A stretch of DNA of 64,000 nt from a virus (IMGVR_UViG_3300028603_000017:64001-128000); one strand, 5' to 3'. Numbered from the stretch's first letter, positions 1 through 64,000 are shown. Notes: generated by a model not told the origin, from the sequence alone. Numbers and translations are program-made.

Positions 1-1
1 G

Positions 2-1093
2 TTTTCTGTAGATGAAATAGGTAAAGGTCTAGAAGGTATTGCTGACCTAATTGGTCTATCCAATAAGCTCCAAAACAAAGAAGGTTGTGGTGTTGCTATT
101 GAGAGCTATAGTGATATGGCCAATATTGCTTATGCTTCTATTCTAAAGCGTATTGGTTTAGAAGACGGTGAAATCTTTGACAAAGATGATCCTACTGGTA
201 AAGATGCTAAAGATATTACTCCTAAGCCTAGTGGTAAGATCAAGCAAATGGTAGAAAAGATCATTGAGATCGTTAAGCGTATTTGGGAAAAAGCTAAAGA
301 ATATTTTAAGAAAGCTTTTGACTATGTCAGCAATAGAATCAATAAAACGATTAAGTATTTAGAAGATCTTAATGATTCTGCAAAGATTGCTGTTTTAAAA
401 GCTGCTAGTATTCCCAATATTGAGATTGAGAATCCTGCTTTCTTTACTGATAAGAAATTAATTACAGTCGGTGATGTATTTGAATCGACATACCTAAGTG
501 ATTATGGTAAGAATTCAGATAAAATTGGTAAACATTTTGAAGCTTATGCATTTGCCAAATCTGTGTACACCCCTGATCAAGCTCAAAATCTCTTAAATAG
601 GCTAAGTGGTAAAAGAGAAAAAGACGGACTTTATGTTACTCCGGAAGGTTATATTCATATTGAAGAACCATCCGGAGACGATGGTGTAACTAAAATTAGT
701 TTCTCAAAAAACAAAGAAGAGCAGCCAGTAGCTAAACAAACTCTTGGAATGATTGCTAAATTTCCAGCATCTATTGATATTACATTAGATATCTTTAACT
801 CGATTCGTAAACGTTATAATGATTTTTATAAAGAAGCTGAGAGAAAAATAAATGAAGAAATTCCTGACTATTTAGCTCTTCTTCAAAGCAATATTAAGAA
901 TTCTAAAAATGAAGAGGATGCACAAAGATCTATAGACGTAGCTAGACGTATTAAACAAAACTTAACTTATCTAACGTCTATCAGAAATATGCATAACTCT
1001 TATACAGGTGATTTGGTATTCATGATTAACTACTATGTTAGTTTTATTAAAAAAGCTGCGGATGTTAATCAAGCCAAAAAAGCCACAGCTTAA
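2..1093 (+). CDS. Internal head (inner body/ejection) protein, phiKZ-type; 5' end lies outside the window
   Basis: The frame is open from base 2 (FSVDEIGKGLEGIADL...VAIESYSDMANIA), so Met at 116 is internal. It has several [S/A/G]-x-E prohead-protease-type motifs (GLE, AIE, GLE) followed by an amphipathic helix (KIIEIVKRIWEKAKEYF), as in phiKZ-like internal head paralogs. Confidence 0.65.
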   Translation, partial: FSVDEIGKGLEGIADLIGLSNKLQNKEGCGVAIESYSDMANIAYASILKRIGLEDGEIFDKDDPTGKDAKDITPKPSGKIKQMVEKIIEIVKRIWEKAKEYFKKAFDYVSNRINKTIKYLEDLNDSAKIAVLKAASIPNIEIENPAFFTDKKLITVGDVFESTYLSDYGKNSDKIGKHFEAYAFAKSVYTPDQAQNLLNRLSGKREKDGLYVTPEGYIHIEEPSGDDGVTKISFSKNKEEQPVAKQTLGMIAKFPASIDITLDIFNSIRKRYNDFYKEAERKINEEIPDYLALLQSNIKNSKNEEDAQRSIDVARRIKQNLTYLTSIRNMHNSYTGDLVFMINYYVSFIKKAADVNQAKKATA

Positions 1094-1101
1094 TTAACAC
1101 G

Positions 1102-1142
1102 ACATACACTCCAGGCAGATTAAACCTGCCTGGAGTGTATGT
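1102..1142. terminator. CATA...TATG palindrome 1 (17-bp stem, 7-nt loop), convergent junction
   Basis: ACATACACTCCAGGCAG-attaaac-CTGCCTGGAGTGTATGT between gene ends 1093 (+) and 1146 (-). Hairpin seen directly; terminator role inferred. Confidence 0.7.
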
Positions 1143-1145
1143 TGC

Positions 1146-2303
1146 TTAATTTTTATCTAACATCTTTATCAGAACATTAAAATTTCTTTCTTCATATTTA
1201 ACAGTATGATGATCTTCTACCCAAGAGCCTATATTGAAAAAGAAATCATCTATTCCATAAAGATGTTCTGGAACACCTTCACTAAACTGAAAAATTACAT
1301 CATCAATGTCGTCTATGAGATTATCATAGATGTCTGTAGACTTTTTCATGATTGCAGAACCACGTCTTGGATCTACAGTATCGATCATATCCTTAATACT
1401 AATAAGGACATTGACTATATCGATATTTACCTCAATGTGTTTAATTAGGTTTTGTTTAGAAACAGTTAAATCTTTAGTATTTAATGGACTCTCTACATCA
1501 AACCACACCTCTAAGATGGGTGAACAATTGAAATCTAAATATTGAGTTAAATTCTTAGTTAGTTTACCATAATCTGTTTCACCCACTAGTGATGAATCAA
1601 AAGTAGTAATACTAAATACTTTATTTCTATCTACTAGTTTGTACGATTCAATAGAGTTATTGTTGTTTTTTTCTTTAGTTTTAGTTAGATTTGGTTGTGA
1701 TAATAAATTTTCTTTAATTCTAAAAAAACTTAGAATAAGATCTGCTGTTTGTTTATGTAATTTTTTATCAGCTTCTTTTTCTTCAACAAAATCAGTATTA
1801 ATTATCTTCTGACCTAATTTATGAACAGAATCTAAAAATTTAGGAACTTTCTTGTAATATTGTTCTATTGATTTTAAAGAATTAAGTAAGATATTCAAAC
1901 TATAGGTATAATCTTTAATATCAGTCAAATGATCAGGTATTGTTAATTTTAATTCTAAATCATTTTCTTTAATTTGTTTGACTTGTTGTAGAGTCTCAGA
2001 GAATTCCTTACTAAGACTTTTTAAAGTATCGTATTGATTTTCATGCTCTTTAATTTGTTTGATTTGTTCTAGAGTCTCAGAGAATTCCTTACTATGATTA
2101 TTTGTTTTTGTAGGAACAGACTCAACATGTTCTTTACTTGTATTCTTTGACTTAAACATATCAAAGAAACCTTCTTTGGATATTCCGTGCTTTATTTTAC
2201 GCTTTATTTTATTTATTCGCTTCTGATCAATGCGAATATCTGCAGCTTCGTTATTTATTTCTTCTAACGCTTGCGCTAGCGTGATTCTGGTACGAGTATT
2301 CAT
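1146..2303 (-). CDS. Putative internal head protein (385 aa)
   Basis: Basic N-terminus with ALE and SKE motifs followed by GFFDMF, a pattern typical of processed phiKZ-like head proteins. Adjacent to another head paralog. Confidence 0.5.
   Translation of the reverse strand: MNTRTRITLAQALEEINNEAADIRIDQKRINKIKRKIKHGISKEGFFDMFKSKNTSKEHVESVPTKTNNHSKEFSETLEQIKQIKEHENQYDTLKSLSKEFSETLQQVKQIKENDLELKLTIPDHLTDIKDYTYSLNILLNSLKSIEQYYKKVPKFLDSVHKLGQKIINTDFVEEKEADKKLHKQTADLILSFFRIKENLLSQPNLTKTKEKNNNNSIESYKLVDRNKVFSITTFDSSLVGETDYGKLTKNLTQYLDFNCSPILEVWFDVESPLNTKDLTVSKQNLIKHIEVNIDIVNVLISIKDMIDTVDPRRGSAIMKKSTDIYDNLIDDIDDVIFQFSEGVPEHLYGIDDFFFNIGSWVEDHHTVKYEERNFNVLIKMLDKN
1966..2094. repeat. In-frame direct repeat, 48 bp x2 (81-bp period)
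   Basis: 1966-2013 and 2047-2094 differ at 2 positions and encode SKEFSETL(E/Q)Q(I/V)KQIKE twice. Confidence 0.9.
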
Positions 2304-2370
2304 TATTATCTCAAAAAAAAAATATTACTCTATCGTTTTTCGTTAGTGAAAAGTTAGATCATAGTATTCA

Positions 2371-2640
2371 ATGATCTCTATACTTCTCTACCATATCCAC
2401 AGTCTTACCCTTGGTGGAAATACATCAAATACACCGTCTTATAATAATAGAGTCTGTATTGGTGGTCCTAATGCTGCTGTGCAATCTTATATCCCTGCCT
2501 CATTAGCTACTTTAATGATAGGTACCAACAAGGTATCTACAGAAAACGAAATAAATAAACTATTTGGTTATTATGCTCATTATTATGCTTTAACTGATCT
2601 ATTACCTAGCTATCATCCTTATAAAACTACTTCACCATAA
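2371..2640 (+). CDS. Small hypothetical protein (89 aa)
   Basis: Fills an otherwise empty gap, and its stop lies 2 nt before a family palindrome, as for real genes here. No recognisable motif. Confidence 0.35.
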   Translation: MISILLYHIHSLTLGGNTSNTPSYNNRVCIGGPNAAVQSYIPASLATLMIGTNKVSTENEINKLFGYYAHYYALTDLLPSYHPYKTTSP

Positions 2641-2642
2641 CA

Positions 2643-2684
2643 CCATATATTCCTAGGTGGATTAATCCACCTAGGAATATATGG
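2643..2684. terminator. CATA...TATG palindrome 2 (perfect 42-bp palindrome)
   Basis: CCATATATTCCTAGGTGGATT|AATCCACCTAGGAATATATGG, just downstream of the helicase stop. Confidence 0.7.
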
Positions 2685-2694
2685 CATCAGTTAT

Positions 2695-4227
2695 TTAAGT
2701 ACCTTCAAATTCCCAAAAAGGTGTTTCCTCTCCAGAGCCTACTGGTCCACCACCTACTTTCTTACAATGTGTAGGAGGACCGTCTAAATCATCATGAATA
2801 GCACCTACATCGTGAAATGGATATACCAAGTATTTATCCTCATCTTCAATTAAAGTAGGAATACGATGTTTACCACGTTGAATAGTTAAATAACTCTTTC
2901 TATTTTTCTTTTCAATATGAATATAGAGTTCTCCATCGACTTCTTGGTCAATGGTCTTACATTTGTCGTAATAGCCTTTGTTAGCAATTTCTTTAACAAA
3001 ATCACCTCTACCATCACGGATGAGTTGTTTAGCTTCTGTACTCAACTGATGAGGACTGATAAATAAGATTGAGCGAACACTCATAAAGTTACGAATTCTT
3101 CTCCACATGTCTCTAACATCAGATCCCATAGGACCAATACTACAGCCAGTTGTTGGTAGCATAGCTAGATAATCTACCATACATAAGTGAACTTCATATC
3201 CTTGAGATTCTAGCTCAGTAATATAGTTACAGATATGCATGTATGTCCATTGAGTTGGATCTACACGCATCATCTTAATATGGTAACCGTTTACCTCTAG
3301 CTTTTCTCTAACGTATTTAGCCATAGTAGCGATATCGCTACTACCTGTAATACATTTTTCTTTTGTTTCGTTTTCATATAAAGACTGATATAACCATTGT
3401 AGGTTTTTATCTAGATCGTCTTCAAATGAAATTCTAAGTAAAAGAGGCTTCTTACTAGGGTCTTTCATAATTGGTTTATTATACATCGCTATTTGCTTAA
3501 ATAGCGTCATACTAAAACCAGTTTTAAAGTTATGCTGTAAAGCACCAATAACCCAAGACTCTCCTCGCCTAAAACCACCTTGTAATAATTTATTTAGTCC
3601 TTGTAAGCCACTCTTTAGTACTGTTTTACCAGAACTATTTTCATTAACTACTTTAAATACTTCCTGAGTAGAATTCTCATCACCAATATCAATTGATGCT
3701 ACAACGCCTGGATCTTTTGATACAGCAGATACTTGGAATGGTTCTAGGTTAGCAATTAATTCTGATAGCCAAGACTGAACGTTCTTGATTTTATCTCTTT
3801 GGTGTCTGAAAGCATAAGCTGCTTTAGATAAAAATTCATCAACCTTCTGTTCTCGAAAATGGTTGTGAATAGATTTTTGAATATTGACAACAGTTCTTTT
3901 TATACTGGCTTCATTCATCTCAGGCTCAATAGCTGAGACAAAAGCTTCATTTAACTTATCATCATCGACGACATTGAGCTTTAATCTATTTAATAGCTCA
4001 GTCTTTTCATATTCATGATCAGGAGGATTCTCACACATCTCTAAAGCTGTTTGCTTTAGAGCGTAAAGAATATCTCTTTCTCTATTAAGAGATAAATTGA
4101 GTTCTGGTAGTCTGATATTTTCTAATACCGTGCGCACTAAGTCAGCACTATTAGAGTTTTTATTAGGAAGTAAACTCTCTCTATATAGGAGAGTAATTGA
4201 CTTTACTAGAAGAAGTTTGTTATCCAT
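2695..4227 (-). CDS. dnaB: DnaB-like (SF4) replicative helicase, phiKZ gp118-like
   Basis: LNKLLQGGFRRGE, variant Walker A GALQHNFKT, Walker B CMVDYL, SPHQLS and RGKHR motifs. Divergent from the capsid operon as in phiKZ-like phages. Confidence 0.9.
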   Translation of the reverse strand: MDNKLLLVKSITLLYRESLLPNKNSNSADLVRTVLENIRLPELNLSLNRERDILYALKQTALEMCENPPDHEYEKTELLNRLKLNVVDDDKLNEAFVSAIEPEMNEASIKRTVVNIQKSIHNHFREQKVDEFLSKAAYAFRHQRDKIKNVQSWLSELIANLEPFQVSAVSKDPGVVASIDIGDENSTQEVFKVVNENSSGKTVLKSGLQGLNKLLQGGFRRGESWVIGALQHNFKTGFSMTLFKQIAMYNKPIMKDPSKKPLLLRISFEDDLDKNLQWLYQSLYENETKEKCITGSSDIATMAKYVREKLEVNGYHIKMMRVDPTQWTYMHICNYITELESQGYEVHLCMVDYLAMLPTTGCSIGPMGSDVRDMWRRIRNFMSVRSILFISPHQLSTEAKQLIRDGRGDFVKEIANKGYYDKCKTIDQEVDGELYIHIEKKNRKSYLTIQRGKHRIPTLIEDEDKYLVYPFHDVGAIHDDLDGPPTHCKKVGGGPVGSGEETPFWEFEGT

Positions 4228-4312
4228 TAGCTTAAATCTAATCGTTTTTAATTTGTTTAACTACCTATGAGGTGCAAAGGATTATTGTAGATATTAAAAA
4301 ATTATTATTCAA

Positions 4313-4345
4313 TAGTATGATAAAATTTTACAATTAGTATGATAA
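4313..4345 (+). promoter_or_regulatory. Tandem TAGTATGATAA repeat, candidate late promoter(s) of the capsid operon
   Basis: Identical 11-mers at 4313-4323 and 4335-4345, each containing TATG (phiKZ late promoter core), in an AT-rich divergent intergenic region. Confidence 0.45.
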
Positions 4346-4361
4346 CTAATATCTCACAGAG

Positions 4362-4976
4362 GTGTGTGTGAACAACAACATTATTTTCGTTCCATATTGG
4401 ATTGAGAAAGCTCTTAGCAGGAATCAACATACCCTAAGAGATATCATTGATTATTCTGTTTTGAGAAGGTATATTTCTCAAAACGACTTATCTGGATTAC
4501 TTGGTTTTCAACAAGTACCAGAAATCAGCAAGTTAACTAGTGGCAATTCCTATAACAAAAAGGATGCTGCCATTAGTGAAGCTGTTGGTTCACATTCTCT
4601 GCTTAGCAGATGGGAAGAAAGCGCAGGACAGCGCTATAAGGAAGAACTGGATTCAACCGTTGTCCCAATGTCATATAGCTTAGAGAAAGAAACGCTGGAG
4701 AGATTAAAATCTAATCTTGATAGCGCCGATATCACGGGACCTACTTTTAAGGTTATTGATATTGATAAGAATAGCATGGTGGTTGTTTTATATGAGGGTT
4801 TTCTTGAGGAAATTAAAAAGCCTGAAGTAAAATACTCTTTGGTAAAGCAGCTTTTGGTGTTATCTTATGTATACTGCAAAGTCGAACAAGTCGCTAAGAC
4901 ACCTTTATTTAGCACTTATGTCGATTTACTCCAGCTATCTACGGCAGGAGCTAGTGCAGTTGCGACAGTAGAATAA
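4362..4976 (+). CDS. Conserved virion-associated protein between helicase and major capsid gene (phiKZ gp119 position)
   Basis: 204-aa ORF with GTG start; assigned by gene order only. Confidence 0.5.
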   Translation: MCVNNNIIFVPYWIEKALSRNQHTLRDIIDYSVLRRYISQNDLSGLLGFQQVPEISKLTSGNSYNKKDAAISEAVGSHSLLSRWEESAGQRYKEELDSTVVPMSYSLEKETLERLKSNLDSADITGPTFKVIDIDKNSMVVVLYEGFLEEIKKPEVKYSLVKQLLVLSYVYCKVEQVAKTPLFSTYVDLLQLSTAGASAVATVE

Positions 4977-5041
4977 AAACTCTCAGCTGAGTATTTTTTA
5001 AAAACTATCTTTCTTCTTATTCTCCTTAAGGAAAATATAAA

Positions 5042-7210
5042 ATGCTATTTAACAAAAAGATTAAGGCCGGTGGTCGTCGCTTTGGCCTAGAGGGCATCGT
5101 TACCCAACTGCGTGAACAGCTGGCTGGTCGTGCTCCTGACCGCAAGCTCACCAAGATTGCTCTGGCTACCGAATCCGTTAGCGAGTCAGACGTTAACATG
5201 CTCAATACTGCTGTGGAAGACCTCAAGGTTATTCTGCAAGGTATTGCCAAGGAAAACGTGGAAGAGTTCGGCGCTACTGAAACCGGTGAAGCTGACGTTT
5301 CTGATGCACAGCTCGAAGCTGCTCAAGCTGCTGCTGTGATGGCTGAGGATCCTGAAGCTGTGATGGCTCAGCAATCTGTGGCTGTTCCTGCTAGCAACGA
5401 GTACAACGAAGTCGTGGCTGTTGAGTCTATCGTTTCTGACGGCTTTAGCAAGCGTGCTTTCGCTAAGGAAGCTTATGACGAATCCGCTAACCGCAACGCT
5501 GCTAGCTACTCGGTTGTTTACAACCTGAAGGCTGCTCGTCAAGATGAATTTGGTGAGGCTCTGTTCCCCACCGTGACCGTAACACCCGACAACGTCGGTT
5601 TTGCTGTCTCTATTCGTCTGGTTCAAGTGTATGATGACTTCAAACGTTCCATCACTGGCAACATCGACAAGTACAACATGGTTAACATCGTGCGTGGTTT
5701 CGCCGATCCTACCGTGCTGAAAAACGAACTGACCCGTGCTGTGCCTGTGTATCGCACTGAGTCCGCTCAACACTTCTACAGTGAAGTGCCTGCCGCTGCT
5801 GTGGTGGTTGAAGACGGTGGTGAGAGTGTAAATACTGCTCCTCTAAAGTTTAACAACAACTTCTCGCTGATTGCTCTGTCGCAAACTGACGCTCTGCTGG
5901 CTAACGGTACGATGGATCCTTCTGACTCTATCGATCCGGGTGGTCTGCGTCTGCGTAACGTGTACGCCAAGATTGGTGATAACGTACTTAAGTTCGTCAC
6001 TAAGGATCTGCCCCTGGCAGTATTCCATGCGGCTCCTCAAGGCGTCCATCGCTTGATGAACCTGAACTTCACCACCGATACCATCATGATCAACAAGGAC
6101 ACCACCCGTTACAACGGTGCTGCTCTGGATGGTGCGCTGGCTGGTGTGGTCTCTGGTGATTATATCGTACGCGTAGCTATCAGCGTGACTGGTAACATTG
6201 ATGTCCAAAAGGGTGATACTCATCTGATGGCTAGCGGCATCCGTGTGGTTCAAGTGCAAGACGAAGACGGTGTGGTTGTTGACCATACTGTTGCTGGTGC
6301 TGCTAAGACCCTGGCTGACGCTATCGAAGGTGGTACTCTGGGTGGTTTTGACCTGATTGCATATCGCGCTAACGCTAACCGTCGTCAGCGTGGTCAGCTG
6401 CTGGACATCCAGTACTTCAACCAACTGTACACCGTGCCTTTCCGTTCACCCATTACTGCTCTGAAGCCTGTCAACTCTGACTCTTCTAGCGAAGCTGGTG
6501 ATCTGGCTGGTCTGATCAGTGCTACCCAAATCCGTACCTCTAACGCTGCTGTGACCCAGCTGCTCGATACTGCGGATACCCTCAAGCGCTTTGTTGATAG
6601 TCGTGAAACCACCCGTGGTCCTGCTATCCTGGGCGTGGCTCGTTACCTGGTCAAGGCTGCTTACCTGGAAGACACGGTGGACGCTGTGGCTGATCTGGAC
6701 TCTCTGACCGCTACCCAACGCGCTCAAGACTTGCAAGCTCTGCTGGTCAACAAAGTGCGTGACATGGCTTTCAGCCTGTGGCGTGATTCCGAGTACCAAG
6801 CTATGGCTACTGTGATGAAGGGTGGCGCTGCTGATACGCCTACCGTAATTATCGCTACCGATCCTGTACTGGCTCGCTACCTGCAAATCGATGGTGATCT
6901 GCGCACTGCTGGTGCTAAGTTTGAAGTTCGTCTGGTGTCCACTCTGGACAACCGTATGAAGGGCAAGATCGCCGTTACCTTCGGTGACTTTACCAACACC
7001 AACGAACCCAATCCTCTGCACTTCGGTAACATGGCGTGGAAGCCTGAGCTGACCCTGAATCTGCCTATCTCTCGTGGTGGTCAGATCTCCAAGGAACTGA
7101 CTGTTCAGCCTGCGTTCCTGCACATCACCAACCTGCCTATCCTGGGTATGATTGAGGTGAGCAACGTGAGCGAAGTCATTGCTTCTAAGGTCGACGTTAA
7201 CGTTGGTTAA
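5042..7210 (+). CDS. Major capsid protein precursor, phiKZ gp120-like
   Basis: 722 aa with an AAGGA RBS. Acidic propeptide with repeated A/S/G-x-E sites ending at AKE|AYDE (residue 143). Family motifs ARQDEFGEALFPTV, NANRRQRGQLLD and LTVQPAFLHITNLP. Strong high-expression codon bias. Confidence 0.92.
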   Translation: MLFNKKIKAGGRRFGLEGIVTQLREQLAGRAPDRKLTKIALATESVSESDVNMLNTAVEDLKVILQGIAKENVEEFGATETGEADVSDAQLEAAQAAAVMAEDPEAVMAQQSVAVPASNEYNEVVAVESIVSDGFSKRAFAKEAYDESANRNAASYSVVYNLKAARQDEFGEALFPTVTVTPDNVGFAVSIRLVQVYDDFKRSITGNIDKYNMVNIVRGFADPTVLKNELTRAVPVYRTESAQHFYSEVPAAAVVVEDGGESVNTAPLKFNNNFSLIALSQTDALLANGTMDPSDSIDPGGLRLRNVYAKIGDNVLKFVTKDLPLAVFHAAPQGVHRLMNLNFTTDTIMINKDTTRYNGAALDGALAGVVSGDYIVRVAISVTGNIDVQKGDTHLMASGIRVVQVQDEDGVVVDHTVAGAAKTLADAIEGGTLGGFDLIAYRANANRRQRGQLLDIQYFNQLYTVPFRSPITALKPVNSDSSSEAGDLAGLISATQIRTSNAAVTQLLDTADTLKRFVDSRETTRGPAILGVARYLVKAAYLEDTVDAVADLDSLTATQRAQDLQALLVNKVRDMAFSLWRDSEYQAMATVMKGGAADTPTVIIATDPVLARYLQIDGDLRTAGAKFEVRLVSTLDNRMKGKIAVTFGDFTNTNEPNPLHFGNMAWKPELTLNLPISRGGQISKELTVQPAFLHITNLPILGMIEVSNVSEVIASKVDVNVG

Positions 7211-7243
7211 TTGAGCCTTAACAAAGCTTAATGTAAATTAAGT

Positions 7244-7279
7244 CATACTGCCAGGAGCTTATAGCTCCTGGCAGTTATG
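7244..7279. terminator. CATA...TATG palindrome 3, downstream of the capsid gene
   Basis: CATA-CTGCCAGGAGCT-tat-AGCTCCTGGCAG-t-TATG. Confidence 0.7.
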
Positions 7280-7323
7280 TCGCTGTACTGGTTTTCATGA
7301 GTTGTCCTAAATTATCTTGGTTA

Positions 7324-7360
7324 TATATTATTCTACTGGAGTCAATCAGAAATGATTGAC
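7324..7360 (+). promoter_or_regulatory. Candidate early promoter (TATATTAT) followed by a GAAA-tetraloop 5' hairpin
   Basis: TATATTAT at 7324-7331 resembles the phiKZ early consensus TATATTAC. GTCAATCA-GAAA-TGATTGAC lies at 7341-7360. Upstream of the operon with the non-virion RNAP subunit. Confidence 0.45.
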
Positions 7361-7445
7361 AAAACAATAAATAATCTCATCTCTTGGAAGGAACTTCATT
7401 AATGAATTCTGGAGAAGAAGATGGTTTAGACAGTATTTAATAACA

Positions 7446-8693
7446 ATGATTGTCAAAACCATTTATACAGCATCAGTAATTAAGCCAGCTTCTGGCCACC
7501 AACTAAATAAAGCTACAGCAATCGCTACTCGCGGTCCTGCTAGCGAAAGAATTACGTACCATAACTTCATGTCACGTCCTATTACGGTTGTGAGTAGAAA
7601 TGGTTTCAGACAATCTATACCTCCTACAACACCTCCTGACTTTAGTCAAAACGATTTTGTCATTAGGTATGAGGTAGATATTGATTACGCTATAACGGAT
7701 GAGTTTCTTCAGTATTTAATCAATGCTGATCGTGGAAACAATGATGAGATCTCTATGGCTAGACAAGACTATTATAAGTCAGTGTCTCGCAGTATAGATG
7801 GTCGGACACTGGTTTTTGAGACTCGATATACTCTTGAGGACTTTACAAAGATAAATACATGTCTTTATTGTTCTAAAAGAGATAAAGTTATATCAACTAA
7901 AAACATTTATGAAGCCAGTCCTCACCCCTTTGATCCAAACAATGTGGATGAGGTTACGGTTAGCTTTATTGATGATAAAATACAATACGATAGCGAAATT
8001 GATTATCTAACAATTATTGATAACGATAACACTATTGGTGATAAATGGGAAGTTGTTCGTGGAAAGATACGCAAGATAAAAGCGCATACTAACTATGAAA
8101 AGACTTCAGGTATATATCATCACCATGTCGTTAAAGATCTTGTTCGTAGTGAAAAAGGCTTTAGAGTACAAATAGATCACTATACGTTAGATAAAGCTGT
8201 TGAGCTATTTCAGTTGCACAACTCATACGAAGCTGCTCAATTGGTTAACGATAAACATACTCATGAGTCTGATTTAAAGCTCAAGAATATGGAAATCGAG
8301 AAAATGAAAGCTGAGTATCAATCTAAAGATCTTATTCATAAAAGCATTGTGGATAGGATGGAATTAGAAAATAAGTTAATTCAAGACGAGTTGGATAAAC
8401 GTAAAGCGGCTCGTGATGAAGAACTTGAAAACATCAAGCATGAAAATATGAAACTCAAAGATCGTCTAGATCGAGATAAGGCTGTTCGTTCAGACGAAGC
8501 TGATGTTAGGAAGATATTCCGAGACGATCAAGCTCAAGAAAGAAAACACGCTCGTGATGAAGAAACTCATAGATCTAAAACGAAATCAGATTTCTGGATG
8601 AAAAAATTACCAGATTCATTAATGGATATATGTGGAGCTATTAGTGCTATTGCTCTAATTATTGGCTACATATATAAAGCAAAGAACACTTAA
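7446..8693 (+). CDS. Conserved hypothetical protein with coiled coil and C-terminal membrane anchor (phiKZ gp122-like)
   Basis: Charged coiled-coil C-terminal third, ending in ICGAISAIALIIGYIYK. Lies between the capsid and RNAP genes. Confidence 0.6.
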   Translation: MIVKTIYTASVIKPASGHQLNKATAIATRGPASERITYHNFMSRPITVVSRNGFRQSIPPTTPPDFSQNDFVIRYEVDIDYAITDEFLQYLINADRGNNDEISMARQDYYKSVSRSIDGRTLVFETRYTLEDFTKINTCLYCSKRDKVISTKNIYEASPHPFDPNNVDEVTVSFIDDKIQYDSEIDYLTIIDNDNTIGDKWEVVRGKIRKIKAHTNYEKTSGIYHHHVVKDLVRSEKGFRVQIDHYTLDKAVELFQLHNSYEAAQLVNDKHTHESDLKLKNMEIEKMKAEYQSKDLIHKSIVDRMELENKLIQDELDKRKAARDEELENIKHENMKLKDRLDRDKAVRSDEADVRKIFRDDQAQERKHARDEETHRSKTKSDFWMKKLPDSLMDICGAISAIALIIGYIYKAKNT

Positions 8694-8707
8694 CTTTAGG
8701 AAACAAA

Positions 8708-10318
8708 GTGGATATAGCCTTATCTGAGTTAATTAAAGCTGATACACCTCAAATTAATCCCCACATAGCCAATGGACTGGCCACAGTTCATATGGACTAT
8801 GTAGAGGAATATATTGATACTGTATTTAAAGCTGTATCTAAAGATTTCCCTCCAGAGCTAAAATATGTTGGTTGTAAGAGAGCGACTCCTTTAGAAGAGT
8901 ACGCTTTTATTACCAGCAAAAAGAATAACCGCAGAACATTTGATATTGCCAGAAGTGATGTTTATCTGATGAATTATCAGTTTACATTCAATGGACAACC
9001 TCTACCATCGAGACCTCTTTTCTTGCCATTCGTTAATGACGCAGGATTTATTAATCTTGGTGGATCTAGGTTTGCTATATCGCCTGTTCTTAGCGATAAA
9101 GTCATCTCACTAGGCACAAATAATATCTTTATTCGCTTGCTTAGGGATAAGCTCACTTTCGAGCGAGTACCGCATAACGTAGTGATTGATGGCAAAAGAG
9201 AATTGGTCTCTGTTGTTTGGTCTTTGATTTATCACAAACCTAACAACGCAGACAAAGCTAAACCTATTGTAAAAGCAAACTGTGCATTGATGCACTATCT
9301 CTTTTGCAAATATGGATTTACACATACCTTTAATCATTACGGTAATTGTCATCCTGTTGTAGGCACTGACGATATTACTGTGGAGAACTATCCTCAAAAG
9401 GATTGGGTAATTGTGCAATCGAGCACAATTAAGCCTAAAGGAAACCAAGATCTACCTTACCAGCCTACAGATATAAAGCTAGCTATCAGGAAAAATGAAT
9501 TCACGAGTTTGGTCAAGCATATGTGTGCAGGCTTTTACTACGTGTTAGACCATTTCCCACAGCGCTTTATTCCCAGTTATCTAGACAACACCAATCTATG
9601 GAAAGTCTTAATGGGTTATATTGTCTTTGCTGGCAATATTGGTGAGGGTAAACTACTACAAGACATCAGTGAGCACTTTGACAGTCTTGACGAATATATT
9701 GATGCTATCATGGTCAATAAACTAAAAGAGATTGGTTATCCTTGTTCAAATATTTACGATTTGTTCAATGTGGTTATCACTAACTTTTCTGATTGGTTAT
9801 TGAAAGCAAAAGACAATATCAACAGCATGTATGACAAAGAGCTCAGTATTTTGTACTATGTCTTGATGCCTATTACCTCCGCTATTGTTAAGCTACACTT
9901 CAAACTCAAGAAAGCTGCTAGTAAAAAGACTTTGAAAGAATCTGATATTCTTTCAAATATGGCAGCTATTTTGACACCAGGTCTAATATTCCAGATCACC
10001 AGACAACACAATGGTGTTAGCACTGTGAGCTATTCAGGGGACAATAAGTTCTTTGAAATCACTTCTATGCTAGTGCCGCAAAAGACCAGTGGGAAATCAG
10101 GCGCTCAAAACGACAGAGCTGCCATTAATGATCCTGCCAGGCGTTTGCATATCAGTGTGGCTGAGGTAGGTGCTTATCTAGCATTTACTAAGAGCGATCC
10201 GTCTGGCAGGAGCCAGATCAATCCTCATATACGACTGGACGCCTCTGGCGGTATTCTAAGAGATCCTGAAAAAGCAGCTTTGCTTGATGAAGTTCAATCT
10301 ATGATCAAGCGAGACTAA
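8708..10318 (+). CDS. Non-virion RNA polymerase beta subunit, N-terminal part (phiKZ gp123-like)
   Basis: LFLPFVNDAGFINLGGSRFAISPV matches the beta-subunit P-x-x-x-x-x-G-x-F-x-I-N-G region. C-terminal RLHISVAEVG...KSDPSGR; size and gene order agree. Confidence 0.85.
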   Translation: MDIALSELIKADTPQINPHIANGLATVHMDYVEEYIDTVFKAVSKDFPPELKYVGCKRATPLEEYAFITSKKNNRRTFDIARSDVYLMNYQFTFNGQPLPSRPLFLPFVNDAGFINLGGSRFAISPVLSDKVISLGTNNIFIRLLRDKLTFERVPHNVVIDGKRELVSVVWSLIYHKPNNADKAKPIVKANCALMHYLFCKYGFTHTFNHYGNCHPVVGTDDITVENYPQKDWVIVQSSTIKPKGNQDLPYQPTDIKLAIRKNEFTSLVKHMCAGFYYVLDHFPQRFIPSYLDNTNLWKVLMGYIVFAGNIGEGKLLQDISEHFDSLDEYIDAIMVNKLKEIGYPCSNIYDLFNVVITNFSDWLLKAKDNINSMYDKELSILYYVLMPITSAIVKLHFKLKKAASKKTLKESDILSNMAAILTPGLIFQITRQHNGVSTVSYSGDNKFFEITSMLVPQKTSGKSGAQNDRAAINDPARRLHISVAEVGAYLAFTKSDPSGRSQINPHIRLDASGGILRDPEKAALLDEVQSMIKRD

Positions 10319-10343
10319 CAACAATTACTGAAAAAGGATTTGA

Positions 10344-12854
10344 TTGGATATGTTCCAAAACCAGAACTTAATGATGGGTGGTACACAAATGATGCAGCAG
10401 CCCCTGCAACAAGTGTATAATGATTGGCCTACAAACCAATTGATCATCCATCCTCAAAACTTTAGCTTTAATGCTCAGAACATACCTGTGCCTAACTTTC
10501 CGGTATGGATGCCTGAGGTACAGAACGCTATTCCCACAATTGCAGCAGCAGTAGCTAATGAAATCTGTAGGACAGCTACTCAAAACACCATTAGAGTTTA
10601 TACCTACAACCAGCTATCGGCTAACAACTTCAACAATCCAGACTTTGCACAAACAGTTCAGTTGGCTGTAGACTTGGTCAGTTTAGCTACCAAAAAACGT
10701 GGTGGGTTTGCAGCATTTAACAAAGATGCTGCAGATTGCGTCAAAGACGCTATTGTGATTAAAGGAAGCATGAACGTTGCCAATAGTCAAGCGCTAGCAA
10801 GTACAGTGCCTCCACCCACAATGCGTGATGTCAATAACACATTGCTAATGTTTAAAAATGACGCTGCTCAAATCGAACAGCTCAGAAACGCAGCAATGAA
10901 TCAACCACAAGCGCAGGTCAGAGGAAACTTTAACAATCCTTTGGGTAATCCTACTATGATGCAAAACCAAAATAACGGTTTTGTACCACAGCAGTTTAAC
11001 CAGCCTGTACAGCAACAACAGCCTCAATATTGGCAACCACAACAAAACCAATTCCAACCCACTCAGTTTGGAAATCAAACACAAAACAATAACCCATCAG
11101 GCTATAGACCAGTTTCACCTGTTAGTCCTAACAGCATGAATGTGGTTGCTAGAGACTTTTTCTACCAAGAATTTGTTCCTATTCAACCTGCAAATCAGTT
11201 TGCAGCACCTAGCAATCAAAATCAAAACGCCTATACACCTGTTACCAACTTTGAGCCAGTACCAGAACCTGTAGCTGCTGTGCCAGCTCCACAACCTGTT
11301 CAAGTAACCCGAACAATTCCTCCTGCTCCGCCTCCCATGAATTGGAAAGCAGGAATTATTGAATCGTTGGATAGCACTCCTGAGCCAGGTAAGGCTCAAC
11401 ACCAAGCATTTAAAATGCCTGAGATTCATCAACCGACTCAACAGTCTAATGATGAATTGAGTGCTGCGCTTGAGCAAGCTACAGCCGAGCTGCAAAGCCC
11501 TGTATTGGATTTTGCTCAACCAGGCATTCCAGTCAAAGTCATTGAAACCAATGAAGAGCTGCAATGGTGGCCATCAGAGCTTCAGCCATTTCCTATCTAT
11601 TGGGAAAGTCTGAAAGAGAAAATCATTTTGAAGAAAGTATCCTACAAAGGAAAAATCTTTGTTGTTCAACAAAAGACTAACTTAACAGAGGAAGAAATGG
11701 ACGAAATGAGGCATGCGATTGGTCCGAAGACCATTATGGACAAGGCAGTACTGGATCAACAGCGTGAACGTCTAATCGAAGTAGTGGGTCTGGAAGAAGG
11801 CCGTACTGCTCGAACTGGTCCTAAGGTAGAAATGATTGATGGTGCAACTACTATTACACACTCAGCCAATCCTACTACCCAAGATGAATTAGAAGGCTTT
11901 ATGGAATCTAAAGGGCAAGTAATGCCTAAAGATCCAACAATGTCTGCTTTCCCATCAGTATTGAAACTAGCTGGTTTGGATAAAGATCCTACCCAGTCAC
12001 TGGATGCTGATGGAGATCCTGCTTGGTTTGATGCAGGATTTTTGGCTGATTCCATTTACAGCACCAAAGTGCGACACCTGACCATGGCCAACAGCCATAA
12101 ACGCATTCGCAGGGAATACCATATTGTTCCCAAGGTGTTTGTCTCCAGAAAACCTCTGGTTGATATCTACAGTGAATGGACTGAAAAGAAAGAATTCTCT
12201 TTCCTGGCAGATAAACTGCGTAAAACCGTCACTGGCGATAAGCTCGCTACCACAGATTTTGTGGAGTTTGCTGCTGAATTCGATAGGTACCTGACCAGTA
12301 TCATCAATGAATTCATGTCATCCACACTGCATGTAGCGACAACGATCGACAGCTTCTGTGAAGATATCGATACTCTGATGAATGGTTACCTCAGGGAAAA
12401 GTACGGACCCTTCATCCACGATGCTTTGGTTGGATACCAGCAAGAGTTTTATGATCGATACCTCACCAGGATCGAAGATGAGGAGATGCTCAAAACCATT
12501 ACGGAAATGCATGTAAAAGTCGATGATGTTGAAATGAATATCGACACCAGAGACACTCATGTGTTGGTTCTGGAAAACAATTACACCATTAGCTCTGTGC
12601 GCGTTCATTCTAGCGAACTAAAACTCGTAGATACCAAAAGCGGTGATACGACACCTACTCCAATTGGTGATGATCGTCCTGAGCTCAAAGCTTTTTGTGA
12701 AAAACTCTTTGAGAGCAAGATCATTGGTGAATTTAGCTGGACCAAACATTTGTTGATCACCAGCGATGGCCAGGTCTATTCTGTGGAAAAGCCTTCGGTT
12801 GGGTACATCAAGTACATGATCCGAAAGCTCAACCCTATGTGGCTCATGCCGTAA
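10344..12854 (+). CDS. Large hypothetical protein with Q/N/P-rich low-complexity region
   Basis: 836-aa ORF (TTG, or ATG at 10350, after AAGGA). Helical N-domain, long Q/N/P-rich linker, globular C-domain. Confidence 0.7.
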   Translation: MDMFQNQNLMMGGTQMMQQPLQQVYNDWPTNQLIIHPQNFSFNAQNIPVPNFPVWMPEVQNAIPTIAAAVANEICRTATQNTIRVYTYNQLSANNFNNPDFAQTVQLAVDLVSLATKKRGGFAAFNKDAADCVKDAIVIKGSMNVANSQALASTVPPPTMRDVNNTLLMFKNDAAQIEQLRNAAMNQPQAQVRGNFNNPLGNPTMMQNQNNGFVPQQFNQPVQQQQPQYWQPQQNQFQPTQFGNQTQNNNPSGYRPVSPVSPNSMNVVARDFFYQEFVPIQPANQFAAPSNQNQNAYTPVTNFEPVPEPVAAVPAPQPVQVTRTIPPAPPPMNWKAGIIESLDSTPEPGKAQHQAFKMPEIHQPTQQSNDELSAALEQATAELQSPVLDFAQPGIPVKVIETNEELQWWPSELQPFPIYWESLKEKIILKKVSYKGKIFVVQQKTNLTEEEMDEMRHAIGPKTIMDKAVLDQQRERLIEVVGLEEGRTARTGPKVEMIDGATTITHSANPTTQDELEGFMESKGQVMPKDPTMSAFPSVLKLAGLDKDPTQSLDADGDPAWFDAGFLADSIYSTKVRHLTMANSHKRIRREYHIVPKVFVSRKPLVDIYSEWTEKKEFSFLADKLRKTVTGDKLATTDFVEFAAEFDRYLTSIINEFMSSTLHVATTIDSFCEDIDTLMNGYLREKYGPFIHDALVGYQQEFYDRYLTRIEDEEMLKTITEMHVKVDDVEMNIDTRDTHVLVLENNYTISSVRVHSSELKLVDTKSGDTTPTPIGDDRPELKAFCEKLFESKIIGEFSWTKHLLITSDGQVYSVEKPSVGYIKYMIRKLNPMWLMP

Positions 12855-12862
12855 TATAGCAA

Positions 12863-12918
12863 CATAGCTCCTAGTGACCTCATCAGGTCACTAGGAGTAC
12901 TATGTCTTTTTTTTTTTT
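12863..12918. terminator. CATA...TATG palindrome 4 with T-tract, convergent junction
   Basis: CATAG-CTCCTAGTGACCT-catc-AGGTCACTAGGAG-ta-CTATG followed by a long T run. Confidence 0.8.
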
Positions 12919-12932
12919 GTTTTAACTAGCTT

Positions 12933-14126
12933 TTAACTAGTTCCCTCAGGTTCTAACTTCTTAGCTTCTTCTTGTTCTTCAGGCTCTACTTCTTCTTTTT
13001 CTACTTCTTCAGCATCAAGCTCTGTAGCTTCTACAACAGCAGGTGTTAAAGTGCATTCAGCTGTGATCAAAGCTTCTACATCCATATCGCCCTTGAATTT
13101 AAACTTGACTTCTGGTGGAGGTTCCTCTTTACCTTGCATTTCACCAGTATTGTCCGCTACCCATTCAGCAGCAATCTTAAACTTAATCTTGTCAACTTTG
13201 TATTCAAACTTAGGTGTTTGAAAGTAAACCTTGGCTTCTTCTTCTGTACCTGTACCCATACGGAATTCTTTATCCGTATAGATAGTCCAGTTATCATTCT
13301 TGGTTTCTTGCTCTTTGGTTTCTGTATTGATAGACTCTTTAGCTTCTAAAGTGTATTTATCACACTTTTCATTATAGCGCTCAGTTTTGACATCAATAGA
13401 AGTCTTTGCATTCAGACAATATTTATCGGTAGTCATATTGATTTCATCATGAGAGAATATATTAATAACTCTCTTGTTCATCTCAATATAAGTATCGTCT
13501 TTATTGTGTAGCTTAATGAATCTCTCAGCTGAATCTAAAAAGATATAGTTGTGGTCATCGTCTTGAATAACGATTCTACCGTCTTTGGTATTGATTTGAA
13601 TATCGTAGACAAAAGGCTCTTCATCTGATTTAGAAGTGTGTAGATGGACTACCTTTTTATGAGTAGATACTTCAAACCAGTAAGTAGATTCAGGAGTATC
13701 TTCTACGTTTTCTTCTCTGTTATCAGAAAAAGACCAAATAGCGGTTTCTAATCGACGGATATGTTTATACTGCATCATATCGCACCACCAATACTCATCT
13801 ACATCACCAAACTTGTAAATGAGTACTTGCTCACCACGCCTGACATCAGGTGGTGTAATACGATTGGTTTGAGTTAAAGGCAGCCACTTGGCTCTAATAG
13901 TGGCAGTAGTATCTATCTTAACTTCAAATTGATTTCCCATAATACCTTTACCAGAAGCTTTATATTCTTCTGTGTGGTCTAGGATTTCACCATCAATGAA
14001 GTTAAAGTATTCAATAGGTAAGATCTCTACGAAGTGTTCTGAGAGTTCTTTATTGGTAGCAACAACACCAATTGAGAAGAACCTCAGTTGTGATACAGTA
14101 TTGAAAGCGTCAAATAGTTTTTCCAC
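12933..14126 (-). CDS. Baseplate central spike / injection needle (GpV/gp5-like, phiKZ gp164-like)
   Basis: OB-fold-type N-terminus (IRAKWLP...RITPPDVRRGEQVLIY) followed by short beta-strand repeats (TDKYCLNAKTSIDVK / CDKYTLEAKESINTE). Divergent from SbcC as in phiKZ. Confidence 0.75.
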   Translation of the reverse strand: MEKLFDAFNTVSQLRFFSIGVVATNKELSEHFVEILPIEYFNFIDGEILDHTEEYKASGKGIMGNQFEVKIDTTATIRAKWLPLTQTNRITPPDVRRGEQVLIYKFGDVDEYWWCDMMQYKHIRRLETAIWSFSDNREENVEDTPESTYWFEVSTHKKVVHLHTSKSDEEPFVYDIQINTKDGRIVIQDDDHNYIFLDSAERFIKLHNKDDTYIEMNKRVINIFSHDEINMTTDKYCLNAKTSIDVKTERYNEKCDKYTLEAKESINTETKEQETKNDNWTIYTDKEFRMGTGTEEEAKVYFQTPKFEYKVDKIKFKIAAEWVADNTGEMQGKEEPPPEVKFKFKGDMDVEALITAECTLTPAVVEATELDAEEVEKEEVEPEEQEEAKKLEPEGTS

Positions 14127-14209
14127 AGTCTTTAGCTTTGTAAAAAAGATTAATCTAGTATATTGTACTGATACAGATAATTTAATAACAGTATAAATTA
14201 ATATTTACA

Positions 14210-16696
14210 ATGAGATTAATATCTATTGAACTTATCGGCTACGAGAGAATATCTCTTAGCGCAAACTATATTAAGATAACACCTACTGCTGATTTACAAC
14301 TGATACTAGGCACTAATGGTAGCGGCAAAAGCAGCTTATTGGACGAAATAACGCCACTGCCTTCTGATAGTAAAAACTATACCAAAGGCGGTAGCAGTAT
14401 TAAAATATGGCAGCATAAAGGTAGCACCTATATTCTTAAAAGTGTCTTTGATAAGAAACAAGAACATTATTTTGAAAAAGACGGTATTGAATTAAATCCT
14501 GGTAGAACTGTTACTGTTCAAAGAGAATTGGTTAAACAAGAATTTTGTATCACACCTGAAATACATGAGCTTATTATGGGTAGAGATAAGTTTACCCAAA
14601 TGGCTCCTAGCAGGCGTAGGTATTGGTTTACTCAATTGTCTTCTGTCAGTTATGAATACGCTATTGAAGTTTACAATAGAGTCAGAGAAAAATTAAGAGA
14701 TACCTCTGGTGCTCTTAAGATCATGAAAAATAGATTAGTCGCTGAAAGCTCTAAATCTATTTTGCCTGAGCAAGTACAGCAATTAAAAAATGAAGTCAGT
14801 GAATTACATGACTTTTTATCTCATATTGCTGAATATAGAAAACCTATTGAAAAACCAATTGAATTAGCTAATAGTGAGATTATTGAATTAAATAATAGAA
14901 CTATTTATATTAGCAATCAATTAATCTCTCGTATTAATAAAGTTAAACAATATAATGAATTTGGTCAATTAGGTAACGTAGATGCGTTAATTAATCATTT
15001 AAATAGTGAATTAACTGTTAATAAGTTATTGATTGAAAAACTCCATGAGAGAATTAAGAAGGTATCTGATAATATTGATATCTTGGTTAAAACAGGAAAT
15101 CAAGGTATTGAAGACTTAGAAAATAAAGTATCTAGTCTAAAGAAAGACCAGGTATCTCTATTAATGAGTAAGAAGATACTAGAGGATACCCACAGGAGTC
15201 CCTTAGAGGCCATTAGAGCCATTGAAATTGTGAAGCCTACGCTAGATAGTATCTTTGCTGAAATCCCCTCTAATGGCGATTTAAGGTATTCTAATAACAA
15301 TAGAAATATTCTTATTGATAAGATAGGTAAAGCTAAAGATAAAGCTGATAGACTAAGAGCCGATATATCTAAATACAATCAAAGAAAAGAACATCTTGAG
15401 GAACACAGAGATAAATCCAATATGGTTTGTCCTCATTGCTCCAAGAATATCAATTTTGTCTTTTCTATTGCTGAATATGAAACTGTTAATAATCTAATTA
15501 TTAAATATTCAGATGAATTAAGTAATCTAATTAAACATATTGAACAATTAGAAATTCAATTAAAAGAAATTAATGATTATATTGAAATCTATAATAGGTA
15601 TCGCACTATTAAGAATTCATATCCTGTATTAAATCTATTATGGGAATTAATTGATAATAAAATTATTGATAATCCCATTAAATGTATTCAGTTGATGAAT
15701 TTGTTTCATGGTGATTTATTAGCTGATAATAGATATATTGAGATAGATAGCGAAATCAACGATATCAATAAGTTAATCTCAGCTAAGAGACTAATTGGTG
15801 ATCAAGATGCTAATAAACTCAAAGATGAAAGAGATCAAATAGAGCACGAAATCTTTGATAAACAAATATTGATAGAGAAAACTAAGTCAGAGCTAAATAA
15901 GCTTACTGAGTACAAGAAAGACTTAGAAACTATAGACAAGTTAGAAAAAGAACTCGGTGAGCTATCTAAGGATCTACAAGTAACTGTAGATGACAAGGTA
16001 GAGACCATGAGAAGACAAGTCGTGATTGAAGGTATTCGTTATGTTCAATCTATATTGTCTAGAAAAGAAAGTATTTTGATTGATCTTAATAATCAAGAGA
16101 ATATTATCAGAGACTTACAAAACTCTATTAAAGCTTTAGAAGAAGACGAATATTGTCTAAAGACTGTTGTGGGTGAATTATCTCCTACAGATGGTTTAAT
16201 AGCTGAGGGATTGTTTGGGTTTATTAAACTCTTTGTATCTCAAATGAATTCTTTTATTTCTAAGGTATGGACCTATGAAATGAAGATATTAAGCTGTGAA
16301 TTAGCTGAGGATTCTAAAGTAGAACTAGATTATAAATTCCCTATTCGTATTGAAGGAAAAGAAAAACCTGTTGCCGATATTGGTTTAGGCAGTACTTCAA
16401 TGATAGAGATTATTGATTTGGCTTTTAAGATAGTAGCTATTAAGCATTTAGGTCTAAACGACATTCCTTTATTCTTAGACGAATTTGGTGTAGGATTTGA
16501 TAAAACACATAGAACAGCTGTGTATGGTGTCTTTGATTACTTGATGAATCAGATTCAGTTTAATCAAGTCTTTATTGTTAATCATTATAGTGATTTATAT
16601 GGATCATTTAAAAACGCTGAGATATGCGTATTACATGACGCTAACGTAGAAATACCTAAAGGTAGCGTTTATAACAAGCATGTGGTGATACAGTGA
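14210..16696 (+). CDS. sbcC: SbcC/Rad50-like SMC ATPase (phiKZ gp165-like)
   Basis: Walker A LGTNGSGKSS, long coiled coils, central zinc hook CPHC, Walker B LFLDEFG, H-loop IVNH. Confidence 0.92.
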   Translation: MRLISIELIGYERISLSANYIKITPTADLQLILGTNGSGKSSLLDEITPLPSDSKNYTKGGSSIKIWQHKGSTYILKSVFDKKQEHYFEKDGIELNPGRTVTVQRELVKQEFCITPEIHELIMGRDKFTQMAPSRRRYWFTQLSSVSYEYAIEVYNRVREKLRDTSGALKIMKNRLVAESSKSILPEQVQQLKNEVSELHDFLSHIAEYRKPIEKPIELANSEIIELNNRTIYISNQLISRINKVKQYNEFGQLGNVDALINHLNSELTVNKLLIEKLHERIKKVSDNIDILVKTGNQGIEDLENKVSSLKKDQVSLLMSKKILEDTHRSPLEAIRAIEIVKPTLDSIFAEIPSNGDLRYSNNNRNILIDKIGKAKDKADRLRADISKYNQRKEHLEEHRDKSNMVCPHCSKNINFVFSIAEYETVNNLIIKYSDELSNLIKHIEQLEIQLKEINDYIEIYNRYRTIKNSYPVLNLLWELIDNKIIDNPIKCIQLMNLFHGDLLADNRYIEIDSEINDINKLISAKRLIGDQDANKLKDERDQIEHEIFDKQILIEKTKSELNKLTEYKKDLETIDKLEKELGELSKDLQVTVDDKVETMRRQVVIEGIRYVQSILSRKESILIDLNNQENIIRDLQNSIKALEEDEYCLKTVVGELSPTDGLIAEGLFGFIKLFVSQMNSFISKVWTYEMKILSCELAEDSKVELDYKFPIRIEGKEKPVADIGLGSTSMIEIIDLAFKIVAIKHLGLNDIPLFLDEFGVGFDKTHRTAVYGVFDYLMNQIQFNQVFIVNHYSDLYGSFKNAEICVLHDANVEIPKGSVYNKHVVIQ

Positions 16697-16741
16697 CATA
16701 GGTCTAGATGCTAGGGAACTCCCTAGCATCTAGACTGTATG
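16697..16741. terminator. CATA...TATG palindrome 5, convergent junction
   Basis: CATA-g-GTCTAGATGCTAGGGA-ac-TCCCTAGCATCTAGAC-tg-TATG. Confidence 0.7.
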
Positions 16742-16755
16742 TCGTTTATATATTA

Positions 16756-19700
16756 TTAATATTCAGGTTCTGGTAGCTCAACCGGAAGCATGCATGAGAA
16801 ATCGTCATCCTTCCACAACACCCTTCTTACCTTTGTAATAGAATCAAATTCTGCTACTGTTACAGATTTTGTTCCAAAGTATCTAGTAAAGATTTCTTTA
16901 TCTCTTTGGTTTTCTTGTGCTTTAAATACATCTAGATTAGCTTTTACGTCACTGTAGAGTATTTCTAAATCTACATTTTCGTATTGTCTAGAGATTTCAG
17001 TAGCATTAATTGAATTAATATATTCTTGGAAAGTTTCACCATTTGATTTAGTGAGCTGAGAATCATCTTTCCATACATCGATAAGAAACACAAACGGATC
17101 TGTGGTAGTAGTATCTTTTTCAAAGAAATAAACCGTAGTTAAATGATCTTCTTGCTGAGCTTCAAAATACGGTACGATATCACATATTCCTGATGTGTTG
17201 TTTCTACGCAGCGTAATGCTACCAGAAGCCACACCGTCAATAAATACAGGTACTGATTTTTCAGTATATGTAATATTTGGATTCTTATATATAGGATAAT
17301 CTATATCACTGTAGAATTCACCAGTATTAATTGGTTCATATCCACGAAAATACATACGAATATTGTCGGAATTAGGTAGACTATTTATGTTAAAAGTGAA
17401 TGGTAGCTCAATGGCATATTTGCCTATGCGCTCAACTTCACTGGCAGACACTATTGTTCCTGAAGGAATATTTATCTCAAAGTTTGGTATAACAAAATAT
17501 TCCTCATAATCACCAATATACCCCTCAGCTGTAATAGTGTAACTTCCATCTATACGAAAGCTACCGTCCTCAACATAGTCATCAACATAGTCATCACCTA
17601 TTAAATTCTCAATCAATATTTTACCTGAAATATTACCAGATTCATCAGCTATATGGTTATCAAACTTAGCATTAATTGACACATAAGTATTATCGCCGTA
17701 TGGGCTACTTTGTCCTTCTTCTGTTGTTAGATAGAACTTATAATTTTCATCAGTAGGATCTACCTTCCTATCATCGTATTCAGTTATTTGTAAAACAACT
17801 GCTGCATTAGCATCGTAATAATCGTACCCTGTTGCGTCTTCATGAGGTATTTGAGTAAATATAGTTTGCCTGCCAGAAACGTTAGTCTTACCTCTTATAA
17901 ATTTAGTTGTTCTACCAGGAACTACTAATACTGCTAAATATTCAGTATATGGTTTGGTATTAATACGGAAATAAACAGCGTCTCCAGGATAAACGGATTC
18001 GCCTTTATCTAAAGACACCCATGCCCAATCCTGATATCTTTCGACTTCACATTCAATATCAATTATTTTTAAACCAGGTCCGCTGCTATATAGTGCGCAA
18101 TCGGTATTTGGTGCTATTTCTTGCTTGAATTGACCGGTTCCATCTTCATAACCGTAAGTACCTACCATTGAGTAGGTATTAAAGTTTGGATCTATAGCTG
18201 TAAAGCTACCTTCCCAATCACCGTACTCATCCCAATAGTTGGGATCGTATTGAGTATTAGCAAACTGAGATACCTTAACCATTACTGGTAAAGGAGGTGG
18301 AGGTTCTGGTTCTGGTTCTGGCTCTGGTTCGGGCTCCGGTATGTCAGGACATGGGCACGGTGGAGGCAAGCACTTGTCTTCAGATTGAGCAGTGTAGATA
18401 ATTTGTACATGGTCTCTGTCGTCATTACGCGGATCTTCAGCGGCTGCTCCTTCACCAACCATATAGGTTTTAAAGAAGAGCATTAAACCATCCATCGTTA
18501 AATATTTCCTACAGGACTGTAGTGCGAGAATTTCCTCTCTACTTACTACAGGTAAGTTTTCCATCTTATCTAACCCCACTTGAGTCTTATCGGTATTGTG
18601 AGGATTATCAACATTTATTAAGTGCTCACCAATCTTGGCGGATAACTCTTCCAGATCTTCTTCTTTAATAATCTTATTCCACTGAAAATCATGCTCAGGA
18701 TTTCCATTAGGATGATAAGCAAATAAAATCCTCTTACCAAATCTTTCTGAGAATAAAAACAAACCACCTCGATCGGTATTGTTATTATTGATCCTCAAAA
18801 CCGTATATTCATCATAAATAGTAGATTCAGGCGGATATACTCTACCGTCATAAGCAATATTTTCTTCAGTATATTGCTCTTTAGATTTTAGAATAAAAAT
18901 AGATCCATTAACGGTATTTAGTAGATCTGATAATCCTGGATTGATAGCTATGCCTCTGTTTCTACCAATATTGGTAGTACTCAACAATACAAATCGATCG
19001 TAGATGACTTGCTTAAAAGTATTTAGAGTATTTAAAGCCATATATTTGTTGGCTTCAAAATCAGTAATTCTGGTAGCACTCTCAGCAGCTGATCGAGCTT
19101 CTGTATTGTTAGCTAATGTAAGGTTTTGTACATTACTTAAACCAATAAACGCTTTATTGATATCAGCTTTGAAATTACCAAAAGCTTCCTCAATATAAAC
19201 ATCTAAAGCTAATCTGGTTTGAACTTCAATACTGTCTAAAGTATTATTCAAAGACATCCTTACTCTATCGTAGTAAGGAGAGTCACTCCAGATAATAGTA
19301 TTTCTTACTTTCTCGATATTATAGCAAAGATGATGAAAATCAAACGTATCTACTTTTTGGGTATCAATAGATTCGGTTTCATCTTTAACCATATCGTTAT
19401 ACCAAGAATATGATGGATCATCATCCTTTAAGGTATTGAGATAATGCTGTAATTCCGTGCTGGTAATTTCATAAGCACCACCTACACATTGGTAAGTAAT
19501 ACTTAGATTTTGATGAATAATAGAATTATGGATTAAAATGATGCCACAAACTTTCTTACCAGAAGCACTAGACAAGGTAGGTAAAGGTTGCAGTAATTTG
19601 TAATCAATCAGATGTCTTAAGACATACCCAGTATCCGTATGGGTAATAACCAAAGAATCTACATAAAAAGCACCATGCTTTAATGCTAGAGCTCTGTTTC

Positions 19701-19797
19701 TTTGACGAACCAGGCTATGCGCCTCGTCCACCACCAGATTGTCTGGATTTTCTCCAGTTAAATCTAATTGGTATTGATTTGGGTTGTTATCGGCCAT
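16756..19797 (-). CDS. Tail fibre/baseplate-attached protein, paralog D (1013 aa)
   Basis: Shared family N-terminus YQLDLTGENPDNLVVDEAH, YQCVGG and fibre motif NPHNTDKTQVGLDKMENLP. Cys/Pro-Glu hinge, then an acidic beta-rich C-terminal region. Confidence 0.75.
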   Translation of the reverse strand: MADNNPNQYQLDLTGENPDNLVVDEAHSLVRQRNRALALKHGAFYVDSLVITHTDTGYVLRHLIDYKLLQPLPTLSSASGKKVCGIILIHNSIIHQNLSITYQCVGGAYEITSTELQHYLNTLKDDDPSYSWYNDMVKDETESIDTQKVDTFDFHHLCYNIEKVRNTIIWSDSPYYDRVRMSLNNTLDSIEVQTRLALDVYIEEAFGNFKADINKAFIGLSNVQNLTLANNTEARSAAESATRITDFEANKYMALNTLNTFKQVIYDRFVLLSTTNIGRNRGIAINPGLSDLLNTVNGSIFILKSKEQYTEENIAYDGRVYPPESTIYDEYTVLRINNNNTDRGGLFLFSERFGKRILFAYHPNGNPEHDFQWNKIIKEEDLEELSAKIGEHLINVDNPHNTDKTQVGLDKMENLPVVSREEILALQSCRKYLTMDGLMLFFKTYMVGEGAAAEDPRNDDRDHVQIIYTAQSEDKCLPPPCPCPDIPEPEPEPEPEPEPPPPLPVMVKVSQFANTQYDPNYWDEYGDWEGSFTAIDPNFNTYSMVGTYGYEDGTGQFKQEIAPNTDCALYSSGPGLKIIDIECEVERYQDWAWVSLDKGESVYPGDAVYFRINTKPYTEYLAVLVVPGRTTKFIRGKTNVSGRQTIFTQIPHEDATGYDYYDANAAVVLQITEYDDRKVDPTDENYKFYLTTEEGQSSPYGDNTYVSINAKFDNHIADESGNISGKILIENLIGDDYVDDYVEDGSFRIDGSYTITAEGYIGDYEEYFVIPNFEINIPSGTIVSASEVERIGKYAIELPFTFNINSLPNSDNIRMYFRGYEPINTGEFYSDIDYPIYKNPNITYTEKSVPVFIDGVASGSITLRRNNTSGICDIVPYFEAQQEDHLTTVYFFEKDTTTTDPFVFLIDVWKDDSQLTKSNGETFQEYINSINATEISRQYENVDLEILYSDVKANLDVFKAQENQRDKEIFTRYFGTKSVTVAEFDSITKVRRVLWKDDDFSCMLPVELPEPEY

Positions 19798-19844
19798 TGG
19801 AAATAAGTCCTAATTATTTATTTCACTCATTTAATTTGAAGCAA

Positions 19845-19883
19845 CATACACTCCAGGTAGGGATTACCCTACCTGGAGCTATG
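19845..19883. terminator. CATA...TATG palindrome 6, between fibre paralogs
   Basis: CATA-ca-CTCCAGGTAGGG-atta-CCCTACCTGGAG-c-TATG. Confidence 0.7.
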
Positions 19884-19895
19884 CTGTGTTTTTAT

Positions 19896-22800
19896 TTATG
19901 AAACCCCACCACCAGCTTGTTCAAAAGTCCAGATTTGTCTTCTTACCTTTGTAATAGAAGCAAACTGTGTGGAAGATACTTCTAATGTTCCATGTGCTGT
20001 ATTTAGAACACCGTGTTGTCTATGTTGTTTCCAAATATAAAGAAAGAAACCATTATCTACACCAGGGAATATATCCTCACCTGTCAACACCTTGTTTAGC
20101 ACATCTGTTGAAGTCATTGCGTTTACACTACTTATAGTAACACCGAGGTTTTTTGCAAAAGCTAGTATAGAATAAACACTAGGTGTATCATCTATAAGGG
20201 TTATGTAATCTGAGTTATTATCTTCAGCAAAATAAACATAACTCGAATGAACGGCATTATCTTCACTGATATCGGGTCTAGTAATATCAGTTATTGATAG
20301 TCTTTTCTTAGTAGTGTTGTATACTAGCTTCACATTACCTATTGTAATACCATTACCGTCAGTCAAAGGCACTGTCTTTGATTGATAAATATCGCTATCA
20401 AAAGAGAACCTAAATTTATTACTATAGCCTCTACTTAGTAAGTCGTCGTGTGTGTAACCCTCACCAGTTTCAGAAAGAGTAACAGTAAGTTCGTAATCCA
20501 CTTCGATACTATAGCCTACAGCTGACTTAGGAATAGCTAAATCGATCCATTCTAATGTTTGGGCATACGAGTAATTATAATAAAACTCAATAAGACCTGA
20601 ACTAACAGATTCAATATCGATACCGTCGCTATGAGCTACTATGTTACTAGGATTTATAATTAACTCATTGGAGTCATCAGCGTTTAACACACTGTAATCT
20701 AGGTTTAAACTATGATATACATCATTTCCTAAATTATAGAGATGAAGTCTTACTCTTATACTGTCTCCGTAATCACTGTGATTAAACGGACTTACAATAT
20801 CGTTTATTACAAAAGGAATAATAGTTCTTCCCGTAGAAGCATGATCATATTCTAACCAATCTATATTAAAAATATAGTTATCGTCGGGACCACCACCACC
20901 ATAATAACCTTCAATAAATAGTTCATCATTAATAATGGTGTATCTATCATAATCACAAGTATTTTCTACAAAGTTATAATTTTGTTCATCGTCGGCAAGG
21001 AGCTGTGGATTATGTCCAATATAGAGTTTGAAGTTATTTGCAAACTCATAATCGTCATAATAAGACGTAAAAGGAATTCTATTACCACCAGTATGTGTTC
21101 TAATAAAACCGTCACCAATAACGTTCTTGACTCTTAATTGATAAGTGTTGGAAGAGCTATCAGTTCTGTCTATTGGCCAAAATGCAAAACCTTGAATAGG
21201 AGGCGATACTTCTTCACCAATATAACTACCGTAATGAAAATTGGTATTTGAATGTAGGTCAACGTTTTCAAAACCACAGTGTGATGACCAATAAGTAATG
21301 TCGGCTTCTACCGTATGATCTTCTTCACCTTCATATCCGTATCCGCCTATAAGTTTGATATTTTCATTAGAAGGATTGGATGAATTGTCCAAAGGTGAAC
21401 ACCATTGCGTCTTTTTAACCATTGGTGTTACTTGAACAGGAGGTGGTGGTTCCGGCTCAGGACTAGGCGCTGGTGGCGGAGGTTCAGGAGTATCGCAGCA
21501 AGGCGGACACTCTTCTAGTACACCTGTACCACACTTATAAATATCTAGTTGCTCTATCGGATTAATTTCGCCGCTACGATCTTCATCATCGCCTTCATTC
21601 TTACCAATAAAGAAAGTCTTTACAAATAACAAGAATAAGTCAAAAGTAATATACTTTCTAGCATTGTCTAAACAGAGTATTTCTTGTACACTGATAATAG
21701 GTAGATTCTCTACCAACCCTAATCCTATTTGACTCTTTGTAGTATCATGACCATTATCAACATCATTAATGTGAGTTAATAGTCTATTTTCTATATCCTC
21801 AAACTGAGGATACATAGCTATTCTTAAATGTGTAAAATGTACTTCAGGCTCACCTGAGCTGTGTTTTACAATGTAGAACTTTTTACCAGTTCTTTCAATT
21901 AAGAAATAAATACCGCCTCTATTGTTTTTATTACCACTGATTTTGGTAATCACAAATTGTTCAGAACTACCTGCATCTGTTGGATAAATACTTAAATTAA
22001 TACCAGCAGAGCCATTTGATGCTTGAGCTTTAGATACCAATGTTCTAATAGCGCCTGTTCTTAAATTAAGAATAGAATCAGCATCAGGAGATACGTTGGT
22101 TGTATTGGTCAAACCAATATGGGTAGTCTCTGAAAGTATAAAAGTATTGTACAGTACATTCTTAAATGCAATTAATGAATTCAGTGCAATATATTTAGCT
22201 ACTGGAAAGTTTTTGGTAATAGAATCAGATCTAGCGATAATTCTACCGTCTTCTTCAGTAGCTATTCCATAATTGCTTAAATTATCTAATCCAAAGAAAG
22301 CTGTATTGATTTGTCTTTTGAACGCTATCAATTGTGGACCAAAAAAAGCGTCCATCTTATATTTATTCTTTTGATTGATTTCATCAATAATTGAATTAAT
22401 ATAAAGAATTAAGTTTTTATAGGCTGGTAAGTCTGTATATGAAATAGCGTTTTGTATTTTATCTAACTTATGACAGATCTCCTCAAACCCACTAGGTGTA
22501 CCAATGGGGTGAAAGTGAGGAGTGGGAAACCATTCTTTAGGTTTCCCATCTATCTCATACCAGCTAAAATCTAATCCATCGTCAGGTATCTTATCTAGTA
22601 GATCAAATAATGTTTGAGCAGTTTGCTCCCACTCACCACCTACACATTGATAAGACACCTGGATGTTTTTACTGACTTGACGGTTGATAACCAATAAAGC
22701 ACCAAACACATCTTTACCAGTTCTTAAAGACATGATTTGATTGAGCTCAATAGGAACATAATCTATTCCTCTGACCAATATTCTCAAATCAGCCATATCG

Positions 22801-22949
22801 ACCATAACTACGTTGTCAGCATAAAAAGGACCAGCCTTTGTAACAACTGCTCTATTTCTTCTATCACTGAGTACGTGTTTTTCATCACCTACAAAGTTAT
22901 CAGGATTAGACCCTGTAAGATCTAATCCATATCTGAATAATGGTTGCAT
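19896..22949 (-). CDS. Tail fibre/baseplate-attached protein, paralog C (1017 aa)
   Basis: YGLDLTGSNPDNFVGDEKH, YQCVGG, NGHDTTKSQIGLGLVENLP, CPPCC/Pro hinge. Its C-terminus shares SITKVRR-x-x-W with paralog D. Confidence 0.75.
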   Translation of the reverse strand: MQPLFRYGLDLTGSNPDNFVGDEKHVLSDRRNRAVVTKAGPFYADNVVMVDMADLRILVRGIDYVPIELNQIMSLRTGKDVFGALLVINRQVSKNIQVSYQCVGGEWEQTAQTLFDLLDKIPDDGLDFSWYEIDGKPKEWFPTPHFHPIGTPSGFEEICHKLDKIQNAISYTDLPAYKNLILYINSIIDEINQKNKYKMDAFFGPQLIAFKRQINTAFFGLDNLSNYGIATEEDGRIIARSDSITKNFPVAKYIALNSLIAFKNVLYNTFILSETTHIGLTNTTNVSPDADSILNLRTGAIRTLVSKAQASNGSAGINLSIYPTDAGSSEQFVITKISGNKNNRGGIYFLIERTGKKFYIVKHSSGEPEVHFTHLRIAMYPQFEDIENRLLTHINDVDNGHDTTKSQIGLGLVENLPIISVQEILCLDNARKYITFDLFLLFVKTFFIGKNEGDDEDRSGEINPIEQLDIYKCGTGVLEECPPCCDTPEPPPPAPSPEPEPPPPVQVTPMVKKTQWCSPLDNSSNPSNENIKLIGGYGYEGEEDHTVEADITYWSSHCGFENVDLHSNTNFHYGSYIGEEVSPPIQGFAFWPIDRTDSSSNTYQLRVKNVIGDGFIRTHTGGNRIPFTSYYDDYEFANNFKLYIGHNPQLLADDEQNYNFVENTCDYDRYTIINDELFIEGYYGGGGPDDNYIFNIDWLEYDHASTGRTIIPFVINDIVSPFNHSDYGDSIRVRLHLYNLGNDVYHSLNLDYSVLNADDSNELIINPSNIVAHSDGIDIESVSSGLIEFYYNYSYAQTLEWIDLAIPKSAVGYSIEVDYELTVTLSETGEGYTHDDLLSRGYSNKFRFSFDSDIYQSKTVPLTDGNGITIGNVKLVYNTTKKRLSITDITRPDISEDNAVHSSYVYFAEDNNSDYITLIDDTPSVYSILAFAKNLGVTISSVNAMTSTDVLNKVLTGEDIFPGVDNGFFLYIWKQHRQHGVLNTAHGTLEVSSTQFASITKVRRQIWTFEQAGGGVS

Positions 22950-22959
22950 AGATTAAACC

Positions 22960-25197
22960 TTATTTTGCGGATACTGAACCAACATTGCTGCGGCATTCTC
23001 GATGTTGAATAATTATTGTATTTGATGTTGTTCCACCACCAGTAACAGAACCTTGCCAATTACCGATTGGTAAACCTGCTGTCTGGAATCCTCCAAGACC
23101 AAAAGACATACACTCACCACTAGGATCACCAGCAATAACAGAACCGGACCCATTGCCGTTTCCACCAATACCAATAGTTGTTTTGCTTTTGAGTACTTTA
23201 TGAGAACCATTTAGATACTTATAACTAAACTCTACTTCAAAATTACCTGGAGCAGCACCACTGACGTTAATAGTAATAATAGACGGCGTTCCAGGGTAAA
23301 CTACTGATTTACTGGCCGATATACTAATAGTAGGGTGATACACCGGTGGAGGTGGAGGCGGAGGAGGCGGAGGTGGTGGTTCAGGAGATGGAGGAGGTGG
23401 AGGAGGCGGAGGTGGAGGAGGCGGAGGAGGCGGAGGTGGAGGAGGCGGAGGCGGAGGTGGAGGAATAGATGCCTCCTCAGGTTTATACACCACCGTATTA
23501 TGTATCGATGTTTTATTACCTTTGAAGGTAAATATCGATTGAATAACACCTTCTTGTACACCTACTGCTAAATTACCCATAAAAGAACCGTACGCATCTA
23601 GCGTGTATTGTCTTGTTACAGGCGTATTAGCTCCTAGTTGTGTCCTCATTGTAAATGTAGATCTAGGCTCACCATTATTGACTGCCCAACCTACATTAGC
23701 TCCAATAGGGAAATTCCCATCCAAACCCGATACCGTCGGAGAATAAACAACTTCTGTTGACTTACCTGCTGGTGAATACACCACAACAGCATTGTCAATA
23801 ATAAACTTATTCCTACTCTCAGGTGTTGTAGGAGAATCTGGTCCATTTTGCAAGAAATGTACTCTAGCAAAATAAAGCAATGTATCAAAAGTAATATAAC
23901 TTCTGACACTCATAGGACCATCTAGTTCAGCTTGAGTAACGACAGGTAAATTTTCTACCTTATCTAACCCAACTTGACTTTTAATCAACTCGTGAGGATT
24001 ACCTCTGTCGTTAATATGGGCTTGTAGCGTAGCTGATATTTGAGCTATCTTGGTGTTGGTTGTAAACTTCTTCCAGATTAAATCAATACCTGCTATCTCT
24101 TCAGTTAAAGTACCCCAATAGGTATCTAGTGTATTTTGATCAATTAAGAAAACATCACTGTCGTTGCTATCAATACTGTTAGATAGCTTCATCACCACAG
24201 TTTCATTACTGAAAGAAAATCCATCAGGATAATAATTATTGCTAAAAACAGTTTCTGTATCAACAGCTTGGTTTCTGCTGATAGTATTGTATCTAGATAA
24301 ATTACCTGATCTCAGTATTTCACGATCACTAGGTATACCGTATTTACCTACAGCTAAATCAATACCTGTTAAATCTCGTCTAATGAGATTTTGATAAATA
24401 GCTTTCTTAAATCCAATCAGAGTTTCAATAAGAATATATTTATTCTCTACAGTCTGATTGGCTGTAAAAGATGGAGAGCCTAATTCTAAACCTTCTTTTT
24501 CTAAAGCATATTTTAGGTTAGCTATTTTATCTAAACCAATATATTCTTTTGTAAATATAGATTTAAAATCTTCTAATTTATCAGGCATGTTAGCATCTAA
24601 GTATGCTTCCATGTCTATTTGTATTTGAATTAAAGAAGTATCAATAAAAGCTAGTAGTTCTCTAAACGTTGTATAAGAGCCTACTCGAATAGCATTTTCA
24701 ACTCTATTTAATCCAGATACAATATATTCTAATCCATAGATTTCATCTGCATCATGCAAATGATGAGCAACAGGAGAAAACTCTTTGGGTTTATCCCTGA
24801 TCTCATCCCAAGGCACAGGTGTAAAAGGTGGTACTTTATCAATATAAGCTTCAATCAAATTGCTGGAGCTATATGTATCAGATCCACCTAATACTTGATA
24901 AGTTAAAGAGATAGGTAGTTTATCTAAATTTGTAATAAGAATAATAGCTGTACAAATTTCTTTACCTACCATCAAAGAAGCTTCTTGATTAAATTCAATT
25001 GGAATATAATCAACATTTCTCTCTAAGATATCGCCGTCAACATTCTTTACGATAAGAGATTCTGTAAAAAAGTTTTTAAATTCAGGTATAACAATGCCAG
25101 TAGATAAGTCGACATTGTCGTGAATTTCATCTTCAATTAAATTATCTGGATCAACACCAGTTCTATCTAATTGAAATTTTTGAACAATGGTAGCCAC
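22960..25197 (-). CDS. Tail fibre/baseplate-attached protein, paralog B (745 aa) with polyproline linker
   Basis: FQLDRTGVDPDNLIEDEIH, YQVLGG, NPHELIKSQVGLDKVENLP. Two small beta-sandwich-like domains are separated by a polyproline run. Confidence 0.75.
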   Translation of the reverse strand: MATIVQKFQLDRTGVDPDNLIEDEIHDNVDLSTGIVIPEFKNFFTESLIVKNVDGDILERNVDYIPIEFNQEASLMVGKEICTAIILITNLDKLPISLTYQVLGGSDTYSSSNLIEAYIDKVPPFTPVPWDEIRDKPKEFSPVAHHLHDADEIYGLEYIVSGLNRVENAIRVGSYTTFRELLAFIDTSLIQIQIDMEAYLDANMPDKLEDFKSIFTKEYIGLDKIANLKYALEKEGLELGSPSFTANQTVENKYILIETLIGFKKAIYQNLIRRDLTGIDLAVGKYGIPSDREILRSGNLSRYNTISRNQAVDTETVFSNNYYPDGFSFSNETVVMKLSNSIDSNDSDVFLIDQNTLDTYWGTLTEEIAGIDLIWKKFTTNTKIAQISATLQAHINDRGNPHELIKSQVGLDKVENLPVVTQAELDGPMSVRSYITFDTLLYFARVHFLQNGPDSPTTPESRNKFIIDNAVVVYSPAGKSTEVVYSPTVSGLDGNFPIGANVGWAVNNGEPRSTFTMRTQLGANTPVTRQYTLDAYGSFMGNLAVGVQEGVIQSIFTFKGNKTSIHNTVVYKPEEASIPPPPPPPPPPPPPPPPPPPPPPPPPSPEPPPPPPPPPPPPVYHPTISISASKSVVYPGTPSIITINVSGAAPGNFEVEFSYKYLNGSHKVLKSKTTIGIGGNGNGSGSVIAGDPSGECMSFGLGGFQTAGLPIGNWQGSVTGGGTTSNTIIIQHRECRSNVGSVSAK
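23344..23463 (-). repeat. Polyproline-coding tract P25-S-P-E-P12
   Basis: 38 of 40 codons are CCT/CCA/CCG, reading (NGG)n on the + strand. Confidence 0.95.
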
Positions 25198-25259
25198 AAT
25201 AAAAACCTCGCTTCATAAGGCGAATTTGTCAAACAAGACTCATGATATTTGTCGAGCAA

Positions 25260-25298
25260 CATAGCTCCAGGTAGGGTAATCCCTACCTGGAGCGTATG
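25260..25298. terminator. CATA...TATG palindrome 7, between fibre paralogs
   Basis: CATA-GCTCCAGGTAGGG-taat-CCCTACCTGGAGC-g-TATG; reverse complement of palindrome 6 with one mismatch. Confidence 0.7.
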
Positions 25299-25327
25299 AC
25301 TTTAAGTAATGAAATTAAACAATTTCT

Positions 25328-28300
25328 TTAGTCTATTTCATATCTGACAATAATGACGCCTGAGCCACCAGAACCACCAGTGCCCCAGTTATCATCGGTG
25401 GAGCCTGCAGCTCCACCACCGCCACCAGTATTAGGCGTACCAGCAGTACCATTAAAGGCTCCACCAGCACCACCGCCACCAGCACCACCGGCTCCACGGG
25501 TAGATCCAGCAATACCAGAACCACCGCCGCCACCAGCGTATCTGACTTCAGTGCCAGTAATTGAACTTATTCTACCAATACCACCATTGCCGGCAGTACC
25601 GTTAGTTGATCCATCTAGTAGAGATTGACCACCGGCTCCACCGGCTCCACCTCCACCGCCACCAGAGCTGGCCATACCAGGGTTACTACCACCAGCATTA
25701 CCTTGTCTGCTAACGCCTGATCCTCCTGGAGCAACAGATTGTGCGCCCTGATCGCTGCGCTGTCCACCAGCGCCACCACCAGATCCGCCGTTACCACCTG
25801 CCCCACCATTGTAATCTCCACCTCGACCACCACCATAAGCGACGATATCGAAGATAGAACTGTTACCACCGTTAGAAGAAGCTCTAGTGCCTTGAACACT
25901 ACCAAGTCCACCATTGCCTACAGTAGCAGGATAGGCTGTAGCTGTTGGTCTGAACTGACCTTCGAGCATACCACCAGCACCACCGCCACCTCCACGGCCT
26001 CCGCCACCACCACCACCTGCAATAATCAGGTAGTCGATCATTTGATCAGATGAGCCAGCGTTTGTAACCGTAAAGTTATCACTAACGTTGAAAGTATGTA
26101 CTTTATATTTCTTACCGCCTACGGTAATAGTAGTTTCACTACCACCAGCAGCTTGAATTCTTGTAGAGGATGTTACTTGGGTATAGATCTTGTAGCGAAT
26201 GATAACAATACCAGATCCACCAGCACCTGCAACAGTACCAGATCCACCAGTAGCACCACCGCCACCACCAGTATTGGGTGTACCTGGTGATCCAGAAATG
26301 CCAGATTCAGAGCCGCCATTACCGCCGCCACCTAAACCACCAGCACCACCAGATCCACCAGCGGCTCCTGCACCACCACCACCGCCAGCATAGTAAATAC
26401 TATCACCAGTAATGGCTGAGATGATACCAACACCGCCTGCCCCACCTTCTCTAGAGTCGCCCGGAACATTACCACCAGGACCACCCATACCACCGCCACC
26501 AGCTGAAGCTGTGCGTCCAGTAGAGCTAGCTCCTCTATTACCACCTCTTTGTCCATCAGTGCCTGGACCACCAGACCTGGCAGGTACGTTTGTTGTAGGC
26601 TTCGGATAAATACCGCCTGCACCACCACCGCATCCACCAGCTGCACCATCAGATAAGACAGCGCCTCCAGCGCCACCACCATAAGCTATATCAGAGATAT
26701 TAGAAATTTGAGAATTACCACCGGATTGTCCAGGCGCACCGCCTGATCCAACAGTAACTGCATAAGTACCTTGTGTAACGGTTGCAGAACCTACTTTAGC
26801 GCCTCCAGCGCCTCCGCCGCCACCTGTACCAGTAGCGCCGCCGCCACCACCTGCTACAACCAAGTATTCAATTTGATCTCTAGAGCAGCTTTTGGTAACT
26901 GTAAATGATCCAGAAGCTCTGAAAATATGTACGCGGTACTTTTGACCACTTATTGTAATTTCTTTGGTTTCACCACCTGTGGCTTCAATACAAGTTTGGT
27001 CAGTAGATTCTTCTACGCAATTGCGATAGCGTACAATGACAATACCTGAACCACCTTTAGCGCCAGGTCTTTCACCACCGTTACCACCACCACCGCCAGA
27101 ACCTGTATTGACTTTGCCTTCAGTAGGATAAGCGCCTTTATAGTTAGCACCATTGCCACCTACGCCAGAGCCACCAATACCTACGTTACCCGCAGGAGTA
27201 GCTACACCACCATAATTGGTATTGGTTGAAGATGCATTACAGCCCGCACCACCACCACCAGCACCATAATAGGCATTAGAGCCAGAGATATCAGATAGTT
27301 TACCGGCACCACCGTTACCGCCATGAATAGGTGCGGGTTGTCCGTTGCGTTGAGCGTCTTGGCCAGGGCCTCCAGCGCCACCACCGCCACCGCCTCCTCC
27401 GGTAACATACTTACTAGGAATAGCGACGTCTCCGCCTTTATTGCCTAAACCACTGGAGCTAACAGCGCCTGTTCTGGTTTGATTATGTCCAGGCTGGCCT
27501 GCACCACCACCAGAGCCGCCAGGCATGGCAGGAATATAGTTACCATTATAAGCACCACCTCGTCCACCACCTTGAGCAGTAATATTCATAAATGAAGAAT
27601 TACCACCATTACCAGGATGAACACCGCCGGCACCTACGACTACAGAGTATGATTGAGCAGATACAGTAGCTGTACCAATAATAACGTCACCACCTCCGCC
27701 GCCGCCGTTAGCGCCAGCACCGGTGCCTTGTGAGTTAGAACCTGGACAAGTGCCGCCAGGACCACCACCTGCTACAATTAGATAATCTATTACACCGCCT
27801 AGCGTACCTACATCAGTCACAGTAAATGTACCTGAGTCTCGGAACGTATGGATCTTATAGCAGTTAATAGTCGTAATCGTACCGCCTGTTGCTGAAATGG
27901 GTTTATTGCCTACTGGAGGTGTATAACCACATGTCGGTGAATTGGCTGTAATAATACGCTCATAATTACCACCAACACCATCAGCATAAATACCATAAAG
28001 GTCATAACCCTTACAATATCTAGACAGCTCAGTATCTCTAGGTGGATAAGTAATAGCTGCAATAAATCTGAACTCTCTAACATCAGACCATTCAGACAGC
28101 GTATCATCAGATCTTACCCAACGGCAGCGAACATAATAGTAAGTATTATTGATGAAGACATCAGGATCGTTGACCTTCCATTGCGTTAAAGTAAAGCCGG
28201 AGCCTTTACCTGCTGCTGTACTATCAACAATTGATCCACTCTCAAATAGATCATCTGTAGCTACTTCCCAAATAGTATCTGAGTGTGTAACGCTAGAACT

Positions 28301-30529
28301 TACGCTAGGTTCAGCATAAACCAATACAATGGAAGCACCTGTAGGACAATCATAAACAACATTGGTTGAAAAACTAGTGTTTAGAACAACACTATCTGTT
28401 CTAACTTGTGGAGATGTTTGGTTATCAGGAGAGCCAGGATAAACCAAAGTATTGCCCAGTATCGTAATAGATGCTGATGCACCTGCTGCCGTTGTGCCTG
28501 TATTTGGTGTAAACTCAGACACTACACGAATAGTAACAGTTTCACCACCTAAAACATACTTGTATTCAAATAGTCTATAGTTAGCATTAGAGCTAGCTGG
28601 TACAATAGACAATTCGTAGCTGCCAGCAATAGCTGCTGTAGGTACTGTGGTAACAGCATTGGCTATTGATAAAGATTGTCCTGTTACATTAGAATCTAAC
28701 CCAACAACAGAACCATCAGTATCTTCAATGAGTGCTGTTGTTCCAGTGGATGGGTTAGTAATCTTAGAGCTATAGTAGCGCTTAATTGCCCAGGTACCGC
28801 CAGCTGTATAGTCTTGATAAATAATCTCTAACTCAGTGCCGAAAGGACTATTGTAGCTAACCTCTGTCGTCTCAGTAGGAATAATAGCAATGTCATTCGA
28901 TTGCAAATTAGGCTGAGATTGAGTAGTAGAACCTGCATAGGTGCGAGTTGCGCCATTGATAGTAACTGTAACAGCATCACCAGGAATAATGTCAGTACCA
29001 GGTAATCTATTAAATTCTACTTCCAATATAGCGGTTAGTGAGGTAGAGTCTGCAAAAATTGCTGTAAAGCTACCATTATAAACTAGTCTAGAACCAGAAA
29101 AATTAACATCATCTAAGTTCAGTGTAACAGGTACAGGATCTGCTGTATAGTTAATCCCATTGGTATAGTTCTTTCTAACTACCAGTTCTGTCGTAACAGT
29201 AGGTTGCTGTCCATTCATCTGGAAACTACTGTCAAAAGAACTTACGATAGAAAATGACCAACTAGGTTGACCAGGAGCAGGGTTAGGACTAGGTACGTTA
29301 TTGAGTGTACCTAGACCATCAGGTCGGTAAATACCTGCTGAATTAGATTGTGTACCAGCAGCACCTCGTCCACGTATGGACATAATGGAGCCACCGGCAG
29401 GAATAATAAAGTTACCTACGCCAGAACCTGACACATTTTCTGTTACAGTAGTGTAAGGTGGCACAGAACTACCACCAATAGCACCACGACCTGTTACTCT
29501 AACACTATTAACGCCTTGCGGAATAGTGTGCGTGCCAGCACCCGTTAGACTAATGGTTCTGGTAATGGTACCAGGATCATCGTCAAAGAAAGTATTACAA
29601 GTGAAAAATTGTGTAGGAGTATAATCCCCACCTTCACCAGGTATTAGGATATTAGGCTTGATTGTATTGTTATCAATAGGCTCAGTATCTATACCACCGT
29701 ACAGACGCATAAATAGCAAGAACAAGTCAAAGGTTAAGATCTTATTGACAGGATCTTTATTAACGACTTCTTCTAATGATACATAGTTTAGATTTAACTC
29801 TAAACTATCGATATATGCATGTAAGCCAACAGGCGTAACATACAACTCAGGATTGGTACCCGCTATCGTCTCAGCAATCGTAGCAGGTGGATAGTTCATC
29901 ACCTTGCTCAAACCCACATGACTTTTATTGGTTTTATGTGGATTATTAAAATCACTGATGTGAGCTAATAGATCAGCATTGCTATCTCTATTTAAAATAG
30001 CGTCTTCGATACCTTCTAGTGCTTCTACTACCTCTGACATACCTACTAGATCGTCTAGTTGCCAGGCATGTTCAGCAGGAGGAAAGTGAGCAGGAGCACC
30101 ACTGACTTGTTCCCAGGTAGTCGTCCTAGGGTTGTAAATCAAGTCAATGAGTATTTGTGTTAAGGTATCTTGATCTAAAGTCCATTCACCACCTACGGTT
30201 TGGTACTTTAATCTAACATCACCTGTTAAGCCTATGTTATTAAAACAAATAGCACCATAAACAGGTAAAGCTGTTTGCCGAGATGCACCAACGAACTGAA
30301 AGCCGCAATAGTAATCAATATTCTCATCCATAGTAAGCCATGGAGACTCACTATTTTGACGATATTGAACAACCAGTGAACCAGCGTAAAATGGTGCAAA
30401 GTCGGGAATTACAGCGTAATAATCTCGAAAGTTAACTGAAGAAAGAGTTTGAATCTCATCTTCAATTAAGTTAGATAACAACTGACCCGTCGTATCTAAC
30501 GGATAAGTATTCGGTGCCGGTACTGGCAT
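25328..30529 (-). CDS. Long tail fibre / adhesin, paralog A (1733 aa) with FN3-like and three glycine-rich domains
   Basis: AAGGAG RBS; YPLDTTGQLLSNLIEDEIQ, YQTVGG, NPHKTNKSHVGLSKVMN. FN3-like YYVRCRW...SEWS. Three repeats of A-x-GG...Y(K/R)-x-H-x-F...YL-x-x-AGGG...GGSG-x-x-I-x-RY. Confidence 0.8.
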   Translation of the reverse strand: MPVPAPNTYPLDTTGQLLSNLIEDEIQTLSSVNFRDYYAVIPDFAPFYAGSLVVQYRQNSESPWLTMDENIDYYCGFQFVGASRQTALPVYGAICFNNIGLTGDVRLKYQTVGGEWTLDQDTLTQILIDLIYNPRTTTWEQVSGAPAHFPPAEHAWQLDDLVGMSEVVEALEGIEDAILNRDSNADLLAHISDFNNPHKTNKSHVGLSKVMNYPPATIAETIAGTNPELYVTPVGLHAYIDSLELNLNYVSLEEVVNKDPVNKILTFDLFLLFMRLYGGIDTEPIDNNTIKPNILIPGEGGDYTPTQFFTCNTFFDDDPGTITRTISLTGAGTHTIPQGVNSVRVTGRGAIGGSSVPPYTTVTENVSGSGVGNFIIPAGGSIMSIRGRGAAGTQSNSAGIYRPDGLGTLNNVPSPNPAPGQPSWSFSIVSSFDSSFQMNGQQPTVTTELVVRKNYTNGINYTADPVPVTLNLDDVNFSGSRLVYNGSFTAIFADSTSLTAILEVEFNRLPGTDIIPGDAVTVTINGATRTYAGSTTQSQPNLQSNDIAIIPTETTEVSYNSPFGTELEIIYQDYTAGGTWAIKRYYSSKITNPSTGTTALIEDTDGSVVGLDSNVTGQSLSIANAVTTVPTAAIAGSYELSIVPASSNANYRLFEYKYVLGGETVTIRVVSEFTPNTGTTAAGASASITILGNTLVYPGSPDNQTSPQVRTDSVVLNTSFSTNVVYDCPTGASIVLVYAEPSVSSSVTHSDTIWEVATDDLFESGSIVDSTAAGKGSGFTLTQWKVNDPDVFINNTYYYVRCRWVRSDDTLSEWSDVREFRFIAAITYPPRDTELSRYCKGYDLYGIYADGVGGNYERIITANSPTCGYTPPVGNKPISATGGTITTINCYKIHTFRDSGTFTVTDVGTLGGVIDYLIVAGGGPGGTCPGSNSQGTGAGANGGGGGGDVIIGTATVSAQSYSVVVGAGGVHPGNGGNSSFMNITAQGGGRGGAYNGNYIPAMPGGSGGGAGQPGHNQTRTGAVSSSGLGNKGGDVAIPSKYVTGGGGGGGGAGGPGQDAQRNGQPAPIHGGNGGAGKLSDISGSNAYYGAGGGGAGCNASSTNTNYGGVATPAGNVGIGGSGVGGNGANYKGAYPTEGKVNTGSGGGGGNGGERPGAKGGSGIVIVRYRNCVEESTDQTCIEATGGETKEITISGQKYRVHIFRASGSFTVTKSCSRDQIEYLVVAGGGGGATGTGGGGGAGGAKVGSATVTQGTYAVTVGSGGAPGQSGGNSQISNISDIAYGGGAGGAVLSDGAAGGCGGGAGGIYPKPTTNVPARSGGPGTDGQRGGNRGASSTGRTASAGGGGMGGPGGNVPGDSREGGAGGVGIISAITGDSIYYAGGGGGAGAAGGSGGAGGLGGGGNGGSESGISGSPGTPNTGGGGGATGGSGTVAGAGGSGIVIIRYKIYTQVTSSTRIQAAGGSETTITVGGKKYKVHTFNVSDNFTVTNAGSSDQMIDYLIIAGGGGGGGRGGGGGAGGMLEGQFRPTATAYPATVGNGGLGSVQGTRASSNGGNSSIFDIVAYGGGRGGDYNGGAGGNGGSGGGAGGQRSDQGAQSVAPGGSGVSRQGNAGGSNPGMASSGGGGGGAGGAGGQSLLDGSTNGTAGNGGIGRISSITGTEVRYAGGGGGSGIAGSTRGAGGAGGGGAGGAFNGTAGTPNTGGGGGAAGSTDDNWGTGGSGGSGVIIVRYEID

Positions 30530-30689
30530 GCGTTAACTCCTTCAAACTAAATCAGTATGAGTCATGAGTTCATGATAATAGTAAAAATATTGGATGCACT
30601 AGCATTTCAATAATTCTTAATTTGCTGGCTATAATATTTGAAATGGTGGCTTAGCGTGTTCATATTAAATTTGCAAAAGGATAAATATC

Positions 30690-31934
30690 GTGTATACGGT
30701 CGTTAAGTCTTACGGTATTGCCAAAGGAGCTAATCAGCGCTGGCAAGAGCTCAATTTAGGCGCTATGCCAGTTAATGAAATATTTCAGCTCTATAGAAAA
30801 GTATATTTAGAATTAACAGCAGCTTTTTTAGAAGAAAATATCTATGTAGATCTGGAAGTGTTCAGACTATTATATATAAACTTTGAAGGAACTCTCTCAG
30901 ATTTACTGGATGAAAATGGTAATGAAACCATACCTACTATTGATGAGATCCCTAACCTAGAAGTTAAAAGAGCATATTTTGCTGACGCTATATATAGTGG
31001 TTATGAAGTTGAATTATCTAACCAATCTCCTGTCGGTGAGAAATCAGTCATAGATCTTAAAATCAGTAGATCTAGAACCGATATGACAGAAGTCTATGAA
31101 CACTGCTTATTTACTGTCAATGGTTTTTTCCATATGAGTGATAGAGATAATGAATTTGTCTATATCAACCATGGTGGTAACACCATGCTCAAAAGCAGAG
31201 ATAACCATTTGGGTATTTGGTCTTGGCTCAATGTCGGTAAAATTAATCAAGTAAAGATTACTGACGATATGCTATTTAAGCAAAATGATGAGTCTAGCTT
31301 TAGCGATAGAGTTTATATAAAGATAAATCAAGATACTGAAAACAAAACAGTATTATTATTTGCTGGTGGTTATTTAGTTAGACCTGAGCCAGAGATATTC
31401 TTTCCAGTAGGCAACGATACCTGGTGTATCAATATGGGTAGATTGCCTTTATTGCGCAGGTATTTTGAATCTAGACAATATATAGACTATAGCTTTTTAG
31501 AATTAGACAGCTCTACTGTCAATGATAGTCTAATTAGTTTAAATCAATTTTACAGTGATGAAAAACTAAGAAAATACTTAACCCTACCTCAATCGTTTAT
31601 TGCTATCATTGATCAACCTGATGTTTATTTTGAAGAACACTTTGTTAGATCTTCTCCTGCACCCGGTATGCTGGTGTCTTACTATGAACCTATATTTCCT
31701 ATCTTTGTAGGTGCAGGTCGATCTCCCAGTTATTGGAAAAGACATGAAAATGGTCAATGGTCTATTACAGTAGCAGATTCATTCAGACAAAATAGAATGT
31801 TTGAAACTGCTCAAATAGGCACTATTGATTACGCTAATGATTCCAATCAAACCATTCGTCCAGCATTTTTAAGTAAAGCTTATCTATTAGAAGCTGGTAT
31901 TGATTTTGAATTAGAAGAGCCACAAACTCCTTAA
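30690..31934 (+). CDS. Conserved jumbo-phage virion structural protein (414 aa)
   Basis: GTG start after AAGGA. CLFTVNGFFH and KYLTLPQSFI motifs recall phiKZ-family structural proteins; divergent from the fibre array. Confidence 0.55.
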   Translation: MYTVVKSYGIAKGANQRWQELNLGAMPVNEIFQLYRKVYLELTAAFLEENIYVDLEVFRLLYINFEGTLSDLLDENGNETIPTIDEIPNLEVKRAYFADAIYSGYEVELSNQSPVGEKSVIDLKISRSRTDMTEVYEHCLFTVNGFFHMSDRDNEFVYINHGGNTMLKSRDNHLGIWSWLNVGKINQVKITDDMLFKQNDESSFSDRVYIKINQDTENKTVLLFAGGYLVRPEPEIFFPVGNDTWCINMGRLPLLRRYFESRQYIDYSFLELDSSTVNDSLISLNQFYSDEKLRKYLTLPQSFIAIIDQPDVYFEEHFVRSSPAPGMLVSYYEPIFPIFVGAGRSPSYWKRHENGQWSITVADSFRQNRMFETAQIGTIDYANDSNQTIRPAFLSKAYLLEAGIDFELEEPQTP

Positions 31935-31937
31935 CGG

Positions 31938-31977
31938 CATACACTCCAGAGTCCTACTATAGGACTCTGGAGCTATG
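31938..31977. terminator. CATA...TATG palindrome 8, convergent junction
   Basis: CATA-ca-CTCCAGAGTCCTA-cta-TAGGACTCTGGAG-c-TATG. Confidence 0.7.
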
Positions 31978-31988
31978 TCGCTATTGTT

Positions 31989-32789
31989 TTAGCTACGGTT
32001 TTTGGTTATGAATACCTCTTCATACAAACGATCAACAATTTGTTTTTGCTCATCAGTAATGCTGGTACTGATGATCACATCTACCGGCTTAAAGGGTAGA
32101 TCCATCATTTTCACATTTAGATTAAATTCTCCTAAATCAGGTTTCTTGATTTTAAGTGCTTCAAGAATTGGATTGACTTCCAAATCAATCTTTACGTAAA
32201 GATTATAGGTATCGTCTGGATTAAAGAACACATCTACTTCATAAAAGGTATCTTGTACTTCAATATCTTCTACACCAGCAGATGTTTTAATTTGTACTGA
32301 TGTGACAGGAAACTTAAATCTGTCTTTAATCATACCGTTATTAGCGATTTGACTAAAGTTAATAAAAGTCATTTCATCGATAGCGTTGGTTTGTTCAACG
32401 GATCCATCAATACCTGCATTCTTTGATTTCTTTTTGAAAGTCATTGAGTAAGTAGGCTCTAGTCCATCTTTGACAGTCTTGCGTACTCTGACTTTACCTT
32501 TTTGTGTTTTGATTTCCCATTGATCGTGATGCTCTTTAGCGCTAGCTAGTTTTAAACCATCAGGGTTTGTCATCTTAGCATAGAAAACAATTTCGTCTTC
32601 TCGATGCGCTTGTTTTTCATCAGCAGACACTGCATTTTGCTGATGCTTAGCAATATCTTCTTTGGTAGTCGCTGTAGGATTGGGTGTGTCGCTGGTTTGA
32701 CTAGCAGCTTCACTGACTTGATCAGCATTTGAAGCATCTTGATCTTCTTGCTCCATAGCTGCTTTTAGTAATCTTTTTTTGAAACTCAT
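31989..32789 (-). CDS. CYTH-like (triphosphate tunnel) domain protein with N-terminal extension
   Basis: E-x-E start of the barrel (REDEIVFYAK), RVRK, MTFKK, K-x-R (IKDRFKF), YEVDVF and KIDLEV occur in CYTH order. Confidence 0.6.
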   Translation of the reverse strand: MSFKKRLLKAAMEQEDQDASNADQVSEAASQTSDTPNPTATTKEDIAKHQQNAVSADEKQAHREDEIVFYAKMTNPDGLKLASAKEHHDQWEIKTQKGKVRVRKTVKDGLEPTYSMTFKKKSKNAGIDGSVEQTNAIDEMTFINFSQIANNGMIKDRFKFPVTSVQIKTSAGVEDIEVQDTFYEVDVFFNPDDTYNLYVKIDLEVNPILEALKIKKPDLGEFNLNVKMMDLPFKPVDVIISTSITDEQKQIVDRLYEEVFITKNRS

Positions 32790-32796
32790 TATATCC

Positions 32797-33327
32797 TCAA
32801 TACGGTGATGATGGTGTATCCGTGAAAATTATTCGTAATACTTCTTGTAGAGTATTCATGATACCTGTTAAAGCACCATTTTCATCTAAGACACCTTTTT
32901 GTAAGCTCATATAAGTAAAGATGCCTATAATCAATACGATAATACCAACAAGCACTATAGTTCCATAAAACTTTAGCTTGAATTGAAGATTATCTCTATT
33001 GACTTGGTGTCTTTCCTTATAACTGACTGGTCCTAAACTATCTAAGTTATATAGCTCAGGATCATTTTTTATAGTCATCATCATACCGAGTAGAACTCTA
33101 GCCTTATCTTCCTCACTTAAAGCTAGAAACCCTTTATAATAAATTTCTTTATTATCAATCAGTAAAGGCGAGTGTTCAGTAATATTGAATTCTCTTTTGT
33201 CAATACCTGGATCTAGTTGGGTACTGTCTCCAAATTCAAGATTAGACTCTTGTTCATCTTTTCCTAAATGAGAACCTATCTGAGATTTCGACTTATCTGA
33301 ATCACCTGTTAAGCTATCATTGCTCAT
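32797..33327 (-). CDS. Membrane protein, holin candidate (176 aa)
   Basis: TM segment FYGTIVLVGIIVLIIGIFTYMSL plus a C-terminal amphipathic helix. Overlaps the o-spanin stop, suggesting translational coupling. Confidence 0.4.
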   Translation of the reverse strand: MSNDSLTGDSDKSKSQIGSHLGKDEQESNLEFGDSTQLDPGIDKREFNITEHSPLLIDNKEIYYKGFLALSEEDKARVLLGMMMTIKNDPELYNLDSLGPVSYKERHQVNRDNLQFKLKFYGTIVLVGIIVLIIGIFTYMSLQKGVLDENGALTGIMNTLQEVLRIIFTDTPSSPY

Positions 33328-33676
33328 TTAACTCACGAATAGCGTTTTCCCTGTATTGCTTTAGAAACAATTCTTTTTGTTTAGCATTCCAAGTACGAGC
33401 GCCATCAATAGTGTTATTGCACACAGTCACAGTCTGGATCAAACCTTCGGTGTATTCAATCAACATCTTTTCTTTATCCGTAGCACTGGCTGCTTTATAT
33501 TTAGCTTGCTCAGGAGGAACAGGTTGTAAGCAATTGGGTAGCAAGTGATCAGGAATCACTGCCAACATTGTTCTGGTACGGTATTCAATTTTAGGCTCTT
33601 GCACAGTAGGATTGCTAACACAACCTACCATGAATACAGAAAAAGCAATAGTCAGTGGTGCAAAAATACGCTTCAT
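33317..33676 (-). CDS. Outer-membrane lipoprotein, o-spanin (Rz1-like)
   Basis: Signal peptide II MKRIFAPLTIAFSVFMVG|C, Pro-rich IPDHLLPNCLQPVPP, C-terminal helix with VCNN. Directly follows an i-spanin-like gene. Confidence 0.8.
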   Translation of the reverse strand: MKRIFAPLTIAFSVFMVGCVSNPTVQEPKIEYRTRTMLAVIPDHLLPNCLQPVPPEQAKYKAASATDKEKMLIEYTEGLIQTVTVCNNTIDGARTWNAKQKELFLKQYRENAIRELNEQ

Positions 33677-33702
33677 AATTCACCTATTATAATTAAATTG
33701 GG

Positions 33703-34287
33703 TTATTGTTTCTTTAAGATTTCACTACAAGTGTCAATAGATTCTTGCCTTGGTCTATTTGAGCTACAGTATGATTTCCAAATAGAATTTATCCTAAGCT
33801 CTGATAAAGCTTCAGGAATTTGTTCTGCTGCAATATTTTTTACTTCAGTAACAGTTTTGGTAGGAGAGCCTTTAGGAGCAGGTTTGGTTACTTTAACTGT
33901 TTTAGTCTCTTTAATGATCTCTTCTTGTTTTTTTCTATCTTCTTTGATATCTGTTAAAGTGGTTTTAGACTCTTCTTGAACCTTATTGACTTCACCAGTA
34001 ACTTCGTTGCTGATTTCTTCCGAAGCTTTAAGTAGCTTTATTTCATTTTCTAAACGCTCTTTCTCACCTTCTAGGTTTTGAATCTTAACATCTTGATCAT
34101 TGATTTGTTTTTTCTGATCTTCAACAGTTTGTACCAGCTCAGTATAAGACTTATAAGCATCTACAGCCTTAGAGCCTAACCATACAGCACCAAGAGCCAA
34201 TAGACCAATAACAATCCATTTAACGTAAGACATCCATCCTTTTGCTATAGAGCTAAAAGATAAAGCCAATAATTGCGATATTGACAT
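33703..34287 (-). CDS. Inner-membrane spanin (Rz-like)
   Basis: N-terminal TM (WIVIGLLALGAVWLG), long coiled coil, C-terminal WKSYC...C. Confidence 0.75.
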   Translation of the reverse strand: MSISQLLALSFSSIAKGWMSYVKWIVIGLLALGAVWLGSKAVDAYKSYTELVQTVEDQKKQINDQDVKIQNLEGEKERLENEIKLLKASEEISNEVTGEVNKVQEESKTTLTDIKEDRKKQEEIIKETKTVKVTKPAPKGSPTKTVTEVKNIAAEQIPEALSELRINSIWKSYCSSNRPRQESIDTCSEILKKQ

Positions 34288-34301
34288 AATTTACTTCCTA
34301 A

Positions 34302-34529
34302 TTACTTTTTAACATTAGGTTTAGGTTCTTCTAATTCAATCTTAGGTTCAGACTGAATAACGAATGTGCAATAAGACTCAACAGAATTTACTCTACGGTA
34401 GAGCTGATTTAAAGAACCTATAACCAAAAACTGACCAACAACAGAAAACAAAATTAAAGCAATTAATCCATTGACTTTCCAACGAAAGTGTTTCAAATGT
34501 ATACTTTCCTCAGTGTGATTTTCCAACAT
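34302..34529 (-). CDS. Small single-TM membrane protein (75 aa), possible lysis regulator
   Basis: GLIALILFSVVGQFLVIG hydrophobic segment; AAGGA RBS; directly upstream of the spanins. Confidence 0.5.
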   Translation of the reverse strand: MLENHTEESIHLKHFRWKVNGLIALILFSVVGQFLVIGSLNQLYRRVNSVESYCTFVIQSEPKIELEEPKPNVKK

Positions 34530-34546
34530 AGTTACTTTTCCTTATT

Positions 34547-35119
34547 TCACTGATTAGAATTATCTTTTAAGTATTTGATCTGACAATACCCTACAGCTAA
34601 TGCGTCTATAGAGTGCTCGTCTAAATCTTTTAACTCAATATCCCCATTATAAGCTAAATCTGTTAGTTTCAATACAGATTCTTTCATTTTGTCTTTATCA
34701 GCATTACCAGCAGCGTGTACGCTGTTTTTAATACTACTAGGATCTATCATGAATAAAGGCTGCCAGACGCTGTATTCTATTACAGCGTCTTTTATCATTG
34801 ATAAAACTTCAACCAAAGGTTGAAACGCTCCTGGTCTTCTGGGATTAAAAAATGGAGACTCACAAGCTATTACGCTTGGTTGTATTTTATTGAAATATTC
34901 TAATAAACATTCTCTAAGTTTATATATTCGAGCAGTTCTATAAGAATGTATTTGTGCTAGCCAAGATCTTTCATTGACCATTTTACTGGCAATAATAGTA
35001 AAAGCTCTGGACTCTAGTATCTTAAATGTATCAAACTCTACTTTGTAAAGAGACACACCCAGTTTATCTGATCCAGGATCTATCCCTATTAAAGTAAAAT
35101 AGTTTTCATTGGTTTGCAT
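34547..35119 (-). CDS. ruvC: RuvC-like Holliday junction resolvase
   Basis: LIGIDPGS, VIACESPF, P-x-x-I-K (PSSIKN), G-x-A-x-K (GNADK) and DEHSIDALAVG motifs. Confidence 0.9.
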   Translation of the reverse strand: MQTNENYFTLIGIDPGSDKLGVSLYKVEFDTFKILESRAFTIIASKMVNERSWLAQIHSYRTARIYKLRECLLEYFNKIQPSVIACESPFFNPRRPGAFQPLVEVLSMIKDAVIEYSVWQPLFMIDPSSIKNSVHAAGNADKDKMKESVLKLTDLAYNGDIELKDLDEHSIDALAVGYCQIKYLKDNSNQ

Positions 35120-35125
35120 AAATAA

Positions 35126-35161
35126 TAGACTCTATAGCCTATTGATAGGCTATAGAGTCTA
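35126..35161. terminator. Palindrome 9 (17-bp arms), degenerate family member
   Basis: TAGACTCTATAGCCTAT-tg-ATAGGCTATAGAGTCTA. CATA lies at 35117-35120 (overlapping the ruvC start codon); the right end reads GATG. Confidence 0.6.
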
Positions 35162-35173
35162 GATGATTAAGGA

Positions 35174-36016
35174 TTATGACAGATACAGGGGCTCAGTAGC
35201 ACCCACGTCAAAGTTAGAATTAATACCACCATTGGTAAAGCGGATAGCGTGGAAAGTACTGATATGGGTACACACTTGAGCACCAATGATTTCAGTATAG
35301 TTAAATGATGCGCCTAAATAATCAGTTGCACCAATGACTTTATCAACACCAGCTACTAAACCTAGCTCTGAAATAATAGCGTAATCTTCACTACCGTAGA
35401 TAATGTTAGCAGCATTTTTAATTTCATCCATATCAAATTGATCTAGAATAAAACTAATAGGAGCGCTAGCTAATACAAAATCACCCGTGGTAGGAACAAC
35501 TTCACCAATTACAGTATCAGGAGGAGTAGGTGTGAGGTTACCTGCATTAGGAATAAAAGGATTCGTAGTTTCTACGTTGTTCTCAATATTCTTCAAAAGC
35601 ATCTGTGCCTGAACACCAGTCATATCCATACGACGAGCATAATAAGCAACATACTCATCGTTATCGATAGTGATGTTTTTCCTAAGACCATAACTGGCTC
35701 TGGTAGTCGCATCAATGTCGTTAGCTACAGGACGCAAAATGAACGGCAAGTGTGAGTATAAAGCAGCATCCGTAGGAGAATGTTGTAAAGGCTTAGGGAC
35801 AGGCAATGAATTGTTGCCTGAGACTTCCATCATGTGTCCACCATTACCAATGACAACATAACGCATCTTTTGCTCATCATTGACATTGAGTTCGTATGAT
35901 GGAGCAATATTAAATTTCTCATTAAGAGTTGTATATTCTTCTAGCTCATTGGGCACCCCAAGCAATTGAGATGTTTGAATTTTAGCACCGTATACAGTAC
36001 GGACAATAAGTTCCAC
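35174..36016 (-). CDS. Virion structural (baseplate/tail-associated) protein, 280 aa
   Basis: TTLNEKF, IGNGGH, LYSHLPFILR and AIISELGLVAG motifs recall a conserved phiKZ-family structural protein found near the portal gene. Confidence 0.6.
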   Translation of the reverse strand: MELIVRTVYGAKIQTSQLLGVPNELEEYTTLNEKFNIAPSYELNVNDEQKMRYVVIGNGGHMMEVSGNNSLPVPKPLQHSPTDAALYSHLPFILRPVANDIDATTRASYGLRKNITIDNDEYVAYYARRMDMTGVQAQMLLKNIENNVETTNPFIPNAGNLTPTPPDTVIGEVVPTTGDFVLASAPISFILDQFDMDEIKNAANIIYGSEDYAIISELGLVAGVDKVIGATDYLGASFNYTEIIGAQVCTHISTFHAIRFTNGGINSNFDVGATEPLYLS

Positions 36017-36102
36017 GATAAAAACTCCAGTTTATACTTCAAATAGATTTTTACTATAAGTATTTTTTTATATAGTAATTAAGAATTAATCAACTCAAAT
36101 AA

Positions 36103-38952
36103 TTAAGACCAGATGATTTGCTGACCATTATAGGAGTAACCAACGATCTTGTATTCAGCTTCACCTTCAGAATTTACTAAGCTAAAACCATTAAACAAAG
36201 ATCCTGGTAAATAAGGATGATGGTGAGGAGTTCTGCTTATCACATCTTTGACAAAGTTTAAAGAAGCCTTATCATGGACATACTCCATATCTGTTAGACT
36301 AATTTCTTCATTGTCATAAATAAAAGCATTAATAGATACTTCATCTTTGGTATAAATAAAAGCATCTAAAGATACACCAAACTGCAAATTAGTATCCATG
36401 TAGGTAGTACTAGCTGTAACTTTATTGGCAAAATACTTAAAAGCATTAGCTGGAGCTGTTCCAGCAAATAGCTTGAACAAGTTACCATCAGAGTCACCAG
36501 CAAAGTAATTGTAAGCATTGAGTACATTCTCACCTAAGTTAGGCAGCATTGCTTCTAATTGACCAGTAAGCAAAGTCCTAATTCTGGCATAGGTTTGATT
36601 AGGAATGAACTTATAGATAAATGAGTCTGTCTTTGGTTTATTAATAATAAACGTTTTAAAGCCAGGTAAATAGTTTTTCATCAAAAGCAGATTCAAATCA
36701 ATCTTGCCTTCTGATGGATCTGGCACAAACAGATTTTGCCAGACATCTTTGATAGACCACTTCTCTTGTTCTGTTAAATCGTTAAACGACTCATATTGAG
36801 GAAAAGCTAAGATATTCGTACTTTCATCAGGATTGACAAAAGTTTGATTAACCATTATTGTACCTAATCTGATAATATAGTTCTTTATGGTCTCTACTTT
36901 ACCAGGCCTGACTTTAACTGGAATATCTATTTCTTGATCTGCTGTTACAGATACATCTGTTTTAGGATCAATACCAATAGGCATTACGGGCACAATAATG
37001 TCTTCATTTTCCTGACTGACAACATTGGTAACGTAAGTATTGATAATCTCAGCTTCGTGATGAGCTATTTGTTTTGTTTTTAAATCATCTACACGAATAG
37101 CTGGCCAGCCTATCTTTCTGATAGTCCTAGAATTAATCTCTGTCAGTATTTGAATAGAATAGCTAGATAACTGCGTTAAAATAGCAGTCATAGCTTTTTG
37201 TAATTCAGACAGTTGTGTTTTGGTATAAAAGTCTCCACCTGTAGCATTCTTAAATATTTCTAGGTGCAAAGCTTCATACATGGCAGTATCGTAATTTGTC
37301 ATTACGATACCCTTAGCAGCTAACCATTGATCGTAAGAGTTATAATAAACACCTTCACGATCATTAATAATTTCTAGCGTATCTATTTCTTTGGTTTCAT
37401 ACAGGTTATCTACAATAGCCTGCATTTGACCACGCTTACCGTGGTTTTGCTCATTGGCTAAATAGATAGTCTGCGCTTTATGAGCAAAGTAAACATCTTT
37501 GACCAAATCACCAAAAGCTTCTACAGAGATATCTGGCAGCTGAGCTACCTTTGTGTCTATAAGCAATTGGATAAGATCATCTGGTACAGTCTCGTTATTA
37601 ACCAATTGTCTTAGATCGTCAACAGTTTGAGTTTCTATTCTGGTGGATCTAAATACACGCAATTTAGGTATTTTATCTAAATTAATACCCATTGACTTAC
37701 AGTAGCAATAAAACCAAAACACATAGCTATCAAAAGCATTTAGTGATCTGTCTACGGAAGTAACAGGATCTTTAAAACTAATAACAGCAGTGTATAGATT
37801 CTCAGAGGAGTTCCTTAACCAATGTCCTAATTTGATTTCGGTTAGGGTATAAGTCTCACTGTCACTATAGTCAACAATAGAAGATTCTAGATCTTTGGTT
37901 AAAACTACGCTAGATAAAGAGTTTTTAAACTTCTTATCTATTTGAGTTTGCGTATCAGCTATATATTCAGGATTACCTACTGTTAATAGTTTTTCTTTAT
38001 TAAGTAGCTCATCCAGATTGATTGTAGGTCTTGCTTTGGTTGTTTGAGAAAATACATCAGTAATACTTCTTCTTCTAAAAGAAGTATTAGAATAATAAGT
38101 AGATTCTAAATATGAGGTATCGTGCCTCATGGTGTATTCAGAAATTGGAATATTGCGCTCTGTCAATAAGCGATCAATTAGCCAATTAAGAATCTTATTC
38201 TTACCAGCATTTCTTTCAATAAAGCAAATGTTTCTATACAGGAACAATCTTTGCTTTAGATTAAGGTGATCTAGATATTGGTCTAGATAACCATGAGATG
38301 CTAAGTATTGCCTAACATGAAAACTGTGAGCTTCTCTTGTTTTACAGGCTTGTAATCTTAAATTCAGAATAAGAGGTATTAAGTGGAGATACATAATACC
38401 TAGATTAGCAGCAGCGTAAAGATCGTGAGCTTCATTGAACTGCTTATTATCCCATCTGAATTTATAGTTCTTAATCCAGTGCTCAATATTGAAAATGAGG
38501 TTTTCTTCATTTTCTTCTACTAAATATTCAGGATAAGCTAATACTGTACCATCTTCTGAATCAATCGCTTTATTAATATCCGCAGGATGCAAACAACCTA
38601 TAATGAATTGTTGCATATCGGGATAATTGGTAATTAACTCACGGTAATAGCGAGAGTTATACTTATAAGCATCTAGTGTTGCTGGGTGATTTATCAATGT
38701 CTGTCTATCAAATGTAATTTTCGATAGATCGTCCAATGATGTGATTTCTATAATAGGATCTGTAGGATGATACTGACCAGAAATATTAAGGTAATATTTC
38801 CATGTCGTTTTATCAAATGGGTCTGGCTCAGTACCATACAGCTCAGTGATTCTATTATTAATAACATCCGCTGAGCGTTCAGATTTTATTACGATTGTGC
38901 TAGCAAGCTCTATTACACTATCAATATATAGTTTGTAGTAATTTTGACTCAC
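36103..38952 (-). CDS. Large virion structural protein (949 aa), head-to-head with portal
   Basis: WKYYLNISGQYH, AHSFHVRQYLASHG, LFLYRNI...RNAGK and QLSSYSIQ motifs recall phiKZ-family baseplate-type proteins. Confidence 0.65.
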   Translation of the reverse strand: MSQNYYKLYIDSVIELASTIVIKSERSADVINNRITELYGTEPDPFDKTTWKYYLNISGQYHPTDPIIEITSLDDLSKITFDRQTLINHPATLDAYKYNSRYYRELITNYPDMQQFIIGCLHPADINKAIDSEDGTVLAYPEYLVEENEENLIFNIEHWIKNYKFRWDNKQFNEAHDLYAAANLGIMYLHLIPLILNLRLQACKTREAHSFHVRQYLASHGYLDQYLDHLNLKQRLFLYRNICFIERNAGKNKILNWLIDRLLTERNIPISEYTMRHDTSYLESTYYSNTSFRRRSITDVFSQTTKARPTINLDELLNKEKLLTVGNPEYIADTQTQIDKKFKNSLSSVVLTKDLESSIVDYSDSETYTLTEIKLGHWLRNSSENLYTAVISFKDPVTSVDRSLNAFDSYVFWFYCYCKSMGINLDKIPKLRVFRSTRIETQTVDDLRQLVNNETVPDDLIQLLIDTKVAQLPDISVEAFGDLVKDVYFAHKAQTIYLANEQNHGKRGQMQAIVDNLYETKEIDTLEIINDREGVYYNSYDQWLAAKGIVMTNYDTAMYEALHLEIFKNATGGDFYTKTQLSELQKAMTAILTQLSSYSIQILTEINSRTIRKIGWPAIRVDDLKTKQIAHHEAEIINTYVTNVVSQENEDIIVPVMPIGIDPKTDVSVTADQEIDIPVKVRPGKVETIKNYIIRLGTIMVNQTFVNPDESTNILAFPQYESFNDLTEQEKWSIKDVWQNLFVPDPSEGKIDLNLLLMKNYLPGFKTFIINKPKTDSFIYKFIPNQTYARIRTLLTGQLEAMLPNLGENVLNAYNYFAGDSDGNLFKLFAGTAPANAFKYFANKVTASTTYMDTNLQFGVSLDAFIYTKDEVSINAFIYDNEEISLTDMEYVHDKASLNFVKDVISRTPHHHPYLPGSLFNGFSLVNSEGEAEYKIVGYSYNGQQIIWS

Positions 38953-38980
38953 AATCTTCTACTCCAAAAGGTTTTCTCAT

Positions 38981-41629
38981 ATGACTTTAAAGAATGTTAT
39001 TTCAGCTGTCAACTCTAAAAAAGCAATACCGCATGTGGATTTAGTTGGTGACAGACCTGAGATTCCTGCCGCTATCAGTAAACTGATACTAGATCCAGAT
39101 AAGTCAGCCAGTTACGATAACAAAGGCAATAGAACAATATCAACAACAACTTCTACTGACTTTGTAGGTATTAGTAACGATATTGCTAATAGAGCCAGAG
39201 ATGCTGAAACTATTGTTGAGCTCTTTCCTGACATGGAATTGAGTGCTCAGATACTTATTTCGTCTATCCTATCTCCTAAGGATATGATGAATACTGAGCT
39301 TAATTTTATTTTGCAACCAGGATTAAAGGTATCAGAAATCTCAGCTCCTTTGATTGCCGAGCTAAAAGAATATTGTACCAAGGACTATAAAATTGAGCCT
39401 TTACTGCCAACAATACTCCGACGTATACTCTTTGAGTCAGGCTCTTACCCTGTGGCTGTAATACCTGAATCCAGTATTGATACAATTATCAATGGTCCTG
39501 CTGTGGCTAAAGAAAGTATTATGACCACACTTTCTAGCTACTCTGATCTAAATACTAAAACATTTAAACCTATTGGTATCTTAGGTCCTAGTGTTAAACA
39601 AGATACTGCATCACCGTCTTTGAAAGCTTCTTTAGAATCATTGGATGGTAACGGTTATCATGATTTGAATAGAACAGATAATACGATTGTCGGATTAGAA
39701 GTATTTGGTAATTTAATACCTAATGCTAAAAACAACACAGTTGTAACAGATAACTATAACTTACTCAAGTTACCGTTTGTTTTTGAGAAGCTAAAAGAAA
39801 AGACAATTAAGAATATAGTCTGTAAAGCTGCTGGTAAAGTTGTTGCTAATGAGAACTTTACCAAACTCACGGATTCTAGTTTAACTAATTTAATTTATAA
39901 GAATCCCAATAGAAACTCTACAAATATCATTAAAATCAAAACCAGTAATGAAACCAGTAGAGAAAATATTGGTGAGCCTTTGGTCATGCATTTACCTAGT
40001 GAAGCAGTTATCCCTGTATTCACACCAGGTAATGAAGAGCAACACGTAGGATATTTTGTTCTTTTAGATATGGAAGGCAATCCTGTTAGTAAAACTAACA
40101 TGGAAGGCGGTTATAATGATTTACAAAAGCGATTAAATTCTCAATCTACCAACATGAGCTCTGGTCTACTACAAAAAGCCAATATGCTCTTTGGTGATGA
40201 TTGTAAGTCTATTACACTGCAACAAGCTTCTCAAATCTATGCTGATATTATTGAAGCTGATCTGTTAGCTAGGTTAAGAAATGGTATCTATGGTAAAAAT
40301 CTCTCATTGGCTAAAAATCAAGAGATTTATAGACTCATGATGGCCAGAGCATTAAAGTCTCAATTTACTCAATTACTTTTTGTACCTATTGAGTTAATGA
40401 CCTATTATGCCTATAAGTTTGACAATCGCGGTATTGGTAAGAGCCTAAATGATGATTTGAGAATCTTAAACAGCATCCGTGCAATGGCTTTGTTTACCAA
40501 ATTAGCTGCTCAACTAAAAAATGCTATTGGTAGAACAGAAGTACAGCTAGAGTTAGATCCTAACGATCCTAGTCCTCAAACTACCATTGAAAAAGCTATT
40601 CACGAAATCACTCGTACCAGACAGCAAAACCTACCATTGGGCATTACTAGTCCCAGTGATTTAGCTGACTGGGTGCAAAAAGCCAATATGCAGTTTTCAT
40701 TTTCTAACCATCCAGGTTTGCCAGAAATGAAAATCAACTTCAATGAAGTCAATACCAACTACGTAGAACCTAGTACTGACTTAGAAGATGATTTGAGAAA
40801 ACGTGCTATTATGGCTGTAGGCTTAAATCCTGAAACTGTTGATAATGGTTTTTCAGCTGAATTTGCTACTACTATTGTAGAAAACAATATTCTGCTGAGT
40901 AAACGTGTATTACAAATTCAAGAAAAGTTCTTACCTTTGGTAACAGATAACATAAGAAAAGTTATCTCTAATGATGGTAGAGCTATTTATAAGCTTAAAG
41001 AAATTGTTTACAATAACTTTGACAAAGTCAAAGCTAACTTAAACGATGTTGAAGTAACAGACGAGAATAAAGACGTTATTGTTGATTTGTTGGTTCAAGA
41101 ATTCTTATCTAACTTTGAAGCAACGCTGCCTAAACCTAACAATATTACACTAGAAAACCAAATGACAGCGTACGATGTTTACGCTGACGCTATTGATAAA
41201 GTGCTGGATAACTTTATCAGCACTAACGTAATGCCCAGTACTTTGGTTGGTGAAGAGCTTAATCAAAAGGTAGAAGAAATTAAAACTGTTGTTAAACACG
41301 CATATCTGCGTAGATTCATGATTGACAACAATATCTTACCAGAACTCTTTGAGATGATGACTTACGATGATAAGGGTCTTCCTCTATTTGATCTGGAAGA
41401 TGTACAAAAGAACCATATTAACGATATGGCTAAAGCTATTATTAAACTATTTGATGCAGCCAAACCTATTGCAGAGGCTGCTACTAAAGATCTACAAAAC
41501 ACAGGTGTTTCTGAAGTAGATAGTACTACATCCACAGAAACCTCCAGTAATTCATCAACAAATGATGAAGATAAATCAGGTGGAGATAGTGATTTAGGTG
41601 GAGACGACTTTAATCTACCAGACTTTTAA
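38981..41629 (+). CDS. Portal protein (phiKZ gp129-like)
   Basis: 882 aa; LFPDMELSAQILISSILSPKDM, LPSEAVIPVF-x-PG, HVGYFVLLD and GIGKSL motifs. Internal A/S/G-x-E processing-type sites. Confidence 0.75.
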   Translation: MTLKNVISAVNSKKAIPHVDLVGDRPEIPAAISKLILDPDKSASYDNKGNRTISTTTSTDFVGISNDIANRARDAETIVELFPDMELSAQILISSILSPKDMMNTELNFILQPGLKVSEISAPLIAELKEYCTKDYKIEPLLPTILRRILFESGSYPVAVIPESSIDTIINGPAVAKESIMTTLSSYSDLNTKTFKPIGILGPSVKQDTASPSLKASLESLDGNGYHDLNRTDNTIVGLEVFGNLIPNAKNNTVVTDNYNLLKLPFVFEKLKEKTIKNIVCKAAGKVVANENFTKLTDSSLTNLIYKNPNRNSTNIIKIKTSNETSRENIGEPLVMHLPSEAVIPVFTPGNEEQHVGYFVLLDMEGNPVSKTNMEGGYNDLQKRLNSQSTNMSSGLLQKANMLFGDDCKSITLQQASQIYADIIEADLLARLRNGIYGKNLSLAKNQEIYRLMMARALKSQFTQLLFVPIELMTYYAYKFDNRGIGKSLNDDLRILNSIRAMALFTKLAAQLKNAIGRTEVQLELDPNDPSPQTTIEKAIHEITRTRQQNLPLGITSPSDLADWVQKANMQFSFSNHPGLPEMKINFNEVNTNYVEPSTDLEDDLRKRAIMAVGLNPETVDNGFSAEFATTIVENNILLSKRVLQIQEKFLPLVTDNIRKVISNDGRAIYKLKEIVYNNFDKVKANLNDVEVTDENKDVIVDLLVQEFLSNFEATLPKPNNITLENQMTAYDVYADAIDKVLDNFISTNVMPSTLVGEELNQKVEEIKTVVKHAYLRRFMIDNNILPELFEMMTYDDKGLPLFDLEDVQKNHINDMAKAIIKLFDAAKPIAEAATKDLQNTGVSEVDSTTSTETSSNSSTNDEDKSGGDSDLGGDDFNLPDF

Positions 41630-41633
41630 GCAG

Positions 41634-41672
41634 CATAGTAGCTACAGGGGTAATCCCCTGTAGCTACCTATG
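41634..41672. terminator. CATA...TATG palindrome 10, convergent junction
   Basis: CATA-GTAGCTACAGGGG-taat-CCCCTGTAGCTAC-c-TATG. Confidence 0.7.
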
Positions 41673-41677
41673 TCGTC

Positions 41678-42310
41678 TTACGTATTTTGGGCTAAGTTCT
41701 TTTGAACAATGAAATCTTCTAGAGCTCTTATCTTTAGTCTAGCTGAAGCTAACTCGTCTTTTAGCTGAGCCAGTTGCATATAAGTTGTATTTTCTATTTC
41801 TATCTTACCTTGTCTCATTGCTTTAATAGCTTCATGATCAGCTGTTTTTACCATAGCAGACTTTGATAGAGACACTACTCTAATATCAGGTCTAATACCT
41901 AAATTAGAGTAAATAACGTCAGATAGAATTTCATTAAGAATAGATAAATCAAACGATTCTTCTATAGGACCCATATCTATAGCATAAGCCATACGTCTGT
42001 AGGGTACACCACCACTATCAGGATAAGCATCTAATTGAGATGACGGAACATAAAGCCAATCAGCTTTTTCGCTATAGAGCCCTACAATAGAGATATCGTT
42101 TTTCTTATCTTCTTCTAAAGTAACTGAAGTCAATCCATAAGGCGTATAGTAAGTAGCCAATACGTCTACGCCAGAGCCAATGAGCTCAGATATCTTTCTT
42201 ATGGATTTACATTGGTAAATAGCTTGTGTATTTACCATCGTTGATATTGGGGTTTTAAATTTATAAACCCCAATAGCATTTAATGCTGGTAAAAATTCAC
42301 TCATATTCAA
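41678..42310 (-). CDS. Conserved hypothetical protein (210 aa) with C-terminal coiled coil
   Basis: Intact ORF coupled by a 4-nt overlap to the upstream structural gene. Confidence 0.65.
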   Translation of the reverse strand: MNMSEFLPALNAIGVYKFKTPISTMVNTQAIYQCKSIRKISELIGSGVDVLATYYTPYGLTSVTLEEDKKNDISIVGLYSEKADWLYVPSSQLDAYPDSGGVPYRRMAYAIDMGPIEESFDLSILNEILSDVIYSNLGIRPDIRVVSLSKSAMVKTADHEAIKAMRQGKIEIENTTYMQLAQLKDELASARLKIRALEDFIVQKNLAQNT

Positions 42311-43608
42311 ACATCATTAGACTTTGCATAGATTAAGAATTGAATACCGTCATGATTTCTAGTAATCCAGGTTTTGTTGTACCTGGTAATACGCCTGGTG
42401 TGGGTAGGTAGCTCTGCATATTGCTCTTCATTTTCAGCAATAATAATCATTTCTTCTAACACAATAGCAAACGCTTGTGTTTTCTTAGACATTCTAGAAA
42501 AGTCTTGACTAGAAGTACCTACGTTAATCAAATCTGGATATACATCTGTTAGTGCATACAAATCGTTGATATTATCTTGACCTGATAGACTGTGAATAGT
42601 CAAAGATCTATATGGCACAGTAAGACATTGCAGATAGTTTTCAACATGCTCAGAATCGATATCGTTATAGAAATCAACCATTTTATTGAGCATTTGCCTA
42701 ACATTAGAGATAGGTGAATAAATACCTGCTTGTGTCGTTCTATCAGGAATAGCTTGCTCTAGCCAAGATGGAATCAGAGTAAACTCTGTGGTCATAAATA
42801 GAGCAGGTAAGGTTTGACGCCATTCTTCTAAAGAAACAACACCTACTTGAGCTAATTGAGCAATAATGTTTTCTTTGATGATATCAGGATTATCACCAGC
42901 TGCGCCATAAACAATAGCGTACCAAGTTACACTAAAAGTCCTATTAGGCTGAAGCAAATTAATAAGCGTATAAGTCTGTGCTCTTAAGATAGTTTCAGGA
43001 TATCCATCTTTTAACTGAGCAATCAGCTCCATTGTCTTGACATGAGTTCTATCGTCTAATGCAGCTTGCGTGACAGAAGGCTCTCTCATCAAATCCATTA
43101 AATCATCAACAGGATTGAGAATAGCTATTTCATAATCGTCATACTGGCGCTTAAACGCTTGATCAGAAAACCATATCTTGATTCTATTGTCGCCACCAGA
43201 TAAAACCGAATTATTCCAAGATATCCATTCAGGCATACTAAGGGTAGCTGTGCTAACCATAGGACCTGTTTCCATATCAAATATCAGATTAGGAAATTGA
43301 TTAAATAGATCATTAGCAATATCTTGGGTTGTTACGTTCTGTCCCATTTGACGAGAATACGTAACAGCTCTGTGTGCTACTTGCAGCACATGCTCACTAT
43401 ATGAAGGAACAACTGCAATTTGTTGATTGTTATTTTGTCTGCTGGTAAAACTGATAAAACTAATACCAGGAGCATAATCTCCCATATAGTACCCTTTCTC
43501 CTTAGAGAAAGTAGCACAGTATGTTGAGAGTTCTCCAATCATGGAAGTAACGCCAACCACATTATTGATTTGATCGTCAATTTTAATAAAACCACTGAGT
43601 TTATACAT
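42307..43608 (-). CDS. Virion structural protein (433 aa)
   Basis: MYKLSGF...IGELSTYCATFSKE and IKIWFSDQAFKRQYD recall a conserved phiKZ-family virion protein near the RNase H gene. Confidence 0.6.
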   Translation of the reverse strand: MYKLSGFIKIDDQINNVVGVTSMIGELSTYCATFSKEKGYYMGDYAPGISFISFTSRQNNNQQIAVVPSYSEHVLQVAHRAVTYSRQMGQNVTTQDIANDLFNQFPNLIFDMETGPMVSTATLSMPEWISWNNSVLSGGDNRIKIWFSDQAFKRQYDDYEIAILNPVDDLMDLMREPSVTQAALDDRTHVKTMELIAQLKDGYPETILRAQTYTLINLLQPNRTFSVTWYAIVYGAAGDNPDIIKENIIAQLAQVGVVSLEEWRQTLPALFMTTEFTLIPSWLEQAIPDRTTQAGIYSPISNVRQMLNKMVDFYNDIDSEHVENYLQCLTVPYRSLTIHSLSGQDNINDLYALTDVYPDLINVGTSSQDFSRMSKKTQAFAIVLEEMIIIAENEEQYAELPTHTRRITRYNKTWITRNHDGIQFLIYAKSNDV

Positions 43609-43678
43609 ATTTTAGCCTTGATATGCTGCTAATCATTTACGATCAATTAGATGAGATCATAAATAATCAAAATGAATT

Positions 43679-43984
43679 ATGCCCTTCGGATCGATAATGT
43701 CTATTATTTCGTTCTTGAAGGAATTGGTATTTGGTAAGAAAAGATACACCAATGATACTATTCCTAATAAGATAAGAAAAACGATTGTATTTGCTATTAT
43801 TGTTATATCTCTTACAGTCAATTATTTTACAGTACCTAAACTATTTACTATCACTAACGCTTATGTTAGGATAAAAGAAGTTAACAAGATACTAGAGCAA
43901 AGACTGCAAGAATCAGAAAAATGTGAACATACACTAGAATCTGTTAAAAGGTGGTTAACCGTTTGTGAAGCTAGAAATCCATAG
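43679..43984 (+). CDS. Small membrane protein with coiled coil (101 aa)
   Basis: TM segment IVFAIIVISLTVNYF followed by a heptad-like helix with two Cys. Confidence 0.6.
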   Translation: MPFGSIMSIISFLKELVFGKKRYTNDTIPNKIRKTIVFAIIVISLTVNYFTVPKLFTITNAYVRIKEVNKILEQRLQESEKCEHTLESVKRWLTVCEARNP

Positions 43985-44039
43985 GGGAAAAATATAAACT
44001 AACACAATTATTTGTCTAAAGATAATATAAATTTCCTCT

Positions 44040-45530
44040 ATGAGCGCTCAAAATACTGAAGAATCTACATACGATAACGCGTCAGATCGCGTTGACGGAA
44101 TGGTCATTTATACCGATGGTGGCTCTAGACCCAATGGTAAATACATGGGTTGGGGTATTCATGGTTATTCTTATAAAGACGTAATACCTAAAAAAGGTAC
44201 AGGCAATCCTACTCATTACCCTAGTAGTTGTGGTTATTTACCCAAATCAGATAAAAAAGAAGGTTCTAGCAAAACAGAAGTCACACCTATCAATTATTTT
44301 GATGGGTATGGCTGTACGCTAGAATATGGCACAAATAACCTAGCTGAGATACTGGCTGCTAAACTAGCTACTGAAAAAGCTATAGATATCAATCCTAAAA
44401 AACTATTGATCAGATCTGATTCTGAATATGTCATTAAAGGATCTACAGACTTTAGTTACCATTGGGTAAAGAACAATTGGAAAAAGCCTGATGGCTCACC
44501 AGTGCCTAATGCACCTTATTGGAAAAAGCTACTAGCTAACTATGATGTCCTCAGAAATAATGGATGCGATATTAAGATAGAGTGGGTTAAAGGTCACTCT
44601 GATTTCTTAGGCAATCAAATTGCTGATAGATTAGCCACTGTTGGTGTGATGGGTTCTACCAACTTAGATAGCAAAGAACAAGTTGATATTTCTCCAGCTG
44701 AAGGCTATTGGAAGAACACTGTTAATAAGCATCCTTTCTTTTGCTTTAAGACATGTTACTTTACGACTTTATCCAAAGGTCAAAATAAAGGTGAATACTT
44801 TATTGGTGAGCAAGATAAAGACGTTGAATTTATTGGTAAAAGAAAATCGGATGGATCTTACGCAGTCTTTTATCTGAAAGAGCCTGAGCCTATTGTTGAT
44901 TTGGTTAGAAAGTATCAGACTGAATTAACAGGGGATTTTGATAATATTTGTCTATTAAGACTAAACTATCTATTTACACACCACGTCTATACTTTCATTG
45001 AAAAGTATGGTAAAAATGCTATCGTTAAGAAATTTAACGATAAGATAGATTTGTGGACTACTGACAAAGAGCCTTTAACCAAAGAGTTAGTTCCTCCACG
45101 TATTGCTCAGAGATCTATTGATGCTCTGAGCAATATCAAAGATATCTTACTAAAATATAAAGCTGGAACATTAGAGGTAGGTAAATACAACATTGTTAAT
45201 CTTAACCATATCTTTTACGAAACGAAAGAAACTGTTAAGAAAAAAGAAACAATAACGACTACTCATCTAAAATCTAGTATTGGTTCTGGATTTAATAGCT
45301 TTAATGTAGATATCGATATTGGTGGTAAGTTTTATAAGGTAATTCTCAGCTTAGGTATTGATTTGCCTAATAGAAATACTTTAAAAGCTTTAGAAGACAA
45401 TAGTATCAAAATCAATTTAATATGGTGGTATGATTCAGATAAAGTCATTCGATACGCTACCATTATTGAATACAAAGAAGATTACGGTATTTGGGCAGGT
45501 TACTACTCCAATATGGTCTTTTTAGATTAA
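44040..45530 (+). CDS. rnhA: RNase HI with long C-terminal extension (phiKZ gp155-like)
   Basis: IYTDGG, TNNLAEILA, IRSDSEYVIKG, W-x-x-N-x-WK and WVKGHS...GNQIADRLA: the full RNase HI catalytic set. Confidence 0.93.
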   Translation: MSAQNTEESTYDNASDRVDGMVIYTDGGSRPNGKYMGWGIHGYSYKDVIPKKGTGNPTHYPSSCGYLPKSDKKEGSSKTEVTPINYFDGYGCTLEYGTNNLAEILAAKLATEKAIDINPKKLLIRSDSEYVIKGSTDFSYHWVKNNWKKPDGSPVPNAPYWKKLLANYDVLRNNGCDIKIEWVKGHSDFLGNQIADRLATVGVMGSTNLDSKEQVDISPAEGYWKNTVNKHPFFCFKTCYFTTLSKGQNKGEYFIGEQDKDVEFIGKRKSDGSYAVFYLKEPEPIVDLVRKYQTELTGDFDNICLLRLNYLFTHHVYTFIEKYGKNAIVKKFNDKIDLWTTDKEPLTKELVPPRIAQRSIDALSNIKDILLKYKAGTLEVGKYNIVNLNHIFYETKETVKKKETITTTHLKSSIGSGFNSFNVDIDIGGKFYKVILSLGIDLPNRNTLKALEDNSIKINLIWWYDSDKVIRYATIIEYKEDYGIWAGYYSNMVFLD

Positions 45531-45663
45531 AATCCAAATGGTATAGATTTTACAATCTTGTTACATAGCTAGTAACCTTTTGTAAAGATCTTACTGTTTT
45601 TATTTCTTACTAACACTTACTGTTAATGAAAAAAGACTACTTCAAAATGGAAGGAGCCTTATC

Positions 45664-46134
45664 ATGAACACCGAACATCCATCAAAACAGCGCAAACCTA
45701 AGATGGTAGGTAAATTGCTCACTAAGGTACTATTTAAGCTACCTAATAGAACAAAGCGTTTGATATTTGTAAGTTCATTTTTAGCTCATATCCAAAATTG
45801 TAACTCAACAGACAAAGCAATTATCTCTAAACTAAACACATTACTGCATCTGAGCAGTGATGATAAAGCACTCGTGTGGCCTATGCAGCTACATGAAAAG
45901 ATTTGGGGTGATATTAAAATAGAGAAGATTTTACATGATAAAGGTATCGAAATATCTGATATCGACAAAATAGCTCATGTACAATTCATGTCTCGTAAAG
46001 TACGCCTGTTAAGCGAAGATATCGTTAAAGCCATGCCTGAATGGCTAAAATACGATAGCAATACTCGCATGAGAGGGGATATAATGAAACTATTCAATAA
46101 TCTTGGAGATATCCTGCAACCTACCGCAGCCTAA
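45664..46134 (+). CDS. Hypothetical basic protein (156 aa)
   Basis: AAGGAG RBS; intact ORF ending before palindrome 11. Confidence 0.7.
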   Translation: MNTEHPSKQRKPKMVGKLLTKVLFKLPNRTKRLIFVSSFLAHIQNCNSTDKAIISKLNTLLHLSSDDKALVWPMQLHEKIWGDIKIEKILHDKGIEISDIDKIAHVQFMSRKVRLLSEDIVKAMPEWLKYDSNTRMRGDIMKLFNNLGDILQPTAA

Positions 46135-46156
46135 TTCTTATCGTAAACAACAGCGA

Positions 46157-46195
46157 CATAGCTCCAGTACTGGCTAGCCAGTACTGGAGTGTATG
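46157..46195. terminator. CATA...TATG palindrome 11, convergent junction
   Basis: CATA-g-CTCCAGTACTGGCT|AGCCAGTACTGGAG-tg-TATG. Confidence 0.7.
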
Positions 46196-46202
46196 CTGCT
46201 AA

Positions 46203-46754
46203 TTACTTTTTAGCTTTAACTTCTTCTAGCTTTGCTTTGATAGCTTCAAGACCAGTGTTGAGTTTACTTGAGAATTTCTTAAGATCTTCACCTAAGTTCT
46301 CTAGTGTAGGATAATGCTTAGAGTCTTTGTTGATAGAGTGTTTCTTACAAATAGCTTCTACACCAATCTTTACGAAGTCAGCATAGGCTTCTTGAGCCAA
46401 CTTTGCGTCATGAGCTTTTTCTACAGCCGCTTGCAAAGCTTCAAGAGCAGCAATAGATTCTAGACCTGAAGAGATCTCTTGTTCGTAAAATTGCTTCTCA
46501 GCATCACCTTCGTCTTGATTGTCAACAATTACGCCAGCACCTACTACATCAACACTACCAGTTTCTTGTTCAACATCACCAACAATTTTAGAATCGATAA
46601 TGGTGTCGGTAGCAGGAGCTGTCTCATCAACAACGGTTGTACTAGTCTCTACAGGTGCTTCGCTAGTAGCGACGGTAGACTCTTCGTTAGGTTTTACTTC
46701 TTCTTCGATTTGCTCTAAAGAAGCTTGGATATTAAAACGTTTAGCGAAACTCAT
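46203..46754 (-). CDS. Acidic internal-head-family protein made mostly of the propeptide-like region (183 aa)
   Basis: Many A/S/G-x-E motifs (SLE, GLE, ALE, AVE, AQE, GVE, GLE); gap-free similarity to the N-terminal region of the gene at 2..1093. Confidence 0.55.
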   Translation of the reverse strand: MSFAKRFNIQASLEQIEEEVKPNEESTVATSEAPVETSTTVVDETAPATDTIIDSKIVGDVEQETGSVDVVGAGVIVDNQDEGDAEKQFYEQEISSGLESIAALEALQAAVEKAHDAKLAQEAYADFVKIGVEAICKKHSINKDSKHYPTLENLGEDLKKFSSKLNTGLEAIKAKLEEVKAKK

Positions 46755-47605
46755 TTCAGTAGATCCTCTGTAATAGTGTCCTCCATGTTGGGGACAATGT
46801 TGAAAATTGTAATTAGTTTAAAGTAAACAATTGCAATTGCCTCAGCGCACTTAGCTACCGCATAGGAGCCTTCTGAAAGTGATTTTAAGGCTTCAGGAGA
46901 AAGACTTTGAATTCTATCGCCTTCAATTTGTTTGATGACAGAATCCAATAGTTCAGAGATTTGCTCAATCTCAGTTTTGATTTTCTTAATATCTAAAGTC
47001 TTAAAACTAGGATTAAGTCTTTGATACTCAGTAAATACTTTTTTAACTTCTTGAGGGTTTTCAAAAACACTCTCAAATGGTTGATAAGCTATGTGAGAGC
47101 CAGAGTCAAACAATTGAGCAATATCGCTGACTAGCTTTTGTGTATCATTAGTCGTTTTATTTGCTACTTTTGTCATATCCAGTAAAGATTTCTTTGCATC
47201 TTTATTGGTAACAAAGTTCGCCAAATACTTTTTATATTCTTGAATATAAGGCAGTAATTGAGAATTAATGACAGTCAAAGATGTGTCTACTACACCAAAT
47301 GTTTTTAAGAGATTTCCTCTATAACCTTCTGGCGTATTTAGTCTTACAGACTTGAGTTTTTCATAATCTGTTTTAGAAACTATGTCTAGTATAATATATT
47401 GAGATTTCGTAAATTCTTTCTTTTTGACAGTTTTACTAAAATCTACTGCACTAATTAAAGAATTAAAACTCTTTACAATAGAGGGAAAGTATTGTTTTGC
47501 CAGTTGAGTAGCATTAGCAATAAAGCTAGCTTCTAGAGCAATAGCTTCCATTGCAGTGCTATAACTCACCATTGCTGGCTCAGGTTGCATGGTCAGTTTA
47601 CGCAT
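46751..47605 (-). CDS. Virion (head) protein, 284 aa, divergent from recA
   Basis: N-terminal AMEAIALE processing-type motifs, PEGYRG motif, helical composition, gene order. Confidence 0.55.
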   Translation of the reverse strand: MRKLTMQPEPAMVSYSTAMEAIALEASFIANATQLAKQYFPSIVKSFNSLISAVDFSKTVKKKEFTKSQYIILDIVSKTDYEKLKSVRLNTPEGYRGNLLKTFGVVDTSLTVINSQLLPYIQEYKKYLANFVTNKDAKKSLLDMTKVANKTTNDTQKLVSDIAQLFDSGSHIAYQPFESVFENPQEVKKVFTEYQRLNPSFKTLDIKKIKTEIEQISELLDSVIKQIEGDRIQSLSPEALKSLSEGSYAVAKCAEAIAIVYFKLITIFNIVPNMEDTITEDLLK

Positions 47606-47725
47606 TATATCGCCTTAATAGAATTCTGTGAAGATAATTAAAATCACTTCTATACCATTTAATTGGATTTTTTACTGGCTAAGTTAATTGATTGTAACAT
47701 ATTCTAACCAAACCCAATTCTTATT

Positions 47726-49162
47726 ATGGATCTGAGACCTAAATTTAACACAACACCACCTGTTAAAGTGATGTTTAATATTGGTGCTTGCATGGATATT
47801 CCTACGGGTGAATATTTAACAGGTAAATATGGAGAGAGTATTTTAAATGGTGGATTAGGTTTTGTTACAGGTATGGTAGGTACTGGTAACAACTTTAAAT
47901 CCACCATCAGTCACTATATGGTTTTATCTGCCATGAGTAAGATTTGGTGGTCAGTTAAATCTGCTCTATCTACTTATGATACTGAAATTAATATCCATGA
48001 ATCTCGTCTTAAATATTTCGTTAATCAGTTTCCTGAATTCGAAGGAATGGATCTGATTGACAACAGCTATTGGATTATTACTGACAGATCTAAGTACTAT
48101 GCCAATGAGTGGTATGAGATCTATAAGGAGCACTTGAAAGACAAAGTCAAGAATGCTGACAAGTATTCGGTTGTCACACCTTTCTTAGATAGAGACAAAA
48201 ACAATCTTAAGATCATTGCGCCTACTTTTACAGAAGTCGATAGTTTCTCCAGATTTGAAACTGAAGATGTAGGTAAGCTCCAAGATGATAACGAGTTAGG
48301 TGAGTCTGGTGGTAATACTATCCACATGCGACAAGGTCTAGCTAAAAAGCGTTTCTTGATGGAAGCACCTACTTTGACAGCCAGCTCTTACAACTACCTG
48401 ATATTAACAGCTCATGTAGGTAAAGAAATTCAGATGGCCACTGGTCCTATGGCTCCGCCTCCTACCAAGAAATTGCATTATCTCAAGAATGGTGATAAGC
48501 TCAAAGGTGTCACGGACGATTTCTTTTTCTTAACACATAACTGCTGGCAGGCTGTTAAGACCGAGATCTTGATGAATCAAAACACCAAAGCACCTGAGTA
48601 TCCTAAAGATGCAAACGATGATTTGGCAGGTGATACCGATTTGAATGCTGTGACTCTTAGACAGCTCAGGAGCAAGTCAGGTCCGTCAGGCTATCAGATT
48701 GAAGTTATTGTGTCTCAGAGAGACGGCGTACTACCTTCTATGACTGAGTTTCACAATATCAAAAACTCTGGTAGATTTGGTATTTCTGGTACATTACAAC
48801 ACTACAGTCTAGATCTATATCCTGATAAGAAAGTACAAAGAACAACCGTACGATCTGTCATTGATAGTGATCCTAAATTTCGCAGAGCTTTGAATATTAC
48901 CTCAGAACTGCTTCAGATCTATAACTTCTACAATCATTACGAGGAAGGCTTTGTTTGCTCTCCTAAGGTATTGTACGACGATCTGAAAGAAAAAGGTTAT
49001 GATTGGGATATTCTACTACAAACTCGTTCGTATTGGACGATTAATAATGATAAGCATCCTGTACCGTTTCTCTCTACTATGGACTTGCTAAATATGCGAG
49101 CAGGTACCTATCATCCCTATTGGTTAGATTCTGATAAGAAAACTATTAAGAAACCCAAATGA
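47726..49162 (+). CDS. uvsX: RecA/UvsX-like recombinase (phiKZ gp152-like)
   Basis: NIGACMDIPTG, variant Walker A GTGNNFKST, YDTE, Walker B TEVDSFS, LTAHVG and RSKSGPSG motifs. Confidence 0.88.
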   Translation: MDLRPKFNTTPPVKVMFNIGACMDIPTGEYLTGKYGESILNGGLGFVTGMVGTGNNFKSTISHYMVLSAMSKIWWSVKSALSTYDTEINIHESRLKYFVNQFPEFEGMDLIDNSYWIITDRSKYYANEWYEIYKEHLKDKVKNADKYSVVTPFLDRDKNNLKIIAPTFTEVDSFSRFETEDVGKLQDDNELGESGGNTIHMRQGLAKKRFLMEAPTLTASSYNYLILTAHVGKEIQMATGPMAPPPTKKLHYLKNGDKLKGVTDDFFFLTHNCWQAVKTEILMNQNTKAPEYPKDANDDLAGDTDLNAVTLRQLRSKSGPSGYQIEVIVSQRDGVLPSMTEFHNIKNSGRFGISGTLQHYSLDLYPDKKVQRTTVRSVIDSDPKFRRALNITSELLQIYNFYNHYEEGFVCSPKVLYDDLKEKGYDWDILLQTRSYWTINNDKHPVPFLSTMDLLNMRAGTYHPYWLDSDKKTIKKPK

Positions 49163-49509
49163 ATAACGAACCTCAACCCCAAATAGCAGAGCCTGTACCT
49201 GTTACTTACGATATTTGTTTAATTGAGCATGTCTCTAATAAACTAAGATCTGTAGGTCTGATTCAACAATGTAATGAAGCTTTCTTAGCTCATCCATTAA
49301 TTGCTGATTCTATTGGTAAAGATCCTTTTACACAAAGAAATAATCTTAATATTTACTTTCTATACCAGCTAGCTAGTTATGGCTCAGAGAGTATGGAAGC
49401 TAGATACTGCTTAATCAATGATGGGAAAGTCAGAGAATGGGCAAGACTATTCGACACTCAGGTCCTACCATTTCTGATCAGCAAGAATTTACCAAAAGTT
49501 ATTCACTGA
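49159..49509 (+). CDS. Hypothetical protein (116 aa)
   Basis: ATGA overlap with the recA stop. Confidence 0.65.
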   Translation: MNNEPQPQIAEPVPVTYDICLIEHVSNKLRSVGLIQQCNEAFLAHPLIADSIGKDPFTQRNNLNIYFLYQLASYGSESMEARYCLINDGKVREWARLFDTQVLPFLISKNLPKVIH

Positions 49510-49823
49510 GTAGAATCATTGTTTTAAAGTCTTTCTTGGAGATACATATAGGCACTATAGAGTATCTCCAATTAAGAAACCATATTAACGATTTGTCAGA
49601 TGAACCTACTGTTTTTATTGTTAAAGATAAAGACAAAAAATCACTAAATACTGCAAAAACAATTAGCTCTAGAGTAGACGTATTGAGTTTAGATGAAATA
49701 AAACAATTGAACAAACACAGCACTACAGTTTTGTTTGTAACCGGTAAATATACTCCTAAGGTACAGAAAATAATTGAAATCATCTGTAACAGAGTATTGT
49801 CTAAATCAATATTGGTAGTGTAA
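49506..49823 (+). CDS. Hypothetical protein; start uncertain (CTG at 49506 or ATG at 49437)
   Basis: The frame fills the gap between two operon genes and ends 2 nt before the RNAP gene start. Confidence 0.5.
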   Translation: MSRIIVLKSFLEIHIGTIEYLQLRNHINDLSDEPTVFIVKDKDKKSLNTAKTISSRVDVLSLDEIKQLNKHSTTVLFVTGKYTPKVQKIIEIICNRVLSKSILVV

Positions 49824-49825
49824 TT

Positions 49826-50491
49826 ATGGCAAATCGTAAAGCTGCTCAGGCATTTATTCTAGAGTATATTGAAAAATTAATGCCTAATAGCCAAAATACA
49901 AAGATCTATTCTGATATGTTCAGTAAAATGACTGATTCAGAATTTGATGCTTTCATGATGAAATTAAAGGAAGGTAAATCTAACTTAGCTATTATTGCTC
50001 CTAACTTTGGTAAACAAAAACTAAAGGTAGAGAGAAATTTACAAATAGCTAAAGAGTTAGGTCATAACTTCTTCCAAAGAATCTGGATTGATGGTAAAGG
50101 TGAAAGACCCAAATACCTCACACCTATTCCTTATATGGTAGTGGACCTTCCTTTGAGAAGACAAGCTCAGCTGCTTATTAAAAAGATTTCTATTCCTGAA
50201 GACAATAAAACTATTGATGGTTTGACTGGTCAACCCACTGGTAGTTCTAAGGGATCAAAGATCTCTTATCCCGAAATTCAAGTATTAGCTGCTATGGGTC
50301 TAGACGACAGCTTGCTAGAGCTGTTAAAGTTCAGAGGTGGTGATACCAAAGGCTTTATCGCAATGAATAAGATGATCAGTTTGCGAGGTGGTGTGAGTTT
50401 AAGAGCTATTGAAAGATTTGCTGGTGGAGTCGAGTCTACCAAGACACTAAAAGCATTTCTGACATCCATGCATCTATCTAATACGCTATAA
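49826..50491 (+). CDS. Virion RNA polymerase beta subunit, C-terminal part (phiKZ gp149-like)
   Basis: DGLTGQPTGSSKGSKISYPEIQVLAAMG...ELLKFRGGD corresponds to the beta C-terminal T-x-QP...G-x-x-x-x-x-x-E...EML-x-x-KSDD region. Confidence 0.85.
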   Translation: MANRKAAQAFILEYIEKLMPNSQNTKIYSDMFSKMTDSEFDAFMMKLKEGKSNLAIIAPNFGKQKLKVERNLQIAKELGHNFFQRIWIDGKGERPKYLTPIPYMVVDLPLRRQAQLLIKKISIPEDNKTIDGLTGQPTGSSKGSKISYPEIQVLAAMGLDDSLLELLKFRGGDTKGFIAMNKMISLRGGVSLRAIERFAGGVESTKTLKAFLTSMHLSNTL

Positions 50492-50494
50492 GCA

Positions 50495-51286
50495 ATGAAT
50501 GAGCAGATAAAAGGAATTTATATTGATTTAGACTCTATCTACGATACGCGACTTGGTTGTATTGCTGAGGTAGATCCTGAGTTGGTAAAGCTTGCTTTAG
50601 ATCAAGGATATCTAGATAGAAGAGCTGATAACTTTTCTTTTCTAAAGAATGAGACTTTTAAAGAGCTTTATAATAGTCGAAATATTGATACATTAAGAGT
50701 ATCTCCTTACACACAAATCTTTGACATACTTAATGCAGCTTGCAATAAGATGCTAAAGAATGCTATAGACTCTCCTGATCTTACAGGCGTAAAGCTCTAC
50801 ATCAATATTCATCCTTATAAATTATCGGATGAAGAAGCTAGTGATTTACTGGACTTGGTGGTGACCAGAACAAACAAACTAGTTCAGGTACAAATTGTTG
50901 ATTATTCTCAAGAAGAGCTGACATTCAGTCTTTGTAGAAAGTACTTTGATATTTTATTCATGTATGACTACAATAGCTTCTTAGAATATAACGTAGTTAA
51001 GAATGAGCACAAAAAAAGCACTCTTTACGATAGAATGTTAATTGCTCCTGAGATTTACTATAGGGAATTTTCTAAAACAGAGCTAGACGCTATGTATAGA
51101 AAAAATCCACTGATTAGTGGAAAGTCTATAGCTGACATTATGAAAATGACTGCATCTCCTGTAGTCATTTTAGAATTAATTGAAGCTAAACATTTCTCTG
51201 TAGACACTGAGCTTTATAAAAACGACTTTTATAAATCAGCTGAAAATCCTTCTGAGCAAACAGAATCTGACGTAAATGAGGCATAG
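50495..51286 (+). CDS. Conserved protein with HAD-like N-terminal motif (263 aa)
   Basis: IYIDLDSIYDTRLG resembles HAD motif I (hhhDxD-x-x-x-D); INIHPY motif. Confidence 0.5.
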   Translation: MNEQIKGIYIDLDSIYDTRLGCIAEVDPELVKLALDQGYLDRRADNFSFLKNETFKELYNSRNIDTLRVSPYTQIFDILNAACNKMLKNAIDSPDLTGVKLYINIHPYKLSDEEASDLLDLVVTRTNKLVQVQIVDYSQEELTFSLCRKYFDILFMYDYNSFLEYNVVKNEHKKSTLYDRMLIAPEIYYREFSKTELDAMYRKNPLISGKSIADIMKMTASPVVILELIEAKHFSVDTELYKNDFYKSAENPSEQTESDVNEA

Positions 51287-51321
51287 CTGCCTAGCCAGCT
51301 CAATGCTGGCTAGGCAGTATG
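51282..51321. terminator. CATA...TATG palindrome 12, convergent junction
   Basis: CATA-g-CTGCCTAGCCAGC-tcaat-GCTGGCTAGGCAG-TATG; the left CATAG supplies the TAG stop of the upstream gene. Confidence 0.7.
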
Positions 51322-51326
51322 ACGCA

Positions 51327-51758
51327 TTAGTCTTGCGTTGGTTTTGTAAAATGTTGTTTAGCAAAATCTTCGTAGGTAGTTGTAGAAGTACCTTGTATTA
51401 ATTCGTCAGGACTAACGGATGGCAGCTCAAAGCCATTAGGTATCTCAGGAATAGCTACATCATCACTAGGCGCATGCTGAACTTCAGAAACCTTTAGCGA
51501 TTTAAGTAAGTGCGCTACTACACCGGCAGCACCAGCAATATTAGAATTGGCTTTCTCATCGGCCTTAATTCTCTTATTAGTTAAAGCTGCTCTGTCCATA
51601 TCAGAGAGCACACCAGCTAATGTGGATATTTCCTTAATATCTTTAGGGACTTCCCCTCTTTCCATCATTGAGCTAACAATCTTCTTTCTAATACCGTGGG
51701 TATAGGATAAGATTTGGTCTTCGTTGATGGGCTCATTGTTTTGGACTTCTTGTTCCAT
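51327..51758 (-). CDS. Hypothetical protein (143 aa)
   Basis: Intact helical ORF ending at palindrome 12. Confidence 0.65.
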   Translation of the reverse strand: MEQEVQNNEPINEDQILSYTHGIRKKIVSSMMERGEVPKDIKEISTLAGVLSDMDRAALTNKRIKADEKANSNIAGAAGVVAHLLKSLKVSEVQHAPSDDVAIPEIPNGFELPSVSPDELIQGTSTTTYEDFAKQHFTKPTQD

Positions 51759-51856
51759 AGCAAAAAAACCTTCAGATGTTAAATTTATTTTTATTGTTCA
51801 TCACATGTAGTGATGCAAAAATAATAGATCATATATCATACTAATAGATAGGAAAT

Positions 51857-52378
51857 ATGTTTGATTCTATTAGAAAACTATTAGAGGATATAAAGAAAAG
51901 ACTATCTGTCTGGCTAATGAATCATTTTGTCTTCAAAGATAGTGATCCTTTAGTTAGGCAAGGTAGAACCTATATCCAGATGATTGATATGTTAGATTTA
52001 TCTAAAATCAACATTGGATTAAATTCCACTAATGAAAATATATATTCACCTAACGGTAATATCAAAACTGATGTAGAGGACTTAGCAAAGTTTATTAGTC
52101 AGATCAAGAACTTTAAAAATCAGAATTTAACATCTGCTTTTTTAGCTACTAATTCAGAGAATTTTAATATATCGAACTATTATACTACTGAAGAAAAGAA
52201 ACTGATAGACATTGTTGTCTATACCAAAAAACTCACGCAATATGCGTTAGAGTTAATCAAAATATACGAGGAGCTGTTATCGAGTAAAGATAGTGCTGAC
52301 GTTTATAAATTACATATCGTTAAAAAAGTTATTAACGAGTTACTACCATTACTAAGAGGATTATCCTCTATGAAATAA
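51857..52378 (+). CDS. Hypothetical protein (173 aa)
   Basis: AGGA RBS; first gene of a tightly packed + strand operon. Confidence 0.65.
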   Translation: MFDSIRKLLEDIKKRLSVWLMNHFVFKDSDPLVRQGRTYIQMIDMLDLSKINIGLNSTNENIYSPNGNIKTDVEDLAKFISQIKNFKNQNLTSAFLATNSENFNISNYYTTEEKKLIDIVVYTKKLTQYALELIKIYEELLSSKDSADVYKLHIVKKVINELLPLLRGLSSMK

Positions 52379-52385
52379 ATAAAAT

Positions 52386-52970
52386 ATGTCTGTCAAAGCC
52401 AAACGCAGAGCTAAGGCTCACGAGATACGCGGAACAAATGCTAGAGCTGTGCTCTCTAAACTGTTTCGCCGAATGTTGGTGTATGTAGCAGGTACCGTAA
52501 ATATCACAGAAGACAATATAGATAAAATCCCAATTGAGACTGCTACGTTCTTGGATCAAATGGTATCCAGTGGACGCTATGAGCAGCTCATGGTTAACTT
52601 TGTAAAAGATCCTAGAAACTGTATTCCTGACAGTAAGAAACTACAATCCAGCGCTAGAGGTAACTTACAAAAAGAGTTACTTAACTCTGGTATGAGCTGG
52701 AAAGTCTTTATCAAAGGAATGAGGTTTTTAGGTTTGGTTGGAATAGATATTCAAATCACAGCACATCACGCTAATGGTAAGAAGTCTATCCATAAGGAAC
52801 ATGTCAACTTAGGAAAACATATTGTACCTACAGGTATAATTACAACACCTACTAATGAGTTAGGCGGTCGCTTTCCTACTCCTCAACCTAGAATTGCTCC
52901 TTCGGATGAATTGAATAAAGATGTCAGCAGAGCCTGGGATATCAGTAACAGAAATAATAAAGATATTTAA
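52386..52970 (+). CDS. Conserved jumbo-phage hypothetical protein (194 aa, basic)
   Basis: LSKLFRRML and ARGNLQKEL...MSWKVFIKGMRFLG motifs; operon position. Confidence 0.65.
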   Translation: MSVKAKRRAKAHEIRGTNARAVLSKLFRRMLVYVAGTVNITEDNIDKIPIETATFLDQMVSSGRYEQLMVNFVKDPRNCIPDSKKLQSSARGNLQKELLNSGMSWKVFIKGMRFLGLVGIDIQITAHHANGKKSIHKEHVNLGKHIVPTGIITTPTNELGGRFPTPQPRIAPSDELNKDVSRAWDISNRNNKDI

Positions 52971-53409
52971 CCACTCTTTGGATAACGAGTTAAAAGTTCG
53001 TTATATCAATGAGCAGGACATTAAGCAAGAGATAGCTTTGCAGATTATAAAGCTATCTAAGATTTTGAGGCTATCAACTCTATTTACGAGAAATGGCTTA
53101 GAGTATATCACGGATTTCTTAGAAAAAGATCCGAAGTTCTTTAACTTCATCATTGATCTTACTGACGTATTTACCTTTAGGATTTGCGACATTAAGGATT
53201 TTGATGTAGAAAATAAATTGATAAAAGCTATCGCTGTATCAGCTTCATACAAATCTGATAAAAGCGATTTTGTGCTTTTTGGTGATAAATATAACAACAA
53301 CTTTTCATCTGTTCCTGATATTGTAGATGTGATTAAACACAATAGGTGGCTTATTTCTATCGCAATGATCAGATTCTTAGATGACCCTGAATCTATTGAG
53401 AAGAAATAA
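52921..53409 (+). CDS. Hypothetical protein (162 aa)
   Basis: Fills the gap in the + strand operon; start overlaps the previous gene by 50 nt. Confidence 0.55.
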   Translation: MSAEPGISVTEIIKIFNHSLDNELKVRYINEQDIKQEIALQIIKLSKILRLSTLFTRNGLEYITDFLEKDPKFFNFIIDLTDVFTFRICDIKDFDVENKLIKAIAVSASYKSDKSDFVLFGDKYNNNFSSVPDIVDVIKHNRWLISIAMIRFLDDPESIEKK

Positions 53410-53466
53410 TTATTCTCAATTTTCTTTTCTACTCTCAAGCCGTAAATATACTCAAGAGTTAAGACA

Positions 53467-54594
53467 ATGTCAAAGTACAATAGCGATAAAAATTCTGGTA
53501 AGAAGCATCAAAACCGTGAGCAAGGCCAAGGCTATTTTCAACAGCGTCGCCCCTTTAATCCTGCTTTCTCCGATAAGCTAAAAGGATTTAAGCCTAACAA
53601 TCACGTCAACTCGCTACCACGTCTGACAGACTATGATGGAGATGGGATTGATCACATCAATATCTATCATCGTCCTGAGACACCCCTAGGAAGGATTTTA
53701 TCTCCCTTTAACGAATCTCTTCCTTTCATTGATCGGTTCTTCGGTAAGTTTAAGTCTCGCCAAGGTCTGTATAACTATCTGCTCTCAGCCAATGGTGATG
53801 AAGCATTTAGGACCATGAACGCGAACTATATGCGTATTTACGCTGCTGAGCGTGCAAATATGCGTCCTTACTATCCTAACCTGAAATACTTCATGGCTAC
53901 TTCCCTGTGGAAGCAGATCAAGAATCAGGAGGAAATTCTAGAGCTGATCAAAGACAACCAATTACCTTTTGATGCTTACTATACTCACAATTACGTCGAA
54001 GATGGCAAAGTCTCTAAGATTAAGGCTCGACCAAATAGTGTAGGTGTTTGGCTAGTATCTATTGTCAATGTGATCTCGGATGCTGTTAAGAAAGGTGTTG
54101 AGCCTAACTTTGATAGATTCATTGATCGCGCTGAAGAGCTTAAGAAACTAGAAGACAAGATTGTCTCTGACTATGTAGCGCCTGCTGAGCCTGAGCAAAA
54201 ACAAGCACCGAAGGCTAAAAAGCAAAAGTTCAAGAAGGATAAGACAGTGCAAGAGCTGAAAGTTGACGACAAAGTCGCTGAAGCAATCATCAATGTTACG
54301 GACGCTAATGCGCTAACTAATACTGAAGGCTTGGTATCTGGCGTAACGAGTCCTGAAGAAGTAGCTCAGATTGCTAATGAAGCTATTACGGAAACCATTG
54401 TTGAGGATACGCTTAATGCTGTTAATGCTGTAGCACAAACTGACTCTACTGTGGCTGTCGATGAATCTTCTGATAACACTCAAGCTGTTCAAGAACAAGC
54501 TGGAACTGAGGCAACTCAAGCTCCAACTGAACAAAAACCTGATGCTGTTATCGTTGAAGATATTAACAAATCGGTGTTTTTGCCGAATGTATAA
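53467..54594 (+). CDS. NADAR-like domain protein with basic N-terminus and acidic disordered tail
   Basis: DGIDHINIY...LGRILSPF...PF...GKFKSRQGLY resembles the NADAR-fold start (LSNF...PF...G-x-x-F-x-S-x-E). Confidence 0.45.
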   Translation: MSKYNSDKNSGKKHQNREQGQGYFQQRRPFNPAFSDKLKGFKPNNHVNSLPRLTDYDGDGIDHINIYHRPETPLGRILSPFNESLPFIDRFFGKFKSRQGLYNYLLSANGDEAFRTMNANYMRIYAAERANMRPYYPNLKYFMATSLWKQIKNQEEILELIKDNQLPFDAYYTHNYVEDGKVSKIKARPNSVGVWLVSIVNVISDAVKKGVEPNFDRFIDRAEELKKLEDKIVSDYVAPAEPEQKQAPKAKKQKFKKDKTVQELKVDDKVAEAIINVTDANALTNTEGLVSGVTSPEEVAQIANEAITETIVEDTLNAVNAVAQTDSTVAVDESSDNTQAVQEQAGTEATQAPTEQKPDAVIVEDINKSVFLPNV

Positions 54595-54627
54595 TATCCA
54601 AAGTGTCTAATTAAGTGACTCTTTAAT

Positions 54628-54687
54628 CATACTAGGATACTGGGGGTCATCCCCCAGTATCCTAGCTATGTCCATATTTTTTTTTTT
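54628..54687. terminator. CATA...TATG palindrome 13 with T-tract
   Basis: CATA-CTAGGATACTGGGGG-tcat-CCCCCAGTATCCTAG-c-TATG, then a T run from 54677. Confidence 0.8.
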
Positions 54688-54702
54688 GTTTAAGGAAAAG
54701 CA

Positions 54703-55893
54703 ATGAGTGGAAAGCTTATTGAAACTACTTTCCAAACAGGACCAGACGATGATCTAGCTGCTGTTGATGTATATGAAGGCGGCGGTGGTGTAGAAAACAC
54801 CTATGACGATAAGCGAGCTCAAGCTATTGACAATATGGATATTGTTGGTGCTAGTGGCTCTAACAGTACCCAAGAAAGCTTTGCACCAGCTGGTGAAACT
54901 GGTTTTGACAATAGTGCTTTTGCTTCTCCTGAAGCTTTTGCTCGTATGGCAGGGGATACCAGTGCGTTAGTAGGTTATTTAAATAATCTATCTAATGCAG
55001 CTAAAGCATTATTTAATTTACGCCCTAGCCAATCTAGCGTTAGTGTTGGCTCTAATTCAGTAAAGCCTGTTGCTAATATAAAAGATATAAAAGCTGTTGT
55101 TAATATTATTAATAACTTATCCAGTAATAATTTTGATAATAAAGTAATTGATAAAGGCGCTAGCCAACAACTTATTACTAGTGCAGCAGTAACGGCTAGT
55201 AATAATGGTATTCATGGTGCTTATCAAGCACTGGTTAAGAATCCTAATTTAGACAGAACAGTATTAACAGATAGTGCTATTGATGCTATTGAGCAAACTG
55301 TTGCTGTTGGTAATTTAGGGATAGCTTTGGATGTTAGTCAGACAGAATTAATGGCTACCGTCATAGAAAAATCTCCTGCTATTATACAAGCTATTTTATC
55401 AACACCTACTTTAGTTGATATCAGTGAAAAAGATTCTGGTAAAGTATTTGGTACATTTTTAGACTCTTTTAATGCAGCTAATCCTAATTGGAATAAAACA
55501 ACCATCAATAATAATGAAATTACTGATTTAAAAGAATACAGTCTATCTAGGACAATGAGAGATTTGCTGTACAGTCAAGTCCTGAGTTTGCCCTTAACAG
55601 TTTATAAAGGAACCGATAGAACGCCTAACTCATCTATTGATTATGAATTAGATGATTTAACAAACGTTGATATTGTTCAAGCTATATATGGTAGTGATGT
55701 TTCTATAGAAACCATTAGTGAAATGAGTGCGCTGTGGAATAGTCCTGAGCATCAAAATAATATCAATAATCACAAATCCAGTAGCGATATGTATATTGGG
55801 TCTTTATTTAATAAACTAAGTGTGCAAGAAAGTATTGATAAACATTTTAGTTATATCAATGCCAAAACAAATTCGTTGGTATATAGAGCATAG
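54703..55893 (+). CDS. Putative virion structural protein (396 aa)
   Basis: AAGGA RBS; N-terminal FQTGPDDDLAAVDVY; S/N/A-rich helical protein next to tail genes. Confidence 0.5.
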   Translation: MSGKLIETTFQTGPDDDLAAVDVYEGGGGVENTYDDKRAQAIDNMDIVGASGSNSTQESFAPAGETGFDNSAFASPEAFARMAGDTSALVGYLNNLSNAAKALFNLRPSQSSVSVGSNSVKPVANIKDIKAVVNIINNLSSNNFDNKVIDKGASQQLITSAAVTASNNGIHGAYQALVKNPNLDRTVLTDSAIDAIEQTVAVGNLGIALDVSQTELMATVIEKSPAIIQAILSTPTLVDISEKDSGKVFGTFLDSFNAANPNWNKTTINNNEITDLKEYSLSRTMRDLLYSQVLSLPLTVYKGTDRTPNSSIDYELDDLTNVDIVQAIYGSDVSIETISEMSALWNSPEHQNNINNHKSSSDMYIGSLFNKLSVQESIDKHFSYINAKTNSLVYRA

Positions 55894-55896
55894 AGT

Positions 55897-55935
55897 CATA
55901 GCTCCAGGTAGGACTAGTCCTACCTGGAGCGTATG
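55897..55935. terminator. CATA...TATG palindrome 14, convergent junction
   Basis: CATA-GCTCCAGGTAGGACT|AGTCCTACCTGGAGC-g-TATG. Confidence 0.7.
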
Positions 55936-55938
55936 CTG

Positions 55939-58053
55939 TTAATAAATAGGAATATCTCCAAACAAACCTGATCTTAGGTTTGTAGTACCATCTCTTTGAG
56001 CACCTTTAAATAAAATATCTAGGATACCAACTTGGTCTCTGATAAACTGAGCTACTCTGGCTTTAGAAAGCATTTGTTCCATTTGACGAGTCTTTTGAGC
56101 CGAACGTAATCTAAACTTGGCTGATGTATACATTTGGTCATATAGACCAACAGAGCCTAAAATATTGATATAGTCTTGATAAATACTTTCATCATCAAAT
56201 AAGTCTGTTGGTACAATAGCGCTTCCAATAGCTTCTAAGAAAGTCTTATTAGCAATAGGCATAGCCATAATAGGAGACAGATCAGCTACTGAGAAAGTAA
56301 CATCTATTCTCATAGCATCGCCATGCTTATTAAAGCCTAAATTAGAAGTACCTCTATCAATAGATAAAGAATCTATAATGCCTAAACGAGTTTGCTGCCT
56401 ACCTCTATCGTAAAGCTGTACAATAAAAGGTGATGTATAAGACTGCTTACCCGTCATCATGGGTAAAGCTCCCGCCAACAACATACACAGCGGAATATAA
56501 ATATTGGTCATTTGGGAAATAGGATTCCCATACGGACTCATCAAGTTGATCGTATAATTGGCTTTAGGTAAATTAGCAATAGAATTTTCCCAGTTCTTAG
56601 GAATAATCGTAAAAGCTTTACCAGCCAAAGCCATTAGACCACCAATATTTAAACTATCTAAAGCTCCTTCAACCATACCTTTGACGGCTCCAATTGTGCC
56701 TTGGAGCATGTCACCAACAACATTACCACCAATCATATTACCGCCAGCTGTAGCAAATGATAGTGCTTTATTGGATGCTACAGTACTGTTAAACTTATTA
56801 GCGAGATCATTATCTACAGTGTTGTTGGTAAATGATTCTTGTACTGGACCTGTAGAGTTTACTCTGAATGTAGCAAACGCTGCACCATCGTCGTACTCAC
56901 TGGCTAAATAATCGCCCCAACCACTAGGCTCTGGTGCTTTAGTGCCGTCAGGATTTACTTTTAAACTTCTTTCGAAATCAACAGATTTTTCTTTATCAGT
57001 CCAATTATTGGTAGGAGCAGTTAGCCACTTATTTAAAAGATTAGCTAACGTTCCTCTATCACCAGGATTGGTATTGGCTTTATCTAAACTGAATTTAGCT
57101 ACAAAACCACTGACACTCTGAGTTCCATCACTGATAGTTCCATCAGTAGATGCATCAAACTCTTCGTTGAGTCTTTTGTCTAAAGCATTTTTCATTCTCT
57201 GGCCGCGACCAGATAGTGAGACTACATCAATACCGCCAGTATCAGAAAATATAGTCGGCATCATGAGAGCCATATCGTCCATAGCAGCTTGATCTATCTT
57301 ATAGTTATTTCCCATGAATTGCGAGCTACTGCTTTCTAATTCATCAGGAAACAAACCACGCCTAATAGCTATTTGGTTAACCATATTGTTAACAGCTAAC
57401 CAATATGTTGGCATTGTTGGTTTAAAATAATAAAAGCTACTGGTAGGCTTATTAAAAGCAAAACGTAAAGCATTACCAACAAGACTACCTAATACCAAAG
57501 GCCATGTAACCAGATAGGTTACCATACCTAATAGGCTACCTAAAGATCTAAAAAAACCTTGATCTAACCTACCTGTTCTCGCCATCGTTGCAGCACGATT
57601 GTCAAAGAACCCCGTAAAGAAAGTCAACATAGAGTTAAACTGTGGTACACCAAAACGCATATGGATAACCTGAGCAGTATCGTCTAATGCTTCGCTATAA
57701 TAGTGTCCCATACCCGTTTGGTGGCTATTAGCAGATACACTTAAATCTGTTCTTTGTGCTAGAAACCCTTTAACAGGAAAATCAGCATATTTTGTAAACT
57801 GTGGTCTAGGATTAATCACATAGTGTCCACCAGCGCTGGAGTCTTGAAACTTAAAATGTGCTGATGTAAAAGTTCTATTAATCTTTTCTTCTTCTGTTAC
57901 AGCTCCAGATAAAATCATAAAGGATTGTTTAATCCAATTCGAATCTCTTTCTTTATCTAAGGCTTCAGCTTCAAACTGTCTTTTATTGCTGATGAGTTTT
58001 TGTGCTTTTAATTCTGGAGACTCTTCAGTAGCATGCATGTATGATGTAGTCAT
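55939..58053 (-). CDS. Tail/baseplate hub-associated virion protein (phiKZ gp182-like)
   Basis: INPRPQFTKYAD, GMGHYYSEALDD, MRFGVPQFNS, SPYGNPIS and GIIDSLSIDRG motifs. Directly downstream of the tape measure gene. Confidence 0.75.
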   Translation of the reverse strand: MTTSYMHATEESPELKAQKLISNKRQFEAEALDKERDSNWIKQSFMILSGAVTEEEKINRTFTSAHFKFQDSSAGGHYVINPRPQFTKYADFPVKGFLAQRTDLSVSANSHQTGMGHYYSEALDDTAQVIHMRFGVPQFNSMLTFFTGFFDNRAATMARTGRLDQGFFRSLGSLLGMVTYLVTWPLVLGSLVGNALRFAFNKPTSSFYYFKPTMPTYWLAVNNMVNQIAIRRGLFPDELESSSSQFMGNNYKIDQAAMDDMALMMPTIFSDTGGIDVVSLSGRGQRMKNALDKRLNEEFDASTDGTISDGTQSVSGFVAKFSLDKANTNPGDRGTLANLLNKWLTAPTNNWTDKEKSVDFERSLKVNPDGTKAPEPSGWGDYLASEYDDGAAFATFRVNSTGPVQESFTNNTVDNDLANKFNSTVASNKALSFATAGGNMIGGNVVGDMLQGTIGAVKGMVEGALDSLNIGGLMALAGKAFTIIPKNWENSIANLPKANYTINLMSPYGNPISQMTNIYIPLCMLLAGALPMMTGKQSYTSPFIVQLYDRGRQQTRLGIIDSLSIDRGTSNLGFNKHGDAMRIDVTFSVADLSPIMAMPIANKTFLEAIGSAIVPTDLFDDESIYQDYINILGSVGLYDQMYTSAKFRLRSAQKTRQMEQMLSKARVAQFIRDQVGILDILFKGAQRDGTTNLRSGLFGDIPIY

Positions 58054-58078
58054 ACGGCTCCTTATTTCAGTTGTCCGT

Positions 58079-58123
58079 GATAGTAGCAGACTATAGTGGT
58101 TTAACCACTATAGTCTGCCTATG
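58079..58123. terminator. Palindrome 15, left end degenerate
   Basis: GATAG-ta-GCAGACTATAGTGGTT-t-AACCACTATAGTCTGC-CTATG, downstream of the tape measure stop. Confidence 0.65.
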
Positions 58124-58131
58124 CTGTTTAT

Positions 58132-61100
58132 TTATGAAACTGCAACAGGTGCTGTAGGCATTCGAGCAGTAGGTCTGCTCGGTGCTCTAGAGTTCTTAGC
58201 AGTATTGAGTGTTTCAGGCTCTGGCTTCTTTGTCGTCTCAGGCTGTGGTGCTTTATTGACTAAATTAACGATATTGGTTTTAATATCCTTAAGTGTCGTT
58301 AAAGTCTCAGTCTGTACGTTCAAGGAAGACTTTAGAGTCTCATGCATAGATGACACAGAATTATTGAGCTGTGTACTAATTGCTATTTGAGAATCTATTT
58401 GTGGTCTACTAGACCTATTGATAGTTTCTCTATTTCTTTTCATAATAGATGCAAATTCATCTGCATCAGGTTTTAAATCGCCTGGTCTATAAGTAGGATT
58501 AACAGCTGTTCCAGGTGTTGGTTTGGTCTTTTCTACAGAGCTAGCATAACCAGGTCCAACATTTGCAGCTTTAGAATCCGTATATGTTTTAACAGCTTCT
58601 CTAGCAGAAGTCGCTGTCTGTACTGTTTTTGGTTTTTCAATAGCTGTAGCTACAGTATCGGCAGGAGTGTTGTTAGCTGCTTCATAATGAGAGTTAAATC
58701 TACCCTTTTGATACTCTACGAAATTAACTGGTGTCATACCAGGCTTCATTCCGTTAAGCTGCATAGCTCTTAGAGTAGCGGGAGATGCTTCACCAGTTTT
58801 AACAGCTTTGATAAAGCCTGGACCGATATTGTGCATCATATATAAGTTTTCACCTGATACTTCCAAACCACTCTTAGTTAGCATATCAGCATTTTTCTTA
58901 GCCAATAATGCAGTCGCTAGGGTATTGATCCTTTTATCATACCTAGGATCTTCTGATGTTCTAAAACGTTTACCTATCTTGGTCATTCCTATTTCTTGAC
59001 CTTCGGGTGTTTTAGCTAAAGCATCCCAAGTACCTTGTGTAAACTGTCCTACACCAATAGCGCCAGTAGGTGACATTTGGTTATCCCAACCAGCTTCCAT
59101 CTTAACGAAGCCTCTGAGGACTTTTTCATCCATACCGTACTTTTGAGCAGCTTCAGTAATATATCCATCAATATCTTCACCAAATCCTTGGAAAGATCCT
59201 TTTGATTTAAACCTATTGCCAGACTGGATACTGGCAGGTTTTGGCTGAGTAACTTGTGGTTTAGGTGTTTGTGCTCTATCCCATTTACCAGTAGTTTCAG
59301 CACTAGAATCTGTTGCAACAGGCGGTGTAGGTTGATTGGCTTGTTGGTTAGCTACTTGTTGTTTGTTAGCTTGACTGGTAGGTTTACCATTATTTTTAGC
59401 TTGAACAACAGCGTCTTCAACAGCTTGCTCAGCTGTTGTTTTGGTAGCTATTTTATCTTCAGGTAGTTTGCTGTCTTTTGCTTTAGATTCTAAGAAAGTA
59501 ATATTGTCATTAACAATCGTAGAATTCATACCTATCGTGTAACCAGTCCAAGGACTTTGGTTAACCACCCAAACACCCATGGTAGTACTGATAGCTTTAG
59601 CAATATCTAGCTTTTGCTGATTAGATAGTCTTGTTTCATCTATAGATGCTTTACCAGCACCTATTGATTGTCTGACCAAACCAACATAGTTTAAGTATAC
59701 AGGCAAGAATCTTTGTTGGAACCAAATACTCCAGTTAGAAGCATTAGGAGAGTTTAAGTCAGTAATACCAAACTCAGATCCTATTAAACTTAATACTTTA
59801 CCAGCATCGGCATTAAAATAAGCTTTATTCTCAGAATCAAAAGTAATATCACCAAGTAAGTCTTTTTCTAGCTTTCTTAGTGTATTAACTTTAGATCTTT
59901 CCATTTCTGTTAGACCATATGTTTTAAATCTAACAGCTTCTAAAGCAGTTACTGTAGGTTTAAATATATTAAGTACGTAATTACTAGCTGATTTAATAAT
60001 CTGTCCGTGTAATGCAGCAAACGGAGTAATTAGTCCTAACGCAAATCTACCTGGAGCTGTCAACACATTTAGTGTCTTTTTAAGTTTATCAGCAAACCAA
60101 CCTATTTGTTTAGGTTGTTCTACAGGCGTTATTGATTTAGCTTTATCTTCATTAGATACTGCTCCAGCTATAGCGCTAGCTGTGCCTGCTGTAACAGCAC
60201 CTTCTGTTACTATTTTTTCAGCATATTTCTTAGCAGGATCTTTAGATTCCTTTTCAGCTTGTTCTTTGGCTTCTTTCAAAGCCAGATCTCCATAGTAGTC
60301 TACTAGCTTATGATCGGCTCGTAATTGAGTTTTCTTAAAAGGTGAGACCAAACTAGAATAATTGACTTTAGCTTCTTTAGCTAAACCAATATAAGTTTCT
60401 TTGTCCTTACCATCGAGTTTATCAACATCACTTAATGGTACCTTTGCATTAATTTTATTCAATGCAGTCAAATGAGCAGAATATACAGGCTTGAACCTAT
60501 TGGAGAACCAATAAGACCATTCTTCTATTTTCTTAACATTATCTCGCTTGGTATCTTCTGGATTGATGTCAAATATCTTAAGTAGTTTAGTGACCAATAC
60601 ATCATCAATATCAAAAGTAACTTGATCTTCTGATGTTTTGGTATATTTAAGCATTTGGTTTTCTAGCTCAACAATCTTAGGTACTTCTTCAGCTTCATCG
60701 ATAGAAAGACCGTATTGAGCCATTCTCATCTTGACCAGATTAGAATATTCTTTCTTAGTAAAGTACTTATAAGCTTTATAAGCACCATAGCCGGCTAGAC
60801 CTACACCTATGGCAGTTAACGTAACGGGTGATGTCAGGACAGCTCCTATACCGCCTAATATAGCAGGTACCGCTGCTCCTAGGGTGGACATTGCTCCACC
60901 CATCATCGGTAGAGCTTTAGCCAATCCCCACATACCTGCTTTACCTAAAGCGCCAATACCTTTTAGACCAAGTCCAGCAGTTTTACCTAAGACAGTGCCA
61001 GCAGTACGTAATACGCCTTTTTTACCAACTGATCTAACCAGGTTTTTTAGTTTACCTAATTTGCCTTTTGGTTTCCTGCGTCTTCTTTTTTTACTAGGCT

Positions 61101-63999
61101 CTCCAGTAGTAACATCGATATCGACACCATCCCCGTCTTCGTCTTCATCGTCGTCACCAAAGCCTAATAAACCCATAATACTGTCTTTAGCACCTTTTAC
61201 TTTACCTAGTAGTCTATCAATAGCGTTTTGTCTACCAGGTTTTACAGTCGTATTTACTCTTTCTTTCTTTTTAGACTCACTGTCTTCATCCTTAGACGAA
61301 AATTGATCTTGCCAACTACCGTCTCTATCACCATCACCATCTCTATCTGAGAAATGAGATTTATCAACAGGTAGTCGCTCGTCTAGTATATTTCTTATTT
61401 GCTCTAGAACTTCAATAGACTTCTTACCGCCAGTACCACCATTTAAAGCATCTAAGACACCTTGGAAGAAATTACCAGCCTGATTAAGGCCTCCAGCCAT
61501 AGCGTCAGTAACAAACTTACCTGCTTTTAAAATAGATCTACCTACCCATTTTACAGCACCTACACCAAAACCAAATAGTTTCATCATAGGTGTTTTAATA
61601 GGTTTTCCATCTACATCTACTAAGCCTTGCTTTAATTGATCTAGAGTCAATACATATTGCTTAGGATTCTTAGCATCCATTATTGGACCATCTATTTCAG
61701 ACGGTTTAAATATTGGTTTGCCTGTTCTCTCAGAGATATATCCGCCTGTTCGCATGATAGATGCTAAGAGAATAGGTTTATCATCTCCCTTGAGGTAGAT
61801 ATCGATAGGTTGGTCTAATAGATCAAGAGCTTTTTTCCTGACCCAATTAACTGCTTTGAATGCTCCAGTCCAACCAGCTATTGTTGCATTATAGGTAAGC
61901 TTACTATAATCAAGTACTTTACCACCTAACCATTTGGTTAGTTTAATAAATGAACCTGATCTAGAATCTTTGGTATAAGCATTAGGCATTTCATCTAAAG
62001 ACAAAATAACTTCACCAGATTCATCTACTATATCGCCTTGGAGTTTTTCTAAATCTCCAAATCTATAAATAGGTTTTTTAGTAACAGAATCAAAATACCT
62101 ACCAGCTCTTAGAGCTGCTGCTTTAAGGCGAGGTTTATTTTCACCTTCTATGTAGATATCTTTAATGAGTACTTTATTGGCTGCCCAGTTTAAAGCTTTA
62201 CCAGCTGTCTTAAATGAAAATCCAGCTGATTTCAAAGACAACTTAGTACCCATCTTAGCAGACCGCAGAGCAGCTTTATTCACAGGCTTTATAAACTTAT
62301 TCCAAGCAAAACTACCTAGTTTACCAAAAGAGCCTTTTAAGTTATTAAAGAAAGTATCTTTAACAAATCCTTGACTTTCTGGATCAAAACCTCCAGGCAT
62401 TCCAGTATTAGGATCTTTGATAAATAGTGCTGGTAGCTTTTCTATTAGATAGTTTTCTATTCTCTCTAGAATCGTATTGGTATTTTGGACTTCTTCTTTA
62501 ACACCAGTATCTACAAGAGTTTTATCTAAAGCTGTTAAAGTTTCAACATTTTGCCTGACAAAACCAGTAAACTCTTTTTGGTTTTCTTTATGTAGCTCTA
62601 AAAAGTCTTTTAGAGAATTAGAGTTATCTGATAGAGTATTTGTAATTCTCTCTACGATTTCTTCTATTCTAGAATCAACAGGCACTGAAGCTGTTTGTGT
62701 AGGTATAATACTAGCTGGTTTGTCAAAGCTTTGGTTTATAGTGTCTTTAGTAGACTGAGGTTTCCTATCACCAATAAAACCACCAGCTGTATAACTTCTT
62801 AAGACATTATCAATATTGACAGCTGTACCTTCTTCATTGAGCAAACCTAGGTTTCTAAGTTCATCATAATAACCAGCATTAACCAGTTTTTGTATTTCAC
62901 TGGCGGGATTATATAAAGATCTACCAATTCTAGAAGTAGATTCATTTAACTTATTTCTTTTTTCTTTGTAATTATCTTTATCGTTCAAGTCACCAAAGTA
63001 TTGTCTAAATACACTTAGAACTTGTTTGATTTGATCATCATCCAAAGCCGCTCTATCAAAGAAAGATTTAGATGTGAGTCTTTCAGGAGATAGTCTTCTT
63101 TTATTGTACTTATCTCTGGTCATGATATCCATGACAGCGTTCTTTTGCTCTTCCGAGAGCTTGCCTTCAGGATCTATTGTTCTAAAGATATCTTGCTTAT
63201 TGTCTTCATGAGACTTAATAGATCCTTGAGGAATGAGTTTATCTATCAAAGATCTTCTCATACCTTCAGCTGACTTGAATTTATTATTATAAGGATCATA
63301 GCTGGTAAGACCAATAGATTCGTCACCCGTTCTAAGTACTTGAATCTCTCTTAAGATTCTAGATAGATAACCAGGAATAATTTCATTGATAGACTTGCTA
63401 TTTCTATTATTCCAAAAAGTTGGTTGTAATCCATTTTCTAAAGCATCCGCTTGAATAGACGCATCGGCTCTTTGGTTACCTATGATATCTTTTCCGATAT
63501 TTTTAAGACCAGCTTTGAGCCAGTTGTCTTCATAATCGTATTTATTAACATATTCAGTTGCCATCTCAGGCAAATTACTTAATACATACTTAGCTTCTTC
63601 AGAAATCTTTCTAACTTTAGGTGATTTTTCTAATTGTTTTCTTATTTTACCACCGAGTTTTCTGCCACCATATTGGATAGCTTCTTCTGTACCCATGGTG
63701 GCTAAGATTTCTCTCCAGCCAGGACCGCCTTCCATATCTCCAGCTGAGCTACCCATTTCTGCACCCATAGCGGCAGCTGATGTAGCTTCTTTGAAGATAT
63801 CGGTATATTCTCTTATTTTAACGCCTAGGTTTTTAAAAGCTTTATTTAAAAAAGAATGCGTAGTACCAAACAAAGACTCCATAGCCTTTGTTTTGATCAT
63901 ATCCTTAAATCTTTCTGAATCCTTTATTTTAACGTATTCAGGTAAAGCTGTGTTCTTTGTTATCTTTTGGAAGTAAGTATCTGATAGAGCTGAGAGTTT
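58132..63999 (-). CDS. Tape measure protein with C-terminal lytic transglycosylase (phiKZ gp181-like); 5' end outside the window
   Basis: The frame stays open upstream of Met 63900 to the window edge (KLSALSDTYFQKITKNTALPEYVKI). It has internal repeats, hydrophobic Gly/Ala segments and an SLT domain (AAQKYG...KMEAG...AIGVGQF...LYMMHNIGPG, about 58700-59180). Confidence 0.9.
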   Translation of the reverse strand, partial: KLSALSDTYFQKITKNTALPEYVKIKDSERFKDMIKTKAMESLFGTTHSFLNKAFKNLGVKIREYTDIFKEATSAAAMGAEMGSSAGDMEGGPGWREILATMGTEEAIQYGGRKLGGKIRKQLEKSPKVRKISEEAKYVLSNLPEMATEYVNKYDYEDNWLKAGLKNIGKDIIGNQRADASIQADALENGLQPTFWNNRNSKSINEIIPGYLSRILREIQVLRTGDESIGLTSYDPYNNKFKSAEGMRRSLIDKLIPQGSIKSHEDNKQDIFRTIDPEGKLSEEQKNAVMDIMTRDKYNKRRLSPERLTSKSFFDRAALDDDQIKQVLSVFRQYFGDLNDKDNYKEKRNKLNESTSRIGRSLYNPASEIQKLVNAGYYDELRNLGLLNEEGTAVNIDNVLRSYTAGGFIGDRKPQSTKDTINQSFDKPASIIPTQTASVPVDSRIEEIVERITNTLSDNSNSLKDFLELHKENQKEFTGFVRQNVETLTALDKTLVDTGVKEEVQNTNTILERIENYLIEKLPALFIKDPNTGMPGGFDPESQGFVKDTFFNNLKGSFGKLGSFAWNKFIKPVNKAALRSAKMGTKLSLKSAGFSFKTAGKALNWAANKVLIKDIYIEGENKPRLKAAALRAGRYFDSVTKKPIYRFGDLEKLQGDIVDESGEVILSLDEMPNAYTKDSRSGSFIKLTKWLGGKVLDYSKLTYNATIAGWTGAFKAVNWVRKKALDLLDQPIDIYLKGDDKPILLASIMRTGGYISERTGKPIFKPSEIDGPIMDAKNPKQYVLTLDQLKQGLVDVDGKPIKTPMMKLFGFGVGAVKWVGRSILKAGKFVTDAMAGGLNQAGNFFQGVLDALNGGTGGKKSIEVLEQIRNILDERLPVDKSHFSDRDGDGDRDGSWQDQFSSKDEDSESKKKERVNTTVKPGRQNAIDRLLGKVKGAKDSIMGLLGFGDDDEDEDGDGVDIDVTTGEPSKKRRRRKPKGKLGKLKNLVRSVGKKGVLRTAGTVLGKTAGLGLKGIGALGKAGMWGLAKALPMMGGAMSTLGAAVPAILGGIGAVLTSPVTLTAIGVGLAGYGAYKAYKYFTKKEYSNLVKMRMAQYGLSIDEAEEVPKIVELENQMLKYTKTSEDQVTFDIDDVLVTKLLKIFDINPEDTKRDNVKKIEEWSYWFSNRFKPVYSAHLTALNKINAKVPLSDVDKLDGKDKETYIGLAKEAKVNYSSLVSPFKKTQLRADHKLVDYYGDLALKEAKEQAEKESKDPAKKYAEKIVTEGAVTAGTASAIAGAVSNEDKAKSITPVEQPKQIGWFADKLKKTLNVLTAPGRFALGLITPFAALHGQIIKSASNYVLNIFKPTVTALEAVRFKTYGLTEMERSKVNTLRKLEKDLLGDITFDSENKAYFNADAGKVLSLIGSEFGITDLNSPNASNWSIWFQQRFLPVYLNYVGLVRQSIGAGKASIDETRLSNQQKLDIAKAISTTMGVWVVNQSPWTGYTIGMNSTIVNDNITFLESKAKDSKLPEDKIATKTTAEQAVEDAVVQAKNNGKPTSQANKQQVANQQANQPTPPVATDSSAETTGKWDRAQTPKPQVTQPKPASIQSGNRFKSKGSFQGFGEDIDGYITEAAQKYGMDEKVLRGFVKMEAGWDNQMSPTGAIGVGQFTQGTWDALAKTPEGQEIGMTKIGKRFRTSEDPRYDKRINTLATALLAKKNADMLTKSGLEVSGENLYMMHNIGPGFIKAVKTGEASPATLRAMQLNGMKPGMTPVNFVEYQKGRFNSHYEAANNTPADTVATAIEKPKTVQTATSAREAVKTYTDSKAANVGPGYASSVEKTKPTPGTAVNPTYRPGDLKPDADEFASIMKRNRETINRSSRPQIDSQIAISTQLNNSVSSMHETLKSSLNVQTETLTTLKDIKTNIVNLVNKAPQPETTKKPEPETLNTAKNSRAPSRPTARMPTAPVAVS

Positions 64000-64000
64000 C

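Follow-up and report, generated by a model that had tools for sequence, protein, structure and literature searches.

Palindromes with outward TATG half-sites at gene ends of a phiKZ-like jumbo phage, probable two-way transcription terminators

Fifteen palindromes of similar build are dispersed over a 64,000-nucleotide stretch of viral DNA (IMGVR_UViG_3300028603_000017:64001-128000; hereafter the window), each next to the 3′ end of a gene, and the question is what such a family does. The preliminary description had offered several answers, among them a bidirectional terminator, an RNA processing or export tag and a DNA hairpin site for recombination or genome organisation. Our analysis indicates that the elements are very probably bidirectional, U-tract-poor transcription terminators of phiKZ-like jumbo phages.

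The source genome (261 kb, 95% complete) is that of an uncultured phiKZ-like (nucleus-forming) jumbo phage, which is classed as a chimallivirus from its phiKZ-type major head protein, its virion proteins and a homologue of the nvRNAP subunit gp123, encoded at 8708-10318 of the window. This homologue is 30-50% identical to its counterparts in five relatives, with F151, H331, S144, S334 and Q466 conserved, and the major head protein is ~31% identical to that of a relative with mapped RNA 3′ ends. Judged from its genes, the phage appears to have multisubunit RNA polymerases of its own. Sigma-70-like promoters were not enriched in the window (64, vs 68.7 in shuffles), which is consistent with phage polymerases doing the transcription.

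Anatomy of the fifteen elements

All 15 elements of the preliminary description were found in place (Table 1), and every count that we checked stood. Both CATA and TATG ends are carried by 13 of them; neither end motif is present on the + strand at 35126, and the element at 58079 has GATA with TATG. The CATA-to-TATG span is 36-45 bp, with nine elements at 39-40 bp, and the label "fixed-length" is only loosely true, the span being 35-46 bp genome-wide and most often 39. Next to the end motif, 11 of the 13 have a bulge of 1-2 nt or a small asymmetric loop, whereas the elements at 1103 and 2644 are paired throughout. The inner stems, described before as perfectly paired over 12-17 bp and differing in sequence, do pair perfectly, but they measure 12-21 bp, two fully paired cases being slightly longer than was claimed, and their sequences do not vary freely: twelve elements have the common arms CTCCAGGTAG/CTACCTGGAG. 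The arms either resemble CTCCAGGTAGG or are unrelated to it; they have 51% G+C, the median stem is 14 bp, and CTCC stands at the stem start in 22/69. Predicted hairpin stability ranges from −23 to −32 kcal/mol.

By our own gene calls, each of the nine convergent junctions in the window has one element and six more lie at tandem junctions, with a gap of −5 to 33 nt between the incoming stop codon and the element. TATG lies 0-3 nt from the stem on at least one side in 14 of the 15 and at 5 nt in the remaining one. A systematic hairpin scan of the window gave no additional family member. The reported scarcity of U-tracts also held, as a long T run follows only the elements at 12863 and 54628 and starts there only after TATGTC or TATGTCCATA; the 7-9 nt U-tract directly after the stem that marks a canonical intrinsic terminator is not seen in these elements. 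A consensus terminator scan of the first 20 kb picked up only the elements at 1103 (both strands) and 12863 among the six located there.

Table 1 Palindromic elements of the window with their neighbouring genes and half-sites.
Position	Strand	Type	Context	Sequence features
1103..1141	.	Convergent-junction palindrome	Genes 2..1093 + / 1146..2303 −	Pairs throughout; half-sites TATG-TTG (+), TATG-TCG (−)
2644..2683	.	Convergent-junction palindrome	Genes 2371..2640 + / 2695..4227 −	Pairs throughout; TATG in both half-sites, YYG in neither
7244..7279	.	Tandem ++ hairpin	33 nt past major head protein gene 5042..7210 +	Sense half-site TATG-TCG
12863..12904	.	Convergent-junction palindrome	Genes 10344..12854 + / 12933..14126 −	+ strand: TATG-TC, then T12 run
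16697..16741	.	Convergent-junction palindrome	SbcC-like 14210..16696 + / 16756..19797 −	Abuts stop codon
19845..19883	.	Tandem −− hairpin	Between two paralogous virion/tail-fibre-like genes	Arms CTCCAGGTAG; sense (−) half-site TATG-TTG
25260..25298	.	Tandem −− hairpin	Past 1733-aa gene 25328..30529 −	39-mer with identical copy at genome 205569-205607
31938..31977	.	Convergent-junction palindrome	Genes 30690..31934 + / 31989..32789 −	Half-sites TATG-TCG and TATG-CCG
35117..35161	−	Degenerate member	Tandem −− junction	17-bp perfect stem 35126-35161; sense (−) tail TTATT then TATG (35120-35117); no TATG on + strand
41634..41672	.	Convergent-junction palindrome	Virion protein 38981..41629 + / 41678..42310 −	Half-sites TATG-TCG and TATG-CTG
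46157..46195	.	Convergent-junction palindrome	Genes 45664..46134 + / 46203..46754 −	Half-sites TATG-CTG and TATG-TCG
51282..51321	.	Convergent-junction palindrome	Genes 50495..51286 + / 51327..51758 −	CATA overlaps stop codon of + gene
54628..54670	.	Tandem ++ hairpin	Genes 53467..54594 / 54703..55893	TATG-TCC, then ATA, then T11 run
55897..55935	.	Convergent-junction palindrome	Genes 54703..55893 + / 55939..58053 −	39-mer with identical copy at genome 222300-222338
58079..58123	.	Tandem −− hairpin	Past 2191-aa gene (58132.. −)	Sense (−) half-site variant TATC-ACG; antisense (+) TATG-CTG

Genome-wide placement at gene 3′ ends

The family extends far beyond chance across the whole genome. Perfect hairpins of at least 10 bp number 114, against 3.6 ± 2.3 in dinucleotide shuffles, and those of at least 12 bp number 73, against 0.1; 47 of the 114 have CATA as well as TATG no more than a few nucleotides from the stem, where about 0.2% would be expected. 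With junctions classed by our own gene calls, which are crude, a perfect hairpin of at least 10 bp occurs at 21/21 convergent and 0/21 divergent junctions of the genome and at 52/210 tandem ones (47/186 ++, 5/24 −−), a placement at gene 3′ ends that convergent genes share. The 119 TATG half-sites adjoining hairpins of at least 9 bp give the logo TATG-Y-Y-G-Y, and those that face the incoming gene read TATG, Y (74%), Y (93%), G (65%), Y (83%) and then a T-rich stretch. Stable stem-loops with (T)TATG-YYG within a few nucleotides are thus present in this genome.

TATG is also the phiKZ late promoter, with the start at G, a word that is read by the phage RNA polymerase. The outward TATG might then be late promoters with the palindrome merely insulating them, and at tandem junctions the downstream one would start the next transcript; there the next start codon often follows the sense TATG by 14-100 nt, and hairpin-less, back-to-back CATA-N4-6-TATG occurs at two divergent junctions elsewhere in the genome. 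We regard this as decidedly improbable, because the elements stand at all 21 convergent and at none of the 21 divergent junctions, so that outward starts at the former would make antisense RNA only, and in phiKZ only four antisense RNAs have a defined start (PMC10914365). YYG is, moreover, specific to hairpin-linked TATG, the G at +3 falling from 65% to 11% at divergent-junction TATG.

At tandem junctions the antisense half-site is kept nearly as often as the sense one (37 vs 43 of 62), which one-way termination does not account for. Folding there is no better on the sense than on the antisense strand (mean difference −0.05 kcal/mol, p = 0.85) and G·U pairs are no commoner on it, so the usual signature of RNA-only selection is missing. 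Perfect Watson–Crick arms free of a sense-strand G·U bias would suit elements that act as DNA, with a cruciform or hairpin serving recombination, transposition or the organisation of the genome in the manner of attC or REP, as would the identical 39-mers at far-apart loci and the recurrence of the same arms in twelve copies. attC and REP sites, too, recur around a genome as imperfect palindromes whose ends are conserved and whose middles vary. The end sequence here is nevertheless different, unlike the R/L boxes of attC, the same motif stands at mapped RNA 3′ ends in relatives, and the placement tracks transcription direction, its strict tie to gene 3′ ends with none at divergent junctions suiting transcription rather than recombination. 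We therefore give a DNA-site role almost no credence.

The attC/REP likeness drawn in the preliminary description also found no support in the bulge, which is not fixed, or in the flanks, which are not paired. The spacer difference that makes the bulge ranges from −5 to +3, and tandem-junction elements read in the sense direction split into 15 with a positive and 14 with a negative value; a continuous helix occurs in 6/47, against 8.4 expected under independent spacing. Bulges are thus about as frequent as two independently spaced half-sites would make them, which argues against an attC-like extrahelical base. Since the outer CRR/YYG flanks show sequence conservation without covarying as pairs and the bulge is variable, the element is best described as a palindrome with two independent outward half-sites. 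Neither a tyrosine recombinase (PF00589, which all control genomes matched) nor a RAYT (Y1 transposase, PF01797) was matched in the 261-kb genome, which is 95% complete. As named classes, attC sites were rejected for extrahelical bases of no fixed side or size and the missing PF00589, and REP/BIME elements for the missing RAYT.

Kinship with the mapped stop signals of phiKZ and 201phi2-1

ONT-cappable-seq of phiKZ mapped 133 termination regions, 61 of them with a hairpin and then TTATKYYGT (Putzeys et al. 2024, microLife, PMC10914365). 201phi2-1 has a similar motif A, plus a motif B that extends the stem; 15/132 of its sites are bidirectional, eight such terminators also halt host-driven transcription in uninfected Pseudomonas chlororaphis, and cloned elements lower downstream reporter expression in vivo (PMC11512511). 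The 3′ ends obtained by ONT-cappable-seq can also come from trimming back to a stable hairpin.

phiKZ, like this phage, is a jumbo phage that has multisubunit RNA polymerases of its own, and both have stable stem-loops at gene ends followed by (T)TATG-YYG-T, some of them bidirectional between convergent genes. phiKZ DNA also shows CATAA as the partner on the 5′ side, with a bulge of one base (CATAA-GCCCTCCC-loop-GGGAGGGC-A-TTATG), and motif B of 201phi2-1 is the counterpart of the CATA/TATG basal pairs seen here. When we cross-checked the printed termination coordinates of 201phi2-1, 8/8 fell beyond TATG (TATA in one) but before the G that comes next, two bases past the motif in seven and one base past it in the other.

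A hairpin followed by (T)TATG-YYG was found in phiKZ, 201phi2-1, RP12, FLC9 and Eowyn. TATG is the commonest hairpin-adjacent 4-mer here and in 4/5 sampled relatives, and is tied for commonest in 201phi2-1. Hairpin-linked TATG half-sites number 113 in this genome (10.6 expected), 9 in the first 50 kb of phiKZ (1.0 expected; second there to the overlapping TTAT with 10), 6 in FLC9 (0.1), 20 in RP12 (0.7), 4 in 201phi2-1 (0.4) and 13 in Eowyn (1.0), and TATG-Y-Y-G emerges from the whole-genome logos of phiKZ, RP12 and Eowyn.

The likeness does not extend to the arms. Stems have a median of 14 bp here and 8-11 bp in phiKZ, with only 51% G+C and with CTCCAGGTAGG instead of CCYCCCC, and the strict phiKZ 30-mer (BCCYCCCC...GGGRRGG...TTATKYYGT) is not matched here in its arms CCYCCCC and GGGRRGG. 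Immediately ahead of TATG, C or G predominates in this genome, whereas phiKZ, RP12 and Eowyn have T; the 201phi2-1 elements, which were tested in vivo, have short, GC-rich stems with tetraloops. RP12, FLC9 and Eowyn combine yet other arms with the same tail. Because arms differ while the tail is common, the arm sequence appears to be lineage-specific, and we assign the elements to the wider kind only. phiKZ was, furthermore, mapped by RNA data, whereas this phage is known from sequence alone.

Bacterial bidirectional intrinsic terminators (A-tract/hairpin/U-tract) offer a further comparison, as there, too, a single palindrome is shared by a convergent gene pair, the stem can be lengthened by pairing of the 5′ flank with the 3′ tail, and the RNA ends 6-9 nt beyond the main stem. 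They differ in the tail, which here is UAUGYY instead of a U run, the T run in 2/15 lying beyond it, and is a conserved word common to the whole phage family.

There is good support for the option of a bidirectional terminator used by RNA polymerases of the phage itself, because the elements occupy every convergent and no divergent junction and share the motif mapped in phiKZ and 201phi2-1 (PMC10914365, PMC11512511). By analogy with these relatives, RNA 3′ ends would be expected at the elements in this phage.

How the tail may stop transcription

In the terminator reading, RNA polymerase would transcribe through the palindrome, a highly stable RNA hairpin of 12-21 perfect pairs would form, and the polymerase would stop 6-8 nt beyond the perfect stem, within the tail N(0-2)-UAUG-YY and just ahead of the conserved G, so that the tail would stand in for the usual U-tract. 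The Y|G step may act like an elemental pause, and CAUA-UAUG pairing may help to pull the RNA from the hybrid. The other strand bears the same tail (CRR-CATA on the + strand), and one element could therefore serve both convergent genes.

In stability the stems far exceed what termination needs, and the hairpins could instead act mainly after transcription, as an exonuclease block, a processing site or a phage-nucleus export tag for an RNA-binding protein, in which case the mapped 3′ ends would be trimmed ends. Genome-specific stem "dialects" (CTCCAGGTAGG here, GCCCTCCC in phiKZ, AGCGAGAGG in RP12) could suit a sequence-specific binder, and ONT 3′ ends do not distinguish termination from trimming. 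The cloned 201phi2-1 elements, however, reduce a downstream reporter, unlike a pure stabiliser, and the 3′ ends lie at one defined step, Y|G, and at no fixed distance from stems of variable length. A stabilising role is, in addition, compatible with termination and no substitute for it, and we consider a mainly post-transcriptional function unlikely.

Given termination, why the tail should be TATG may have an answer in the polymerase, although we put this forward as a speculation and consider it unlikely. The nvRNAP β-lobe pocket for the late-promoter TATG might also catch the TATG that follows the hairpin, one pocket serving start and stop; the caught polymerase would scrunch one or two bases and pause before the G, and the hairpin would release the RNA. 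Promoter word and tail word are the same, and in the cryo-EM structure single-stranded non-template TATG is bound under the gp123 β-lobe (PMC12809450). The window's gp123 homologue keeps the five residues named above, and mapped ends lie one or two bases beyond TATG. The tail word is kept across phages of 37-57% G+C whose head proteins are only 31-43% identical and is absent from a Bacillus relative. Within genes TATG is depleted on both strands in 4/4 genomes tested (0.63-0.89 of the codon-shuffled expectation), whereas the control words TATC, GATA, AATG and CATT show no consistent depletion, single ones being depleted in some genomes. Sigma-70 pausing at −10-like elements is one precedent for the reading of a non-template word. 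NusG with TTNTTT in Bacillus subtilis (PMC8060035) is another, in which a polymerase-bound protein reads the word, causes a pause and aids weak hairpin terminators. Both are analogies only, and the reading of TATG in elongation is hypothetical here.

Against a shared pocket, such terminators function in uninfected P. chlororaphis without a phage polymerase, the transcribing complex lacks a complete pocket (PMC12809450), and the pocket residues Y399, S402 and N398 are not conserved even in 201phi2-1. TATG at divergent junctions, likely promoters, has A or T after it instead of YYG, and promoter and terminator contexts therefore differ. A link between TATG and termination appears in no paper of the literature searched.

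The novelty claimed in the preliminary description does not hold, the motif having been published as a conserved terminator of phiKZ and 201phi2-1. The finding is sound and largely ordinary: the elements would be this phage's own version of the hairpin-plus-TATG stop signal mapped in those two relatives. If the shared pocket were true, one DNA-reading pocket would explain why the family as a whole has TATG-YYG in place of a U-tract.

Abundance and placement of the hairpins

Perfect stems of at least 10 bp with a loop of up to 8 nt were counted in the whole genome record (261,198 bp; the window is bases 64001-128000), with dinucleotide shuffles as the control. The genome contained 114 such hairpins versus 3.6 in the shuffles, and 73 versus 0.1 when the stem was at least 12 bp. 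In 47 of the 114, CATA and TATG both lay only a few bases away from the stem, against ~0.2% expected by chance. Across the whole genome, a hairpin was present at 21/21 convergent and 0/21 divergent junctions, and at 47/186 (++) and 5/24 (--) tandem junctions. Because all of the convergent and none of the divergent junctions carry a hairpin, the placement has the pattern of a transcription-ending signal, and it opposes a promoter or a recombination site.

Within the window, each of the 15 palindromes claimed in the preliminary description was found again in its place, and their reported features held: 13 have both CATA and TATG ends, the CATA-to-TATG span is 36-45 bp (39-40 bp in nine elements), a small bulge or asymmetric loop adjoins the end motif in 11 of the 13 two-ended elements, and a long T run follows only the elements starting at 12863 and 54628. 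By our own gene calls, the nine convergent junctions of the window have one element each and the remaining six elements are at tandem junctions. A systematic hairpin scan yielded no additional family members in the window, where no Rfam family matched either. When the 15 elements were aligned with MAFFT, RNAalifold predicted zero pairs, because their loops sit in different alignment columns; the hairpins were detected by direct hairpin scans. The likeness to attC sites and REP elements that had been proposed was not borne out: neither a tyrosine recombinase nor a RAYT is present in the genome, the element ends do not resemble attC boxes, and the placement follows transcription.

Anatomy of the element and its tail at published termination sites

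Each two-ended hairpin carries two half-sites, TATG tails with the consensus TATG-YYG that face outward from the stem and read CRR-CATA on the opposite strand. The outer CRR/YYG flanks formed 50 Watson-Crick pairs versus 58.3 with permuted partners. Pairing of these flanks was rejected since the pairs were fewer than with permuted partners, and the lack of covariation indicates that what is conserved in the flanks, on either strand, is their sequence. Between stem and TATG there are 0-2 nt, a length that varies on one side independently of the other, so that the "bulge" is not confined to one side; a continuous helix is seen in 6 elements versus 8.4 expected, as often as chance. An oriented or required bulge was rejected. 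The most fitting description of the element is a palindrome that bears an outward half-site, N(0-2)-TATG-YYG-Y, at either end, with a T-rich stretch after each.

The tail was compared with those of six other phages (phiKZ, 201phi2-1, FLC9, RP12, Eowyn and Bacillus phage AgentSmith). Among the 4-mers that adjoin hairpins, TATG ranked first in FLC9, RP12 and Eowyn and tied for first in 201phi2-1; in phiKZ, for which the first 50 kb were used, it came second, after TTAT. Whole-genome logos of phiKZ, RP12 and Eowyn gave TATG-Y-Y-G, matching the uncultured phage, and the TATG-YYG tail is constant across phages of 37-57% G+C while the stems change. TATG was absent beside the hairpins of AgentSmith. 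Two hairpins of that phage, at 24865-24908 and 25479-25524, are followed by the similar words TTCACGCATTG and TTACACGTATTG, which from their sequence may be its own tail motif (n = 2).

The phiKZ DNA has a similar layout, CATAA-stem-loop-stem-A-TTATG, with a one-base bulge. ONT-cappable-seq of phiKZ gave 133 termination regions; in 61 a hairpin precedes TTATKYYGT, and six of the regions are bidirectional (PMC10914365). For 201phi2-1, 132 termination sites were reported, 15 of them bidirectional, with a motif A similar to that of phiKZ and a stem-lengthening motif B; eight terminators were functional in uninfected P. chlororaphis too (PMC11512511). As a cross-check, we fetched the DNA around eight 201phi2-1 termination coordinates printed in the same paper (PMC11512511). 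The termination site was the second base after TATG in seven (TATA in one of these) and the first base after TATG in the remaining one, and a G followed it in 8/8 cases. The RNA end therefore falls at TATG-Y-Y/G (slash, end of the RNA), about 8 nt past the GC-rich stem. Placement at all convergent junctions and the tail identity with phiKZ and 201phi2-1 give good support to the bidirectional terminator, one of the options raised at the outset, and the elements are predicted two-way terminators of the phiKZ type.

TATG as a promoter word

The phiKZ late promoter is TATG, with transcription starting at the G (PMC4666361), and cryo-EM showed that a pocket of gp123, the beta-like subunit of the phiKZ non-virion RNA polymerase (nvRNAP), holds single-stranded non-template TATG (PMC12809450). 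Depletion of the word was tested in four chimallivirus genomes (the uncultured phage, phiKZ, RP12 and Eowyn). Inside genes, TATG was rarer on both strands than in codon-shuffled sequence (ratios 0.63-0.89, z -2.8 to -10.4), which fits selection against stray promoter words. None of the control words TATC, GATA, AATG and CATT was depleted in all four genomes, though some were in single ones, and the 7-mer TATGYYG showed no depletion inside genes at z < -2 in any of the four.

At divergent junctions TATG is followed by A or T; hairpin-linked TATG is followed by YYG. Three divergent-junction TATG words lie upstream of the gene pair ending with the major head protein, and back-to-back CATA-N4-6-TATG without a hairpin occurs at two divergent junctions elsewhere. 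Judged from sequence, the divergent-junction words are likely candidates for late promoters. Sigma-70-like promoters were not enriched in the window.

Since the hairpin-tail word is the same as the late-promoter word, one reader might be common to both. A strict need for such a reader is opposed by the host-driven termination in P. chlororaphis and by the poor conservation of the pocket. PMC12809450 names 14 residues of the TATG pocket. The gp123 homologue of the window has six of them unchanged (S144, F151, K158, H331, S334, Q466), at two aromatic positions the side chain is still an aromatic or ring one (H185 to Y, Y406 to F), and the rest differ; this partial conservation does not set motif-bearing phages apart from the motif-free phage. 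We regard a common reader as improbable.

The predicted terminators keep the antisense half-site, opposite to the strand of transcription, in 37/62 cases at tandem junctions, and the sense half-site in 43/62. There was no G.U bias on the sense strand. In the four genomes compared, pairing where CATA is missing was rescued to no greater extent than permuted flanks gave. A possible reason for the antisense retention and for the absent G.U advantage and rescue is that stopping in both directions would pay at every site, since a promoter word of only 4 bases would permit stray antisense starts.

Phage identity, stem copies and implications

Locations of genes, candidate promoter words and repeated elements
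Feature	Window	Genome	Strand	Remark
Major head protein	5042-7210
gp123 homologue (nvRNAP beta-like subunit)	8708-10318		+	30-50% identical to five relatives
SbcC-like subunit of palindrome-specific nuclease	14210-16696		+	phrog_77
Large gene 1	16756-19797		-	adjacent to gene 2
Large gene 2	19896-22949		-	adjacent to genes 1 and 3
Large gene 3	22960-25197		-	adjacent to gene 2
TATG words then A or T, divergent junctions	4228-4361	8163-8233, 40386-40446		genome positions outside window
39-mer of element 25260	25260-25298	205569-205607		identical copy in genome
39-mer of element 55897	55897-55935	222300-222338		identical copy in genome

By sequence comparison, the encoded proteins place the genome with the phiKZ-like, nucleus-forming jumbo phages, with virion proteins encoded in the window. 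The closest cultured relatives are Burkholderia FLC9 and Ralstonia RP12, with a head protein identity of only about 42%, and no nucleotide match to the genome was found in the phage collection. Protein-based and arm-pattern searches of viral contigs and an arm-pattern scan of metagenome contigs returned a single contig. A 7.7-kb stretch of the 20-kb viral contig IMGVR_UViG_3300014206_000091 is 99.8% identical, without indels, to genome 150879-158575; another sample thus contains an almost identical strain, too close to serve for covariation.

The SbcC-like gene stops directly at a palindrome, and the genome has more than 70 perfect palindromes of at least 12 bp. Large genes 1 and 2 have in common a phrog_2163 virion/tail-protein N-terminal region (only these two were scanned) and look like paralogous fibre cassettes. 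Element 19845 separates them and element 25260 bounds the three-gene run upstream; no element lies in the 10-nt gap between genes 2 and 3.

Identical 39-mers at distant loci, arms CTCCAGGTAG/CTACCTGGAG common to twelve elements and a stem "dialect" particular to each phage examined (phiKZ likewise repeats its own arms) suggest copying or homogenisation among the terminators.

This terminator type is already published, and its extension to a distant, uncultured branch of nucleus-forming jumbo phages adds little. For annotation, the elements offer reliable transcription-unit ends in nucleus-forming jumbo-phage genomes, and for synthetic biology compact two-way insulators. Of wider interest is why the polymerases of these phages rely on a conserved word, the same as their promoter word, in the place of the bacterial U-tract. 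This question is directly testable in vitro, because the eight published termination sites all fall after TATG (TATA in one) and ahead of the G that follows it.
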